Below, in pieces: positions 1 to 64,000 of a DNA stretch of 64,000 bases; position 1 is the stretch's first letter, and each line of letters starts with the position of its first letter. This DNA is from Alphaproteobacteria bacterium (lineage in GTDB: Bacteria; Pseudomonadota; Alphaproteobacteria; Rs-D84; CACZYB01). The stretch spans positions 1,616-65,615 of the forward strand of contig JAGBBO010000037.1 in the NCBI GenBank assembly GCA_017938435.1. Direction: 5' to 3'. The translations under genes were made by a program, and so were the position numbers. The notes under the pieces are model-generated. The model saw nothing but the letters and a program-made list of their open reading frames with translations. It did no database searches and was not told the DNA's origin.

Positions 1-978
1 ATACTTTTCCCAATTTTGTAAAGCTTCATGAATATTCAACGCCATATCTGATGAAATACGGTTGATATTACTTTTAATATTTTCCCTTGTCACAAGCATA
101 AAATCGTTTAAACTTTGCCTATATTGCTTAATATAATTCAAAGTAATCGACTGTGTATTAAGAGTTTTGTTCCCAGAAAAAGAAGAAAGACACAAAAGCA
201 AATCATTCGTCCTTTTTCCAACTAAATGCATAAGTTCATAAAGTTTTTTATATTTTGATAACGGAATTACATCAGTATTCGAAACATAAGTATCATCCAA
301 AAGATCCAATAATTTTTCTTTTGAAACTTCCCATAAATCGCCATTATTTGGAACGAATTCTTGAACTATTCCAACAAATGCACTTTCACCATTTGCATTT
401 ATCAAAGAAAGATGACCATAAGTTTTTGGAACAACCTTACATTTTGTTTTCATAAGATTATAATTCATTTCAACTTCTGGATTTGCCAATTCAACAAATT
501 CTATTACTCTTTGTTGTTTAAACGCAAAAACATTATTTCCAACAATCAAGGTTGAATTACTCTGCTCTGCCCCCAAAGGTTGAGAAATATCATCTATATG
601 CTTTACAATAAAATCTAAACCATCCCACGATTGATAAAAAAGTTTATATCCATTAGGAAGAATAAAATCTTTATCCAAAGTTATTTCTTTCATAAGAGAA
701 GACCAATAAGTAGGTGATTTCAAAGCATCATAATATTCCTTTCCATTATATTTAATAGATTTTACACCATCAATTTTTTCCACAGTCAACGGCATAATAA
801 AATATTGAGGAGAATTATTTTTTATAACAGCTTTACCAAGAATAAAAAGCTTTTTCCCATTATCAAATTCCTTTGATTCAAGGATTATATCCTCAACCTG
901 ATTATTGGTAATTTCATTTTTAAAATTACACCAACGCTCATTATAAATATAATCTAACAATTCTTTATTTTTATTCAA
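1..978 (-). CDS. Maltokinase (Mak/Pep2)-like protein, partial (runs off the left edge; absent from the ORF track)
   Basis: Manual translation from TTG at 978 (AGGAAG upstream) gives MNKNKELLDYIYNERW...YDAL...PLGAEQSNSTLIVG..FAFKQQR..NPEVEM. The frame is consistent down to position 1. EQSN and NPEVE are maltokinase/TreS C-terminal motifs. Divergent from malQ. Confidence 0.75.
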   Translation of the reverse strand, partial: MNKNKELLDYIYNERWCNFKNEITNNQVEDIILESKEFDNGKKLFILGKAVIKNNSPQYFIMPLTVEKIDGVKSIKYNGKEYYDALKSPTYWSSLMKEITLDKDFILPNGYKLFYQSWDGLDFIVKHIDDISQPLGAEQSNSTLIVGNNVFAFKQQRVIEFVELANPEVEMNYNLMKTKCKVVPKTYGHLSLINANGESAFVGIVQEFVPNNGDLWEVSKEKLLDLLDDTYVSNTDVIPLSKYKKLYELMHLVGKRTNDLLLCLSSFSGNKTLNTQSITLNYIKQYRQSLNDFMLVTRENIKSNINRISSDMALNIHEALQNWEKY

Positions 979-1048
979 TTAAAACTTCCTTTATCATTAA
1001 ATATATGTTATCATTATACCATAAAATAAAGGGGAATAAAATATAAAT

Positions 1049-3211
1049 ATGGCAAATATTTTAAAAAATTTATCCAAGTTTTACGGTATAACTTCCTTTT
1101 ATATTGATAAAATGGGGATTAAACACTTTACAAATGACAACTTGCGAAAAACTTTTTTAAAATCTCAGGGAATTAAAAATTTTAAGGAAACATCATTACA
1201 AAAAGTATTAAAAAATCTTGAAAATTTTCCATATCTAAATGGTTTCGAAAATGTTTATTCTTTCTTTGATAATGAAAAAATTGAAATTCCATTTTTCATA
1301 GAAAAAAATCATATTGAAAAAAAAGTTGTTTTTACATTCATAAATGAAAATGGTTTAAAAAAAGAAATAATAAAAAAACTTGATAAAAAACTTATAACAC
1401 AAACAAAAAAAATTGATGGAAAAATTTATTACAAACTTTTAATTCCTTTTCACAAAAAATTTGAACCTGATTATTACAATGTAATAGCACAAATAGATGA
1501 AAAAATTTTTCAAACCTTTCTTATCATTGCACCAAAAAGTTCTTATCTTCCTAGTATTATTCAGGCAAAGAAAAAAATCCTTGGATTAAGTGTGCAACTT
1601 TATGCTATTAAATCGAAACATAATATGGGTATTGGTGATTTTTCTGATTTAAAAACTTTTATTACTTTAGCACATAAATATGGATGCGATTTTGTTGGAA
1701 TAAATCCTTTGGGTGTAATGACATCAAACCCATCATCCGATGTTTCCCCATACCGAACTTTAAGTCGTGAATATATCAACTATATTTATTTAGATTTACA
1801 AGAAGTTGATGATTTTAAAAATTCAAAAGATATCCAAAAATATATCAAAACACCTGAATATAAAAAATCTCTTTTAAAACTTAAAAATGCAAAAACCATT
1901 GATTATAAAAGTATCTTTAATTTCAAATTAAAACTTCTTAATCTTATGTATAAACATTTTAAGGAAGAACATTTGAAAAAAGGTAGTATAAGGGCAAAAT
2001 ATTTTCAAAAATTTTTAAATACCGAAGGAATAAAATTACAAAATCTTTGCCTATTTGAAACAATACTTGAAAAACAAAATTCCTATTGGAAAAATTGGCA
2101 AAATGACTTACAAAATATAAATTCCAATGCCGTCCAAAAATTCAAAAAATATCATAAAGATAGGATAGAATTTTTTGCATACGCTCATTGGCTTTCACAT
2201 ATACAACTTGAAAGCATAAAAAGCCTAACAAAAAAATTAAAAATGAAAATTGGCCTTTATTTAGATATTCCTGTTGGGGCTGCATCTGATGGGGTTGAGG
2301 TATGGGAAAAACCATCCCACTTTATGGATAATATTGATATTGGAACCCCTCCTGATACTATAAGGCCAAAGGGACAAACTTGGGGTTTAGTACCTCCTAA
2401 TCCTCTTGTTATGAAACAAACAAATTACAAAGATTTCCGAAATCTATTACGACAAAATATGAAGTATGCCAACGCAATAAGACTTGATCATTCTTTCAGT
2501 CTTATGCGACTTTTCTGTATTTCACAAAAAAATGGTGGTGCATACATAGATTATAATTTCAAGGATATGACCGCAATACTTTGTCTTGAAAGTTATAAAA
2601 ATAAATGCCTTGTTATTGGTGAAGATTTGGGAAATGTTCCAGATGGTTTTCCTGAAATGATGGCACAACATAACATATTTTCAAATAAAATACTTTTCCG
2701 ACAAAAGGATGAAAACGGTAATTTTTTAAATACTGATAAATATCCTTATTATTCTCTTTGTCAGGTAAGCACCCATGACCAAGCAACCAGTTGTGGATAT
2801 TGGATTTCCGAAGATATAGAAATAAATAAAAAATGCAATTTATTTCCAAAGGAATCTCAATACATTGCAAATCTTGCTGAACGGGATGAGGAAAGAGAAG
2901 ATTTCGTAAAAATTCTTAAAAAAACGAAATCATTTTACAAAAATAACGAAAAAAGTTTTATTAAAAATATTCACGGCGAAAATGTTCCAAAATATCTTGA
3001 ATATTCTTTCAACATTTACGGCGCAAAAACAAAAAGTGCTATATATCTAGTAAAAACTGTTGATATTTACGGACAAATAGAAATGGAAAATGTTCCTGGC
3101 ACTGTGGATGAATATCCAAATTGGAGGGTAAAACTTCCTATACTATTGGATGATATAGAATCAGACGGAACTATGCGAAGATTTTTCAAAGAAATAAAAA
3201 AATACAGATAA
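1049..3211 (+). CDS. malQ: 4-alpha-glucanotransferase (amylomaltase, GH77)
   Basis: GIGDFSDL, SPY, LYLDIPVG, GQTWG, RLDH, IGEDLG, STHD and NVPGT..YPNWR motifs. Confidence 0.93.
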   Translation: MANILKNLSKFYGITSFYIDKMGIKHFTNDNLRKTFLKSQGIKNFKETSLQKVLKNLENFPYLNGFENVYSFFDNEKIEIPFFIEKNHIEKKVVFTFINENGLKKEIIKKLDKKLITQTKKIDGKIYYKLLIPFHKKFEPDYYNVIAQIDEKIFQTFLIIAPKSSYLPSIIQAKKKILGLSVQLYAIKSKHNMGIGDFSDLKTFITLAHKYGCDFVGINPLGVMTSNPSSDVSPYRTLSREYINYIYLDLQEVDDFKNSKDIQKYIKTPEYKKSLLKLKNAKTIDYKSIFNFKLKLLNLMYKHFKEEHLKKGSIRAKYFQKFLNTEGIKLQNLCLFETILEKQNSYWKNWQNDLQNINSNAVQKFKKYHKDRIEFFAYAHWLSHIQLESIKSLTKKLKMKIGLYLDIPVGAASDGVEVWEKPSHFMDNIDIGTPPDTIRPKGQTWGLVPPNPLVMKQTNYKDFRNLLRQNMKYANAIRLDHSFSLMRLFCISQKNGGAYIDYNFKDMTAILCLESYKNKCLVIGEDLGNVPDGFPEMMAQHNIFSNKILFRQKDENGNFLNTDKYPYYSLCQVSTHDQATSCGYWISEDIEINKKCNLFPKESQYIANLAERDEEREDFVKILKKTKSFYKNNEKSFIKNIHGENVPKYLEYSFNIYGAKTKSAIYLVKTVDIYGQIEMENVPGTVDEYPNWRVKLPILLDDIESDGTMRRFFKEIKKYR

Positions 3212-3247
3212 AAAAACGCCCCAACTTTTAATCGGGGCGTAATTTTT
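3211..3247. terminator. Probable bidirectional intrinsic terminator between malQ and pyk
   Basis: ACGCCCC/GGGGCGT stem with A- and T-tracts, between convergent genes. Confidence 0.7.
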
Positions 3248-3263
3248 ACAAAGACTTTTATTC

Positions 3264-4715
3264 TTATGCTTTGATAACAGAAACAAGTGTTGTTGCACCT
3301 TCTGTAAAGATAGACTTTGCAGTAGCTGTTCCCTTACCAAATGTAAGAACAAGTTCATCACCTTCTTTTGCAAAACCAAGTTCTTTTGCAATATTTCTTG
3401 AAAGGTCATCAACTTTATCTGAATCTGTTGCTTCAACAACTTTTGGTGTTACACCCCAGCAAAGTGTTACACGACCAGCAACTTTATCTTCTGCTGTAAC
3501 AGCGATAATAGGAGCATGTGGTTTGTGTTTTGCGAGGTTAATTGCAGTTGTTCCAGATGTTGTATATGCAAATACAGCTTTTGCATCTGTTTTATTTGTA
3601 ATATCAGCAGCAACAGAAGTCATAACATCACCCAAAGTATTTTCTTTCAAATCTTTTGTGTATGTTTTGATATAGTTTCTGTATTCTGGATCAGCTTCTA
3701 CTTGTTTGATGATTGATGACATCATCTTTACTGCTTCTACTGGATATTTACCTTGTGCAGTTTCAGCAGAAAGCATAACACAATCTGTGCATTCATAAAC
3801 AGCATTTGCAACGTCAGATGCTTCGGCACGTGTTGGGAATGTATTATCAATCATTGATTCCAACATATGTGTTGCAACAATAACTGGTTTTCTTTTTTCA
3901 CGGCAAAGTTTAATCATTCTTTTTTGAAGCATTGGAACCATTTGTGGTTCAACTTCAACACCAAGATCTCCACGAGCAACCATAATAGCATCTGAAAGTT
4001 CAACAATTTCTTCCAAGTAATTGATTGCAGCTGTAGGTCTTTCAACTTTTGTGATTAAAGGAGCACGTCCATTGATGATTTTCTTTACATTACGAACATC
4101 ATCAGGTGTTTGAACGAATGATGCTGTAACCCAATCAACACCAAGTGAAAGAGCAAATTCCAAATCTGATAAATCTTTTTCTGTGTAAATAGGTAAATCA
4201 ACAACAGTATTTGGAAGATTGAAACCTTTTCTATCAGAAATTTTACCACCAACAATAACTTTTGTTTTAACAGCATTAGCAGATTTTTCAATAACTTGAA
4301 CTTTCATTTTACCATCATTGATAAGAACGTAATCACCAACTTTTAATGCATCAAGAATTGCAACATTTGGAAGTTGAACACGTGTGTTATCACCAAGTTC
4401 TTCGTTGTTATCAAAAGTAAATTCTTGACCATCTTCAAGAATCTCAAATTCATTTTTAAATTTACCAACACGAAGTTTTGGACCTTGCATATCAGCAATA
4501 ATACCAATTTTTTTACCTAATTCTTTTTCGATTCTTTTAATATTATCGAATCTTTTTTTATGATCTTCATGAGTTCCATGAGAGAAATTAAGACGACAAA
4601 CATTTACGCCAGCTTCGATTACTGCCTTAAGATTTTCATACTCTTCAGTAGCAGGTCCGATTGTAGCAACAATCTTTGTAAATCTGTAATTATTATCAAG
4701 ATTTTTGTTATCCAT
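3264..4715 (-). CDS. pyk: Pyruvate kinase
   Basis: TKIVATIGPA, RLNFSHG, DMQGPKLR, MVARGDLGVE, PTRAEASDVANA. Confidence 0.98.
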   Translation of the reverse strand: MDNKNLDNNYRFTKIVATIGPATEEYENLKAVIEAGVNVCRLNFSHGTHEDHKKRFDNIKRIEKELGKKIGIIADMQGPKLRVGKFKNEFEILEDGQEFTFDNNEELGDNTRVQLPNVAILDALKVGDYVLINDGKMKVQVIEKSANAVKTKVIVGGKISDRKGFNLPNTVVDLPIYTEKDLSDLEFALSLGVDWVTASFVQTPDDVRNVKKIINGRAPLITKVERPTAAINYLEEIVELSDAIMVARGDLGVEVEPQMVPMLQKRMIKLCREKRKPVIVATHMLESMIDNTFPTRAEASDVANAVYECTDCVMLSAETAQGKYPVEAVKMMSSIIKQVEADPEYRNYIKTYTKDLKENTLGDVMTSVAADITNKTDAKAVFAYTTSGTTAINLAKHKPHAPIIAVTAEDKVAGRVTLCWGVTPKVVEATDSDKVDDLSRNIAKELGFAKEGDELVLTFGKGTATAKSIFTEGATTLVSVIKA

Positions 4716-4854
4716 TTTTATATCCTTTTCGTTTATGTTAGTTATTTTTTTTATTTTTTTACTTGAGTTAAGTAATTTTATGGCTAATATAATACATTAT
4801 ATTTTAAGTTTTACAACTTATTTTTATTAACTTTTACAAAAAAAGGAGATGTAA

Positions 4855-5097
4855 ATGGCACAAACAGACGGAATCCGCGCAGATGAACTTTCAAGTTTTA
4901 TGGACAGAATCGAAAGATTAGAAGAAGAAATGGCTAATATCCGTAGTGATATTCGTGAAATTTATGCAGAAGCAAAAGCAACTGGCTATGATCCTAAAAT
5001 TATGCGTGTTGTTTTAAGACTTAAAAAACTTGATGAAGCAGATAGATCAGAACTTGATGAAGTAACAGAACTTTACAGAACTGCTCTTAATGTTTAA
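4855..5097 (+). CDS. gapR: GapR/DUF2312 family nucleoid-associated protein
   Basis: L..F.DRIERLEEE....DIREIYAEAKATGYD.KIMR. Confidence 0.88.
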   Translation: MAQTDGIRADELSSFMDRIERLEEEMANIRSDIREIYAEAKATGYDPKIMRVVLRLKKLDEADRSELDEVTELYRTALNV

Positions 5098-5115
5098 TCT
5101 GTGATTTATTTAAAA

Positions 5116-5142
5116 GGGCCTCCCTAAAATGGGAGGTTTTTT
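5116..5142 (+). terminator. Intrinsic terminator
   Basis: GCCTCCC/GGGAGGT stem followed by a T-tract. Confidence 0.7.
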
Positions 5143-5199
5143 GTTCACACGGATTTTTCTTTTACTTTTATATTTTATATGCTATAATATTTCTCAATC

Positions 5200-6228
5200 A
5201 TGGAGGTTATAATGCAAAAATTAAGAATGGGAATTGTTGGCTGTGGTCGAATTTCCGATTGTCATTTTGAAGCTATTAAAAATAATAACGAAACTATGGA
5301 AATTGCCGCTGTTTGCGACATAAATCCAACAAATTTACAAAAGGCTCAACAAAAAACTGGGGCAAACCCATATACAAACATTGATGATATGCTTAAATTT
5401 GAAAAACTTAATTGTGTAAGTATTTGCACACCAAACGGTTTTCACTATGAAAATGCAAGAAAAGTTCTTAAAGCAGGAATAAATGTTATCGTTGAAAAAC
5501 CATTAACACTTTGCTTAAAAGAAGGGAAAAAACTTATTTCCTTGGCAAAAAAGAAGGGCAAGCATGTCTTTCTTATTCATCAAAACAGATTTAATCCAAC
5601 AATTCAATGTGTAAAAAAGGCATTGGATGCTGGTTCATTTGGTAAAATTTATATGATTACATCAAATGTTTTCTGGTATCGTGATGATGATTACTATAAA
5701 AATCCTGCATGGCATGGTTCAAAAAAAATTGATGGCGGTGCCTTTATTACACAGGCATCTCACTATACTGACATTATGAATTGGTTTGCAAAAAGTTCTC
5801 TTAAATCCATTTACACTCTTGGAAAAACAAGGGAAAGAAAGATTGAAACCGAAGATTGCGGTTCAACAATTATTGAATGGAAAAATAATACTATTGGAAA
5901 CCTTAACCTTTCTGTTCTTACTTATAATGAAAATTATGAAGGAAGTATCACAATTATTGGTGAAAAAGGTTTGGTAAAAATTGGTGGCGTTGCATTAAAT
6001 AAAATCCTTGATTGGAAATTCGAAGGCGATGTCGAACAATTCTGTGATGTTTCATACGATGTTGATTCTGTTTATGGAAAGGGTCATACTCCTTACTATA
6101 AAAGCATTGCTGAAACATTGATTGATGGAAAACCATTTCTTATCTCTGAAAAAGAAGCTATTTCTTCATTAACACTCCTTTGTGGTATTGTCGATTCTAT
6201 GGACAAGGGTAAAAAAATAACATATTAA
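5200..6228 (+). CDS. Gfo/Idh/MocA oxidoreductase (WbpB/WlbA-like nucleotide-sugar dehydrogenase)
   Basis: GIVGCGRI, CTPNGFH, VEKP, QNRFNP, DGGAFITQASHY, EGSITIIGEKG, SVYG.GH. Confidence 0.85.
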   Translation: MEVIMQKLRMGIVGCGRISDCHFEAIKNNNETMEIAAVCDINPTNLQKAQQKTGANPYTNIDDMLKFEKLNCVSICTPNGFHYENARKVLKAGINVIVEKPLTLCLKEGKKLISLAKKKGKHVFLIHQNRFNPTIQCVKKALDAGSFGKIYMITSNVFWYRDDDYYKNPAWHGSKKIDGGAFITQASHYTDIMNWFAKSSLKSIYTLGKTRERKIETEDCGSTIIEWKNNTIGNLNLSVLTYNENYEGSITIIGEKGLVKIGGVALNKILDWKFEGDVEQFCDVSYDVDSVYGKGHTPYYKSIAETLIDGKPFLISEKEAISSLTLLCGIVDSMDKGKKITY

Positions 6229-6242
6229 AAGAAAGGTAAAAA

Positions 6243-6740
6243 ATGAAACTTGATGAATTTGGATATATTTCCAAAGAAGAAAAAGAAAAAGCTAAAAAAA
6301 TATTAAATAGCAAGGATTATAAAATATCAGAATCTGATAAAATGGATTTGGCAACTGATTTATTAAATGTAAATATGAAAAGTAGATTAAATATCATTGA
6401 AATTGCAACAATGTTAAATATGCAAACAGATGATAGTTATTATATTCCTTATTCATTACTTATTGGATATTTAGGTTATCAAATAAGTAAAAAAGAACCT
6501 GATTTATCTATGACTTTTGATGAAAAAGATGAAATCTTAGATATATCAAAAGATTTACTAAAAGCAAACATTTCTAACAAAGAATTTATTTCAGAAATCT
6601 ATAATGATTTAAGAACTGGTAAAGATTTTGATATTATGCTTAGCCCAAGAAAAATACGCAAAACATTGGAAGAAAAAAATAACGATAATATAAAAAAAGA
6701 AATTTATAACAAGTTATTTAATAAAGAAAAAAATATGTAA
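6243..6740 (+). CDS. Hypothetical protein
   Basis: 165-aa ORF with AAAGG RBS and a downstream terminator; no motif recognised. Confidence 0.7.
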   Translation: MKLDEFGYISKEEKEKAKKILNSKDYKISESDKMDLATDLLNVNMKSRLNIIEIATMLNMQTDDSYYIPYSLLIGYLGYQISKKEPDLSMTFDEKDEILDISKDLLKANISNKEFISEIYNDLRTGKDFDIMLSPRKIRKTLEEKNNDNIKKEIYNKLFNKEKNM

Positions 6741-6741
6741 T

Positions 6742-6771
6742 AAAAAGGCGGGCATAAAACCCGCTTTTTTT
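6742..6771. terminator. Bidirectional intrinsic terminator
   Basis: AAAAAGGCGGG-cataaaa-CCCGCTTTTTT between convergent ORFs. Confidence 0.75.
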
Positions 6772-6779
6772 AATTAGAA

Positions 6780-7001
6780 CTACCTTGTAAAATCTGGATC
6801 AAACATTCCTTCACGATATTGTGGTCTATCAATAATCGAAGCACGATAGCGTTTAAGTTGTCTTATTTTACTTTTTAACATATCTTCGGAAAGTAAAGCA
6901 TTTACTACCCTTTTACCAGAAAGTATATCTTCATATACCTGAATTTCAGCTTCAACAAATTTAAGTTCTTCTCTATAATTCATTGAATAATATGTTGGCA
7001 T
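6780..7001 (-). CDS. Hypothetical protein
   Basis: 73-aa ORF closely coupled to the upstream ORF, AGGA RBS. Confidence 0.65.
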   Translation of the reverse strand: MPTYYSMNYREELKFVEAEIQVYEDILSGKRVVNALLSEDMLKSKIRQLKRYRASIIDRPQYREGMFDPDFTR

Positions 7002-7010
7002 TTTTGTTTC

Positions 7011-7316
7011 CTATCGTTGATTATCATTAAAAATAAATGGATTTGGTTTGCTTGCAAATTCAACTTTTGCTTTTTCAATTTCTTCCTTTGAAAACTTTGC
7101 TTCCATTTGCATAGTTTTTTCTGCAATAATATTTTGATAATATTTACATCTCATTGCATCCCCAAGTTCACCAGTCCTCGAAAGTCTATCAATTTGAACT
7201 TTACATCTTTCTATTTCTGAAACGAAAAATGAAACTGTTTCTCTTTTATTTTTCTCTTCTGCCTTCCTATCAGCAGAAAGAGATTCTATCAAAAATTTTT
7301 TTAATCTAGCATTCAT
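7011..7316 (-). CDS. Hypothetical protein
   Basis: 101-aa ORF, AGGAG RBS, TTGACT-type promoter upstream. Confidence 0.7.
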   Translation of the reverse strand: MNARLKKFLIESLSADRKAEEKNKRETVSFFVSEIERCKVQIDRLSRTGELGDAMRCKYYQNIIAEKTMQMEAKFSKEEIEKAKVEFASKPNPFIFNDNQR

Positions 7317-7407
7317 TACATATCTCCTGTTTTTATTAAGATTGATAATTTTATAGACTAAAAAATATTTTAAGTCAAGTATTTTTATAAAAAAATTAAA
7401 AAAAAGA

Positions 7408-8217
7408 CTAAATATCCTGTTTCAAAGGAATATTTATAGTATTAAGAACTGCCAAAAGTTCATTTTTTGCAGCAATATGAGATATAGAAATTTCCTCTTT
7501 ACCTATTTTCAAAAGGTCAAGAATGGTTAAACCCTTTAAAAACATTTCACGGTAAACAACCCTTTCCCCAATACCAGAAATATATGTGAACCCAAGTTTT
7601 TCCTGTAATCTTTTAAGGATTGCATCAACTTCACGCTTATTTTTTGCATCTATATGAGAAATACGATTTCTTAGCACAATCCACATTAAATCAGCCATCC
7701 CAAGATCAGCACGCTTTTTTTGAATTTCACGAATATTTTCGGTATATTGAGATTCGGAAATAATCTCCTTTGAATTAGGGTCAATATTTGCCAAAACATC
7801 AATATCAACCAAACTATCATTAACAGGAGTAACTAAAATATCAGCATTTTTATGTCCAGCATTAGAAAGATGACTAAATGTTCCCGGTGTATCAATAATG
7901 ATTATATCATATTCATTTTTCAAATCTTGAATTTCCGCATCAAGTTGTTCCTCATCCTCCTCTGAACTTCGTTTATTAGAAAATTGCGAAGGTGTCACAA
8001 CCAAATGTTCCGGCATAGGCAAATCAAGTTTATTTTCTTCAGCATATCTGACACGATTTTCAATATAATGTGTCAAAGTTCCCTGCCTACCATCCAAATC
8101 AATAGTAGCAACTTTATAGCCAGAATAAAGGTATGATACAGCAAGATGAATGGACAGTGTTGACTTTCCACTTCCACCTTTTTCATTACCAACTACAATA
8201 ACCTTTGCATTTGTCAT
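7408..8217 (-). CDS. mipZ: Division-plane positioning ATPase MipZ
   Basis: VVGNEKGGSGKST, IDTPG, NDSLVD.DVL, WIVLRNR, ERVVYREMF.KGLT. Confidence 0.9.
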   Translation of the reverse strand: MTNAKVIVVGNEKGGSGKSTLSIHLAVSYLYSGYKVATIDLDGRQGTLTHYIENRVRYAEENKLDLPMPEHLVVTPSQFSNKRSSEEDEEQLDAEIQDLKNEYDIIIIDTPGTFSHLSNAGHKNADILVTPVNDSLVDIDVLANIDPNSKEIISESQYTENIREIQKKRADLGMADLMWIVLRNRISHIDAKNKREVDAILKRLQEKLGFTYISGIGERVVYREMFLKGLTILDLLKIGKEEISISHIAAKNELLAVLNTINIPLKQDI

Positions 8218-8319
8218 TTTTGCCTACCTTTTGTCATTATATCATTATTTTTTCTTAAAATAAAGTGCTTTTGAAAAAATTTTTGCAAATTGTAAAGATT
8301 ATGATATAATTTTTGCATT

Positions 8320-8396
8320 GCACCCATAGCTCAGTTGAATAGAGCGTTGGTTTCCGGAACCAAAGGTCAGAGGTTTGAATCCTCTTGGGTGCACCA
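8320..8396 (+). tRNA. tRNA-Arg(CCG)
   Basis: GCACCCA/TGGGTGC acceptor stem, anticodon arm TTGGT-TTCCGGA-ACCAA, T-arm, encoded CCA. Confidence 0.95.
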
Positions 8397-8463
8397 AGTA
8401 TTTTTTCCATCGCGTTGGTTTCACTTACCACTTTTTATACTCTTGTCTTTCACGGGTGGGCGT

Positions 8464-8533
8464 GGCTATAACCTATTTATTCTAAACTCCTCGCTAACAC
8501 CGCTCGTCATTAAGAATAACTACGGTCATAGTC
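8464..8533 (+). repeat. 70-nt hairpin element (CTCGCTAACACCGCTCG loop), diverged copy of the tRNA-Gln-associated hairpin
   Basis: GGCTATAACC/GGTCATAGTC and TTATTCT/AGAATAA stems; aligns with the 71-nt hairpins at 37.1 and 39.2 kb. Confidence 0.8.
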
Positions 8534-8576
8534 CGGAACCAAAGGTCAGAGGTTTGAATCCTCTTGGGTGCACCAA
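8532..8576 (+). repeat. 45-bp direct repeat of the tRNA-Arg 3' half (copy of 8353-8397)
   Basis: Identical TCCGGAACCAAAGGTCAGAGGTTTGAATCCTCTTGGGTGCACCAA, offset 179 bp. Confidence 0.95.
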
Positions 8577-8711
8577 ATTCTCACAAAATAAATATTGAAT
8601 ATAAATAAATTTTCGTCAAATAAAATATCTTGAACTTTACAGGAAAAATAGTATAATTTTTTGCAATCTACTTTAATAGATGATAATAACAAAAAAGAAA
8701 GGATTATTAAA

Positions 8712-9731
8712 ATGACAGTAAAAGTAGCTATAAATGGTTTTGGTCGTATCGGAAGAATGACTTTCCGTGCATTGATTGAAAGTGGTAGAGAGGATGTTGA
8801 AGTTGTTGCAATCAACGATTTGGCAAGTCCTGAATCTTCACTTCATCTTTTGAAATATGATACAGTTCATGGCAGACTTCCAGTAGAAGCAAAATTGGAA
8901 GGTGATATGCTTATTGCTGGTTCACAAAAGGCAAAAATGTTTGCTATCCGTGATCCAAAAGAATATCCATGGAAAGATTTAGATATCGATGTTGTTTTTG
9001 AATGCACAGGTATTTTCACAGAACGCGAAAAAGCACAAGTTCATCTTGATGCTGGTGCAAAAAGAGTTTTGGTTTCTGCTCCTGCAAAGGGTGCTGATTT
9101 AACTGTTGTTTATGGTGTTAACCAAGACAAAATTACATCAGATATGAGAGTATTCTCAAACGCATCTTGCACAACAAACTGCTTGGCTCCTGTTGTAGAA
9201 GTTTTAAACAGATATTTTGGTATTTCACACGGTTATATGACAACAATTCACTCATATACTGGTGACCAAGTAACATTGGATAGAGATTTAAAAGGTAATC
9301 TTTACCGTTCACGTTCTGCTGCACAAAACATTATTCCAACAACAACTGGTGCGGCTAAGGCTATCGGTCTTGTTATCCCAGAATTAGCTGGTAAACTTGA
9401 CGGTGCTTCAACACGTGTTCCAACACCTGATGTTTCACTTGTTGACTTCAAATTTGTTGTAAACAAAGATAAAGTTACAGCAGAAGAAATTAACGAAGCT
9501 ATTGTTAAAGAAGCTGCAACAGAAAGATACAAAGGCATCCTTTGCACAAACAATGATGCACTTGTTTCATCAGATTTCATTCACAACCCTGCATCATCAA
9601 CTTTTGATTTAAAAGAAACAAAAGTTATGGGCGACAATTTCGTTCGTATCGTTTCATGGTATGATAACGAATGGGGTTTCTCAAATCGTATGTTAGATAC
9701 TGCTGTTGCTATTGGTAAATCAATCAAATAA
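8712..9731 (+). CDS. gap: Glyceraldehyde-3-phosphate dehydrogenase (type I)
   Basis: INGFGRIGR, SNASCTTNCLAP, WYDNEWGFS; ATG at 8712 with AAAGGA RBS. Confidence 0.98.
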   Translation: MTVKVAINGFGRIGRMTFRALIESGREDVEVVAINDLASPESSLHLLKYDTVHGRLPVEAKLEGDMLIAGSQKAKMFAIRDPKEYPWKDLDIDVVFECTGIFTEREKAQVHLDAGAKRVLVSAPAKGADLTVVYGVNQDKITSDMRVFSNASCTTNCLAPVVEVLNRYFGISHGYMTTIHSYTGDQVTLDRDLKGNLYRSRSAAQNIIPTTTGAAKAIGLVIPELAGKLDGASTRVPTPDVSLVDFKFVVNKDKVTAEEINEAIVKEAATERYKGILCTNNDALVSSDFIHNPASSTFDLKETKVMGDNFVRIVSWYDNEWGFSNRMLDTAVAIGKSIK

Positions 9732-9750
9732 TAGTAGTTTAAAAAAAAGA

Positions 9751-9782
9751 AAAAGGCTCTCTGTGATAAGGGAGCTTTTTTT
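9751..9782 (+). terminator. Intrinsic terminator of gap
   Basis: GGCTCTCT/AGGGAGCT stem followed by a T-tract. Confidence 0.7.
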
Positions 9783-9815
9783 ATTAAAAAATATGTAATA
9801 CAACAGTATATTAAA

Positions 9816-10051
9816 CTTGTATCCACTTGGATGCGGGACCGTAGAAAGTCCGAAACAAAGATAGGGGCATAAAAAATCTTTTTATGCTTAACCCCACGGT
9901 AAAATGTGAGGAGTCCTTGATGAATGTTCAGATATGGAGGGAGAATAAAAAAACATCCCCCACAAAATGGGGGATACTTCATTTCAAATATAATAATATC
10001 GTGGCATTTATAAAAGGGCGGAAAAAACTCTCGCCCTTTTCATCCCTCCCG
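9816..10051. ncRNA. Candidate structured non-coding RNA or element remnant, unassigned
   Basis: GC-richer than neighbouring spacers, with a series of hairpins and a GGAGGGA/TCCCTCC long-range pair; no family recognised. Confidence 0.35.
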
Positions 10052-10052
10052 T

Positions 10053-10262
10053 TTAATCTTTATTAGATTTTTTTGGTTGTGTTGCATATCCATAAAGTAA
10101 ACAAAGTGCAGCTATACCAACAAGTAAATAAATTATCTTTGCAATAATTCCTACACCAAATAAAACTTCTACTAAATTAAAATTAAATCCACCTATCAAT
10201 CCCCAATTAAGGGCTCCTATCAAAACTAATGGTCGGCAAACGAAATTCATAATTGTATTCAT
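10053..10262 (-). CDS. DUF378 family small membrane protein
   Basis: LVLIGALNWGLIG.FNFNLV..LFG...IIYLLVGIAAL. Confidence 0.88.
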   Translation of the reverse strand: MNTIMNFVCRPLVLIGALNWGLIGGFNFNLVEVLFGVGIIAKIIYLLVGIAALCLLYGYATQPKKSNKD

Positions 10263-10401
10263 TTTTTTCTCCTTTTGTTTTGTTAATTAAATGCTTTCGC
10301 AATGTTCATAATATCAAATAATACTCTTTGTGTCAGTAGGTATATCTTCGGATAGAAAAATCATTTAATAACAAATATTTTTTTATTTAAGGAGGTTCAA
10401 A

Positions 10402-10749
10402 ATGAATAAATTTTTTCCACCACAAAAAGCAATAGAAAATGCTAAACTTGGACTATACTTACACAAAAAATATAATCGTGGAGGTCTTTCCTTATCCCAA
10501 GCAAAAGAAAAAGGCATAGACAGTGGACTTACCCGTGCACAACAAATTATATCTGGAAATCCCTTACCTATTGAAATAATTAAAAAAATGTCAAGGTTCA
10601 ATCGCCACCGTAAAAACTTTCGCCCAGAAATAAAATTAAAAGACGGTGGCCCAACTGCCGGAACTATTGCCTGGCTTTTATGGGGTGGCGACGAAGGTAT
10701 AAATTGGGCAATACAAAAAAGCAAAGAATATAGACCTATGGAAAAATAA
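10402..10749 (+). CDS. Hypothetical protein with a phage-type IAWLLWGGD motif
   Basis: AAGGAGG RBS; G..RA.Q...L....IKKM..F.RH...GP..G.IAWLLWGGD.G..WA resembles, from recall, a domain of phage head-region proteins. Confidence 0.7.
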   Translation: MNKFFPPQKAIENAKLGLYLHKKYNRGGLSLSQAKEKGIDSGLTRAQQIISGNPLPIEIIKKMSRFNRHRKNFRPEIKLKDGGPTAGTIAWLLWGGDEGINWAIQKSKEYRPMEK

Positions 10750-10813
10750 ATATCATCATGTTATAAAATTACTACCTTTTAAAAAGGTAAAAACATAAAT
10801 GAAAGGAGGCACA

Positions 10814-11167
10814 ATGGATTTAAAAGAAATTCAGACTTTTATCGAAAGTGATTATTTAGAATGGAACACCTATTTTAAGAATCAGGATAAAAAAACTGAA
10901 GCTTTTGCTATTATGTTAAAAATATCAGAAGAATCAGGCGAACTTGCTCGTGAAGTTTTACGATCTTTTGGTTATGCAAATCAAGAGCGTCTAAATGAAC
11001 CAAGCCAGCTCGACAATGAACTTGCTGATGTTCTTATCAACACCATGCTTCTTGCAAGATGTTTGGATATTGATGTTCCTCATATCTTGGAACGAAGAAT
11101 GGAAATGATAAGGGAAAAAATAAAAAACAAAAGCAAAGAAAAGCCATGTGAGGATTGTGGGTGCTAG
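10814..11167 (+). CDS. MazG-like nucleotide pyrophosphohydrolase
   Basis: K.SEESGELAREVL...ELADVL; AGGAGG RBS before MDLKEIQ. Confidence 0.85.
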   Translation: MDLKEIQTFIESDYLEWNTYFKNQDKKTEAFAIMLKISEESGELAREVLRSFGYANQERLNEPSQLDNELADVLINTMLLARCLDIDVPHILERRMEMIREKIKNKSKEKPCEDCGC

Positions 11168-11220
11168 GCATAATTAAATATGCTCCGTATTAACTTTTAA
11201 AGACTTTCGACAGTTCCAAA

Positions 11221-11247
11221 AAACCCTGATTTTTAGTCAGGGTTTTT
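11221..11247. terminator. Intrinsic terminator
   Basis: AAACCCTGA/TCAGGGTTTTT. Confidence 0.7.
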
Positions 11248-11297
11248 ACAAATAAAAAAACCTCTCCAAAAGGAAAGGTTTATCAAAAATCAAAACA

Positions 11298-11477
11298 TTA
11301 TTTTTTTGCTGCACCAACAAGAATCAAAAGTGCACAAATTCCAAAGATTATATTTATGATTTTTACTATATCACCTGAAAAAACCATACTTACCAAATCA
11401 TAACCAATCGCACTAAGTCCACAATTTAATGCAGCAAACAATACTACTGGTCCACAAAGTTTCAATAATGATTTCAT
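11298..11477 (-). CDS. Second DUF378-like small membrane protein (59 aa, absent from the ORF track)
   Basis: MKSLLKLCGPVVLFAALNCGLSAIGYDLVSMVFSGDIVKIINIIFGICALLILVGAAKK; AAGGA RBS; paralog of 10053-10262. Confidence 0.78.
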   Translation of the reverse strand: MKSLLKLCGPVVLFAALNCGLSAIGYDLVSMVFSGDIVKIINIIFGICALLILVGAAKK

Positions 11478-11604
11478 TTTTATTTCCTTTCATCTATGTC
11501 TTGTGATTTTATTCACAATTTTATTTTATTAAAACAGAACCTACTAGTCAAGAAAAAAGCCCTTCCCAGCGGAAGAGCTTTTTCTTTTTTCTAAAAACCT
11601 TAAA

Positions 11605-14229
<2,625 letters not shown>

Positions 14230-14371
14230 TTAAAAGCAAGGAAAATCCTAACTTTTTTCGATATTTCAAAACCTATTTTTTACAAAAAAAACCAATTTTT
14301 TTGATCGAAAATTATAAAAATCGTTTTAAATGCGTTTTTATGCGTTTTTATTAAAAATTTACTAGACAAAA

Positions 14372-15082
14372 TTAAAGATTCATATACCTTTTTTGCAAAT
14401 TTTTTGATAATTTTTCTATTGAATATCTAAGCATAGTCCTTGGCATAACACTAGCATACTCATCCAAAAACAATAAAAGTTGATTATATCCTTCATCAGA
14501 ACTTTTTCCCATTTCCCGTAAAATCCAACCCACAGCCTTATGCATTAAATCATGTTTATGAGAAATAAACTTTTTTGCTAAACTAATCAATATATCAAAT
14601 TTTCCATTTTTAACTATAATCCAATTTGCTACAACACTCATACGCTCACTCCACAAATGCCCTATATCAGATAAATTATAAAGCAAACTATAGTCATCTA
14701 TTAACAAACAATATTTACCTAAAATTTTATAAACTGATAAATCAACTAAATCCCAATTATTTATATAGTTTACATTTTTTATATAAAGGTTAACAATTTC
14801 CTTTTTAACATTCAAATCTGATTTATTAAAAATCTCTACCATTAAAAGCAATGCAAATAATCTAACTTCATGATATGAATTATGTAAAAGTTTTTGAATT
14901 ATATCAAAATCCCTAACATCTTTATATTTTTTTACAAGGATTCTAATCGTTGGATTTTTAAGTCCATAAAATTTATCCCCTTCAGCATATTCACCCTTAC
15001 CTGTTTTAAAAAATCGTAATTGACCCTTTGCAATTTTTGAATTACTTAAATTTTGAATATCATTTATAATATCATCATACAT
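14372..15082 (-). CDS. DNA alkylation repair protein (AlkD-like)
   Basis: FFKTGKGEYAEGD.F.G, INNWDLVD, HKAVGWILREMGK, MPRTMLRYSIEK; probable ATG at 15082. Confidence 0.88.
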   Translation of the reverse strand: MYDDIINDIQNLSNSKIAKGQLRFFKTGKGEYAEGDKFYGLKNPTIRILVKKYKDVRDFDIIQKLLHNSYHEVRLFALLLMVEIFNKSDLNVKKEIVNLYIKNVNYINNWDLVDLSVYKILGKYCLLIDDYSLLYNLSDIGHLWSERMSVVANWIIVKNGKFDILISLAKKFISHKHDLMHKAVGWILREMGKSSDEGYNQLLLFLDEYASVMPRTMLRYSIEKLSKNLQKRYMNL

Positions 15083-15146
15083 ATTTTTTCCTTGCACAAA
15101 ATTCCTTATAATTTTACCATATAAAAAATAAAAGGAAATAAAAATA

Positions 15147-15614
15147 ATGAAACGATTTATAAAATTTTGTATCGCCGGCGGAACCGGAGCCATAGTAAAT
15201 ATTTTTATATTCACTATATTAAACTTATCAAATGTAAATTATATTTTCAGTTCGTTTTTATCATTCATAATATCGGCAACCACAACATACGAAATAAATG
15301 CCTCATGGACTTTTAATGACCGAGGTCAAAAAAAATCAAAAAAATTGTGGGCAAAATTTATGTGTATCTGCACTATCACTTTAGGTATAAATTTACTAAC
15401 ATTATATTTATCTGAAAAGTTTCTTATGCCAGCATTAAATAACTATTCATTTTTTCAAAAAACATTCGAAATAACCGGCTTTTTACTCAAAACCGACATA
15501 TTGCAAAAAATTACAGCCATCTATTCTCAATGTCTTGGTATTGGTGTTGCAACTATATTTAATTTTATCGGAAATAACTTTATAATTTTCAAAAAAAGAA
15601 CTAATTCATCATAG
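15147..15614 (+). CDS. GtrA family membrane protein
   Basis: RFIKFCIAGG.G..VN, N..WTF, FNF..N; four hydrophobic segments. Confidence 0.85.
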   Translation: MKRFIKFCIAGGTGAIVNIFIFTILNLSNVNYIFSSFLSFIISATTTYEINASWTFNDRGQKKSKKLWAKFMCICTITLGINLLTLYLSEKFLMPALNNYSFFQKTFEITGFLLKTDILQKITAIYSQCLGIGVATIFNFIGNNFIIFKKRTNSS

Positions 15615-16338
15615 ATTTTATTTTACCTCTACTAAATGTCATTTTTACAACATTAAGCATAGCCTCAAAAAAAATCTTTTTACTCATCTTGGATTTTCCA
15701 ACTCTTCTATCTTCAAAAATAATTGGTATTTCAACTATTTTTAATCCAGCCAAAATATTTCTAAATTTCATTTCTATTTGAAAACAATAACCATTCGAAA
15801 TAATAGTTTTAAGATTTATTTTTTCCAAAGATTTTCTTGTATAACAATTATACCCACCGGTTAAATCCTTAATGGAACTTAAAAGCAAAAATCTTGCATA
15901 CAACGAACCACCTTTTGAAATAATTTTTCTACCTATTCCCCAATTTTTCACACCACCATTTTTTACATACCTACTCCCAATACAAACATCTGCACCATTT
16001 TTAATTGCATCAAGCATATCTTTTATATAAATAGGATTATGCGAAAAATCAGCATCTTGAGAAATAAATGTATCAAACCCATTTTCCATAGCCCACTGAA
16101 AACCTTGAATATACGCAGTCCCTAAACCTAATTTTCCACTTCTATGAAGAATATGAAGTCTGTCACCAAACACTTTGTCTTTAATTAAATTATCAACCAA
16201 AGCCCCTGTTCCATCCAACGAATTATCATCCACAACTAAAATACTAACATCTGGATTTATATCAAAATCCTTTGAAATAATTTCTTTTATGTTTTCTATT
16301 TCATTGTATGTTGGAATGATTATACAAACTTTTTTCAA
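15601..16338 (-). CDS. GT2 polyprenol-phosphate glycosyltransferase (DPM synthase-like)
   Basis: IIPTYNE, VVDDNS.DGT, GLGTAY, DADFSH, GSRY, F.DRR.G.SKMS; probable TTG start at 16338 with GAGG RBS. Confidence 0.9.
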   Translation of the reverse strand: MKKVCIIIPTYNEIENIKEIISKDFDINPDVSILVVDDNSLDGTGALVDNLIKDKVFGDRLHILHRSGKLGLGTAYIQGFQWAMENGFDTFISQDADFSHNPIYIKDMLDAIKNGADVCIGSRYVKNGGVKNWGIGRKIISKGGSLYARFLLLSSIKDLTGGYNCYTRKSLEKINLKTIISNGYCFQIEMKFRNILAGLKIVEIPIIFEDRRVGKSKMSKKIFFEAMLNVVKMTFSRGKIKSMMN

Positions 16339-16348
16339 ATCAACCTCT

Positions 16349-16570
16349 TTAATTTTTAGAAGTATTAAAACAAGCCATACACAAAGCAATTATATATGGA
16401 AAACCGAATAAAAAACTCAAATAACAAAGTGTTTTTACAACTTCGACATCTTGCTTTGCTAATCCTCTTTTTTTTGCAATAGAAATAGGTAATTTCCAAA
16501 TCTCATACGCCACATAAATACAAGCAAAAAAGGCACAAAAATAAAAAATACCAAAAAGAATGTTATTCAT
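16349..16570 (-). CDS. Small membrane protein, superinfection-immunity/DUF3302-like
   Basis: TM segment, LP..IA..R, second TM ending IIAL..A; GGAGG RBS before ATG 16570. Confidence 0.55.
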   Translation of the reverse strand: MNNILFGIFYFCAFFACIYVAYEIWKLPISIAKKRGLAKQDVEVVKTLCYLSFLFGFPYIIALCMACFNTSKN

Positions 16571-16629
16571 AAAAACCTCCCACTTAAATAACAAAAAGAA
16601 AAAGATTCGACAACGACTTCCCTATCAAG

Positions 16630-16717
16630 TGGCGGAAAGAGGGGGATTCGAACCCTCGATACCTTGCGGTATGCACGCTTTCCAAGCGTGTGCAATCGAC
16701 CACTCTGCCATCTTTCC
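16630..16717 (-). tRNA. tRNA-Ser(GGA)
   Basis: GGAAAGA/TCTTTCC acceptor stem, CACGC-TTGGAAA-GCGTG anticodon arm, long variable arm, CCA. Confidence 0.95.
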
Positions 16718-17804
16718 TTATCATCAAACTAAGAAAATTTTACTTTAAAATTTGAATAAGTCAATAAAAAAGGGAGCCGAAACTCCCATTTTACGATTAA
16801 ATAATTTTATTTATTTTGCATTTCCTGGAACATCTGTAATGCCTTAACAAGAGAAGGTTCTTCATTTATACTATCAAGCATTTTTGTACATTCTACTTTC
16901 TTTGCATCACAATCTTCTTCCTTACATGTTCCACCTCCAATAAGATATTGATCCCCTCCAACACAACGGTATTGATAAATACCATCAGAAATATTTTTCT
17001 TTGCAAATGTCGCTTTTTTAACAGGATCACCCCATGCTATACTTTCAAATGGTCCAGAAACTTCTTCCCAGAAAAGATCTTCAAAAATTTTATTCATCCC
17101 CTCTTCCGAAATTTTCCATTGTTTAAATAATTCAGGATCTCTAGTAGAAAACCTCTTATAACTATCTACATTATACCTATGACTTTGAAGCCAATTAGAC
17201 CAATAATTCTTTGTAACACTATCACAATTATTTAAAGTTGCAGTATAGGCAGCACCATCCAAATCAAGTTTTATAAAATTACAAGTTTTAGATGAATTGT
17301 ATTGACGCGATGGAATTATACATGGTAAAGAATCACATCTCCAAGAAAAATTATCACCAAATACAAATTTACCAATCTTTCCTCTAAGATAACCAGATAC
17401 ACGAACACTAACTGACACATCGTTTTCACGACACACCAAATAATTAAAAAGTGAACTTTTATCAGAATTAGAACAATCATATGAACGAGAACTGGAATAT
17501 CCTTCTCCATTAAGTGCAAGATTAACAAAATCACTGGTTAATACAGTCACTGGACTACAATAGCTTGCCCCTCTAAATGTGTTAGAAAAAGATAAACCAA
17601 AATTACTATTCCCAAAATTATTACTATTCACAAAATCACATTTTTTACACTCTGTTGCACCAGACTGATCATTATATGTTCCAGCAGGACATTTTACACA
17701 AGCTTTTGCACCATCCTTTGAATAAGTACCTGCAAAACAAGTTAAACAACTCTTTGTTATTTCATCATAATATGATCCAGCCTTACAAGAACTAGACGCA
17801 TCTA

Positions 17805-18010
17805 CTTTTTTCTTCTCTTCTTCTTCAGCTTTTTTCTTCTCAGCAGCAATCCTCTCTTCTTCAGCTTTCTTCTTCTCAGCCGCAACCCTCTCTTCCTCAG
17901 CTTTCTTCTCAGCCGCAGCCTTCTCTTCCTCAGCTTTCTTCTTCTCAGCAGCAGCCTTCTCTTCTTCGGCTTTCTTCTTTTCAGCAGCAGCCCTCTCTTC
18001 TTCGGCTTTC
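17805..18010 (-). repeat. Intragenic ~36-bp tandem repeats encoding (A)EEE(K/R)(A/V/I)AAEKKK
   Basis: About five imperfect units visible in DNA and protein. Confidence 0.85.
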
Positions 18011-18737
18011 TTTAATGATTCTTCATCATTAACAGGTTCAGAAACAGCCTCTTCCACTACAGAAGTTACAGCATTCACCTTACAATCATTTATACTCATA
18101 GCTCCAACCGAAGATTCTGTTCCATCCGGACATTTCTCACATTTAGCAATATAATTATCACCTATAGATACAGCATAAAAATTAGCCTTACACTGTGCAA
18201 CATAAGCACTATCAAAACCCCAGTCATATGCCTCTTCATCTGTTGCCTTTCTTGCATTTGCATTTGCAGGAAGGGAACATTCACTATCTGTATTAGGGTT
18301 AATATATTTACTTTTTCTCCTTTCCATTGGAACACCAATAGGACAAATATCATAATTAGAAACACAAACCGAAGATTTCAAAATATAACCATCATTACAT
18401 TCAAAATAAACAGCCTCATTTTCATCTTCAATCCATGCAAGTTTCCTAAGCCCAGATTCTTCAGTCCACAATTCTTCATACGCATTTTCTGGTGCATCAC
18501 ATTTTTTTGTCTTCGCAGAATAATAAACTCCATCTACTGCACGTAAAACTACACCAACTTTACAAAAATTCTTTTTTACTTCTTCAACAGGAGTTTCCTC
18601 AACAACAGAAGTTTCCTCAACCTCCGTTTTCAAAGATTTTGATGTTATTGTTTTTTTAGAAGCACTTGCCCTTTTTGATGATTTTGATGAATTCGCAGCT
18701 GCACGCTTACTTGATTTTGTAGAAGAAACCCCTGATT

Positions 18738-18844
18738 TTGAACTTGCCGAACGCAAACCCTTCTTACTCGATGATGCCGACTTTTTTGAACTTGCCGAAC
18801 GCAAACCTTTCTTTGAACTTGCTGAACGCAAACCTTTCTTTGAA
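18738..18844 (-). repeat. Intragenic 27-bp repeats encoding KKGLRSASS
   Basis: TGAACTTGC(C/T)GAACGCAAACC occurs three times. Confidence 0.85.
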
Positions 18845-18944
18845 GAAGTTTTAGCCTTCGAAGAACCAGACGACTTAGATGAAGCCCTCTTCGACGACCT
18901 TGCACTCTTCGTTTTTGCTACAGTAATATCTGACATAAAAATAA

Positions 18945-18970
18945 ATAGAACAATTATATAGAACAATTAT
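18945..18970. repeat. Perfect 13-bp tandem duplication (ATAGAACAATTAT)x2
   Basis: Copies at 18945-18957 and 18958-18970. Confidence 0.95.
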
Positions 18971-19128
18971 AAAAAGAAAAATACTAAATCTTCTTAGTAT
19001 TTTAAGGGGGTTAACTCTCCCAACACATTCGTTTTGTCTAACCATAACAAACTCTCCATGTTTATATATACACAATATATCAAAATTATATCATATTAAA
19101 TAAAAAAATGCAATATTTTAATATAAAT

Positions 19129-19362
19129 TTAACTTTTCTTTTTGAATGGATTTGTTGGATGTAAAAACCATCCAATAACAGACATACATTTTTCAACACA
19201 GAAAAATACTAACCACATTAAGATAAGTAAAACCGGAACTGATGTATGAATTCTATACCCAAGCCAAAAAATATCCACTGTTCCGTAATTATTGGAAATC
19301 CAAACACCAATCACAGAAAACAAAAGAAATATAAAAAAATATTTGAATGCAGTCTTTAACAT
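19129..19362 (-). CDS. HemY N-terminal-like small membrane protein
   Basis: TM-W..N.G.V.I.WLGYRI.TS-TM pattern; follows the mitofilin-like gene. Confidence 0.65.
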   Translation of the reverse strand: MLKTAFKYFFIFLLFSVIGVWISNNYGTVDIFWLGYRIHTSVPVLLILMWLVFFCVEKCMSVIGWFLHPTNPFKKKS

Positions 19363-19370
19363 TTTATCTC

Positions 19371-20417
19371 CTATTCATTTGCTTCTTTTGTTGGTTCAGT
19401 AACCAAAAACACCTTTTTCTTCGGAGCAACTTTTTTCACTTCTACATCATGCAAAGCCTTTTCCAAAGCAACCTTTAAAACTGGTGCCATCACAGCATTT
19501 GCAGAAAGTTTAATTTTTGCGTCATTATACCAATTTTTTGCAAAATTAAATCCAGCCTCGGATACTTCTTTCAATTTTTCAAATTCCATAACTGCCATAT
19601 TCAAATCAGCTTCTTTTAAATATTTTTCAACATTTGCAACAATATAATCTACAGTTTTTTCTTCATCTATTTTGTTTTCAAAATCAATCTTTCTTACTTT
19701 CAAAAGTCCCTTTACACGGAAAACAAATCTATCACGAATATTGTCACCTTCACCATTTGGATTATCAGCCATAAACACTATATCCCCAGCAATTTTTTCA
19801 AATTCATTTCTAAGTTGAGCATAAGTTTTAATTCCTGTTTCACTATATGGGAAAAGAACTTTTTCCGCCTCCTTTACAACCTTATCCTTACCAGCCACTT
19901 CTATCAAAGTATCAAGTTCGGCTTTAAAATTATCACCACGATTTATTGCATCACGAAGAAGTGTTGCCGAAGTCAACATCAAAAGATTTATACCTTTATA
20001 AGTTTTATTATATTCCTCCAAAGATTTAATTTTTGATTCAACTTTTTCTAAATCATTTTTATCGAACATAAGTTCACGCACTCTTTGGATATTATCTTTT
20101 ATATCAAGACCAAATTGTTGAACTTGCTCTTTAATATCAACCTTTTGCAAATCACGAATTTTTTTAATATATGTTTCTAAAAGTTCAACACCGCCCTTTT
20201 CCATATTATCAACCTTATTTGCTAAAACAGCAACCTGTCTTTTCTGGTTATCAAGTTCCAAACTTAAAAAACCAATAATCCAAATCATAAGGATAAAAAG
20301 AAAGGCAAAAATCACCACCTGAAACACAGAAAATGAAGTTTCCTTTCGTGGAGTTTTTACAATTTCAACTACTGTATCTTTTGTTTTTTCTATTTTATTT
20401 TTTTTAAACATAAACAT
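19371..20417 (-). CDS. COG4223/mitofilin (alphaproteobacterial Mic60)-like inner membrane protein
   Basis: N-terminal TM and coiled coil; LRDAI..G..F..EL, GI.T..QL...F, L.KVR, W...A. Confidence 0.7.
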   Translation of the reverse strand: MFMFKKNKIEKTKDTVVEIVKTPRKETSFSVFQVVIFAFLFILMIWIIGFLSLELDNQKRQVAVLANKVDNMEKGGVELLETYIKKIRDLQKVDIKEQVQQFGLDIKDNIQRVRELMFDKNDLEKVESKIKSLEEYNKTYKGINLLMLTSATLLRDAINRGDNFKAELDTLIEVAGKDKVVKEAEKVLFPYSETGIKTYAQLRNEFEKIAGDIVFMADNPNGEGDNIRDRFVFRVKGLLKVRKIDFENKIDEEKTVDYIVANVEKYLKEADLNMAVMEFEKLKEVSEAGFNFAKNWYNDAKIKLSANAVMAPVLKVALEKALHDVEVKKVAPKKKVFLVTEPTKEANE

Positions 20418-20420
20418 CTC

Positions 20421-20795
20421 CTAAAATTTAAAATCAATCACAGTATTATTTTTTGGTTCTGCACTTGATGAAAGTGTAGCCGATAATGTTTTTATTTTTG
20501 TGGTAATCTGGGCAATCGCATTTGCCAAAACTTCTTCATCCAAAGCATCTTCTTTCAACAAAGAAAGTTGATGTTCCAAATTTGAAATTTTATTTTTTGC
20601 CTTTGTAATATCACCAAAAGTCAAAATACAAACCATCAAAAGCAAAGTTTCATTATCAACATCCCCAAACATAGATGATAAATTTTTTGCCTTATTATCA
20701 ATTTGCTCAGCAATAGAAAGAATTTGTTCTTCCTGCCCTGCACCACAATCCACAGAATAATTTTTTGAATTTATTTTAAAATTAACTGTTGGCAT
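20421..20795 (-). CDS. zapA: Cell division protein ZapA
   Basis: V...IN.K.Y.V.C..GQEE....A..ID, LLLM. Confidence 0.85.
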   Translation of the reverse strand: MPTVNFKINSKNYSVDCGAGQEEQILSIAEQIDNKAKNLSSMFGDVDNETLLLMVCILTFGDITKAKNKISNLEHQLSLLKEDALDEEVLANAIAQITTKIKTLSATLSSSAEPKNNTVIDFKF

Positions 20796-20803
20796 TTTTC
20801 CCT

Positions 20804-21067
20804 CTAAAACTTATTTATTTTATTTTTAAGTGAAATTGATAAATCATGTATCTCAGCAATAGCACGCCTTACCTTACTTTGTTCAATTAACAAAGAATGT
20901 TTAAGATTATCTATTTGAATACGATTTTTTTCATCATTTTCCTTATAAAATTCAACTTCTTGTGAAAAATCTTGCGATTTTACTTTTTTATATGCTAAAA
21001 AACTCTGTTCCAATTCAGTAACAGAATCTGATAATAGTTGTAAAGAATTACTAAGTTTTTCTTTCAT
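20804..21067 (-). CDS. Small coiled-coil protein upstream of zapA
   Basis: 87-aa helical ORF at the position usually held by DUF4164-like genes. Confidence 0.6.
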   Translation of the reverse strand: MKEKLSNSLQLLSDSVTELEQSFLAYKKVKSQDFSQEVEFYKENDEKNRIQIDNLKHSLLIEQSKVRRAIAEIHDLSISLKNKINKF

Positions 21068-21144
21068 ACTTGCCTTTTTTAAAAAAGTTATATATAACTT
21101 ATATAAAATATACTAAAAAACTAAATAGAATTCAAGGATAAAAA

Positions 21145-22098
21145 ATGAGAAAATCTTTAAGGAAAAATGACGAACTAAGAAATATTGAATTAAAAACAGG
21201 TGTAAATAAATACGCTGATGGTTCATGTTTAATTACTTGTGGTGATACACAAGTGATGTGTACTGCAACAATAGAACCAAAAGTTCCTTTGTTTTTGAAA
21301 CATTCTGGTCAAGGTTGGGTAACTGCAGAATATGGTATGCTTCCAGGTTCATGCACAACTCGTGTTGACAGGGACAAGGCAAAACAAGGTGGTCGCACTG
21401 CTGAAATTCAAAGATTGATTGGTCGTTCACTTCGTTCTGTTGTTGATTTACAAAAACTTGGTGAAAGACAAGTTATTATTGATTGCGATGTTATCCAAGC
21501 AGATGGTGGCACACGCACTGCATCAATCACTGGTGGATATATTGCTTTATACATTGCTCTTAAAAAATTACAACAAAAGCAAAGATGGACTACCTCCCCT
21601 ATCCTTGATATGGTTGCAGGTATTTCATGTGGTATTGTTAATGGTGAAATTCTTCTTGACCTTGATTACGAAGAAGATAGTAATGCCGAAACAGATAGTA
21701 ATTTTGTTATGACAGAAAGTGGTGGTATTGTTGAAATCCAAGGAACTGCTGAAAAAATCCCATTCACTGAAAATGAACTAACAAAACTTATTACAACTGC
21801 AAAAGCTGGACTTGCAACTATATTTGAAAAACAAAAAGAAGCTATTCAAAAAATAGATGAAGAACTTGAAGCTGAAAAACAAGCAAGATTAGAAGCAAGA
21901 CTTGCTATGGCTGCAGAAATAGAAGAAAAAAAACTTAAGAAAGCATTAAAAAAGGAAATAAATGGTAATACATTAGCAGAACCTACTTTAAAACCTGTAA
22001 AAATGATGAAAAATTCTTCAAAGAAAAAAACTTCTAAAAAAGTTTTAGATGAAAACGGAGATATCAACGGAAACATAGCTGACAATGCGGAGGTATAA
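21145..22098 (+). CDS. rph: Ribonuclease PH with a charged C-terminal extension
   Basis: GWVTAEYGMLP, EIQRLIGRSLR, DCDVIQADGGTRTASITG, LDLDYEEDS. Confidence 0.96.
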   Translation: MRKSLRKNDELRNIELKTGVNKYADGSCLITCGDTQVMCTATIEPKVPLFLKHSGQGWVTAEYGMLPGSCTTRVDRDKAKQGGRTAEIQRLIGRSLRSVVDLQKLGERQVIIDCDVIQADGGTRTASITGGYIALYIALKKLQQKQRWTTSPILDMVAGISCGIVNGEILLDLDYEEDSNAETDSNFVMTESGGIVEIQGTAEKIPFTENELTKLITTAKAGLATIFEKQKEAIQKIDEELEAEKQARLEARLAMAAEIEEKKLKKALKKEINGNTLAEPTLKPVKMMKNSSKKKTSKKVLDENGDINGNIADNAEV

Positions 22099-22099
22099 T

Positions 22100-22813
22100 A
22101 TGTCAAAAAATAAAACTGAAAAAAAATTATCATTAAAAGAACAATATATCGAAAGCCAAAAAAATGCTTTCTTTCGTGAAGTCCAAGAAGATGTTCAAGC
22201 CGAACAACTTTCAAAAATTTGGCAAAAATATAAAAACTATATCATATCTATAATTGTTCTTATCCTTGCAATTACTATCGCAAAAAATTGGTTTATCACA
22301 TATAAAAAAGATATAAGTTTAAAAAATGCAAAAAGATTTGAACAAATTATGTCAAAAGAAAATGTATCTGTTGATACTCGTATTTCTGAATTAAAAGAAT
22401 TTGCAAACGAAGCAAAATTCGGCTACAAAAATATTGCATATTTCAATATTTATTCAACACAAATTGAAAACAATAAATATAATGATGCAATAGATACTCT
22501 TAACGATATAATAAAAAATTCATCAGATGAGGTTTTTGAAAATCTTGCAATAATAAAACTTGGCACAATGCTTTCATCTCTTTCTGGAAAAGATTTAACT
22601 GCAATAAAAAAGAACTTATTATATATAAACTCATCAAAACCATTATCTGCTGTTGCAAAATTTGTTCTTGGCTCTATCTATGTAAAAGAAAATAATTTTG
22701 ATTCTGCAGAAAAGATTTTCGAAGATTTAGTCGATAATATAAATCTTCCAGTAAGTCTTAAATCTCAAAGTTTAACATTATTGAATTACATAAAATCTGC
22801 AAAAACAAAATAA
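22100..22813 (+). CDS. YfgM/DUF2659-like TPR membrane protein
   Basis: FFREVQEDV..E.L..IW.KY, then a TM segment and helical repeats; precedes a BamB-like gene. Confidence 0.75.
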   Translation: MSKNKTEKKLSLKEQYIESQKNAFFREVQEDVQAEQLSKIWQKYKNYIISIIVLILAITIAKNWFITYKKDISLKNAKRFEQIMSKENVSVDTRISELKEFANEAKFGYKNIAYFNIYSTQIENNKYNDAIDTLNDIIKNSSDEVFENLAIIKLGTMLSSLSGKDLTAIKKNLLYINSSKPLSAVAKFVLGSIYVKENNFDSAEKIFEDLVDNINLPVSLKSQSLTLLNYIKSAKTK

Positions 22814-22834
22814 AAATATAGGAGGGAAAATAAA

Positions 22835-24100
22835 ATGAAAAAAATGCAAAATATGAAAAAAAAGCTGGGTATTTTATTTTCCTCTGCCTTAATTTTTGGT
22901 TGTGAAAGTGCTCCTCAACCACTTCAAGGTAAAAAAATTTCTATATTCAATAAAACCCAAAATCAAAGTATAGAACAAAAACAAATTATACTTGAAAAAC
23001 CATATATAAACAAAGAATGGACATCAACCGGTGGTAATTCTGAAAACAATATGGGACACATCGCAGGACACAAAAAATTTCACAAACTTTATTCAAATGA
23101 TATTGGAACTTCTAGTTCAAAAAAACAAATTCTTTATACCCCTGTTGCAAACGAAGATTTAATTTTTACCATTTCGGGAAATCTTCGCTTAACTGCAACA
23201 AATATAAATACTGGAAAAACAGTTTGGTTTCATAAATTTTCAAACAAAGATTTAATTACATTTGGTGCTCTTGCATTAAATAATAATGATTTGTATTTAA
23301 TAACAAACAACGCACAACTTGTTAAACTTAATGCTAAAACAGGTGAAATCATCTATAGCAAGTATTTCAATACTACTCTAAAATCTGGGCTTACTTTTTG
23401 TAATAACAAACTATTTTTTACAACAGATAATAATGAAACATTTGCAATCAATCCATCAAACGGGGAAAAAGAATATATCCACAAAACTATTGAGGAAAGT
23501 TCTTCTTTTATAAAAGGTTCCACCCCTGCTTGCAAAGATGATAAACTTATCACTACTTTCTCAAATGGTGAAGTTCATATGATTATGGCTGATACATCAA
23601 CTGCAATATGGCTTGATTCTGCATATAAAATCAATACATCTAATATAAATAACATTTCCGATATCATTGCAAATCCTGTAATAAATAAAGATACCGTAAT
23701 TGTAAAAAGTTATAATGATATTACAAAAGCATTTAACATAAACGATGGCTCTACTATTTGGATTACATCAAACGGTGGTAAAACGACTCCTATTATATCA
23801 AATAATATTATGTTTGATATAGACAATAACAAAATAGTTTTTGCCTCCAATGCAATAACAGGAAATAAAATTTGGGAAACAAAACTTGATATAGGTAAAA
23901 ATGATATTTTCTTTGATCCTCTTTTAATAAATAATCAACTTATTATCCCTGTATCAAATGGTGATTTAATAAAGGTAAATCCATATAATGGTCAGATTAT
24001 TGAAACGGAAAACCTTACATCAAAAATCGATGTTTCCCCTATTGTCATAAATGACAAGTTAATAATAATTTCCAACGGAGATTTAGAGGTTTTTAATTAA
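22835..24100 (+). CDS. PQQ-like beta-propeller lipoprotein (BamB-like)
   Basis: Lipobox-like LIFGC; repeated A.N..TG...W blades. Confidence 0.8.
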   Translation: MKKMQNMKKKLGILFSSALIFGCESAPQPLQGKKISIFNKTQNQSIEQKQIILEKPYINKEWTSTGGNSENNMGHIAGHKKFHKLYSNDIGTSSSKKQILYTPVANEDLIFTISGNLRLTATNINTGKTVWFHKFSNKDLITFGALALNNNDLYLITNNAQLVKLNAKTGEIIYSKYFNTTLKSGLTFCNNKLFFTTDNNETFAINPSNGEKEYIHKTIEESSSFIKGSTPACKDDKLITTFSNGEVHMIMADTSTAIWLDSAYKINTSNINNISDIIANPVINKDTVIVKSYNDITKAFNINDGSTIWITSNGGKTTPIISNNIMFDIDNNKIVFASNAITGNKIWETKLDIGKNDIFFDPLLINNQLIIPVSNGDLIKVNPYNGQIIETENLTSKIDVSPIVINDKLIIISNGDLEVFN

Positions 24101-25158
24101 ACCTCTTTTTTATTTTTTCTTTTGAAAAAGTTCAATATCTTCTGCCACCATAGATAATCTAAACTATTTTGAAGTTCCCTAAGATATCCTTCATCCATTC
24201 TATAACCATGCATAGTTTTAAGTCGTCTTAACACTTTAATAAACTTTTTATATTCTGGATGCGTTGGGTCCCAACAAGTATATCTTTCATACTCCTCACC
24301 CATTTTTGTATTAGGCCAATTTCTATACTTCCAAAAAGCAACCCTTGCTCCTAACTTGTTCCCTAATTTTACAAACTTAGGCATCTCTTTATAATTCAAA
24401 GAATGAGCAACAAAAATCAAAGTAAAATCTATATCTTGTTCTTTTGAAATTTTAGATAAGTACTTTAAATTTTTAATAATTTGTTCCCAATGTCCACCAC
24501 GAACAATTTTTTCATAAGTTTTCTTTGTCGCAGCATGCACAGAAATTTCAATCCTATGAATTTTATTTTCTAAACCAAAATCTTTTATATGTTTTTCATC
24601 AAACAAAAGACCATTAGAATGAACTTGGAACTCTAACAAAGGATATGTATCTGTAAGTTTATTAACAACATGTTTCAAATGATTACTTGTAAATAATTCA
24701 CCGCCACCGTTAAGATAAATCAAATCTGCATTTTTACAAATATGCACAATTTTATCAGCAACCTCATCAAAACATTTTGTTTGCTCTTTTGTTTCCACAT
24801 CCAAAACATCACGGCATGTTTTACATCTTACATTACAAGACCTAACATAACTTAAATTCACAGTCTGTGGAAACGGAGGATGTAAAAAATTTTCATCTTT
24901 TGGATAATCTTCTTTATTAAATCTACAAAATTCGTGCCATTCACCACAAATATCTAAATTGCAATATTTATAGCTCCCATCTAAAATAGATTTTCTAAAT
25001 TCTGTTGCCTTTTCCCCATACCACATATCTTCAAATGAATCTTTGAAAATATTACCAATAAAATAGTTGTTATTATAAGCCGGACAACAAAAAGAAACAT
25101 TACCATCCCACTCAATAGTAAATCTCATAAATGGAAAAGAACAATACTTTTTCATCAA
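24097..25158 (-). CDS. Radical SAM protein with an N-terminal SPASM-like domain
   Basis: C..PF...I..DG.V..CC....IGNI......W at the N-terminus; CNVRCKTC; GGELF; SNG. Confidence 0.85.
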   Translation of the reverse strand: MMKKYCSFPFMRFTIEWDGNVSFCCPAYNNNYFIGNIFKDSFEDMWYGEKATEFRKSILDGSYKYCNLDICGEWHEFCRFNKEDYPKDENFLHPPFPQTVNLSYVRSCNVRCKTCRDVLDVETKEQTKCFDEVADKIVHICKNADLIYLNGGGELFTSNHLKHVVNKLTDTYPLLEFQVHSNGLLFDEKHIKDFGLENKIHRIEISVHAATKKTYEKIVRGGHWEQIIKNLKYLSKISKEQDIDFTLIFVAHSLNYKEMPKFVKLGNKLGARVAFWKYRNWPNTKMGEEYERYTCWDPTHPEYKKFIKVLRRLKTMHGYRMDEGYLRELQNSLDYLWWQKILNFFKRKNKKEV

Positions 25159-25171
25159 CTATCCTCCATAT

Positions 25172-27013
25172 TTACTTTTTAACATATTTCAATAATGCTG
25201 TCAATCCAGCAGGTGTCATCCCAGGGATTCGCGATGCACTAGCCAAAGTAGTAGGCTTCGCCTTTTTAAGTTTAGCCCTCAATTCCAAATTAAGTCCACC
25301 TATTTTATCATAATCAATGTTATAAGGTATCTTTAATTCTTGATCTTTTTTATACGAAGCAATATCCATTTCCTGTCGTTTAAGATATCCTTGATATTTA
25401 CCCTCAATTTCAACTTGTTTAATAATATTATAAGGATATTCTGCCACTTCTGGAAAAATAGTTTCAATTTTATTCATATCAAGTTCACTATATTTCAAAG
25501 CCTCATAAGCATCAGACCCAGCGGCACCACAACCTTCACATTCAACAAGTTTAAGTTTTTTATTATTTAATTTTTTTGATTTCAAAAAAGTTTTAAGATT
25601 CACAATCTGTTTCATTTTTTCATCAAAAAGTTTTTTTCTTTTTTCTCCAACACAACCAATCTTTATACCAATAGAAGTAAGTCTTTGGTCCGCATTATCA
25701 GCCCTAATACTTAAACGATATTCAGATCTTGCAGTAAACATTCTGTATGGCTCATCAACACCCAAAGTAGTAATATCATCAACCAATACACCAATATATG
25801 CCTGACTTCTATCAAGAACTAATTCATCTTCCCCTTTTGCAAAAAGCCCTGCATTTATTCCAGCCAAAATACCCTGAGATGCAGCCTCTTCATAACCACT
25901 TGTTCCATTTATTTGACCTGCAAAATAAAGTCCATTTATTCTTTTTGAACCAAGTGTTGGTTTAAGTTCTCTTGCATCAATCGCATCATATTCAATCGCA
26001 TAACCATAACGAAGAATTTTTACATTTTCCAATCCCTTTATCGAATGTATAAAATCTTCTTGCACATCTTTTGGTAAAGAGGTTGAAATACCATTAGGAT
26101 AAATAACATCTGAACCATATCCTTCTTGTTCCAAAAATATATGATGAGAAGGATGTGATGCAAACCTAACAACTTTATCTTCGATACTTGGGCAATATCT
26201 TGGCCCAATAGATTTTATCTGACCATTATAAAGAGGAGTTCTATCTTTGTTATCAGTAATAATTTTATGTGTCTTTGCATTAGTATAAGTTATATAACAA
26301 GGTAGCAATTCTTGGGAAATTTTATCTGTCATATAAGAAAATGCTTCCGGAGGATTATCACTTTCCTGACACTCTAACCCATCATAATTTATTGTAGCCA
26401 TAGAAAGTCTTGCTGGTGTTCCAGTTTTAAGTCTTAATATTTCAAAGCCAGCTTTTTTTAATGATTCTGTGATTCCATAACTTGCCTTTTCTCCAACTCT
26501 ACCACCCTTAGTTTGTTCTTCACCTGTATGCATAACACCATTTAAAAAAGTTCCAGTAGTAAGAACAACTGATTTACAATTTATTATTCCATTAGATTTT
26601 AAAACAATACCACAAACATTTTCAAATTTATCATCAAACAAAATTTCAACAGCTTCATCTTCTATGATATCCAAAGTTTTCTGCTCTGCTAAAATTTCAT
26701 TAACTGCTTTTTTATACAAAGTTCTATCAGCTTGAGCTCTTGGTCCTTGAACCGCAGCACCCTTTGATGCATTAAGAACTCTAAACTGAGTTCCTGCTTT
26801 ATCAATAGCCCTTGCCATAACACCATCAAGAGCATCTATTTCACGAACCAAATGTCCTTTCCCAAGACCACCAATAGATGGATTACATGACATTTCACCA
26901 ATATTTGTTTTCATAAAAGTAACAAGTGCAGTTCTAAGTCCTAATCTTGCAGAAGCAGAACTTGCCTCTATTCCTGCATGACCACCACCTATGACAACAA
27001 CATCATAATTCAT
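25172..27013 (-). CDS. mnmG: tRNA uridine-5-carboxymethylaminomethyl modification enzyme MnmG (GidA)
   Basis: VIGGGHAG.EA, MSCNPSIGG, GPRYCPSIEDK, AGQINGTSGYEEA; ATG at 27013. Confidence 0.98.
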   Translation of the reverse strand: MNYDVVVIGGGHAGIEASSASARLGLRTALVTFMKTNIGEMSCNPSIGGLGKGHLVREIDALDGVMARAIDKAGTQFRVLNASKGAAVQGPRAQADRTLYKKAVNEILAEQKTLDIIEDEAVEILFDDKFENVCGIVLKSNGIINCKSVVLTTGTFLNGVMHTGEEQTKGGRVGEKASYGITESLKKAGFEILRLKTGTPARLSMATINYDGLECQESDNPPEAFSYMTDKISQELLPCYITYTNAKTHKIITDNKDRTPLYNGQIKSIGPRYCPSIEDKVVRFASHPSHHIFLEQEGYGSDVIYPNGISTSLPKDVQEDFIHSIKGLENVKILRYGYAIEYDAIDARELKPTLGSKRINGLYFAGQINGTSGYEEAASQGILAGINAGLFAKGEDELVLDRSQAYIGVLVDDITTLGVDEPYRMFTARSEYRLSIRADNADQRLTSIGIKIGCVGEKRKKLFDEKMKQIVNLKTFLKSKKLNNKKLKLVECEGCGAAGSDAYEALKYSELDMNKIETIFPEVAEYPYNIIKQVEIEGKYQGYLKRQEMDIASYKKDQELKIPYNIDYDKIGGLNLELRAKLKKAKPTTLASASRIPGMTPAGLTALLKYVKK

Positions 27014-27089
27014 TTTTTGCCTCAAATTTAATAAAAACACCTTGCTATATTATAGCAATAATCAGAATAATATCAATTATTTTTAAAAA

Positions 27090-27872
27090 TTATCTACTAT
27101 TTTCTTGTGATAAAAGAAGAGTAATAGCAAATGGAAGTATAGTTATATATTCTTCTTTATCAATCATAGCATCAGGTTTCATACCTGCTAAAAAATCAAC
27201 TTTTGATTTTTCTTTGTTATAACCAACAGCAATAGTTTTCATTCCTGCATCTTTACCCATTTGAATATCACATGGAGAATCCCCAATCATCACAGATCTA
27301 TCCAAAGGAATACCAACTTCTTGAGCAATATAATTTACAATAGCAGTATTAGGTTTATCATCAAAATTCTTACCACCTTCTGTTGCTTCAATAATTGAAA
27401 AATAATCTCTCATACCGTGCATTTTCATAAATGTTAAAATAGAAGTCAAATCGCGTGACGAAGCAATCGCAAGGGCAATATCTGTTTTTGCTAATGATTT
27501 AATAACACTTTTCATATTATCGTAAAAATACATTTGTTTTATATATTGCGTTTCATTGGAAAGTTTTGTAATCAAAGGTTGATATTTTTTCAGATAAATT
27601 TGTTTTTGTTCTTCCAAATCCTTACCCCAACCAAAATACTCTTTATCCCAGTTTGTAAAAACATTTTTTACTATATATTCAGAATGAGGAAGATTAAGTC
27701 TTTTCATCGCATCTTCCATCAAGATATAAAACATTTCTTGAGATTTAACCAAAGTTTCATCAAAATCAAAAACAGCCAATCTTGATTTTTCAACTGGTTC
27801 TTTTCCAAATGAGTAAACTGACACAGCATTAAACTTTTCTTTTAATTTAGCATTTTTTTCTATTGAATTCAT
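27090..27872 (-). CDS. HAD-superfamily phosphatase (phosphoglycolate phosphatase-like)
   Basis: FDFDETL, IASS, KP, MIGDS..DI..G..AG. Confidence 0.88.
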   Translation of the reverse strand: MNSIEKNAKLKEKFNAVSVYSFGKEPVEKSRLAVFDFDETLVKSQEMFYILMEDAMKRLNLPHSEYIVKNVFTNWDKEYFGWGKDLEEQKQIYLKKYQPLITKLSNETQYIKQMYFYDNMKSVIKSLAKTDIALAIASSRDLTSILTFMKMHGMRDYFSIIEATEGGKNFDDKPNTAIVNYIAQEVGIPLDRSVMIGDSPCDIQMGKDAGMKTIAVGYNKEKSKVDFLAGMKPDAMIDKEEYITILPFAITLLLSQENSR

Positions 27873-27935
27873 TTTAAAACCTTATTATCATAGTTCTATT
27901 ATTAAATATGACGAATATTAACAAAGGAAATAATT

Positions 27936-30900
27936 ATGTCAAGTAAAAATATTTATCCTGAATCTGTTGCAAAACCAAATTTTCCAGAAATAGAAGAAAA
28001 AGTTCTTGCTTTTTGGAACAAAGAAAAAATTTTCGAACGCTCAGTTGATGAACGCGATGAAAAGGACGAATTTGTTTTTTATGATGGACCTCCATTTGCA
28101 AATGGACTTCCTCATTATGGTCATGTGTTGCAAAGTTTTGCAAAGGATACCGTTGCTCGTTATCAAACAATGCTTGGAAACAAAGTAAAACGCCGTTGGG
28201 GTTGGGATTGTCATGGACTTCCACCTGAACTTAAAACAGAAAAAGAACTTGGCATTTCTGGTAAAAAAGCTATTGAAAATTATGGCGTTGATAAATTTAC
28301 AACAAAATGTCGTGAAGATGTATTGACCTATACCAATGAATGGAAAGGTATTATTAACCGTCTTGGTCGTTGGGTTGATATGGAAAATTCTTATAAAACA
28401 ATGGACAAGGAATATTCTGAAAGTATTCTTTGGGCATTCAAAACACTATATGAAAAAGGACTTCTTTACGAAGATTTTCGTATCCTTCCATATTCATGGG
28501 CTGCGGAAACACCTCTTTCAAATTTTGAAGTAAACCAAGGTTATCAGGATAAAACAGATAATACTGCAACTGTTAAATTTAATCTTGAAAATGGTTTAAC
28601 ACTTCTTGCATGGACAACAACACCATGGACTCTTCCATCAAATTTAATGCTTGTTGTTGGTCGCGACATTGATTACTCAATTTACGAATTAAATGGTGAA
28701 AAATTAGTTCTCGCTACTGCTCGCACATCTGCATATAAAAAAGAACTTGCAAATGCAACATTTATTCGCGAAATCAAAGGAAGCGAACTTGTTGGTTTAC
28801 ATTATACACCACTTTTCCCATACTTTGCAGATTATCGTGAAAAATATGATGCTTTCCAAGTTTTATCTGGGGAATATGTTTCAATCGAAGATGGAACCGG
28901 TGTTGTTCATACTGCACCTGGATTTGGTGAAGACGATTTTAATGTATGTAAATCTTTCAACAAAGATTTTCCTGTTCTTTGCCCTGTTGATGGCGAAGGT
29001 AAATTTACATCCGAAGTTTCTGACTATGCTGGTATGCAAGTATTTGATACAAATGACTTAATATTTACAAAATTAAAGGAAGAAGGTAAACTTTTCCAAA
29101 AATCACAAATTACTCACTCATATCCTTTCTGTTGGAGAACTGATAAACCTCTTATCTATAAAGCAATGAGCTCTTGGTTCGTTCGTGTAGAAAACATAAA
29201 GGACGAGTTAATCAAAGCAAATGAAAATATAACATGGATTCCTGAACATATTAAATATGGTCGTTTTGGAAAATGGTTAGAGGGTGCTCGTGATTGGTCT
29301 ATTTCAAGAAACAGATTCTGGGGTGTTCCACTTCCTGTTTGGAAATCTGATGATCCAAAATATCCAAGGATTGATGTTTTTGGATCTATTGCTGAAATTG
29401 AAAAGGCATCAGGTATGAAAGTTGTTGATTTACACCGTCCATACATTGATAAAATTGTATATCCAAACCCTGATGATCCGACTGGAAAATCAATGATGCG
29501 TCGTATTCCTGATGTATTTGATTGTTGGTTTGAAAGTGGTTCCATGCCATTTGCATCTTGCCACTATCCATTTGAAAACAAAGATTGGTTTGATAAACAC
29601 TTCCCTGCTGACTTCATCATCGAAGGAACTGACCAAACTCGTGGTTGGTTCTATACACTAACCGTTTTAGGTGTAGCATTATTTGGTCGTGCTCCATTCA
29701 AAACTTGTGTATGCTCTGGTTTTGTCTTTGATGAAAAGGGTCAAAAATTATCAAAAAAACTTAAAAATTATTCTGAACCAACTGAATTTTTTAATAAATA
29801 CGGTTCTGATGCCCTTCGTTGGATAATGTTATCATCTCCGGCATTAAGGGGTGAAATGATTAGATTATCAAAAGAAGGAACTGAAATTGCAGTATCTTCA
29901 AGAAAGGCTCAAATTCCATACTACAACGCATATCACTTCTTTACATTATATGCAAATGCTGATGGAATAAAGGCTGAATATAATACATCATCTGATGAAA
30001 TTATGGATAAATACATACTTTCAAAACTTGAGGAATTAAAGGAAAAAACAAAAATTTGTATGGATAATTATGATATTGCAACCTTTACAACATTATGTGA
30101 AAGATTCCTTGATATCCTTAATAACTGGTATATTCGTCAATGCCGTGAAAGATTCTGGGGAACAAGCGTTTCAAAAGAAACTCAAATCAAGGCATTTAAT
30201 ACACTCTACACTGTATTAATTGATATAACAAAGATTATGGCACCACTTATGCCATTTATCACTGATTTTATTTATAAAAATTTAACCGGAGAAAGTTCTG
30301 TTCACCTATCTCTTTATGCACAACCAACTGGTATAAAAGATACTGATTTAATCTCTGTTATGGATACAGTAATTTCTATCTGCTCAAGTGCGAAAACACT
30401 TCGTGAAGAAGCAAAAATCCGTAACCGTCAACCATTATCACTTATGACTATAGCATCTCCAAAATCTGAAATGTTAAAACCATATACTGATATTATAAAA
30501 ACAGAGTGTAATGTAAAAGAAATTGCATTTACAACAGATATTGATAAATATGCAAAAAAACTTCTTTATATTTACACTCCTATTGTTGGAAAACGCCTTG
30601 GTCGTGCATTAGCAGAAATTCAAAAAGCTGCAAAACAAAACCAATACGAAATAGTTGATGGTATTTGCAAGATTGCTGGTTATGAATTACAACCAAACGA
30701 ATTTGAAATAAAGGTCGAAGTTATTGGTAATTTCAAAGGAAAATCAACATCAGATAACTCTGCTGTTGTTTTGCTTGATACAAACATAACACCTGAACTT
30801 AAAATCGAAGGAATTATCCGTGATTTCATTCGTGCAATCCAAGAAAATAGAAAAAATCAAAACTTTAATATTTCAGACAGAATAACACTTAAATATTTTT

Positions 30901-31049
30901 CAACTTCTAATGAAATTATTGATGGTGTTAAAAAATTTGAATCTGAAATTTCTTCAACAACACTAGCAACTGAAATTTCTCTTGCTACTGCACCATTACA
31001 TGAAGAATTAGAAGATTCAGATTTAACTTTCGAAATAAATAAAATATAA
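27936..31049 (+). CDS. ileS: Isoleucine--tRNA ligase, type 2
   Basis: FYDGPPFANGLPHYGH, WTTTPWTLPSN, DWSISRNRFWG, KLSKK; no C-terminal Zn finger. Confidence 0.97.
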   Translation: MSSKNIYPESVAKPNFPEIEEKVLAFWNKEKIFERSVDERDEKDEFVFYDGPPFANGLPHYGHVLQSFAKDTVARYQTMLGNKVKRRWGWDCHGLPPELKTEKELGISGKKAIENYGVDKFTTKCREDVLTYTNEWKGIINRLGRWVDMENSYKTMDKEYSESILWAFKTLYEKGLLYEDFRILPYSWAAETPLSNFEVNQGYQDKTDNTATVKFNLENGLTLLAWTTTPWTLPSNLMLVVGRDIDYSIYELNGEKLVLATARTSAYKKELANATFIREIKGSELVGLHYTPLFPYFADYREKYDAFQVLSGEYVSIEDGTGVVHTAPGFGEDDFNVCKSFNKDFPVLCPVDGEGKFTSEVSDYAGMQVFDTNDLIFTKLKEEGKLFQKSQITHSYPFCWRTDKPLIYKAMSSWFVRVENIKDELIKANENITWIPEHIKYGRFGKWLEGARDWSISRNRFWGVPLPVWKSDDPKYPRIDVFGSIAEIEKASGMKVVDLHRPYIDKIVYPNPDDPTGKSMMRRIPDVFDCWFESGSMPFASCHYPFENKDWFDKHFPADFIIEGTDQTRGWFYTLTVLGVALFGRAPFKTCVCSGFVFDEKGQKLSKKLKNYSEPTEFFNKYGSDALRWIMLSSPALRGEMIRLSKEGTEIAVSSRKAQIPYYNAYHFFTLYANADGIKAEYNTSSDEIMDKYILSKLEELKEKTKICMDNYDIATFTTLCERFLDILNNWYIRQCRERFWGTSVSKETQIKAFNTLYTVLIDITKIMAPLMPFITDFIYKNLTGESSVHLSLYAQPTGIKDTDLISVMDTVISICSSAKTLREEAKIRNRQPLSLMTIASPKSEMLKPYTDIIKTECNVKEIAFTTDIDKYAKKLLYIYTPIVGKRLGRALAEIQKAAKQNQYEIVDGICKIAGYELQPNEFEIKVEVIGNFKGKSTSDNSAVVLLDTNITPELKIEGIIRDFIRAIQENRKNQNFNISDRITLKYFSTSNEIIDGVKKFESEISSTTLATEISLATAPLHEELEDSDLTFEINKI

Positions 31050-31085
31050 AAAAGAACTGGGATTTAAAAGATCCCAGTTTTTTTT
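31048..31085. terminator. Bidirectional intrinsic terminator
   Basis: AACTGGGAT/ATCCCAGTT stem flanked by A and T tracts. Confidence 0.75.
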
Positions 31086-31545
31086 ATCTTGTTTTTTGAT
31101 TATAAATATCTGGAATATTCAAATTATGATTTGAAACAACTTTTTGTAGAAGTTGTCTTAACTTATCTTCTGAAACAAACCCCCTAACAAAATCAGCAAC
31201 AACACTTGAAATATATTGTTTTTCTTCCATAATAGTTTTGCCTTCTTTTTTAGCAATATCCATAACTGCTTGATTATTAACAAAAGTTCCTGTTTGATAT
31301 CTCATATTATTCATAACAGCATTTCCATATTCGTCCTCTGAAAATACACCTAAAATCATATAATCGGATTGTTTAATACCTTTTTTATCCAATATTTGAC
31401 GAAGATAATAATGTCCCAAATGAATAACTTCAATTTTACCATCAACTTCATTTGCAAAATTATCATAAACTTTTTCAATTTTGCCAGTTTTTTTATTAAA
31501 ATATACAATAAAACTTATAAGTTTCATAATAACCTCTTTGTTCAA
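31084..31545 (-). CDS. Hypothetical protein
   Basis: ORF of about 147-153 aa; the ATG start at MKLISF has a GAGG RBS. Confidence 0.65.
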   Translation of the reverse strand: MNKEVIMKLISFIVYFNKKTGKIEKVYDNFANEVDGKIEVIHLGHYYLRQILDKKGIKQSDYMILGVFSEDEYGNAVMNNMRYQTGTFVNNQAVMDIAKKEGKTIMEEKQYISSVVADFVRGFVSEDKLRQLLQKVVSNHNLNIPDIYNQKTR

Positions 31546-31641
31546 AGTTTTAATTATTTATACCAAAATTTTTTGATTTGTCAACAAATAATAATAGTAT
31601 TTAATCAAAAAATATATTATAATGAAACAAAGGGGATAAAA

Positions 31642-31977
31642 ATGATAAAACAAGAAAAACTTTATTTAATTATAACCAATAAAAACAATGAAAAATGCCT
31701 TTTTCTTACACCTCAAACTATTTCTAAACTATTACCTATAAAACCAGAAATACTATATGATGGTGGCGAACATGCCATATTATATCGTAATACACAAGAA
31801 ACAATCATACTTGACTATCTACCATCATCACAAAGGGAAGATTTAAAAACCCTTTCTGAAATATTAACTGTTGAATATGATGTTAATACAAAAACTATTG
31901 TAAACGAATATATTTCAAAAGTTACTATAGTAAACAAGATACCTGATATATCAAATGATTTAGAAATAAAAAAATAG
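31642..31977 (+). CDS. Hypothetical protein
   Basis: ATG at 31642 with AAGGGG RBS; YDGGEHAILYR, IILDYLP. Confidence 0.7.
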   Translation: MIKQEKLYLIITNKNNEKCLFLTPQTISKLLPIKPEILYDGGEHAILYRNTQETIILDYLPSSQREDLKTLSEILTVEYDVNTKTIVNEYISKVTIVNKIPDISNDLEIKK

Positions 31978-31985
31978 GCATATTT

Positions 31986-32474
31986 CTATGCCTTTTTAAC
32001 CTTTATTTTATGTATTTTTTGTTTTGCTAGTTCTGTTTTTGGAAGATTGATTTTTAATACCCCATTTGTAAATTTTGCATCAATCTTATCAATATCAACA
32101 TCACTTGGTAATGCAACAGTTCTACTAACCATACCATACGATCGTTCGGAAAAATACATACCATCGGTTTTTTCTTCAAAATCGTTGTGTTTTTCACCTC
32201 GTATAGTTAGAAAACCATCATCCGACACATCAATATCTATATCATCATCTTTCATTCCAGGAAGCTCTGCTTGAATTTGCACATTATTTTCACCATCAAT
32301 CATCTCGATTTTTGGTTCAATAAAATCAAAATCCCCAAGTGGAGTTAACGGATAATCCAAAATATTAAAAAAATTATCAAAAGCACGATTTATATTGTGG
32401 CGAAGTTCGCCAAGTTTCTTACCATACTGCTTGGATGGAAGATTTTTTCTACCTTCTGATTTGCTATACACCAT
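31986..32474 (-). CDS. Hsp20/alpha-crystallin small heat-shock protein
   Basis: AELPG...DIDI, LTIRGEK, ERSYG..SR...LP, A.F.NGVL.I.LPK. Confidence 0.93.
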   Translation of the reverse strand: MVYSKSEGRKNLPSKQYGKKLGELRHNINRAFDNFFNILDYPLTPLGDFDFIEPKIEMIDGENNVQIQAELPGMKDDDIDIDVSDDGFLTIRGEKHNDFEEKTDGMYFSERSYGMVSRTVALPSDVDIDKIDAKFTNGVLKINLPKTELAKQKIHKIKVKKA

Positions 32475-32558
32475 ATTGTACCTCCCTTTTAAAAAAGCCA
32501 CACTATAGTAAGGATAGCACCAAACAAAATCTAATTAAATAGGTATATCTTCAAAATC

Positions 32559-32864
32559 CTAGTAATCATCCTCTTCATCAGAATAATAATTTGTTTTTGA
32601 TACAGAATTTTGTTCATCATTATCCATATCAAAAAACATCTCTGATTCAGAAAGATCGACAACTTCATCATTAACACCCAAATCTTCAATTTGATCATCA
32701 GGTTTAACTTCAGTTTTTTTCTTTTTTCTGATAAACTCTATTTCATCATCAATAGTCAAGTTTTTCTTACATTTCGGACAAACAACAACTTCCTTTTTCA
32801 TATCGTAAAACATTGCACCACAAAAAGGACAAATATGTTTTTTACCCCAGTTTTCTTTAACCAT
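32559..32864 (-). CDS. TIGR02300 / FYDLN-acid family protein
   Basis: WG.K..CP.CG..FYDM.K....CPKC followed by an acidic tail. Confidence 0.88.
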   Translation of the reverse strand: MVKENWGKKHICPFCGAMFYDMKKEVVVCPKCKKNLTIDDEIEFIRKKKKTEVKPDDQIEDLGVNDEVVDLSESEMFFDMDNDEQNSVSKTNYYSDEEDDY

Positions 32865-32935
32865 ATAGACCTCTCTATTTTAAAGGTTAATCATTTGAAA
32901 AATATAAGTCATATATGAAAAAGTCAAGAAAAAAT

Positions 32936-33601
32936 TTACCAACCCTTACAAATACCTTTTACCCTAGCATATTCTTCCTTATTATCATAGGATTGATTTT
33001 TATCCATCAAAGCATCTTCTAACTTTAATTTAAGAAGTTTTATATTATCGCTTTCAAACACCATTTTTTGAATTTTATTTCCAATTTTCTTACCACTAAC
33101 AGGTCCATCAAAAAATATCGGTCCAACATCCCCCGCAATTCGTTTAAGCTCATCTAAAATTAAATTTCCATAATATTTAAGTTCTTGTCTATAAATTTTA
33201 ATATGCCCCTGTTCATGCTCTTTTATTGCATTGTATTCACAAGTTCCTTCTTGATATTTATCATCTATCAAAACATCTAAATTTTTATAACCTATAGAAA
33301 AATTTATACTGGAAAGTATTGCACACACGCCATCATCTATTTTATACTTTTCAAAACCAAAATCATAACCAATACTAAAATCAGCATAAGTAAGACCCAA
33401 AGTAGCGCTTGGATTTTTTAAATTTTTGAACTTAGAAATTTCAAATCTTGAAACAGATTTATATTCAACATCCCCGTATTTTATATCTGTTGTAATTTTT
33501 GGTTCTTTATAAAATCTTTCACAAATATCATTCGCATAAACATTTGTTGAAAAAAGTAAAAACCCAGTTATTTTTAAACTTTTTCTGACAAAATTACTTA
33601 A
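32936..33601 (-). CDS. Secreted hypothetical protein with HExxH (DUF922-like putative Zn peptidase); start uncertain
   Basis: Signal-like FLLFSTNVYA, LGLT, C.Y.AIKEHEQGH. Confidence 0.6.
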   Translation of the reverse strand, partial: LSNFVRKSLKITGFLLFSTNVYANDICERFYKEPKITTDIKYGDVEYKSVSRFEISKFKNLKNPSATLGLTYADFSIGYDFGFEKYKIDDGVCAILSSINFSIGYKNLDVLIDDKYQEGTCEYNAIKEHEQGHIKIYRQELKYYGNLILDELKRIAGDVGPIFFDGPVSGKKIGNKIQKMVFESDNIKLLKLKLEDALMDKNQSYDNKEEYARVKGICKGW

Positions 33602-36029
33602 AAGAGTCAAGATAAACCTCCACAAATTTATCCCCATGAATCTTTCGTAATTCCTCAACCAAAAGCACTTGTTTCCTACCACTATTAAATATTTGAAGGT
33701 ATGGACCAAGACCTGATAAATCAACATTTAAAATCACAGATTCATCAATAGATGGTTTTCTGAAAAGTATTGCATATTTCAAATCTTTAAATATTTTTCC
33801 CTGAATAAATGCCATTTCTTTTGGTGTAAGGTTCCATGTTTCATAATCTTCCACCCTCGCCTGAACATTTCGGAAAAATATTTGTGTCTGACATTGACCA
33901 CGAATAACCTCTCCTATACCAAGTTTATCCAAAATATTTGGTTGTTGGAATGCAGCTAAATAAGCCTGCCTTTTCTTTCTACCTTCTTGTAATCCTATAA
34001 CAAAATTCTTTCTAAATTCTGGATTTTGAAGCATAGGTGCAGTTTCATCAATTATAATAAGAGATGGATCCCCTGTTCTACCAGTAATATTTTGGATTCT
34101 GTTCATAAGATAACTAACCACTGCCGGTGCCAAAGTTCCATCTTCAAATATATATGTAAAATCAAATGCTGTAAATCTGTTTGATAAATCAAGACTATCA
34201 TTTTCACTGTTAAATAAACTACCATATTGATTATCATCAACCCAGCGGTATAATTCCCTTCTCATTTTTCCAGCGGGCGAAAAACAAGATTTATAAAGAT
34301 TTTTCAAAGATCTTTTCTCTGGCTCTAAATAATCAAATGCTGTTGTAACAGCCCTTGCAATTTCCTTTTCACTTGTTGCATCATTAACCAAAGTTATCTC
34401 TTTAAGCCACCTTCTTAAAAAAGCCCTATTTTCAGGATTATCATCAATCCTAAATGGGTTAAGATGGGCAATAACCCCTGTCTTTTTTACATCTTTATCC
34501 TTGGTATCACCATCAAAATTTACATACGACCCACCTATTGCATGAGTAAATATTTCCGCACCCCTATATCTATCAAAAAAGAAACATTTTAAATCTTTAA
34601 ATCTTAACGATTGCCCAGCTAAAAATGAATAAAGTGTGGTTTTACCTTGACCTGTTGGACCAATTGCAACAGTATGTGCAACAGCAGTAGGCTCTTCTGA
34701 TACATGGAATTCAAATTGATATGCAGTTCCTTGATATGTTGGGAAAATAGCAACCGGACCTTCACCCCAATCACATTTAGAAAGACCTTCTGGTTGTTTT
34801 TCAAAATTAAATGATGTTGCAACAGCCCTTGAAAGCATTTTATACATTCTTGGATATTTATCATATGTTGGAAATTGAGAAAACCACGAAGCCTGAGCTA
34901 TCCAACCTTCACGCACAGGAACAATACCATAAAGTCGGCAAACTTTTTCTATTTCAAAAACAGCTTTATCAAGTTCTTCTAAACTATCCGCACTTACAAA
35001 AAATGTTTCTGCGTAATTAACCAAAGTTTGATGATCCTCATCTCCCTGCTCTATCAAAGCAAGTGCATCATCAAATTGTCTTAACACATCGTATGAAAAA
35101 GTTGTTGAACTTGCCATTTTTCGTTGATTAACCAAAACCATCTGTGCCTTAAGTTTTGATATAGGGAAAAGATTATGAAGCACAGTAATTTCAAAATTTT
35201 TCGCAAGAATATCTGAAAGCATTTGTTCATCAACAATATTTGATTGTTGTTTAATACCAACAACAGCCATATATTTTGTTCTGTTACCAGAAGTAAATCT
35301 TATATAACCCTTATTACTAAAGAAAATTTCATCTGAAACCAAAAGTTCAGAAATTCTATCATAAATAATATTTTGAGATCTTGGATTCGGCCTACTTATC
35401 GGATTGATAATATGAGCAAAGAAAGAAATAGGACTTTCTGATTTACCATCTTCCTTTAACATCTCTGCACCAAAATTTGAAAGTATAGCCTTAAGATTCG
35501 AAGATGCAGTTTCCAAATCTTTCATTGCATCTTTTCTATCATTAACAGAAATAACGATATAGTGGGTATTCATAAATATTTCATTCTGAGCTTCGTTCCA
35601 CTTTTCGCTTATATCTTTCAAAAGTTTATTATAATTATTATCAATTTTTTCCGAATGAATTTTTTCCCTAATTGTAAAAATTCTTGTTTCGACACTTATT
35701 TCAGAAAGACTATCTATCCACTTTTTTCTATCTTCTAAAAACTCTTGAATAACTTCCCTTTTTGCAAAAGCAATAGAAGCACCATTAACTTTGAACACCC
35801 TAACCAAAGTTCCATTCTGACAAAGTATTGTTTTTTTATCATTCAAAATTCTTTCAAATGGTAAATAGTTTACAAGTCTTGTATCAAAAGGTTTTGGTAA
35901 AAACATATTTACCCTATCTGACATAAAAACCACAGTAATCACAGCCAGTGCAATTAAAACAAAAATCAAACCCCAATAATAAGGATCAGATAAATTCGAA
36001 ACTAAAAGATTTTCTAAATTAAAACTCAT
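33594..36029 (-). CDS. virB4: Type IV secretion ATPase VirB4
   Basis: WG.GP, F.FH, HT..IGPTGQGKTT, FDRYRG, LNPF, IIIDE, RK. Confidence 0.92.
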   Translation of the reverse strand: MSFNLENLLVSNLSDPYYWGLIFVLIALAVITVVFMSDRVNMFLPKPFDTRLVNYLPFERILNDKKTILCQNGTLVRVFKVNGASIAFAKREVIQEFLEDRKKWIDSLSEISVETRIFTIREKIHSEKIDNNYNKLLKDISEKWNEAQNEIFMNTHYIVISVNDRKDAMKDLETASSNLKAILSNFGAEMLKEDGKSESPISFFAHIINPISRPNPRSQNIIYDRISELLVSDEIFFSNKGYIRFTSGNRTKYMAVVGIKQQSNIVDEQMLSDILAKNFEITVLHNLFPISKLKAQMVLVNQRKMASSTTFSYDVLRQFDDALALIEQGDEDHQTLVNYAETFFVSADSLEELDKAVFEIEKVCRLYGIVPVREGWIAQASWFSQFPTYDKYPRMYKMLSRAVATSFNFEKQPEGLSKCDWGEGPVAIFPTYQGTAYQFEFHVSEEPTAVAHTVAIGPTGQGKTTLYSFLAGQSLRFKDLKCFFFDRYRGAEIFTHAIGGSYVNFDGDTKDKDVKKTGVIAHLNPFRIDDNPENRAFLRRWLKEITLVNDATSEKEIARAVTTAFDYLEPEKRSLKNLYKSCFSPAGKMRRELYRWVDDNQYGSLFNSENDSLDLSNRFTAFDFTYIFEDGTLAPAVVSYLMNRIQNITGRTGDPSLIIIDETAPMLQNPEFRKNFVIGLQEGRKKRQAYLAAFQQPNILDKLGIGEVIRGQCQTQIFFRNVQARVEDYETWNLTPKEMAFIQGKIFKDLKYAILFRKPSIDESVILNVDLSGLGPYLQIFNSGRKQVLLVEELRKIHGDKFVEVYLDSFK

Positions 36030-36040
36030 TTTTTCCTCTT

Positions 36041-36334
36041 TTAGGCAGTAAACTTATTTCCATTTTCTTTAATAAGGTTTTTTGTTTTCGCCCTTATATT
36101 TCTTCTCGACATAATTATATTATCAATATGGGGTTCATTTTTTCCAATAATAACTGAAACAAAATGAAGAATTATAAAGAAAATTATTGGCACCCACATA
36201 TAAACACCAAATCCAAAAAACAAAAGCCCCATCATAAAAATAATAGTTAAAATAACATTAAAAATGAATAAACCAAATGGTGCAAAGAAAATTTGCATTG
36301 GTTGAGCAACTGATTTAAGTAATTCCTCTTTCAA
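36041..36334 (-). CDS. virB3: VirB3-like inner membrane protein
   Basis: P...F.AP, two TM segments, H......EP; directly upstream of virB4. Confidence 0.75.
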   Translation of the reverse strand: MKEELLKSVAQPMQIFFAPFGLFIFNVILTIIFMMGLLFFGFGVYMWVPIIFFIILHFVSVIIGKNEPHIDNIIMSRRNIRAKTKNLIKENGNKFTA

Positions 36335-36406
36335 AATTCCCCCTCTTATAATATAAATATATTATAAGTTTATTATAAAACAAAAGCAATAATAAAACAA
36401 GGAATT

Positions 36407-36964
36407 TTAAGAATTAGCTTTATTTCGTCTTTCTAAACGATATTTTTCAAATCTTATAGTAAGTTTATATCCAACAAATGCACTTATAATAGCCCATGGT
36501 AAACAACCTATTGCCATAGAAACACCCCAATCTTTAAGAAGTATTTTAAAAAGCAAAAGCCATTTATCTGAAAAACTTAAATTACCCATAAACGCATCTT
36601 TGAAAATCCCAGAAAGTTTTCCATAACCACTTATATCACCAATATTTCCACGCATAATTTGACCTGTGACATAGAAAATATAATAAACAGGAATCATTGT
36701 AAAAACATTTGTAACCCATGTATATGCAATTCCAAGAATAAGTGAAAAATCAATATGTAAAACTTTTCTAAAGAAAATCCATGTCATAAACACAATCCAC
36801 ATCTGTATTCCAACAAGTGGAGTCATAGCCCAAAAAAGACCAACTGCAACACCCATTGCCTTAACTTCCGGTGGTAAAGAAAGTCTTGCAACAGGAATCA
36901 CCAACTTCATTTTCAAAAGTCTTTTAAATCTTTCTTTTAATGTATATTTTTTATGTTTTACCAT
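36407..36964 (-). CDS. DUF2062 family membrane protein
   Basis: P...A.G.A.G.F....P..G.Q, TW.TN.FT..P.Y. Confidence 0.85.
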   Translation of the reverse strand: MVKHKKYTLKERFKRLLKMKLVIPVARLSLPPEVKAMGVAVGLFWAMTPLVGIQMWIVFMTWIFFRKVLHIDFSLILGIAYTWVTNVFTMIPVYYIFYVTGQIMRGNIGDISGYGKLSGIFKDAFMGNLSFSDKWLLLFKILLKDWGVSMAIGCLPWAIISAFVGYKLTIRFEKYRLERRNKANS

Positions 36965-37017
36965 ATTATCTTAATACCTTAACTATTTGATTTTACAAAA
37001 ATTTTTTAAATATTAAA

Positions 37018-37186
37018 TTCGTTGCCGAAGCCTCTCACGCCTATAACTTCATGGCTGGGGTGGCTGGATTTGACACCGAACCCAGCTGTTCTTGATTTCG
37101 AGCGTTGTTAGCGAGAAATCCTAGAATTGCTTGTTCGTTGCCGAAGCCTCTCACGCCTATAGCTTCATGGCTGGGGTGGCTGGATT
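37018..37186 (-). repeat. tRNA-Gln(CTG) 3' repeat: 116-bp unit (18-nt spacer + 79-nt hairpin core + 19-nt tRNA 3' end) plus a partial unit
   Basis: 37018-37070 repeats at 37134-37186 with one mismatch; the core is near-identical to the units at 39.1-39.3 kb. Confidence 0.92.
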
Positions 37187-37242
37187 CGAACCAACGAATG
37201 GCGGTACCAGAAACCGCTGCCTTACCACTTGGCGACACCCCA
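37168..37242 (-). tRNA. tRNA-Gln(CTG)
   Basis: TGGGGTG...GCGGT-TTCTGGT-ACCGC...GGTTCGAATCC...CACCCCAGCCA. Confidence 0.95.
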
Positions 37243-37254
37243 AAACTAAACCAA

Positions 37255-37282
37255 ATTATATAATCAAACTAAAAGATGTCAA
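37255..37282 (-). promoter_or_regulatory. Sigma70 promoter of tRNA-Gln(CTG)
   Basis: TTGACA-N16-TATAAT on the minus strand. Confidence 0.7.
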
Positions 37283-37299
37283 GATTAAAAGATTTTATA

Positions 37300-37328
37300 T
37301 TGAAAACTGAAATAATCCTATATAAAAT
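37300..37328 (+). promoter_or_regulatory. Sigma70 promoter of the 37352 ORF
   Basis: TTGAAA-N17-TAAAAT. Confidence 0.55.
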
Positions 37329-37351
37329 ACTATTAAAAAGGAAAAAATAAT

Positions 37352-37861
37352 ATGAATAAAAATGTTCAATTTACTGAAAATATTGCCGAAAGATTAAGAA
37401 AATTATCAAAATTTTCCATGGATAAAAATCTTCGTCCACAATTAGAAAATATTATTAAAAAATTTGGTGGAAAACTTGAACAATATGATAATTTTGCAGG
37501 TCTTTACATACTTGATAATGACAATTTTATCATATCATTAGATAAATTCACTTCACCTCTTCGTGATAATTTTTATATCACAAAAGCTCTTGGTGATTAT
37601 TTACTTTTTGGAAATGGTGATAAAAAACAATATGGTTCTTTTCGTGTTGATGATACAAATTATTTATCTAATTTATTTGCATATAGTTTTCTTACCCCAA
37701 AAGATGAATTTTTAAAGAAATCAAAAGAATTTAAAAATTCCACTTTGTTATTAGCTGCATATTTTCAAATACCAACTGATTTTATAGAAAAAAGACAAGA
37801 ATATTTAAAAATAATATCAAAAAAACATAAATTAATCTATAAAAAGGAAAAAATAAGATAA
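37352..37861 (+). CDS. ImmA/IrrE-like protein with a degenerate metallopeptidase motif
   Basis: II...GG, F.I.L..FTSPLRDNF.I.KALGDYLL (usually HELGH), N.FA..FL.P..EF, LA.YF. Confidence 0.65.
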   Translation: MNKNVQFTENIAERLRKLSKFSMDKNLRPQLENIIKKFGGKLEQYDNFAGLYILDNDNFIISLDKFTSPLRDNFYITKALGDYLLFGNGDKKQYGSFRVDDTNYLSNLFAYSFLTPKDEFLKKSKEFKNSTLLLAAYFQIPTDFIEKRQEYLKIISKKHKLIYKKEKIR

Positions 37862-38259
37862 TGACTAAAGTAAATTACAGAATTATTTATGCCGACACCG
37901 ACCAAATGGGTATTGTTTATCATGCAAACTATTTAAAATATTTTGAAATACTTCGTGGCGAAGTTATGCGTGAAAATGGTCTTACATATCATGATTTTGA
38001 AACAATGGGTTTTTCTCTTCCTGTTATTGAATCACATTGTGAATATAAATACCCTGCAAAATATGATGATGTAATAGAAATAACTGGGTTTGTAAGTGAA
38101 TTAAAAGGGTTAAAAATGAAATTTGAATGTGAAATACATTGTAGTGACAAACTTATTTGCAAAGGTTATACCATCCACACTTGTTTAAATAAAGATGGTC
38201 GCCCAATCAAATTTCCTGAACAGTTAATAAAATTATATGAAAAAAGCCTTAAAATTTAA
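37861..38259 (+). CDS. YbgC/FadM family acyl-CoA thioesterase
   Basis: RI.YADTDQMGIVYHANYLKYFE, PAKYDD. Confidence 0.9.
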   Translation: MTKVNYRIIYADTDQMGIVYHANYLKYFEILRGEVMRENGLTYHDFETMGFSLPVIESHCEYKYPAKYDDVIEITGFVSELKGLKMKFECEIHCSDKLICKGYTIHTCLNKDGRPIKFPEQLIKLYEKSLKI

Positions 38260-38987
38260 GGCTTTAATTTAATATTTATTCTTGCAAAATCAACTGAACT
38301 ATCATCTTTTGCAATAGTAAAATCACAATTTTTATCAACAAACAAAGATTTTACTAGCACTTTTTTATCAGAAAGCACAGCCGACTTTTTAAAATCGACA
38401 CTAATTTCTGAAACATCAAACTCTTGTTTTAAATTTTCAAACAAAGCATCTTCACAAAGAGAAATATAAATTGCATTATTTATATGATGATTAACATCAA
38501 CATCATCATATCTTAAATCTTTCATTTCTTCAAAATTATAAGATTCCACAGACCCCATTTTATCCAAAGGAATTTCCATACTTTCCTCTAATTCAATTTT
38601 TGAACAATCGAAAATATTTTGCACAATCAATGGTCTAAGTCTTTCAAGTCCAATCAAAACCCATTGACTTACACCTTTAATCAAAATATTACCATTATCA
38701 TCAAATACTTTAAATTCTCTTATTCCTGTTGGACCAACAAATTTACTTGGATAAGTTTCAATAGTAATTTTGTCTTTAAATTTAGGAAGTTTATCAATAA
38801 TAACATGATATTTTGCACAAACCCAAGCACAATTTTTTTCCAAACATTCTTCATATCCTACCCCAAGTCTGTCTGCATGATCACTTGCCAATTCTTGAAA
38901 ACAATCAAAAAGATGACGAAGTTTCATTTTCCCAAACTCATTACATTGATAAGTTTTTATTTCAAATTTTTCTTGTAATTTACTCAT
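38256..38987 (-). CDS. Acyl-ACP thioesterase (FatA/B-like)
   Basis: FQE.A..HA..LG, REF, S.WVLI....RP, D.D.NHHINNA.Y. Confidence 0.88.
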   Translation of the reverse strand: MSKLQEKFEIKTYQCNEFGKMKLRHLFDCFQELASDHADRLGVGYEECLEKNCAWVCAKYHVIIDKLPKFKDKITIETYPSKFVGPTGIREFKVFDDNGNILIKGVSQWVLIGLERLRPLIVQNIFDCSKIELEESMEIPLDKMGSVESYNFEEMKDLRYDDVDVNHHINNAIYISLCEDALFENLKQEFDVSEISVDFKKSAVLSDKKVLVKSLFVDKNCDFTIAKDDSSVDFARINIKLKP

Positions 38988-39094
38988 ATTAAAACCTCTT
39001 AAATTTATAAAATAATTTTATTTATAAACATAAATTTTGTAAAGAAAAATATAAAATATTATGTAATATTACTTACAAAATTCTTTCTAAATAT

Positions 39095-39367
39095 CAGTAA
39101 AAATTCGAAGTGGCTGAGGTATGGTTGGATTTGACACCGAACCCAGCTGTTCTTGATTTCGAGCGTTGTTAGCGAGAAATTCTAGAATTGCTCGTTCGTT
39201 GCCGAAGCCTGTAGCAGTAAAAACTTGAAGTGGCTGGGGTGGCTGGATTTGACACCGAACCCAGCTATTCTTGATTTCGAGCGTTGTTAGTGAGAAATCC
39301 TAGAATTGCTCGTTCGTTGCCGAAGCCTGTAGCAGTAAAAATTCGAAGTGGCTGGGGTGGCTGGATT
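39095..39367 (-). repeat. tRNA-Gln(TTG) 3' tandem repeat: two 118-120-bp units (20-nt spacer + 79-nt hairpin core + tRNA 3' end)
   Basis: TGGCTGGGGTGGCTGGATT at 39349 and 39231, degenerate at 39111; the core repeats with few substitutions. Confidence 0.93.
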
Positions 39368-39423
39368 CGAACCAACGAATGGCGGAACCAAAATCCGCTG
39401 CCTTACCACTTGGCGACACCCCA
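39349..39423 (-). tRNA. tRNA-Gln(TTG)
   Basis: Same body as tRNA-Gln(CTG); anticodon arm GCGGA-TTTTGGT-TCCGC. Confidence 0.95.
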
Positions 39424-39467
39424 AAAGATGTGTCTATACTATACACAATTAAAAAAAAAATCAACAA

Positions 39468-39686
39468 TTATTTTACAAACTTAAATCTTTTAATAATTTT
39501 TCCATCTTTTTCAATATCTTCTAAAAACATATTTATTGGTCGCACCCATATATCACCAGCACCATACAAAGCCTGATATACAACCATTTCTTCCAAAGTT
39601 TCACTATGTTTTGCTATACACAAAACCTTATATTTATTTCCTTTAAAGTGTTGATAAACACCACCAATAATTATTTTTTCACTCAT
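39468..39686 (-). CDS. DUF1653 family protein
   Basis: G.Y.HFKG..Y.V..IA.HSET.E.MVVYQALYG...WVRP..MF. Confidence 0.9.
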   Translation of the reverse strand: MSEKIIIGGVYQHFKGNKYKVLCIAKHSETLEEMVVYQALYGAGDIWVRPINMFLEDIEKDGKIIKRFKFVK

Positions 39687-39933
39687 TTTTTTTTAAACTG
39701 TTAATAAATTGTTAATAACTTTTACAAATATGTTAATATTTTCACATTTTTAAATCAATAAACATTTTCATTAACATGTTAATAATTTTTATAAAAATTT
39801 AAAAATTGTTAATAACTAAAAAAAGAATCCCTATTTTTAGGGATTCATCAGGATGAAAATAAAATTTTTTCTGTTAATAACTTGACTCAAAACTTTTAAT
39901 AAACAGTTTTCACAAGCCCAACAATAACAATTA
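39687..39933. other. Probable replication origin (oriC) with DnaA-box-like TTATTAACA repeats
   Basis: TGTTAATAA at 39699, 39710, 39777, 39807 and 39872, a near copy at 39731 and TTTTCACA boxes; adjacent to parAB. Confidence 0.6.
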
Positions 39934-40815
39934 CTATATATTATTTAATTTTGTGGTTATATTGTTAAGTTCAGACAAATCATTAAACTTTATAACAATT
40001 TCACCTTTTTTACCTTTAAGTTTGATATCAACTTTTGCTTTCAAAGTATCAGAAAGATTTTCTTTCAATGAAATTAACTCAGCAGTAAGTTCATTTTCTT
40101 CTTCCGTAGCAATTCTTACTTTTTTTGCAGGCTGAACTATATCTTCTGCTTGTTTTACAGTCATATCACCTTTAAGTATTGATTTTGCAACTTTCAAAGG
40201 ATTTTCTTTTCCTACCAAAGTTCTTGCAATACTGTATGATAAATCGCCATTATTAACCATATCTTGAACTTCTTCTGGTAAAGAAAGAAGTCGTAAAACA
40301 TTTGCAATATATGAACGACTTTTATTTATTATTTTAGCAATATCCTCTTGTGTATAATCAAAAGTATTCATAAGTTTTTTATAGCCAGTTGCTTCTTCAA
40401 TAGGAGAAAGATTTTCCCTTTGTAAATTTTCAATTAAACCTATTTCAAAAGTTTCTTTATCTGATAAATCTTTGATTATAGCTGGGATTTCAGTAATTCC
40501 AGCGAAATTTGCAGCACGCCATCTTCTTTCACCTGCTATAATTTCAAACATATTTGATTGGTTTTTAATAGGTCTAACTAAAATAGGTTGTAAAACACCA
40601 TTTTTTTCAATAGAAGAAGCTAATTCTTTTAATTGCTCTTCTTTAAATTTTTTTCTTGGCTGATCTTTATTTGGTATTATATTTCCAATAGAAATATATT
40701 TTATATCACCCTGCTCTGCATTTTCATCAACTGTATTTTTAAAAACAGGAACTTCTACTTGTTTATTTTCAAAAAAAGTTGATAAACCTTTACCTAATCT
40801 TGATTCTACTTTCAT
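39934..40815 (-). CDS. parB: Chromosome partitioning protein ParB
   Basis: LGKGL, QPRK.F, GVLQPILVR, IIAGERRWRA, IENLQRENL, KSRSYIAN.LRLL. Confidence 0.96.
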   Translation of the reverse strand: MKVESRLGKGLSTFFENKQVEVPVFKNTVDENAEQGDIKYISIGNIIPNKDQPRKKFKEEQLKELASSIEKNGVLQPILVRPIKNQSNMFEIIAGERRWRAANFAGITEIPAIIKDLSDKETFEIGLIENLQRENLSPIEEATGYKKLMNTFDYTQEDIAKIINKSRSYIANVLRLLSLPEEVQDMVNNGDLSYSIARTLVGKENPLKVAKSILKGDMTVKQAEDIVQPAKKVRIATEEENELTAELISLKENLSDTLKAKVDIKLKGKKGEIVIKFNDLSELNNITTKLNNI

Positions 40816-40827
40816 TTTTACCCCTTT

Positions 40828-41637
40828 TTATGCTACTTTTTTTAGATTTTTTTCTTCATTTTTTGTTAAAAATTCAGCTGCTAAATTTATATATGCTTGA
40901 CTTCCCATACAATCTAAATCATATAAAATAACAGGTTTTCCATGTGATGGAGCTTCTGAAATTCTTACGTTTCTTGGTATAATTGTTTTGAAAACAAGTT
41001 CACCAAAACAACTTCTAACATCTTTTTCAACAAGTTCAGAAAGTTTATTTCTTCTATCATACATAGTAAGTAAAACACCTTCAATTTCCAGTTCTTTATT
41101 AAAATTTTGTTGAACTAATTGTATAGTATTCATAAGATGGCTTACACCTTCCAATGCAAAAAATTCACATTGTAAAGGTATCATTACTGAATCCGAAGTA
41201 CATAATGAATTAAGTGTTAAAAAACCAAGTGCTGGTGGACAATCTATTAAAATATAATCATATTTTGATAAAAATTGATTTTTTTCAAACAAAGATCTTA
41301 ATTTCAAAGTTTTCTCTTCCATATTAGCTAAATCTATTTCTGCAGCAGAAAGATCAATAGAAGCTGGAATTACATCTAAATTTTTTATTTTTGTTTGTTT
41401 TATTACTTCATTAAAACTATTTTTTTCAAAAAGAAGAGTGTATATATCTTGACTTCTTTCATTTTGTTCAATTCCAAGACCTGTACTTGCATTTCCTTGA
41501 GGATCAAAGTCTATAACTAAAACTTTTTTATCTATAGTTGCAAGTGCAGTTGCTAAATTTATAGCAGTTGTCGTTTTTCCAACCCCGCCCTTTTGATTGG
41601 TTATTGAAATTATTTTTGTATTTTGAAATATACTCAT
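40828..41637 (-). CDS. parA: Chromosome partitioning ATPase ParA
   Basis: NQKGGVGKTTT, DPQGNAS, IDCPP.LG, PLQCEFFALEG, IPRNVR.SEAPSHG. Confidence 0.96.
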   Translation of the reverse strand: MSIFQNTKIISITNQKGGVGKTTTAINLATALATIDKKVLVIDFDPQGNASTGLGIEQNERSQDIYTLLFEKNSFNEVIKQTKIKNLDVIPASIDLSAAEIDLANMEEKTLKLRSLFEKNQFLSKYDYILIDCPPALGFLTLNSLCTSDSVMIPLQCEFFALEGVSHLMNTIQLVQQNFNKELEIEGVLLTMYDRRNKLSELVEKDVRSCFGELVFKTIIPRNVRISEAPSHGKPVILYDLDCMGSQAYINLAAEFLTKNEEKNLKKVA

Positions 41638-41807
41638 ATTTCCTCCTAATAATTTTTTCTATATTTTAAATATAAGTTTTTTTAGAATCTATTGCAAGAA
41701 ATATTTTACTTTTTATTTTTAAATATTTAAAAATTTATAAAAAATCTATAAAATATTGAAAATTTTTAAAAATTAACTTATTGATTTTACTTAAAAATAG
41801 TTAAAAT

Positions 41808-41823
41808 TGTTTCACGTGAAACA
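41808..41823. promoter_or_regulatory. parS centromere site
   Basis: Perfect palindrome TGTTTCACGTGAAACA, between rsmG and parA. Confidence 0.92.
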
Positions 41824-41857
41824 TTTTTATTGAAAAATAAAATTTTTGTATAAAAGT

Positions 41858-42415
41858 TTATTTTTTAGAAATATTTGAAATTTTTATGATAAAACCATTT
41901 TGTTTTTTAAATAAATCATAATCAAAATTCCAGTCATTTTTTGATTCAATAATTTCTTTATTTATATTTTCACCTTTAAGAAGATACATTTCTGTTTTAT
42001 CATAAATTATATTTTCACAAAGATTTAAAAATTTATCTAGTGGAGCAAATGCTCGTCCTATTATTGTATCAGCTTTTAAATTTATATTTTCAACTCTATC
42101 ATTTATAATTTTACAATCTAGATTATATTCTTTTTTTATTTCATTAAGAAAAAAACATTTTCTTTCATCTGATTCAATAAAAGTTATATTTTTAATTCCA
42201 GCTACACTTAAAACCATACCTGGAAAACCTCCACCACTTCCTATATCGAATATGTTATTTTTATCCTTTATATAATTATAAAGATTAAGACTATCTTTAA
42301 AATGTCTTTCCCAAACACAAGGGATTGTTTTTGGACTAATAAGATTTATGGCTTTTTGCCATTTTAAAAGAATTTTTATATAATTTTCAAAATTTTCTTT
42401 TTTAAATTCAGTCAT
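41858..42415 (-). CDS. rsmG: 16S rRNA m7G527 methyltransferase RsmG (GidB)
   Basis: W...INL, W.RH..DS, DIGSGGGFPG, ES..RKC.FL, RAFA, LKG. Confidence 0.93.
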   Translation of the reverse strand: MTEFKKENFENYIKILLKWQKAINLISPKTIPCVWERHFKDSLNLYNYIKDKNNIFDIGSGGGFPGMVLSVAGIKNITFIESDERKCFFLNEIKKEYNLDCKIINDRVENINLKADTIIGRAFAPLDKFLNLCENIIYDKTEMYLLKGENINKEIIESKNDWNFDYDLFKKQNGFIIKISNISKK

Positions 42416-42488
42416 TTTTTTTATGCTTTTTTTTAAACCTTTTTTGTGGTATAATACATATTATATATAATAGAGGGATATAATAAAA

Positions 42489-44213
42489 ATGCAAAATAAA
42501 AAAGTACAAAATATTTTTTCTTTAGTTTTTGTGTCGGGTTTTATTTGTTTTTTATCTATGAGTAATATTTTTGAAAACTCAAAAAATACTGTAAAAACAA
42601 TAAAATATAAAAAAATAGAGAATTTATCAGAAAATAAGTATGGTCTTTTTTTATCAAGTTTACATGCTGATATTGTTGGTGATTTTCCAACATTATCATC
42701 AAATTATTTTGAAGCAGTTAAGCAAAATAATAGTGATTTTTTAGGTAAGCAATTAGTTTTGAAATCTATATCTGGTAATAAAAAAGATAATTTGACTTTT
42801 GCATTAAAAGAGTATGAAAAAAATAAGGAAAATATTATCCCTGTGATGTATCTTGCAAATGATTATTTTATAAAAGGTAATTATAAAAAAGCATATAGTC
42901 TTTATAGTAATATGAAAAAAAAGTCAGATACATTTATTATAAAACTTTTACGTTCGTGGGTTTTAATTGCTGATAAAAAATATGATGATGCACTTGATCT
43001 TCTTGAAACAGAAATTGATAATCCTGCATTTCGAAAATATGTTTTAATGCACCTTGGTGCACAGGCTGAAATTGCAAATGATGATGAATATGCTGATGAA
43101 CTTTACACCGAAGTTTTAGAAAATGAAAAAGCAAATATTTTTGATATTGAAAATATTACAGCTTTTTACTTAAGAAAAAATGATAGAAAAAAAGCTATTG
43201 AAGTTTTAAAAAAATATTATGAAAAAACGCCGGATTCAATATCTGTTTTATCTTTATTAAGTAAAGTTAAAAAGAATACATATAAACCAGTTTCTGTTGA
43301 TACAGCAAAAAAAGGTATGGCAAAAGCATTATTTGATTTATCTTTTATTTTAAGTTCTGTATTTACATCAAGTCAGGATTTACATTTAATGTATCTTTAT
43401 ATGATAAATGATTTATGGCCGGATTTTTATATGGCAAATATTGTTCAAGCTGAAATTTATAAAAAATATAATAATACACAAATGGTTTATAAATATTTAG
43501 ATAGTATTCCTGAAAATCATTATTTATATCTTATTTCAAAAATAAATAAAATATTTTATGACTTTTCATCTTTGAAAAAAGAAAAAGAATCACTGGAATC
43601 TATCAAAAATCTTATTGAAAAATATCCTACTTATACACATCTTTATATTAAACTTGGCCACTATTATCATGATATTAAAAATTATCAAAATGCATTAGAT
43701 AATTATTTAAAAGCATTATCTTTAACTGAAAATAAAATGTTGCAATCAAATTTATACTATCTTTGTGCTCAAATTTATGATGAAATGAAAAATTTAGAAA
43801 AGGCTAGGGTAAATTTTGAAAAATCTTATGGTTTAGGGAATAGGGCGCCTGACTTTTTAAATTATTATGGTTATTTTCTTATTTCAAACGATTTAGATTT
43901 GGATAATGGTGTTTTGATGGTTGCAAGTGCAGTAACAAAAGAACCATCTAATTCTTATTATCTTGATAGTTATGGTTGGGCATTATTTAAGTTAGGTGAT
44001 TTTGATAAGGCAATTACCGTTTTACAATTTGCAAAAAGTTTACAACCTAAAAATCCTGTTATTGCAGATCATTTAGGTGATGTTTATTGGAATTTGAATC
44101 GTAAAAGAGAAGCTGTTTTTGAGTGGAAAAAAGCGTTAAGTTTAAAAGATTTTCCTAACCAAGAACCGGTTAATTTTAATAAAATTGAATATAAAATAAA
44201 TTATGGATTGTAA
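42489..44213 (+). CDS. Tetratricopeptide repeat protein
   Basis: LNY.GY, YLDSYGW..F..G, DHLGDVYW...R.REA..EW. Confidence 0.85.
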   Translation: MQNKKVQNIFSLVFVSGFICFLSMSNIFENSKNTVKTIKYKKIENLSENKYGLFLSSLHADIVGDFPTLSSNYFEAVKQNNSDFLGKQLVLKSISGNKKDNLTFALKEYEKNKENIIPVMYLANDYFIKGNYKKAYSLYSNMKKKSDTFIIKLLRSWVLIADKKYDDALDLLETEIDNPAFRKYVLMHLGAQAEIANDDEYADELYTEVLENEKANIFDIENITAFYLRKNDRKKAIEVLKKYYEKTPDSISVLSLLSKVKKNTYKPVSVDTAKKGMAKALFDLSFILSSVFTSSQDLHLMYLYMINDLWPDFYMANIVQAEIYKKYNNTQMVYKYLDSIPENHYLYLISKINKIFYDFSSLKKEKESLESIKNLIEKYPTYTHLYIKLGHYYHDIKNYQNALDNYLKALSLTENKMLQSNLYYLCAQIYDEMKNLEKARVNFEKSYGLGNRAPDFLNYYGYFLISNDLDLDNGVLMVASAVTKEPSNSYYLDSYGWALFKLGDFDKAITVLQFAKSLQPKNPVIADHLGDVYWNLNRKREAVFEWKKALSLKDFPNQEPVNFNKIEYKINYGL

Positions 44214-44214
44214 T

Positions 44215-46224
44215 TTATTTATAATTATAAGCATCAGAAAAACTTGTATGTTCAATATCTTCTATTGGTAATTCCTGTAGAAATATAGAAGGTATGTTTT
44301 GTTGCCATTGTCCAAAAACTAATCTGCTTCCTGCATAATATATTTCCACAATTTTTTTTGCCCTTGTTATTCCAACATACGCAAGTCGTCTTTCTTCTTC
44401 AACGGAACTTCCTAATTGATCACCCATAGATTTTTCATTCGGAAATATTCCCATTTCCCAACCAGGTAAAAATACAATATCAAATTCCAAACCCTTTGCT
44501 GCATGAAGAGTCATCAATGAAACATATTCAGTATTTTCTATGGTTGCTTGATTACTTTCTGTAAATAAAGTTATATATTCCAAAAATTCAGGTATAGATT
44601 CAAAGTCGGATTTTATTATACCCATCAATTCCATTATATTTTGAACTTTTGTTTCTGCTTCTACTTTTTTTGAGTTTTGCCACATTTCAAAATAACCGGA
44701 TTCATGTATTATATGTTCCACAAGTTGTGCTTGGTCCATAACTTTATTTGTTTCAAAAAGATTATCACTTTTTCCACTATAAATCATTCTCCATTTATAA
44801 AAATCATCTATAAATTTTTGAAGATTTAAACTGGCTTTTCCTGTTATTTGTTTTGATTTTAACATACGATCGGTTGCTTCGAACAATGAAACTTTGTTAA
44901 TTCTCGCATATTCAGATATAGCCTGTAGTGTTCTTTCGCCAACACCTCTTTTTGGAACATTTATTATTCTTTCAAAGGAAAGGTTATCTTGTGGATAAAT
45001 AAGAAGTCTTAGATATGCGATTATATCCTTTATTTCTTGTCTTTCATAGAATCTTAATCCACCAACAATTTTATATGGAATTCCTGCCCTTATCAATTTT
45101 TCTTCAAAAAGACGGGTTTGATAACCGGCACGAACTAAAATAGCCATTTCAGATAAAGAATAATTATGTCTTTGGTAATATTCTATTTCATCAACTATTT
45201 CTAATGCTTCTTCTTCACCATTCCAAACACCATGAACCTGTATTTTTTTACTATCAGGATCTGCAAGCATAGCAGAACAAGGTTTAAGTTCTTTTCCAAG
45301 TCTATCTTTATTTCTTGAAATTAAACATGACGCAGCCCTAAGAATATGTGGAGTAGAACGATAATTTGTTTCAAGCCTTATGATTGTTGCATTATCAAAA
45401 TCTTTTTCAAATCTTAAAATATTTTCAATTTCAGCACCACGCCATGAATAAATAGATTGATCATCATCACCAACACAACAAATATTATGATGAAAGTCAG
45501 AAAGTAATTTTAAAAGTTTATATTGAACGGCATTTGTATCTTGATACTCGTCAACAAGAATATATTTAAATTTTTGTTGAAATTCTTGTAAAATAACCGG
45601 ATTCTTTTCGAAAATCATAAGTGGATATAGTAATAAATCACCAAAATCCACAGCGTTTAACTCCTTTAATTTTTCTTGATATACGCGATAAACTTCCAAA
45701 AGTCGGCCATTTATTGTATCAACATCAATCATTTTGATATTTTCATCATCAAAATAATATCCCTTATCTTTTAATCTTGCGATATTGTCTAATACAATGG
45801 CAGGCGACCATTTTTTTGTATCAATTCTAAGTTCTTCTTCCATTACCTTTTTAATCAATACTTTTTGGTCATTTTCATCATAAATAATAAAGTTAGGTTT
45901 AAGTCCTACTAATGCAGTGTATCTTTTTAAAATTTTAAGTCCAATAGAATGAAAAGTTCCAATCCATAAACTTTCAGCACCATCACCAATGATATTTTTA
46001 ATACGGCTTTTCATTTCATTTGCAGCTTTATTTGTAAAGGTGACTGCTAAAATTTGCCATGGTAAAGCCAGTTGTTTTGAAATAATATATGCAATTCGTG
46101 ATGTTAAAACCCTTGTTTTTCCAGTTCCAGCACCAGACAAAACTAATAATGGACCTTCTGTTGTTTCAACAGCAGTCCTTTGTTCAGGGTTAAGTTTATT
46201 AAGCCATTCTGGAACTATATTCAT
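44215..46224 (-). CDS. uvrD: UvrD/PcrA ATP-dependent DNA helicase
   Basis: GAGTGKT, TFTNKAA, VDEYQDTN, GDDDQSIYSWRGA, TLHAAKGLEF, EERRLAYVGITRA. Confidence 0.95.
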   Translation of the reverse strand: MNIVPEWLNKLNPEQRTAVETTEGPLLVLSGAGTGKTRVLTSRIAYIISKQLALPWQILAVTFTNKAANEMKSRIKNIIGDGAESLWIGTFHSIGLKILKRYTALVGLKPNFIIYDENDQKVLIKKVMEEELRIDTKKWSPAIVLDNIARLKDKGYYFDDENIKMIDVDTINGRLLEVYRVYQEKLKELNAVDFGDLLLYPLMIFEKNPVILQEFQQKFKYILVDEYQDTNAVQYKLLKLLSDFHHNICCVGDDDQSIYSWRGAEIENILRFEKDFDNATIIRLETNYRSTPHILRAASCLISRNKDRLGKELKPCSAMLADPDSKKIQVHGVWNGEEEALEIVDEIEYYQRHNYSLSEMAILVRAGYQTRLFEEKLIRAGIPYKIVGGLRFYERQEIKDIIAYLRLLIYPQDNLSFERIINVPKRGVGERTLQAISEYARINKVSLFEATDRMLKSKQITGKASLNLQKFIDDFYKWRMIYSGKSDNLFETNKVMDQAQLVEHIIHESGYFEMWQNSKKVEAETKVQNIMELMGIIKSDFESIPEFLEYITLFTESNQATIENTEYVSLMTLHAAKGLEFDIVFLPGWEMGIFPNEKSMGDQLGSSVEEERRLAYVGITRAKKIVEIYYAGSRLVFGQWQQNIPSIFLQELPIEDIEHTSFSDAYNYK

Positions 46225-46314
46225 AATAAAATCTTCTTTTACTTTGTTTTACATCTGTTCTATTATATAAAAAATAGTAAAATTTTCAATAGAAAAATAA
46301 AAGCATAGTTTTTA

Positions 46315-47100
46315 CTATGCTTTATTTAATATCTCTTTAAATCCTTTATTTGATATTTCATAACAGTATTTAGCCAGTTCTTTTCTGTCTTTAAATTTTG
46401 TAATATCAACAGGGTTATGAACTATTACTTCCATAGTAAATGGTGTATGTTTCAATACATTAAATAAATGTTCACCCAAAGTTTGTTCTTTTATATACCA
46501 TGCGTAATTATGTCTTTCTTCATCAGAAAGTTTTTTCTTTCCTTCATAGACATAAGCAATAGATATTGGTTGAACCATTATTGGATTATCTATTTTTTTA
46601 CCGAATTGATTTTCAAACATAGCAAACAAAGAACTTTTAAAATGAAGAACTTCATTTCCATCAGTTGATGTTCCTTCTGGAAAAACAACTACTGGAATTT
46701 TTCGTTTTTCCAGTTCTTTTTCCATAAAATCAACTTCTTTCATTGCTTTCATTTTGTTTCTAGAAATATATACAGTGTTTCCAAATGTTGCAAGCAAACC
46801 AAAAATAGGCCACTTTTTAACATCTTCCTTTGAAATAAAGTTTACAAGAAATTTTGAACCTAATCCAAAAATATCAAGGTATGATGCATGGTTTGATACA
46901 ATAAGGGTATTTCCTTTTTTTTCTATTTTACCTTTTATAACCCTCGTTTTCATACCAATTATAAAACAGAAAATCTTGAAACAAGCCCTATTATAATAAG
47001 GAGCAAGAGGTGTTTTATATACAACAATCAATAATGGAATTACTAAAAATAAAAGCAAAACAAAAGATACTATTCTTAAATAGGCAATAATAGCTTTCAT
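46315..47100 (-). CDS. Lysophospholipid acyltransferase (PlsC/OlsA family)
   Basis: NHASYLD, FPEGT, FKSS. Confidence 0.9.
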   Translation of the reverse strand: MKAIIAYLRIVSFVLLLFLVIPLLIVVYKTPLAPYYNRACFKIFCFIIGMKTRVIKGKIEKKGNTLIVSNHASYLDIFGLGSKFLVNFISKEDVKKWPIFGLLATFGNTVYISRNKMKAMKEVDFMEKELEKRKIPVVVFPEGTSTDGNEVLHFKSSLFAMFENQFGKKIDNPIMVQPISIAYVYEGKKKLSDEERHNYAWYIKEQTLGEHLFNVLKHTPFTMEVIVHNPVDITKFKDRKELAKYCYEISNKGFKEILNKA

Positions 47101-47113
47101 AATTTATTCCTTT

Positions 47114-47581
47114 TTATTCCTTATTTGCAGGAGCAGTATTTTGTGTATTCACAGCTTGTTTTACTTCAACCTTTGAAAAATCAACAGGAGCAAGAATAAA
47201 TGGAGGGAAACCACTTTCTCTTGTAAGGTCAGCAACTATACTACGAGCGAAAGGAAATAAATATGCTGGTACTTGTTTAAGTAATATATTTGTATTTTCT
47301 TCATTATTATTTTCAGCATTAAGTGCAACCATAGAGCTGTATGAAAGTTCAATAAAGTATAAAATTCCTTCTTTTATTGAATTTTTAACAGTTAAATGAA
47401 TATTTACTTCAAAAAGATGTTCCCCAGCAGGAGCAGATTTTATATCGAATCCAACTTCTGCATTTGGTTTTTCCTCTATCTTTTCGAAAAAGATTCTTGG
47501 TGAATTTGGTGCTTCAAAAGATAAATCTTTTACAAATTGGTTTAAAATTTCAAATTTTTTAATGTTTGTATTTTCTGTCAT
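47114..47581 (-). CDS. secB: Protein-export chaperone SecB
   Basis: QFVKDLSFEAP, P..LFPFAR.I....T...GFPP..L.PVDF. Confidence 0.92.
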   Translation of the reverse strand: MTENTNIKKFEILNQFVKDLSFEAPNSPRIFFEKIEEKPNAEVGFDIKSAPAGEHLFEVNIHLTVKNSIKEGILYFIELSYSSMVALNAENNNEENTNILLKQVPAYLFPFARSIVADLTRESGFPPFILAPVDFSKVEVKQAVNTQNTAPANKE

Positions 47582-47662
47582 TTTAATTTTCCTCTTTAAA
47601 TTTGATTTTTTATACATTATATATTATATATAATATGTAACAAAAACAAGAAAATTTTTAAA

Positions 47663-48331
47663 GTGGATATTATTATGAGTCAGATAAGTTATTATGATGT
47701 GATAGTTTTAGTTTTGTTTACAATAGTTTCTTTTTCAATATATAAAATGTTGAAACCTGAAAATGTTGAAGAAAATGCAAACCCATTTGCAAAAAAAACT
47801 ATAAAAGCATCTAAAATGGTTAAACTTTTCAAAAATAAAAAAGCATTACAAAATTTTGTTTTTGAAACCCTTAAAAATGAAAGTTTAGATATAAAAGTTC
47901 AAAAATTATCAAAACTTGATAAAACCTTTGAACCACAATCTTTTATGTCTTGGGCAAGGGATAATTTTGAATATATATTCAAATCTTTTTATTCTAATCA
48001 TAACGAAAAACTTAAATTAAAACTTTCTAATGATGTATATAAAGAATTTGAAAAATTTAATAACGAACTTTCTTCTAAAAAACAATCTATTAACGCAGAA
48101 ATTGTTCGTTTTAAAACTATTATGATAAAGGATGTTAATTTATTTAAAAAACAGGCCAATGTAACAGTTGAATTTGTGACTGAACAAACTGCTGTTGTTA
48201 AAGATTCGACTGGAAAAATCTTAAAGGGAGATGATAATCAAATAGAAACAATAACTGATATTTGGTGTTTTTCAAAAGATTTTTCATTAAAAAATCCGGC
48301 ATGGATTTTAACTAAAACAATAGAAGCATAA
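47663..48331 (+). CDS. Tim44/TimA-like protein
   Basis: D..F....F...A...F, V.V.F..EQ......G....G, D.W.F, P.W.L; divergent from secB. Confidence 0.8.
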   Translation: MDIIMSQISYYDVIVLVLFTIVSFSIYKMLKPENVEENANPFAKKTIKASKMVKLFKNKKALQNFVFETLKNESLDIKVQKLSKLDKTFEPQSFMSWARDNFEYIFKSFYSNHNEKLKLKLSNDVYKEFEKFNNELSSKKQSINAEIVRFKTIMIKDVNLFKKQANVTVEFVTEQTAVVKDSTGKILKGDDNQIETITDIWCFSKDFSLKNPAWILTKTIEA

Positions 48332-48345
48332 AAAGGTAGGGTATT

Positions 48346-48528
48346 ATGTTATTTGAAAAGAAAATTACACTTGGAAGTTCACGAAGAAAACAATCTTTTT
48401 CAAAAAAGAAAATTTTTGGTTTGATTCTTTTTATAGTAATAGTATTTCTTTCTATTTGGCAAATGCCATTAAAACAAACAGAAGTATCTGAAAATATTGC
48501 ATTACCAAAGCCAATAGAAATAAAATAA
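48346..48528 (+). CDS. Small single-TM hypothetical protein
   Basis: 60-aa ORF with an RBS and one TM segment. Confidence 0.55.
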   Translation: MLFEKKITLGSSRRKQSFSKKKIFGLILFIVIVFLSIWQMPLKQTEVSENIALPKPIEIK

Positions 48529-48606
48529 TTTATCTTTTTTTTCTATTTACATTATTGTTTTCCTATGGTAAATTTTTAACATATTAACTCCAAAAGGAAA
48601 ATAAAA

Positions 48607-49176
48607 ATGGCATATACAAATTTTTCAGAATTAAAAACAGAATTGTCTGTTAAAATGACAAAGGCTGTTGATGTTTTAAAACGCGATTTATCAGGTCTTC
48701 GCACTGGTCGTGCGTCTGTTAATCTTCTTGATAATATTATGGTTATGGCTTATGGCGCACCAACACCAATAAACCAAGTTGCAAGTATTTCTACACCAGA
48801 AGCAAGACTTATTTGTGTATCTGTATGGGATAAATCTTTGGCATCAGCTGTTGAAAAGGCAATTCGTGATTCAGATTTGGGTTTAAATCCTGCATCTGAT
48901 GGAACATTGGTTCGTATTCCAATACCTGCACTTACCGAAGAAAGAAGAAAGGAACTTTCAAAGATTGCAAGTGGTTATACCGAACAAACAAAAGTTTCAA
49001 TTCGTAATGTTCGTCGTGATGGTATGGAAGCTGTTAAATCTATGGAAAAAGAAAAACTTATTTCCGAAGATGATAGAAAATCATACGAAGATGAAATTCA
49101 AAAATTAACTGATTCTACTGTTGCAGAAGCAGAAAAACTTTTCGAAGAAAAACAAAAAGATATTATGACTATATAG
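48607..49176 (+). CDS. frr: Ribosome recycling factor
   Basis: LRTGRA, LGLNP..DG, P.LTEERRKEL, IRNVRRD. Confidence 0.97.
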   Translation: MAYTNFSELKTELSVKMTKAVDVLKRDLSGLRTGRASVNLLDNIMVMAYGAPTPINQVASISTPEARLICVSVWDKSLASAVEKAIRDSDLGLNPASDGTLVRIPIPALTEERRKELSKIASGYTEQTKVSIRNVRRDGMEAVKSMEKEKLISEDDRKSYEDEIQKLTDSTVAEAEKLFEEKQKDIMTI

Positions 49177-49189
49177 TTGGAGGTTTTTT

Positions 49190-49900
49190 ATGGAACAAGA
49201 GTTAAAGATTCCAAATCATGTTGCTATTATTTTGGATGGTAATGGTCGTTGGGCAAAGAAAAAGGGTTTACCCCGAACTGTTGGTCATGTAAATGGTATG
49301 AAGGCTGTGCAACGAACTATTGCTGCATGCCAAAAGTTTGGTATAAAAACCTTGACTGTTTACGGTTTTTCAACTGAAAATTGGTCCCGACCAAAAGAAG
49401 AAGTCGATTTTTTGATGAAACTTCTTTTGAGACATTTAATCAATAAGGCAAATAAAATTATTGAAAATAAAATTCGTTTTGTTGTTTTAGGTGATAAGTC
49501 AAGATTTTCTCCAGAAATTCAAAATGCAATGAAAAAGCTGGAATCTGATACAAAAGATTTTACCGAATTTACATTTAATGTCGCTTTGAATTACGGTGGC
49601 CATGCTGAAATAGTAAAGGCAACGAAAGAAATTGCTCAAGATGTAAAAGATGGTAAAATATCCATTGATGATATTGATGAAAAAATCTTTGAATCTCATC
49701 TTTATACACACGATCAATTACCTCCTGATTTAATTATAAGGACCAGTGGCGAACAAAGATTAAGCGGATTTTTGCTTTGGCAATGTTCTTACTCTGAATT
49801 TTACTTCCCACAGGTTCATTTCCCTGATTTTAATGAGGAACAATTAAAAATTGCAATACAAGAATATTCAAAAAGAGATAGACGCTATGGAAAAGTTTAA
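49190..49900 (+). CDS. uppS: Undecaprenyl diphosphate synthase
   Basis: HVAIILDGNGRWA, FSTENWSRP, IRTSGEQRLSGFLLWQ. Confidence 0.97.
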   Translation: MEQELKIPNHVAIILDGNGRWAKKKGLPRTVGHVNGMKAVQRTIAACQKFGIKTLTVYGFSTENWSRPKEEVDFLMKLLLRHLINKANKIIENKIRFVVLGDKSRFSPEIQNAMKKLESDTKDFTEFTFNVALNYGGHAEIVKATKEIAQDVKDGKISIDDIDEKIFESHLYTHDQLPPDLIIRTSGEQRLSGFLLWQCSYSEFYFPQVHFPDFNEEQLKIAIQEYSKRDRRYGKV

Positions 49901-50744
49901 AAATTTTTTTACAAAAACAAATAAAAGATTAAGAATTACAACAGCTGTTATTATGTTGGGTATAGCTTATCTTTTTTCTATGTTTGGTTTTATTGGAATT
50001 TGTTCATTAGTTCTTCTTATAAGTTCGCTAATGATTTATGAATTTAATAAACTTTTTAATCCAAAATTGGGTTTTAAATTCATTTGGGATGAAATAAGTA
50101 TCCTTGGGGTTTTAATTTTATTCTGTTTAAATAGAATATTTTTTCACGCTCCTAACTATTATTTTTCATTTGCCTTGGTCGGACTTTTCTGTTCATCAAT
50201 GCTTGCAAACATAGCATCTGATAAAAAACACTGGGTTTTGGAAAGTATTACACCTATTTATATAGGTTTTGGTGTAATGTCTATTTTATATGCCTATCTT
50301 TATTCAAGTATTATGGCTATTATTTATATGTTCATTATTACTATTTCAACAGATACAGGTGCATTTTTTATAGGGTCAGCATTAGGTGGTCCAAAACTTT
50401 GGGTTCGTATTAGTCCGAAAAAGACATGGAGTGGTGCTATAGGTGGTGTCCTTTGTGCATTTGCTTTTGGAACAACTTTTATATTAAATCTTCTTTGGAA
50501 TGATAATACTGCAGATTTTACAAATTTATCTATTTGGGGTGCGATAAGTTTAATGCTTTCGTTCTGTTCACAATGTGGTGATTTGTTTGAATCATGGTTA
50601 AAACGCATTAACGGAATAAAAGATTCAAGTAATCTTATCCCTGGACACGGTGGTTTCCTTGATAGATTTGATAGTATATTATTTGTAGCTCCAATTTTCG
50701 CACTTATTCTTGCATTTGCAAAGGTTGGATTTTTAGGGTTATAA
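49887..50744 (+). CDS. cdsA: Phosphatidate cytidylyltransferase
   Basis: DTGAFF.G, ISPKKTW.G, GDLFES..KR..GIKDS..LIPGHGG.LDRFD. Confidence 0.95.
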   Translation: MEKFKNFFTKTNKRLRITTAVIMLGIAYLFSMFGFIGICSLVLLISSLMIYEFNKLFNPKLGFKFIWDEISILGVLILFCLNRIFFHAPNYYFSFALVGLFCSSMLANIASDKKHWVLESITPIYIGFGVMSILYAYLYSSIMAIIYMFIITISTDTGAFFIGSALGGPKLWVRISPKKTWSGAIGGVLCAFAFGTTFILNLLWNDNTADFTNLSIWGAISLMLSFCSQCGDLFESWLKRINGIKDSSNLIPGHGGFLDRFDSILFVAPIFALILAFAKVGFLGL

Positions 50745-50805
50745 TAACAATATTTACAATAAAAAAGCCTCCCAAATGGGAGGTATTTTTTTATAAAGCC
50801 GGTTT

Positions 50806-50961
50806 TTATTTTGTTTTTAACCTTCTATCCTTCATAATCTTATTATTCACTTTTATTACCAAAGAGGTATCAGTAAATTTTGTTGGGTGCTTTTTTAATT
50901 CTTCCAACGCTTTTTTATAATATAGATTTATTTCTTCTTCGGTTAGTTTTATTTGCTTCAT
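50806..50961 (-). CDS. Small hypothetical protein
   Basis: ATG at 50961 immediately after the upstream stop; 51 aa. Confidence 0.5.
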   Translation of the reverse strand: MKQIKLTEEEINLYYKKALEELKKHPTKFTDTSLVIKVNNKIMKDRRLKTK

Positions 50962-50962
50962 A

Positions 50963-51340
50963 TTATCTTTCTCTTCTAAATTCTTTTTTGCAATACACAC
51001 AATAATTAAAGATGTTTTTATATCTGCAATACTCGTTATCAAAAGAAAGTTTACAATTTTTTACTGCTTTGAATAATATATCAATCTTTTCTTCTTGAAT
51101 TTTTGAGTATTCTCTCGAATTTATAGGAGGCATAGCATTATTTAAATCATAGATTCCTTTTTTTATACAAAGATTACAACCAAATCTACTATCCAAATTA
51201 ACACTTCCTGCACATTTACCATTTTTAAAATTAGGACAAGAATTTTTGTAATTTTCTATGATGCTTCCTTCTTTTTTTCTTATTTCATAATCTTCAACTA
51301 TGCTATTTATTTCTATTTCTGATAATCTATCTTGTTTCAT
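50963..51340 (-). CDS. Cys-rich hypothetical protein
   Basis: AAGGA RBS; eight Cys including two CxxC pairs. Confidence 0.65.
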   Translation of the reverse strand: MKQDRLSEIEINSIVEDYEIRKKEGSIIENYKNSCPNFKNGKCAGSVNLDSRFGCNLCIKKGIYDLNNAMPPINSREYSKIQEEKIDILFKAVKNCKLSFDNEYCRYKNIFNYCVYCKKEFRRER

Positions 51341-51363
51341 TTTTATTTCCTTTTTACTTTTAT

Positions 51364-52923
51364 CTATTGTAAAAAATTTACAGGGGCAGGGGATATAACT
51401 TTTGTTTTAGTTACACTGCCACCTATAACTTCCTTAATATCCATATTTCTTTCACTTGAACCATTAGATTTAAAACGGAAAATACCATTTATACCGGTCC
51501 ATCCATTTGGATTTAGTAAATCTCTTTTTTCTATTTCCCCATCTTTTGCAAGAGAGTTAATCAACGAAACCGCATCATAAGCAAGTGAAGCTATTTTAAT
51601 AGGTTTTCTCTTAAAATATTTTTTATATGCTTCATCAAACTTTCCGGTATATTTTGTTGAAACAGATGGATACCATGCGCCACGGAATGCGCGTTCAGTG
51701 TAAATTTTTGGATTTTCAAATTGTGATGTTCCAAGGTATTTTATTCTATCTGGATGAACATCATAATACATAAGCGAAGAACCAATCATCAATACATCAT
51801 TTATATCATCACCAAAGATAAATATACTTTCATATTCCGGATCGTTTATTGTTGTTTTATGTTCCAATTCTTCTAATGTTTTTTCCAAAAATGAAACTTC
51901 ATCATCAGTTGAAAGATATTGAGTATTATCAAATGCCTCGGCATATTCTATTGGATTTTCATCACGAAGAAGAACTAGATAATCAAATCTTTCTTTTACA
52001 GCTTTTTTGTATTCATTATATTCATTAACTCTGGCTTCGAAATCAGAAATTTCCTTCACAGCATTCATAAGTCCAGTTTTTTTATCAGTATATGTAACTT
52101 CTTTTACAACATCACCATCATACATAGAAACATATTTTTTAAAGTGTTTTTTTACAAAATCACCGGATTCAGAGTTAGATACAATGATTCCAAATTTTGT
52201 TTTTCCATTTTGTATAGCATATTCAACAACTCGTTTTATTTGTTGTTCCATTAAAAATCCTATTGAAAAAACAGAACTATCAAGAACATTTGCATTTGTT
52301 GTAAATGATACAATAGGAGTGTATCCAGCCGACCTACTTGCACCATTTACTTCTTCGGAAAATAATGGACCAACTATAATATCAGCCCCTTCATCTACTG
52401 CCTTTTTTGCTAGTTCTTTACCACTATTATATGTTCCATCAGTAGCATAAAATTGTAAAACAGAATTATTCGATTTTGCATCAAACAAAGCCATAGTCGC
52501 AGCATTTTTTAAATCTTGTGCCACAACTGGATTTTGCATTTTTGTAGGAAGTATTATTGCAATTCTAAGAAGTCCATCATCTTTTTGTATTTCTTCTTTT
52601 TGTTCAGGAATAACATTTTCTATAACAACTTCCTCTTCATATGCAGTATATTCATAAGGTTTCACTTCAATTACATTTTGTTTCTTTGGTTGAGTAATAT
52701 TTGAAAAATCAAAAAGTTTTCTTATTGGCTCACCAGAATAATTGTTATATAATCCTGTGATATATTCCCTTTCCACATCTTGAATAGGTGCAGTCTTTTT
52801 TGTTTCACCAAGTTGAAGAGCCTGAGGCTTATTTATAGCTTTTGGAATCCTATTTGATGTTGAACAAGATGAAATCAAAAGGATTGTTGCAAAAGATATA
52901 TTTTTAAATACTTTATTAAACAT
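51364..52923 (-). CDS. Penicillin-binding protein activator LpoA-like lipoprotein
   Basis: Lipobox ISSC, IAIILP, GADIIVGPLF, ASLAYDA, G..G..GIFRF...G...R; divergent from rsmI. Confidence 0.85.
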   Translation of the reverse strand: MFNKVFKNISFATILLISSCSTSNRIPKAINKPQALQLGETKKTAPIQDVEREYITGLYNNYSGEPIRKLFDFSNITQPKKQNVIEVKPYEYTAYEEEVVIENVIPEQKEEIQKDDGLLRIAIILPTKMQNPVVAQDLKNAATMALFDAKSNNSVLQFYATDGTYNSGKELAKKAVDEGADIIVGPLFSEEVNGASRSAGYTPIVSFTTNANVLDSSVFSIGFLMEQQIKRVVEYAIQNGKTKFGIIVSNSESGDFVKKHFKKYVSMYDGDVVKEVTYTDKKTGLMNAVKEISDFEARVNEYNEYKKAVKERFDYLVLLRDENPIEYAEAFDNTQYLSTDDEVSFLEKTLEELEHKTTINDPEYESIFIFGDDINDVLMIGSSLMYYDVHPDRIKYLGTSQFENPKIYTERAFRGAWYPSVSTKYTGKFDEAYKKYFKRKPIKIASLAYDAVSLINSLAKDGEIEKRDLLNPNGWTGINGIFRFKSNGSSERNMDIKEVIGGSVTKTKVISPAPVNFLQ

Positions 52924-52984
52924 AATTCTCGCTTTTTTTATAAAATGTGTTAGTATAGACTTATGATAAAACAAGGTTTCAAAT

Positions 52985-53851
52985 ATGACAAGTAAAATAA
53001 CAGAAAATAATAAAAATATTTTGCGTGCAGGTTTATATATTATTGCCACACCTATTGGTAATTTATCTGATATTACATTTCGTGCTATTGATACTTTGCA
53101 AAATGCTGATTTAATTGCATGTGAAGATACTAGGGTATCAAAAGTTCTTCTTGATAAATATAGTATTAAAACTCCAACAACAAGTGTTCATAATTATAAC
53201 GAAACAGATAGATTAGATTTTCTTAAATCACAAATTGATAATGGTAAGGCAGTTGCATTTATTTCTGATGCTGGAACTCCTCTTATTTCTGATCCTGGGT
53301 ATAAAATTTCAAGCCTTCTTCGTTCTCTTGGTTATTATGTTACAATAATACCAGGTCCATCTGCTCCTATTGCAGGGTTGGTTCTTTCTGGTTTTCCAAC
53401 AGATAGATTTATGTTTATTGGTTTTGTTCCAACAAAAAATAACGAAAAAGCCAGCTTTTTTAATCAAATTAAAAATGAAAAGGCTACAGTTATATTTTTT
53501 GAAAGTCCAAATCGTATTCTTGAAACACTTAAAACTTTGGATGAAATTTTTAGGGATAGGAAAATTGCTCTTGTCCGTGAAATTACAAAAATTTATGAGG
53601 AGGTTCAATCTGGAACGGCAAAGGATTTAATTTCTTATTTTACCTTAAATCCACCAAAGGGTGAATTTGTTGGTTTAATTCATCCGGCCGATGATACTAC
53701 AGATATAAATATTGATAAAATAAAAAATATGTTAATTTTGCTTTTAAAACATATGAGTTTAAAAGATGCGAGCGAATTTATTTCATCAACATTTGAAATA
53801 TCAAAAAAAACGGTATATAATATTGGTTTAGAAATTAAAAAGGAGGATTAA
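52985..53851 (+). CDS. rsmI: 16S rRNA C1402 2'-O-methyltransferase RsmI
   Basis: LYIIATPIGNL.DIT.RA, ACEDTR, SDAGTPLISDPG, REITK.YEE, KGEF. Confidence 0.96.
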   Translation: MTSKITENNKNILRAGLYIIATPIGNLSDITFRAIDTLQNADLIACEDTRVSKVLLDKYSIKTPTTSVHNYNETDRLDFLKSQIDNGKAVAFISDAGTPLISDPGYKISSLLRSLGYYVTIIPGPSAPIAGLVLSGFPTDRFMFIGFVPTKNNEKASFFNQIKNEKATVIFFESPNRILETLKTLDEIFRDRKIALVREITKIYEEVQSGTAKDLISYFTLNPPKGEFVGLIHPADDTTDINIDKIKNMLILLLKHMSLKDASEFISSTFEISKKTVYNIGLEIKKED

Positions 53852-54439
53852 ATGAAAAAATTTTTAACATTTTCAGTAATGGGATTACTTTTATCGCTAC
53901 CTGTTTTTGCTTCATCTGTAGATGATAAGGATATAGAATTAAAAGAACTTAACCAAACAGCAAAAGAAATTGCTTCAAAAAAAGCAAAACTTAATACTAC
54001 ATTTGATCTTTCTGCCTTTTTTGGTGATGAAAAAGAATTAAAATTAAACGAACAAACACTAAAATATTTTGATAATTTATTATCTTGTAATTCTGATAAA
54101 ACAGTTGTCGATATGCCAACAGGGGATAAGGCTACACAAGAAATTATTGGTTTTGATAATGATAAATGTATTGTTAATACAACTATAAAAGATAAAGTTG
54201 TAAAATGTGCATTTCCAAAGGAAAAACTTTCAGAAATTTCTGAATATTATAAACAAACTTTAACCAAAGGTTTTGGTGGTAAATATAATTTTGATTTTGA
54301 TATGAAAATGCCAGAAATTAACTTTAACGATTTATCAGAAGATAATCTTGATTTTGGTATAAAACTTGAAATGCCAAAAATTAAAATTGATAAAGTAAAA
54401 TCAGATATTGAAAAAGTAATTGAGGAATCTTGTAAATAA
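53852..54439 (+). CDS. Secreted hypothetical protein
   Basis: Signal peptide MKKFLTFSVMGLLLSLPVFA; four Cys. Confidence 0.7.
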   Translation: MKKFLTFSVMGLLLSLPVFASSVDDKDIELKELNQTAKEIASKKAKLNTTFDLSAFFGDEKELKLNEQTLKYFDNLLSCNSDKTVVDMPTGDKATQEIIGFDNDKCIVNTTIKDKVVKCAFPKEKLSEISEYYKQTLTKGFGGKYNFDFDMKMPEINFNDLSEDNLDFGIKLEMPKIKIDKVKSDIEKVIEESCK

Positions 54440-54922
54440 ATGGCTGATAAAAAAGGACATATAAGGCTTATATCTACAGGTCAGGTTGCAGAAAACCGAA
54501 AGGCAAGGTTTAACTATGCTATAACCGATACTTATGAGGCGGGTTTGTCCTTAACTGGTGCCGAGGTAAAAAGTCTTCGTCAGGGTAGGGCTAATATTAC
54601 GGATGGTTATGCGACTCCTGATGGAAATAGTATTATTATGAATAATATTACTATTGGTAAATATGATAGTGAAAGTCCTTATATGCCACATACCGAAAAA
54701 CACCCACGCAGACTTTTGCTTAATAAAACAGAAATTAAACGCCTAATTGGTCTTTATAACAAAGAACATATTACAATAGTTCCCCTTAAACTTTATTTTA
54801 ATAATAAAGGGTTGGCAAAACTTCTTATTGGTGTTGGTCAAGGTAAGAATTTAGTTGATAAACGCCAAACTATTAAAGAGCGTGAATGGGCTCGCCAAAA
54901 AGCCAGAATTATGAAAAAATAA
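54440..54922 (+). CDS. smpB: SsrA-binding protein SmpB
   Basis: NRKARFNY, EAG..L.G.EVKSLR, R.LLL.K.EI, DKR..IK.REW.R. Confidence 0.96.
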   Translation: MADKKGHIRLISTGQVAENRKARFNYAITDTYEAGLSLTGAEVKSLRQGRANITDGYATPDGNSIIMNNITIGKYDSESPYMPHTEKHPRRLLLNKTEIKRLIGLYNKEHITIVPLKLYFNNKGLAKLLIGVGQGKNLVDKRQTIKEREWARQKARIMKK

Positions 54923-55045
54923 AGTATCGTAATTTTTTTTTCATAATCTGTTATACAAGGAAATCTTTTTAATAATAATATAAAATAGTTTGATAAAAAA
55001 TCCCCGACCAAAATCGGGGAAAGTTTTTCTTTTTTACACTAAATC

Positions 55046-55768
55046 TTAATCATTAAATTCAGCATTTGTGTAAACTTTTTGAACATCATCATTGTCTTCT
55101 AATGCGTCAGTAAAGTGTTCAATTTTTTCTGCACCCTCACTATCAACAGCAACAGTTAATTTTGGTTGCCAAATAATTTCAGCCTTTTCTGGTTCGCCAA
55201 ATTTTTCCAATGCTTTTGAAAGGTTTGAAAAATCAGAAATTTCGCAAGTGATGATATAGTTTTCATCTTCTTCCTCAACATTACTTGCACCACCTTCTAA
55301 TGCTGTTTCAAACACTGTGTCAAAATCACCAACTTCTTTTTTATACATAAAGAAGCCAACATGTTCAAAGTTAAAAGAAACAGATCCTGTTTCACCAAGA
55401 TTTCCACCATTTTTCGAGAAAATAGAACGAATATCAGAGGCAGTTCTGTTTTTGTTATCTGTTAAACATTCAACAATAACAGAAATTCCACCTGGTGCAT
55501 AACCTTCGTATCTGATTTCTGAATAATCTCCTTCGCCACTTCCAGGAAGAGCTTTGGCAATTGCACGTTTAATGTTATCGTTTGGCATAGATTCTTTTCT
55601 AGCAGCCAATACAGCCAATCTAAGTCTTGGGTTCATATCTGGATTTGGATCCCCAAGTTTTGCAGCAACGGTAATTTCCTTTGCTAATTTAGTGAATAAG
55701 TTTCCTCTTTTTTTATCTTGCAAACCTTTTCTGTGTTGAATGTTTGCCCATTTTGAATGTCCTGACAT
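55046..55768 (-). CDS. yebC: YebC/PmpR family protein
   Basis: [37 protein letters not shown]. Confidence 0.95.
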
Positions 55769-55838
55769 ATTTTTAATCCTTTTTTGTAAATTTTATTAAA
55801 GTTTTATTTATTATACATATATGATTTTTTATTGTAAA

Positions 55839-58382
55839 TTACTTTTTGGGTTTTGGTTTTTCCTTTACCTCTGGCTTCTTTTTAGGTTCCTTTGGTGCTA
55901 ATTTTTCCAAAGCTAAATCCAAAGTAATAGTTTCCTCAGTCGCAACATTTGTTGGAATCGAAGCAAAAACACGATTATGTTGAACATAAGGCCCAAATTT
56001 TCCAGTTTTAAAATAAACAACTGGTTTTCCATCATCAGGATGAGAGCCAAGTTCTTTTCCCTTTGGTTTTTCAACAGCTCCCAAAAGTAAATCATGTGCA
56101 ATCTTTATATCAACATCAAATACAGATGTTGATGCAGGAATACTTTTTGAAACATTACCTTTTTTAACATAAGGTCCAAATTTTCCAATCGCAACAAATA
56201 CCTCTTCATCCCCATCAAAACCTATCGATTTTGGAAGTGATAAAAGGAATATTGCTTTTTCCAAAGTTAATGCGTCTATTTGAATATTTTTTGGAATAGG
56301 AGCACGCATTGGTCCGCGAACATCTCCCTTTACAGCATCACCAAGTTGTAAATAATTTCCATAAGGTCCATTTTTAAGATATACATTTTCACCATTTTCA
56401 TTTTGTCCTAAAATTTGACCATCATTTGTCTTAGGTGCTGGGTTTGAACCTTCTTCTTCCTCATCATTAAGGATTAAAGGTTTTGTATGTTTACATGTTG
56501 GATAATTTGAACAACCAATGAAACCACCAAATTTTCCAAGTTTTATTCCAAGTCGTCCAGTTTCGCAATCAGGGCATTTTCTTGGATCGCTACCATCTTC
56601 TGTTTTTGGAAAGAAGTGAGAACCAAGTTCATTATCTATTGCATCTGTGATTTCAGACATAGAAAGTCCATTTGATGCTTCAACTGCATTTTTAAACCCA
56701 GTCCAAAATTCACTTAATACATCCTTGTAATTTTTCTTTCCATTTGAAATTTCATCAAGTTCATCTTCCATATATGCGGTAAAGTCATATTCAACATATT
56801 TTGTGAAATATTTTTCAAGGAATACTGAAACAATTCTACCGCGTTCTTGTGGAACAAATTTTTTCTTTACCAAATCAACATAATGTCTTTCCTGTATAAC
56901 AGAAAGAATTGAGGCATAAGTTGATGGACGACCAATACCCAACTCTTCCATTTTCTTAACCAAAGATGCTTCAGAATATCTAGGAGGTGGTTGAGTAAAA
57001 TGTTGTTCAGGCTTTATTTCTTCGGATTTAATATTATCTCCTTCCGCCATTGTTGGAAGCATTCTGTTGTCATCATCATCCGAAGTTGCATCATCAATAT
57101 CTTCTTTATAAAGTTTCATAAATCCATCAAATGCAATCATGGAACCATTTGCACGGAACATAGATTTATTATCTGATGTTACAATATCAGCAGCAACTAA
57201 ATTAAGTTCAGCAGGAACCATTTGACATGCAACAGTTCTTTTCCAAATAAGTTCATAAAGTTTGAATTGATTTGCATCCAAATATCCTTTTATTGATTGA
57301 GGGGTTTTTGTTGCATAAGTTGGACGGATTGCCTCGTGGGCTTCTTGTGCATTTTTACTTCTATTATCATAAGATACAGGAGATTTTGGCAAATATTCAT
57401 CACCAAAATCAGACTTAATCATATCCCTAATACTTGCGACTGCTTCCTGTGAAAGATTAACAGAATCGGTTCTCATATAAGTAATTAAACCAACTGTTTC
57501 ACCACCAACATCAACACCTTCGTAAAGTTTTTGAGCAATTTGCATAGTCTGTTTTGCAGAAAATCCAAGTTTTCTTGAAGCCTCTTGTTGAAGAGTAGAT
57601 GTTGTAAACGGAGCGACAGGTTTCCTTGCTTGTTTTTTTCGTTCAATATTACCAATATGATACTGTTCATTTGCCAAAGTATTCAAAATTTCTTCGGCTT
57701 TTTCCTTTGTTGGAATATCAAATTTATCAAGTTTACTTCCATTATATGAAAAAAGTTTTGCAGGAAATTCTTTACCATCATTTGTTGCAAATTTTCCATC
57801 AATAGACCAATATTCGCGTTTTACAAAGTTTTCAATTTCGCTTTCTCTTTCGCAAACAAGTCGTAATGCAACTGATTGAACACGCCCTGCAGATTTGCAA
57901 CCAGGAAGTTTTCTCCATAATACTGGTGAAAGTTTAAATCCAACCAAAAAATCCAATGCACGACGAGCAAGATAAGCATTAACAAGTTTATCATCAATAT
58001 CTCGTGGTTCTTGAATTGCCTTTGTCACAGCAGATTTTGTTATTTCGTGGAATGCAACACGATGAATTGGTTTAGTAAGTTCATTTCTTGATTTTAAAAT
58101 ATCAATGATATGCCATGAAATAGCCTCTCCCTCTCTATCAGGGTCGGTTGCAAGATAAACAGCATCAGCTTTTTTCATATATTTTTCAATATCACGGATT
58201 CTTTGTTCTTTGTCTTTCATAATAGCCCATTTCATTTGGAAACCATTATCAACATCAACCGCACCATCATGTGGATCAAGATCTCTAACATGACCGACTG
58301 ATGGAACAACAATAAAATCAGATCCCAGATATTTAGAAATAGTTTTTGATTTTGCAGGAGACTCTACTACCAAAAGTTTCAT
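55839..58382 (-). CDS. topA: DNA topoisomerase I
   Basis: VVESPAK, ATDPDREGEAI, SAGRVQS, ITYMRTDS, GIGRPSTY, Zn ribbon and C-terminal GKFGPY repeats. Confidence 0.98.
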   Translation of the reverse strand: MKLLVVESPAKSKTISKYLGSDFIVVPSVGHVRDLDPHDGAVDVDNGFQMKWAIMKDKEQRIRDIEKYMKKADAVYLATDPDREGEAISWHIIDILKSRNELTKPIHRVAFHEITKSAVTKAIQEPRDIDDKLVNAYLARRALDFLVGFKLSPVLWRKLPGCKSAGRVQSVALRLVCERESEIENFVKREYWSIDGKFATNDGKEFPAKLFSYNGSKLDKFDIPTKEKAEEILNTLANEQYHIGNIERKKQARKPVAPFTTSTLQQEASRKLGFSAKQTMQIAQKLYEGVDVGGETVGLITYMRTDSVNLSQEAVASIRDMIKSDFGDEYLPKSPVSYDNRSKNAQEAHEAIRPTYATKTPQSIKGYLDANQFKLYELIWKRTVACQMVPAELNLVAADIVTSDNKSMFRANGSMIAFDGFMKLYKEDIDDATSDDDDNRMLPTMAEGDNIKSEEIKPEQHFTQPPPRYSEASLVKKMEELGIGRPSTYASILSVIQERHYVDLVKKKFVPQERGRIVSVFLEKYFTKYVEYDFTAYMEDELDEISNGKKNYKDVLSEFWTGFKNAVEASNGLSMSEITDAIDNELGSHFFPKTEDGSDPRKCPDCETGRLGIKLGKFGGFIGCSNYPTCKHTKPLILNDEEEEGSNPAPKTNDGQILGQNENGENVYLKNGPYGNYLQLGDAVKGDVRGPMRAPIPKNIQIDALTLEKAIFLLSLPKSIGFDGDEEVFVAIGKFGPYVKKGNVSKSIPASTSVFDVDIKIAHDLLLGAVEKPKGKELGSHPDDGKPVVYFKTGKFGPYVQHNRVFASIPTNVATEETITLDLALEKLAPKEPKKKPEVKEKPKPKK

Positions 58383-58565
58383 TTTGCATACCTATTTGTT
58401 TTTTCACTTTATTTTAATATAAAACCCCTTTTTATGGGTGAAAGTCAAGGATAAATTTTTTATATATATAATATATAAAGTAGAGATTTTTTATTTCAAT
58501 CTTGATTCTTTGTAATCTATTTTATATAATGAGTGCATATTTTTTTAATAAAAAGGATGAAAGAA

Positions 58566-59831
58566 ATGTTAGATATAAAATTCATAAGGGAAAACACGGA
58601 CCTTGTAAAGAAAATTTGCGAACAAAAAAATGTTGATATTGATATCGATTTAATGCTTAAACTTGATGCCGAGATTCTTTCTCTTAATCAAAAACTTCAA
58701 GATTTAAGAGAAGAAAAAAATGCTATTTCTTCATCTATTCCAACACTAAAAGACGATGAAAAAAAAGAAGCAATCACAAAATCAAAAGATTTGAATGATA
58801 AAATTAAGGTTTATGAAACCGAACTTGCTACAAAACAACCTGACTTTGATGATATGATGTGGAGGGTGCCAAATATTCCCGCACCTGATGTTCCAGTAGG
58901 TAAAGATGATAGTGAAAATGTTATTCTTCGCCGTGAAGGAACTCCACGAAAATTTGATTTCGAACCACGCGATCACTATGATATTTTGGAAATGAATGAT
59001 TGGGCTGATTTCAAACGCGTTGCAAAAGTTTGTGGTTCTCGTTCTTATACACTTAAGGGGGCAGCATCAAGATTGGAAATTGCACTTCATATGTATATGA
59101 TGGATAAGTTGACAGCAAAGGGTTTCACAATGATTACTGTTCCATCAATGGTAAAGGAAGAGGCATTATATGGAACCGGTCATTTTCCAACTGGTCGTGA
59201 TGATGTTTACTATTTACCAAAGGAAAATTTATATCTTTCTGGAACTGCTGAAATCGTTCTTACATCACTTCACCGTGATGAAATTTTAGAAGAAAACCAA
59301 CTTCCTATCCTTTATGCAGGATATTCACCATGTTTCAGAAGTGAGGCAGGTTCTGCTGGTAAAGATGTTCGTGGTCTTATCCGTGTTCATCAATTTATGA
59401 AGGTGGAACAATATGTTATTTGTAAGGCTGATTTAGCAGAAAGTGAAAAATGGTATAACATCCTTCTTGAAACAGCCGAGGAAGTTTTGAAGGATTTAGA
59501 GTTGCCATATCAAGTACTTGCATGTTGCACTGGTGATATGGGTGCTGGTAAATACAAAATGTATGATTTAGAGGCCTGGACACCTTCTCAAAACAAATAT
59601 CGCGAAACACATTCTTGCTCGAACCTTCTTGATTGGCAGGCAAGACGTGCTAATATCCGCTATCGTGAAAATGCAACCGGAAAGGTTAAATATTGCTATA
59701 CTTTGAATAATACAGGTATTGCAACACCGAGAATCCTTGCTCCATTCTTGGAAAATCATCAAACTGCGGATGGTAAGGTAAGAATTCCAGAAAAACTTCG
59801 TCCATATATGGGTGGTAAGGAGTATTTGTAG
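58566..59831 (+). CDS. serS: Serine--tRNA ligase
   Basis: MLDIKFIREN, GTAE, FRSEAGS.G.D.RGLIRVHQF.KVE, E.HSCSN, TLN.T. Confidence 0.97.
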   Translation: MLDIKFIRENTDLVKKICEQKNVDIDIDLMLKLDAEILSLNQKLQDLREEKNAISSSIPTLKDDEKKEAITKSKDLNDKIKVYETELATKQPDFDDMMWRVPNIPAPDVPVGKDDSENVILRREGTPRKFDFEPRDHYDILEMNDWADFKRVAKVCGSRSYTLKGAASRLEIALHMYMMDKLTAKGFTMITVPSMVKEEALYGTGHFPTGRDDVYYLPKENLYLSGTAEIVLTSLHRDEILEENQLPILYAGYSPCFRSEAGSAGKDVRGLIRVHQFMKVEQYVICKADLAESEKWYNILLETAEEVLKDLELPYQVLACCTGDMGAGKYKMYDLEAWTPSQNKYRETHSCSNLLDWQARRANIRYRENATGKVKYCYTLNNTGIATPRILAPFLENHQTADGKVRIPEKLRPYMGGKEYL

Positions 59832-59832
59832 G

Positions 59833-60318
59833 ATGAAGAAATTTTTGACCTTGGTTGTCGTGCTTTGTTCTTTCGCTGGTGGATGGATATTTGCGAAAGT
59901 GTCCGAAAGAAAGGATGTTAGAACTAAGTTTAGCCGTAGACCTGAGATTAGCGTGATGGTGTATCCTGCGGGAAAGGAGCATGGGGGACCTGTTGGTGGA
60001 ATAATGTTTACAGAGGTTCAGGCGTATGTTGATAATCGCTATTCAAAAACTTTTTTGGTTGATCCAAAAACGGGGAAATTGGTATTTGAGGAGAGGCGGA
60101 CCTATGATGATCATGATGGACCGACCGGCTCTGTAAGACAGCTTATATTGTACAAGAATGGAAAACCTTGTTTAGTGACAGGCCTACTGATGCAGGAATT
60201 TGGTCCACTTTTTGATATTGATAATGAAAAGTATGGTGGATTTTCTTTGTTCAACTTCTATAATAACCAGGAATGTAATATAGAAAATGAAGATGACAAG
60301 GAAGACGAAGAATACTAA
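59833..60318 (+). CDS. Exported hypothetical protein
   Basis: Signal-like MKKFLTLVVVLCSFAGGWIFA; acidic tail; atypical base composition. Confidence 0.6.
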   Translation: MKKFLTLVVVLCSFAGGWIFAKVSERKDVRTKFSRRPEISVMVYPAGKEHGGPVGGIMFTEVQAYVDNRYSKTFLVDPKTGKLVFEERRTYDDHDGPTGSVRQLILYKNGKPCLVTGLLMQEFGPLFDIDNEKYGGFSLFNFYNNQECNIENEDDKEDEEY

Positions 60319-60375
60319 AAAAAATACAACAACAATAATTTAAACAAACGATAAATACGAAAGGAAAAGAGAAAA

Positions 60376-61317
60376 ATGCGTGCTTTTTTATTCCCTGGAC
60401 AGGGATCTCAAAAATTAAAAATGGGTTTGGATTTATATCAAAATTTTACTGAGGCCAAGGATGTTTTTGATGAGGTGGATTCTGCTTTGTCGCAAAATCT
60501 TTCATCAATAATTTTTGGTGATGATGCGGATGCATTAAATAAAACTGAAAATACACAACCAGCATTATTTGCTGTAAGTATGGCAACATTAAAAGTTATT
60601 GAAAATCAAAGTGGTAAAAAAATAACTGAACTTTGTGATATGGTTGCTGGTCACTCTTTGGGTGAATATTCTGCGTTATGTGCTGCCGAAGTAATGCCAA
60701 TTTCCGTTGGGGCAAGACTTCTTAAAGTTCGTGCAAAAGCAATGGCAGAGGCTGTTCCCGCTGGTCTTGGTGCAATGATGGCAATAATCGGACTTGATAT
60801 TGATACTGTTCGCAAAGTATGTGAAAAGGCTTCAACCGAAACTGAAAAATGCTCTGTTGCAAATGATAATTGTCCTGATCAAATTGTAATCAGTGGTCAT
60901 AAATCTGCTATTGAAAAGGCTGAAGGTATTGCAAAAGAAATGGGTGCAAGAAAGTCGGTCATTCTTCCTGTTTCTGTTCCTGCACATTGCCCACTTATGG
61001 CTTCAGCAAAGGAAGTTGTGGAAGAAGCACTTTCTGAAATTACATTAAAAAACCCTATTGTTTCATTTGTTTCAAACAGAACCGCTGAAATTGCAACTGA
61101 TGCAAAAGATATAAAAGAACACCTTGCACTTCAAATGGTAAACGGTGTTCGTTTCCGTGAATCTGTCGATTTTATGATTTCAAAAGGTGTTGATAATTTT
61201 GCCGAAATTGGAAGTGGTAATGTGCTTTCTGGTTTGGTAAAAAGATGTACTGACAAGGCAGTTTCAACTCCTGTTGGAAGTGTTGAAACTATTTCTGAAT
61301 TTTTAAAAACTTTATAG
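60376..61317 (+). CDS. fabD: Malonyl-CoA:ACP transacylase
   Basis: FPGQGSQ, TQPAL, GHSLGEY, ANDN, PAHC. Confidence 0.96.
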   Translation: MRAFLFPGQGSQKLKMGLDLYQNFTEAKDVFDEVDSALSQNLSSIIFGDDADALNKTENTQPALFAVSMATLKVIENQSGKKITELCDMVAGHSLGEYSALCAAEVMPISVGARLLKVRAKAMAEAVPAGLGAMMAIIGLDIDTVRKVCEKASTETEKCSVANDNCPDQIVISGHKSAIEKAEGIAKEMGARKSVILPVSVPAHCPLMASAKEVVEEALSEITLKNPIVSFVSNRTAEIATDAKDIKEHLALQMVNGVRFRESVDFMISKGVDNFAEIGSGNVLSGLVKRCTDKAVSTPVGSVETISEFLKTL

Positions 61318-61326
61318 GAGGTTTAT

Positions 61327-62064
61327 ATGTTTGATTTAACAGGAAAAGTAGCTTTAGTGACTGGTGCAACTGGTGGTATTGGTGAAACTATTGCAAGAAC
61401 TTTATACACTCAAGGTGCAACTGTAATTTTAACAGGTCGTAAGAAAGAAGTTCTTGAAAACCTTAAAAATGAACTTGGTGATAGGGCATTTGCAATCCCT
61501 GCTGATTTATCAGTTGACGGTGCAACAAAAACTTTGGTTGAGGAAGCATTAAAGGTTACAGGTCGTATTGATATCCTTATCAATAATGCTGGACTAACAA
61601 AAGATGGTCTTATGATGCGTATGAAGGATGAAGATTGGCAAACAGTTATTGATGTCAACTTGACTGCGTCATTCAAACTTGCACGCGATGTTGTGACACC
61701 AATGATGAAAAATCGTTTCGGAAGAATTATAAATATCACATCTGTTGTTGGGTGGATGGGTAATGCTGGACAAGCAAATTATTGTGCAACAAAAGCTGGT
61801 TTAACTGGTATGAGTAAGGCCTTGGCTACTGAAGTTGCAAGCCGTGGTATCACAGTAAATTGTGTTGCCCCTGGCTTCATTTCAACACCTATGACTGATG
61901 TTTTATCAGACGATTTGAAATCAAAAATGTTGGAACAAATTCCTACAAAACGCTTTGGAACAACAACCGATATTGCAAATGCGATTGTTTTCTTGGCAAG
62001 TGACGAAGCATCGTATATCACTGGTCAAACAATCCATGTAAACGGTGGTATGTTAAGAGTTTAG
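61327..62064 (+). CDS. fabG: 3-oxoacyl-ACP reductase
   Basis: TGATGGIG, NNAG, GQANYCATKAG, VNGG. Confidence 0.96.
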   Translation: MFDLTGKVALVTGATGGIGETIARTLYTQGATVILTGRKKEVLENLKNELGDRAFAIPADLSVDGATKTLVEEALKVTGRIDILINNAGLTKDGLMMRMKDEDWQTVIDVNLTASFKLARDVVTPMMKNRFGRIINITSVVGWMGNAGQANYCATKAGLTGMSKALATEVASRGITVNCVAPGFISTPMTDVLSDDLKSKMLEQIPTKRFGTTTDIANAIVFLASDEASYITGQTIHVNGGMLRV

Positions 62065-62136
62065 TTTTTAGTTATTAAATTGAATACCTTCCTTTGTTCG
62101 TGATGGGAATAATGGAAAGTAAGGTTATTTGAAAAA

Positions 62137-63048
62137 TTATTTTTTAAATAAGTTATTAAGTGGATGTTTTTCTTCCACTGCTTTTTTAAGCCTGTCCGTC
62201 ATTATATGGGTATATATTTGCGTTGTTGCAATGTCGGAATGTCCCAACATTATTTGCACGGCTCTTAAATCTGCACCTCCCGCAACAAGATGCGATGCAA
62301 ACGAATGTCTGAATACATGGGGAGATACTTTTGCAGGATCAATACCAGCGGAAATTGCAATATCTTTTAAATTTTTATAAAAAATATCTCTTGTTTGATG
62401 TCCACTGGTACCCCTTGATGGAAATAAAAATTTTGATGTTTCACCATCTTTAATAAAAACATTTCTAACATTTTTATATTCTTCGTATAATTCTAAAGCT
62501 TTTTTATTAAGTGGAACAAGTCGTTCTTTTGACCCTTTTCCCATTACTTCCACAAATTCATTTTTAATAATGGATTTTAATGGCAAAGAAACTAATTCAC
62601 TTACTCTTAATCCCGTTGCGTATAAAAGTTCCATTTGAAATTCAAGTCTTATTCCCCGAGCAGTATGTATTTTTTTTGCAGTTTTGATTAAAAGTTCAAT
62701 CTCTTCTTTTGATAAATATTTTGGTAAAGATTTCCCTATTTTAGGTGAAAAAATCCCGTATGTTGGATTTTTTTCAATAATATTTTCCGAAAGTAAAAAT
62801 ATATAAAACGAATGTAATGCCGATAATTTTCTTGCTTGAGATTTAGAAGAATATTTATTTTCTTGTAAATAGGAAAGATATTGTTTTATATCTGCTTTTT
62901 GTGCCGATTCTAAATTTTTAACATTACATTCAGTATTAAGGAAATTTTGAAATTCCTCTAAGTCGGATAAATAAGACTTAAAGGTGTTCTGTGATGCACC
63001 TTTTTCGGCAATCATCATTTCCAAAAATCTTTTAACATTATTTTCCAT
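62137..63048 (-). CDS. xerD: Tyrosine recombinase XerD
   Basis: LYATGLRVSEL, GKGSKER.VP, SPHVFRHSFASH, LGH.DI.TTQIYTH; ATG at 63048. Confidence 0.9.
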   Translation of the reverse strand: MENNVKRFLEMMIAEKGASQNTFKSYLSDLEEFQNFLNTECNVKNLESAQKADIKQYLSYLQENKYSSKSQARKLSALHSFYIFLLSENIIEKNPTYGIFSPKIGKSLPKYLSKEEIELLIKTAKKIHTARGIRLEFQMELLYATGLRVSELVSLPLKSIIKNEFVEVMGKGSKERLVPLNKKALELYEEYKNVRNVFIKDGETSKFLFPSRGTSGHQTRDIFYKNLKDIAISAGIDPAKVSPHVFRHSFASHLVAGGADLRAVQIMLGHSDIATTQIYTHIMTDRLKKAVEEKHPLNNLFKK

Positions 63049-63086
63049 AAAAGGTATTTTACAACTTTTTGAAATATAAGGCAAAT

Positions 63087-63112
63087 AAAAAAGCCTGATT
63101 TTCATCAGGCTT
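63087..63112 (-). terminator. Intrinsic terminator of fpr
   Basis: AAGCCTGA/TCAGGCTT stem with a T-tract on the minus strand. Confidence 0.7.
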
Positions 63113-63116
63113 GATA

Positions 63117-63893
63117 TTAGTGTTTATCGAAATAAAGGTTGCCTTTTTCTTTTAGTGTATGTCTTGTAAAACCTTTATTTGTAAATATTTCAACACACTC
63201 ATCAACCATTTTCGGATTACCACAAAGGAATACATGAAAATCTTCAGGTTTTATTTTTACACCGAAATCTTTTTCCACAGTTCCATTAGTAATTAAATTT
63301 TGAGCATGTCCCCTATATCCGTTCCATTCCATACCTACTTCTTGATCAGCACGAGAAACAATAGGATAATAACGGAAATAAGGCGATTTTTTTTGAAGTT
63401 CTTCTAATTCACCTTTAAATCCAAGTTCATAAGTATGTCTTGCACCATGGATAAGAGCAACTTGTCTTTTTCCATTAAGGATTTCATCTTTATGTTCCCT
63501 TATCATACTTACAAATGGAGCGATTCCAGTACCAGTACTTATGAATAAAAGATTTGCATCTTCCTCTACACCATTAAAATTCATTAACCCAGCAGGTTTT
63601 TCACCCATAAATATTTCATCCCCAGGTTTAAGGTTGAAAAGTCTAGGTGTAAGTCTTCCATCTTTAACTAAAACTATATAAAATTCTACTTCATCTTGAC
63701 TAGGGGCAGAAGTGATTGAATATGCTCGTCTATGCCATTCGCCATCAAGATTGTTTGCATCATCAGGAAGAGCAAGCACAGCAAATTGACCAGCTTTAAA
63801 CTCAAATTTATGCCCATCTTTAAACGAGATAAAGAAAAGCTTTATTTCAGGAGTAATATCCTTTATATTTTTAACAACAGCATTATATTGCAT
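63117..63893 (-). CDS. fpr: Ferredoxin/flavodoxin--NADP+ reductase
   Basis: FKAGQF, RAYSI.S, G.LT..L, TGTGIAPF, FLCGNP.M. Confidence 0.9.
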   Translation of the reverse strand: MQYNAVVKNIKDITPEIKLFFISFKDGHKFEFKAGQFAVLALPDDANNLDGEWHRRAYSITSAPSQDEVEFYIVLVKDGRLTPRLFNLKPGDEIFMGEKPAGLMNFNGVEEDANLLFISTGTGIAPFVSMIREHKDEILNGKRQVALIHGARHTYELGFKGELEELQKKSPYFRYYPIVSRADQEVGMEWNGYRGHAQNLITNGTVEKDFGVKIKPEDFHVFLCGNPKMVDECVEIFTNKGFTRHTLKEKGNLYFDKH

Positions 63894-64000
63894 CGTAAAA
63901 TCCTTTAATTATTATATACTGGATAACATATAATAGCTTAAATCTTTAAAAAAATCAATTGCAAAAAATAAAATAGTGTGTTATACCTCTACACAGATAC

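Follow-up and report, generated by a model that had tools for sequence, protein, structure and literature searches.

Four hairpins of 70-71 nt with an invariant core are located in the window, the 64,000-nucleotide stretch of DNA analysed here: one behind tRNA-Arg(CCG), one behind tRNA-Gln(CTG) and two behind tRNA-Gln(TTG). The core, CTCRCTAACANCGCTCG, is found at 8490 on the forward strand and at 37099, 39160 and 39278 on the reverse strand; none is expected by chance, none of 100 shuffles gave any match, and all four hairpins fold better than shuffled sequences (z = -2.7 to -4.5). A sequence-only reading had proposed that a hairpin and a second tRNA 3' end follow three tRNA genes, which is confirmed by ARAGORN, the core search and the folds, as is, from the sequence, its statement that the duplications start in the anticodon loop (Arg) and in the T-loop (Gln). 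The source genome, an uncultured gut alphaproteobacterial MAG (1.1 Mb, 31% GC, 93% complete), carries three further copies beyond the window, and all seven are tRNA-linked.

The host gene of copy 1, tRNA-Arg(CCG) (8320..8396, forward strand; ARAGORN, Rfam tRNA 67.3 bits), is followed on the same strand by a 15-nt spacer and 11 nt (8412-8422) that repeat the anticodon arm's 5' side and end in TTC (together 8397..8422); genome G003 is laid out likewise, with the element splitting a partial copy of the tRNA. Next comes the long 5' module of the element (8423..8463), which starts with ACTTAC, ends with GGGTGGGCGT and is kept directly 5' of the hairpin at four loci of the ~178-nt class (L001, L112, L098 and L099), whose host genes are tRNA-Arg(CCG) and a small RNA-like feature. 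The 70-nt hairpin (8464..8533; model R1 76.8 bits, fold z = -3.6) ends in GTC and leads into a repeat of the last 42 nt of tRNA-Arg (8534..8575; tRNA positions 36-77), from the anticodon loop to CCA. The Arg duplication is an exact 43-nt match, 179 nt apart.

Both Gln loci lie on the reverse strand. Behind tRNA-Gln(CTG) (37168..37242; ARAGORN), the host gene of copy 2, the 25-nt spacer B (37143..37167) and a 71-nt hairpin (37072..37142; R1 94.8 bits, and its fold) are followed by a partial second unit (37018..37071), seen as a 54-nt match 116 nt apart, which consists of the tRNA-Gln 3' end (37052-37071) and, extending the duplication 34 nt beyond the tRNA end, the second spacer and 9 nt from the start of a second hairpin (37018-37051). 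Copies 3 and 4 belong to tRNA-Gln(TTG) (39349..39423; ARAGORN) and form an array of 2.3 units of 118 nt (39095..39348; TRF period 118, 92% matches; R1 90.2 and 90.7 bits for its hairpins), in the order spacer, hairpin (39251-39321), copy of the tRNA 3' end (39231-39250), spacer, hairpin (39133-39203) and, at the outer end, a decayed copy of the tRNA 3' end (39111-39132) with 16 nt of a third spacer. The Gln tail copies, which start in the T-loop, comprise 19-20 nt. Behind tRNA-Ser(GGA) (16630-16717) there is a spacer-like 26-nt remnant without a hairpin (16604..16629, reverse strand), which resembles the spacers of three Ser-linked units (L018, L155 and L092); in six empty tRNA-Ser(GGA) loci (G005, two in G006, G009, G008 and G013) the trailers are unrelated to it.

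The element carries no gene. Its core, an imperfect hairpin of 70-73 nt, keeps the loop region YCTCRCTAACANCGYTYG invariant and the 3' foot TCGGKTTC conserved, and TC forms the end of the hairpin in 58 of 62 copies. The covariance model (R1) detects 61 copies in the family, spread over 13 of its 19 genomes at 0-14 per genome, and since copies are related both within and between genomes, these counts and the length statistics given below overstate independence. The model also matches prophage intergenic regions in other MAGs, three well-assembled genomes of the genus have zero copies, and the core pattern was not found in 42 genomes from other families of the order. No Rfam family matches the hairpin. 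Subfamilies differ in their stems, while loop and 3' foot are conserved; the stems nevertheless pair, as had been noted, with compensatory changes in 22 of 24 pairs and observed values that none of 500 shuffles reached. On 62 distinct sequences 83% of cells were paired, compared with 29-45% when the partners were slid, in an alignment (A3) that was fitted to the covariance model and so favours pairing. Between G008 and G013 the hairpin is better conserved than its flanks: it is identical at 71/71 positions, the spacer at 21/27 and the tail at 16/21. These results support a genuine family, whose members share stem covariation and a conserved loop.

Confinement to tRNA 3' flanks, which the sequence-only reading had raised, does not hold, as a link to a tRNA gene exists for only about 29 of the 61 copies: ARAGORN places a co-oriented tRNA 23-145 nt upstream of 25, and four more are read as tRNA-linked but are displaced or cut by a contig end. 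An oppositely oriented upstream tRNA was found for none of the 61. The remaining copies are located behind small terminator-like RNA features, at the 5' ends of opposite-strand protein genes or in prophage intergenic regions. One of them sits between the Cpn10 (groES) and Cpn60 (groEL) genes, where it joins the Cpn60 gene behind codon 4, with start codon and ribosome-binding site present twice.

These sites follow one rule: the junction comes after TC, the hairpin ends in TC, and 14-27 nt of host sequence, exceptionally as many as 42, are doubled. The anticodon loop and the T-loop, earlier pointed out as integrase-type crossover positions, are indeed used, but so are acceptor stems, terminator loops and the inside of a coding sequence; the feature common to the junctions is TC and not a position in the tRNA. 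The host sequence after TC is present twice in the element's orientation, before the spacer and hairpin and again after them, and therefore the interrupted gene end is rebuilt, whether it belongs to a tRNA (3' end), to a small RNA-like feature (terminator) or to an opposite-strand protein gene (start codon and ribosome-binding site). Units fall into two length classes, ~116 nt and ~178 nt, which stay near constant however much host sequence is duplicated: 17 single-unit loci gave a period of 115.4 +/- 1.8 nt and a duplicated host segment of 21.2 +/- 4.1 nt, and the host segment is correlated with the rest of the unit at r = -0.91, a tightness equalled by none of 10,000 random pairings. In the prophage copies no host duplication is seen, and two of them flank an inserted AAA_14/DUF4143 gene.

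Empty alleles, which the sequence-only reading had proposed to look for, were found in relatives: G005, G006 and G009 lack a unit at tRNA-Gln and at tRNA-Arg(CCG), and of the tRNA-Ser(CGA) alleles that of G013 lacks a unit and that of G002 carries exactly one. At tRNA-Glu(CTC) of G002 three units are stacked, of which the innermost, nearest the tRNA, belongs to another subfamily and the outer two, one with a decayed tail, are common to G008 and G013. New units are added beside the functional gene, and older ones are displaced outwards, decaying or truncated; many outer units break off within the hairpin, 3-28 nt into it. In G016 three copies with the same spacer end, hairpin and tail occupy three different loci, and the one behind tRNA-Leu(GAG) carries a tRNA-Arg tail; both junctions of this copy are explained by a single crossover at CCATT. 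The empty alleles, stacked units and foreign tails point to mobility, and we lean, with moderate confidence, towards a non-autonomous, gene-less mobile mini-element that moves via a fixed-length intermediate.

In architecture, the closest known case is the 178-nt repeat of E. coli tyrT. The tyrT/tyrV repeats (RttR small RNA, tpr; NC_000913) likewise start in the T-loop, with the final 19 nt of the tRNA, and are located directly behind the gene; there are 3.1 units with hairpins, the array closes with a tRNA-end copy and then the native trailer, and the period of 178 nt equals that of the long class. They differ in being restricted to a single locus in one species, and do not resemble the hairpin, either by its model (best 7 bits) or by local alignment (equalled by 44 of 300 shuffles). 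This repeat is not known as a dispersed family. That the same layout in E. coli comes with an annotated small RNA, RttR, brings in the possibility that the hairpin is a functional RNA of tRNA trailers, made by read-through from the tRNA promoter into spacer, hairpin and tRNA 3' end and released as a CCA-ended RNA of ~97-160 nt by tRNA-processing enzymes, for which the 3'-end mimic would permit release, as for RttR from the tyrT transcript, and whose loop would bind protein or RNA. Covarying stems with an invariant loop are typical of structured RNA; tRNA-linked and RNA-feature-linked copies are all co-oriented with the host gene and 23-145 nt behind it, and so are very likely co-transcribed; G-T wobble pairs exceed A-C (65 vs 30) on the strand matching tRNA sense; and the tail is often intact, with 20/20 identity between species in four of seven ortholog pairs. 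On the other hand, copies in prophages and at protein-gene 5' ends run antisense to the surrounding genes, tails have decayed at tRNA-Glu of G008 and G002 and in the third Gln(TTG) tail of the window, the G016 tail is foreign to its host gene, and close relatives range from 0 to 14 copies, with none in the three well-assembled genomes. Such a function is therefore unlikely to be the explanation.

No recombinase gene adjoins any copy, which upholds the earlier remark that no cognate enzyme is adjacent. In the source genome (93% complete) no Y1 transposase, reverse transcriptase, relaxase PF03432 or IS110 transposase was found, and in the IS91 search the control itself had no match anywhere; among the kinds of recombinase sought, only tyrosine recombinases were found. 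Within the genus, the three element-free genomes hold just the two Xer-like recombinases, and eight of the ten element-bearing genomes hold 3-5 tyrosine recombinases, the other two, incomplete, having two and one. Large DUF6538-type tyrosine recombinases are encoded in the source genome itself by two islands, located at tRNA-Ser(CGA) and tRNA-Leu(TAA) between tRNA-end repeats of 16 nt and 14 nt.

This distribution would suit decayed att-site remnants of tRNA-integrating islands (cis-mobilizable elements), left by internal deletion and moving or stacking only when a related integrase acts on tRNA att sites. The direct repeats consist of tRNA 3' ends whose start lies in the anticodon loop, T-loop or acceptor stem, and islands and CIMEs similarly double the tRNA 3' end as attL/attR, with the incoming copy restoring the gene, stack at the att site and, in non-autonomous forms, rely on an integrase in trans. 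PMC5704250, from which the CIME definition is taken, describes the stacking of decayed elements at an att site as a route to CIME tandems. However, the hairpin is absent from both islands, and the old tRNA-Ser(CGA) unit lies outside the right-hand repeat; G015 (14 copies; 77% complete) and G016 (3 identical copies; 92% complete) each show only two Xer-like enzymes and no extra integrase. Unlike islands, the unit has 116 nt instead of kilobases, a fixed length, a TC junction, non-tRNA targets including a coding sequence, and no linked integrase, and its covarying hairpin reflects selection for intrastrand pairing foreign to integrase arm sites. Independent deletions, moreover, would not yield an identical 116-nt unit at a dozen genes, and we regard this origin as improbable. 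A passive origin without dedicated machinery, in which a replication-stalling hairpin and slippage between TC microhomologies would create tandem duplications and ectopic gene conversion via common T-loop and CCA sequences would copy the block between RNA genes, agrees with the 2-4 nt (TC or TTC) always common to the junctions, the arrays of 1.1 to 2.3 units, the lack of any transposase found and a reading of the G016 tRNA-Leu copy as tRNA-Arg-templated repair (microhomologies CCATT and CCATTTTCA), but is very improbable, because slippage cannot put the hairpin into prophages, between groES and groEL or at the 5' ends of unrelated genes, and predicts neither the conserved loop and 3' foot across subfamilies with differing stems nor the constant unit length.

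For the mobile mini-element, two further systems offer parallels. REP/BIME sequences and MITEs derived from IS200/IS605 are short, gene-less, dispersed intergenic hairpins with conserved feet, which insert strand-specifically 3' of a short target word and are mobilised in trans; the IS200/IS605 transposases are single-strand, hairpin-recognising HUH enzymes. The hairpin unit is likewise short, gene-less and dispersed with conserved feet, and the alternative of an ordinary REP family, named in the sequence-only reading, did not prove true in spite of these common traits: no Y1 enzyme was found in the source genome, the hairpin is twice as long, copy numbers are low, from 0 to 14, and the unit duplicates host sequence, which REP/BIME and MITEs do not. 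With integron cassettes (attC) it shares an imperfect covarying hairpin at the unit end, stacking in the same orientation and, under the model given below, recombination at the 3' foot, and the two prophage copies flank one gene in the manner of cassette boundaries. Unlike attC, however, its central loop is conserved and the attC core words are missing at its ends; there is no attI platform, and an integron integrase is absent, both Xer-like proteins scoring far below the NCBIfam cut-off for that family.

Under the mobile-element model the intermediate, most simply a small circle or tandem unit, would be cut or exchanged at the hairpin-foot TC by a putative enzyme acting in trans, and would rejoin host DNA at a TC or through a short stretch identical to the captured host segment, by Campbell-type recombination. 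A crossover at the distal end of the captured segment, CCA for instance, would give a foreign tail, and excision between two TC sites ~116 nt apart would capture new host sequence and so confer a new target specificity. The model leaves unexplained the cuts inside the hairpins of outer units and the origin of the 116-nt length. Transfer between hosts could plausibly occur on copy-carrying prophages. Since each tRNA site of the source genome has a spare copy of the interrupted gene end, the hairpin element seems to spread behind tRNA genes while its hosts stay unbroken.

The hairpins behind the tRNA genes of the window belong to a family that is a real, structured, mobile-looking repeat and new to the libraries searched. 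ARAGORN finds four tRNA genes in the window, and three of them, tRNA-Arg(CCG) (8320-8396, + strand), tRNA-Gln(CTG) (37168-37242, - strand) and tRNA-Gln(TTG) (39349-39423, - strand), are followed in the tRNA sense by a spacer, a hairpin of 70-71 nt and a copy of their own 3' end. The hairpin core, CTCRCTAACANCGCTCG, occurs four times in the window, where none would be expected (0 of 100 shuffles contain any), and for each of the four hairpins the predicted fold beats that of shuffled sequence (z between -2.7 and -4.5). The sequence-only reading had placed hairpins within duplicated 3' ends at these three genes, and the gene calls, the sequence, the shuffles and the folding all bear this out. 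The duplicate behind tRNA-Arg(CCG) comprises 42 nt from the anticodon loop on, and those of the Gln units comprise 19-20 nt from the T-loop on. The Gln(TTG) block is a tandem repeat (period 118 nt, 2.3 copies), and at the Gln(CTG) locus the second unit crosses the second spacer and ends 9 nt into the second hairpin. The tRNA-Ser(GGA) gene of the window has a 26-nt spacer resembling those of Ser-linked units, with the hairpin absent, which is read as a footprint. Outside the window the home genome (a draft of 1.1 Mb, 31% GC and 55 contigs, 93% complete) has three further copies: one behind tRNA-Glu(CTC), one behind a tRNA-Met cut by a contig end and a decayed one behind a displaced tRNA-Ser(CGA) 3' end. 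A separate tandem repeat at 17819-18012 of the window (periods of 36 nt and 105 nt, 5.5 copies, 89% matches, rich in CTTC and CAGC) is probably a repetitive coding region.

The hairpin is a selected structure. When 62 distinct sequences were aligned to R1, the covariance model of the hairpin built from ten copies, standard pairs filled 83% of cells, compared with 29-45% when the partners were slid by 1-3 columns. Covariation in the stems, for which the first reading had asked, is seen as changes on both sides in 22 of the 24 pairs, and none of 500 shuffles reached any of the five covariation measures; these figures are generous, since fitting to the model shaped the alignment and the sequences share ancestry. 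G-C to A-U swaps within the core also appear in an independent MAFFT alignment. Sequence is conserved in the loop region and in the 3' foot TCGGKTTC, with 58 of the 62 hairpins ending in TC, and the stems vary among subfamilies. In two relatives, G008 and G013, the hairpins are identical at 71 of 71 positions, the spacers at 21 of 27 and the tails at 16 of 21, which reflects either constraint or recent homogenisation. No Rfam family matches: only tRNA passes its gathering score in the window and 20 related loci, and at E values up to 10 nothing plausible overlaps the window hairpins, the rtT, tRNA-like and ribozyme families included. A role as terminator is rejected, since no T-run follows the hairpin. 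A tRNA-like fold of hairpin plus tail is rejected as well, on reading the sequences, since the Gln copy can pair GCTGG with CCAGC and the other subfamilies cannot.

The suggested covariance-model search of the genome and its relatives gave 61 copies in 13 of the 19 family genomes, with 0-14 copies per genome. This census undercounts the copies, because R1 at E <= 0.01 missed a full unit with the variant core CTACTCACTAAACCCGTTCG behind tRNA-Ser(CGA) in G008 (C5:28166-28400, locus L219). Of 18 relatives within the family, 9 contain the plain core pattern; none of 42 genomes from other families of the order does. Scanning 185,579 species genomes with the pattern gave 54 stretches; R1 confirmed the tested ones from metagenome-assembled genomes (MAGs) labelled Alphaproteobacteria, Rickettsiales, proteobacterium or 'bacterium', together with two from a MAG labelled Bacteroidales, which is genome G003. 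The matching MAGs are labelled as uncultured Alphaproteobacteria or Rickettsiales of the animal gut. Single matches in unrelated phyla do not form the hairpin in the fold listing and on these predicted folds are taken as chance; by our own arithmetic about 100 chance matches are expected for so loose a pattern in that DNA. Among metagenome stretches 14 of 48 were confirmed by R1, and the phage and plasmid collections contained nothing similar to the hairpin DNA. The 14 copies of G015 lie in a higher-GC, repeat-rich and fragmented genome, with many hairpins at contig ends. At three of its loci (L014, L021 and L026) a second short palindromic repeat, GTCATTCCCGCGAAAGCGGGAATC and variants, lies upstream of the hairpins.

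In 25 of the 61 copies a co-oriented tRNA gene called by ARAGORN ends 23-145 nt upstream, and an oppositely oriented one lies upstream of none of the 61. The host tRNAs are Arg-CCG, Arg-ACG, Gln-CTG, Gln-TTG, Glu-CTC, Glu-TTC, Leu-CAA, Leu-GAG, Met, Ser-CGA and Ser-GGA, to which metagenome copies add Arg-CCT. Four more copies are read as tRNA-linked, cut by contig ends or displaced. Confinement to tRNA 3' flanks, which the sequence-only reading had put forward for testing, therefore does not hold, the other copies being found at RNA-like features, protein genes and prophages. About seven copies come after a conserved small feature (L010, L012, L098 and L099, in G012, G001, G013 and G010) that has a sigma-70-like promoter and a long CU-rich loop (CCUUUUCUCUCCUUUCCUCC...) within a terminator hairpin; it often hosts a unit, matches nothing in Rfam and is possibly a small RNA of the anti-Shine-Dalgarno type. 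Most of the G015 copies come after a hairpin ending in CCCTCCC, and at least two are at the starts of protein genes. Further copies are found where a protein gene encoded on the opposite strand begins. The clearest protein-gene copy lies between a Cpn10 and a Cpn60 gene with its junction after Cpn60 codon 4, and the 25 nt comprising codons 1-4 and the ribosome-binding site are found on both sides of the spacer and hairpin. The prophage copies are located in structural modules of other, larger MAGs (1-3 per genome), are antisense to phage genes and have no visible host duplication; one lies between a tail terminator gene and a tail gene, and two stand on either side of an AAA_14/DUF4143 gene that has been inserted between the genes for portal and protease. 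Related prophages (L045:2251-3474, - strand; L147:1972-3129, - strand) carry differing genes in this portal/head-protease slot, the inserts being an AAA_14/DUF4143 ATPase between two hairpins and a Fic/DOC-domain protein with an HTH domain. On a human-gut metagenome contig (L174) the same slot contains one hairpin beside a gene read as Fic-like.

The units may yield a processed trailer RNA comparable to the E. coli RttR, which need not conflict with mobility. Such an RNA is favoured by the orientation that the copies share with RNA genes, by the excess of G-T wobble pairs over A-C (65 against 30) and by the E. coli precedent. As the main explanation, however, it has to contend with the antisense copies, with tails that are decaying or foreign and with the patchy distribution of the family.

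The preferred reading is a non-autonomous mini-element. The units are joined to their hosts by a common rule. In the orientation of the element, a host ending in TC is followed by A, B, C, A' and the rest of the host, where C is the hairpin, itself ending in TC, A' is the stretch that came after the TC in the uninterrupted host, A is a copy of A' and B is a spacer that moves together with the hairpin. Nearly all loci with a duplication have TC before the junction, and the duplicated host segment is 14-27 nt long, exceptionally 42 nt. A and A' are typically 113-120 nt apart, and a second class of loci has them 168-183 nt apart. The 17 loci with a single unit have a period of 115.4 +/- 1.8 nt and a duplicated segment that varies more (21.2 +/- 4.1 nt); the spacer compensates for the length of the host segment (r = -0.91), and none of 10,000 random pairings is as tight, the 17 loci being non-independent. 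In the long class, which includes the window Arg unit, a partial copy of the host gene is split at TC by a unit of ~112 nt with a conserved 5' module that starts with ACTTAC and ends with GGGTGGGCGT. Outer hairpins are often cut after 3-28 nt. As a remark, lengths of 116 and 178 nt approximate 11 and 17 turns of the helix. The idea that the spacer is the native tRNA trailer, combined with a fixed target duplication of 45 nt, is rejected, because empty alleles do not have the spacer and because the motif CGTTTGCCA is shared by the B segments behind different tRNAs (Gln, Glu, Ser and Arg-CCT). As in tRNA islands and CIMEs, tRNA-linked copies of the family have direct repeats of the 3' part of the target tRNA (in the window 42 nt for Arg, 19-20 nt for Gln), and the att-repeat logic in the passages of PMC5704250 that define CIMEs is common to both. 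Remnants of integrase islands would explain part of the pattern, but the constant unit, the conserved loop and foot and the non-tRNA targets would be left unexplained. Pure slippage with gene conversion also explains part of it and leaves the same three features unaccounted for.

The mobile reading is further informed by relatives, in which empty alleles, for which the first reading had asked, were found: they have neither B nor C nor the second A. Such alleles are present at tRNA-Gln and tRNA-Arg(CCG) in G005, G006 and G009, at tRNA-Ser(GGA) in five genomes and at tRNA-Ser(CGA) in G013, where the filled allele of G002 equals the empty one plus one unit. In G016 three copies at three loci are identical in spacer end, hairpin and tail, and the copy at tRNA-Leu(GAG) carries a tRNA-Arg tail; a single crossover in CCATT between a circular Arg-type A-B-C unit and the tRNA-Leu end would yield both of its junctions. 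At tRNA-Glu(CTC) G002 has three stacked units, of which the tRNA-proximal one is of a different subfamily and the outer two are common to G008 and G013; a truncation 18 nt into the last hairpin is common to G002 and G013, and a decayed tail to G002 and G008. Therefore, new units enter beside the working gene and old ones move outwards. Insertion is polymorphic, the junction is at TC, new units are added proximally, unit length is constant, and the duplication of the host segment rebuilds the interrupted gene end. Movement might proceed through an intermediate of fixed length, which could be a ~116-nt circle or a unit cut out of a tandem array. This intermediate would recombine with the host at the TC of the hairpin foot or inside the host segment that it has captured. 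New host sequence would be picked up when excision used two TC sites spaced by one unit.

The home genome, at 93% completeness, gave no Y1 transposase, reverse transcriptase, PF03432 relaxase or IS110 transposase. A co-occurring RAYT had been suggested; the Y1 search (PF01797) found no match in this genome, and the control matched 6 of 14 known genomes. Five tyrosine recombinase matches are present. The sole recombinase of the window is a XerD-like protein of 322 aa (62137-63105, - strand; best match XerD with 327 bits against an equivalog cut-off of 329.6; it passes the subfamily model NF001399), and the nearest hairpin is 23 kb away from its gene. Outside the window there are a XerC-like gene, a fragment at a contig end, a 658-aa protein with DUF6538 and Phage_integrase domains that heads an island of ~9 kb at tRNA-Ser(CGA) (C37:195899-205100, L197; 16-nt tRNA-end repeat), and a 505-aa relative heading an island of ~10.7 kb on contig C16 at tRNA-Leu(TAA) (14-nt tRNA-end repeat). 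The hairpin is not part of these islands, as it does not lie within them; at tRNA-Ser(CGA) the old hairpin unit is located just beyond the right repeat of the island. In the genus, three element-free genomes have the Xer pair only and most element-bearing ones have 3-5 recombinases. G015 with its 14 copies and G016 with its three identical copies show just two each, with no large DUF6538-type integrase found, and recombinase counts therefore single out no enzyme. A prophage integrase is rejected: the prophage examined has a large serine recombinase at one of its ends and, past the tail genes, a tyrosine recombinase of 317 aa, and neither adjoins the hairpins. Loops that specify the target, as in the bridge RNA of IS110, are ruled out because one hairpin serves several targets, a near-identical hairpin (0-2 differences) being found at tRNA-Gln, tRNA-Glu, tRNA-Ser(CGA) and tRNA-Arg(CCT), and because no IS110 transposase was found in the home genome.

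The insertion rule of the family fits no described class. The closest architecture is the E. coli tyrV/tyrT repeat, which to our knowledge has never been explained as more than a one-off. At tyrT a 178-nt unit is present in 3.1 copies; it begins within the T-loop, taking in 19 nt from the end of the tRNA, and overlaps RttR, an annotated small RNA; the 118-nt repeat of Gln(TTG) likewise begins in the T-loop with the tRNA 3' end and stands in tandem directly behind its tRNA. Homology between the two is not detectable, R1 giving at most 7 bits at the tyrT locus and local alignment doing no better than shuffles. REP sequences, IS200/IS605 MITEs and integron attC sites share with the family the idea of a hairpin recognised at its foot. 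The defining features tested for REP sequences and attC sites are not found in it, and the comparison with IS200/IS605 MITEs is mixed. REP elements associated with RAYTs are high-copy palindromes of 20-40 nt with a conserved tetranucleotide head, whereas the hairpins described here are 70-73 nt long, are present in 0-14 copies and have variable 5' heads (GGCAAC, GTATCC, GTAATC and others). IS200/IS605 MITEs insert on the 3' side of a short word that is fixed, and they leave the target unduplicated; the hairpin units have TC before the junction at nearly all loci with a duplication, but they do duplicate a host segment. The attC consensus places an inverse core and core sites at the ends of the hairpin around a variable centre, whereas in this family the 3' end reads TCGGKTTC and conservation is highest in the centre. 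With the integron integrase model TIGR02249 the two Xer-like proteins score 132 and 125 bits against a cut-off of 265, and their best matches are XerD and XerC. Classical MITEs are bounded by terminal inverted repeats, duplicate a short target of fixed length and have a DDE transposase as partner; the hairpin unit is asymmetric (spacer plus hairpin) with a variable duplication of 14-27 nt, and no partner element was found for it in a search that covered DDE families at most in part. Full-text literature searches, supplements excluded, returned no description of such a hairpin family, and the Methanopyrus motif behind tRNA genes, as presented in the relevant part of PMC5217627, is unrelated to it.

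What kind of element is this? We file the family as a non-autonomous hairpin element or tRNA-end repeat, and see only a small chance that it is categorically new. The boldest version, which we consider unlikely, is a new class of mobile DNA: a gene-less hairpin unit of 116 nt that would move through a fixed-length intermediate, perhaps a single-stranded mini-circle, processed at the hairpin foot by a host housekeeping or unrecognised enzyme, and that would 'heal' every insertion by trading part of its sequence for host sequence of equal length. Insertion would then be harmless in tRNA genes, small RNA genes and the groEL start, and this process would also have left the E. coli tyrT repeat as a fossil.

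If the mobile reading holds, the rule of TC junction, host-segment duplication and constant unit length is one that no described transposon, integron or integrase system follows, and the reading would account in general for repeats of tRNA ends behind their genes, such as the one at E. coli tyrT. There could be practical interest in a short hairpin able to steer harmless insertion to a place beside a chosen short identity. The family also breaks assemblies, as seen from its many copies at contig ends, and it is a useful marker because it preserves the order of insertion events at a locus. For the organisms themselves the mobile reading would mean that reduced gut alphaproteobacterial genomes carry a parasite of their most essential and most transcribed small genes, which leaves these genes intact.
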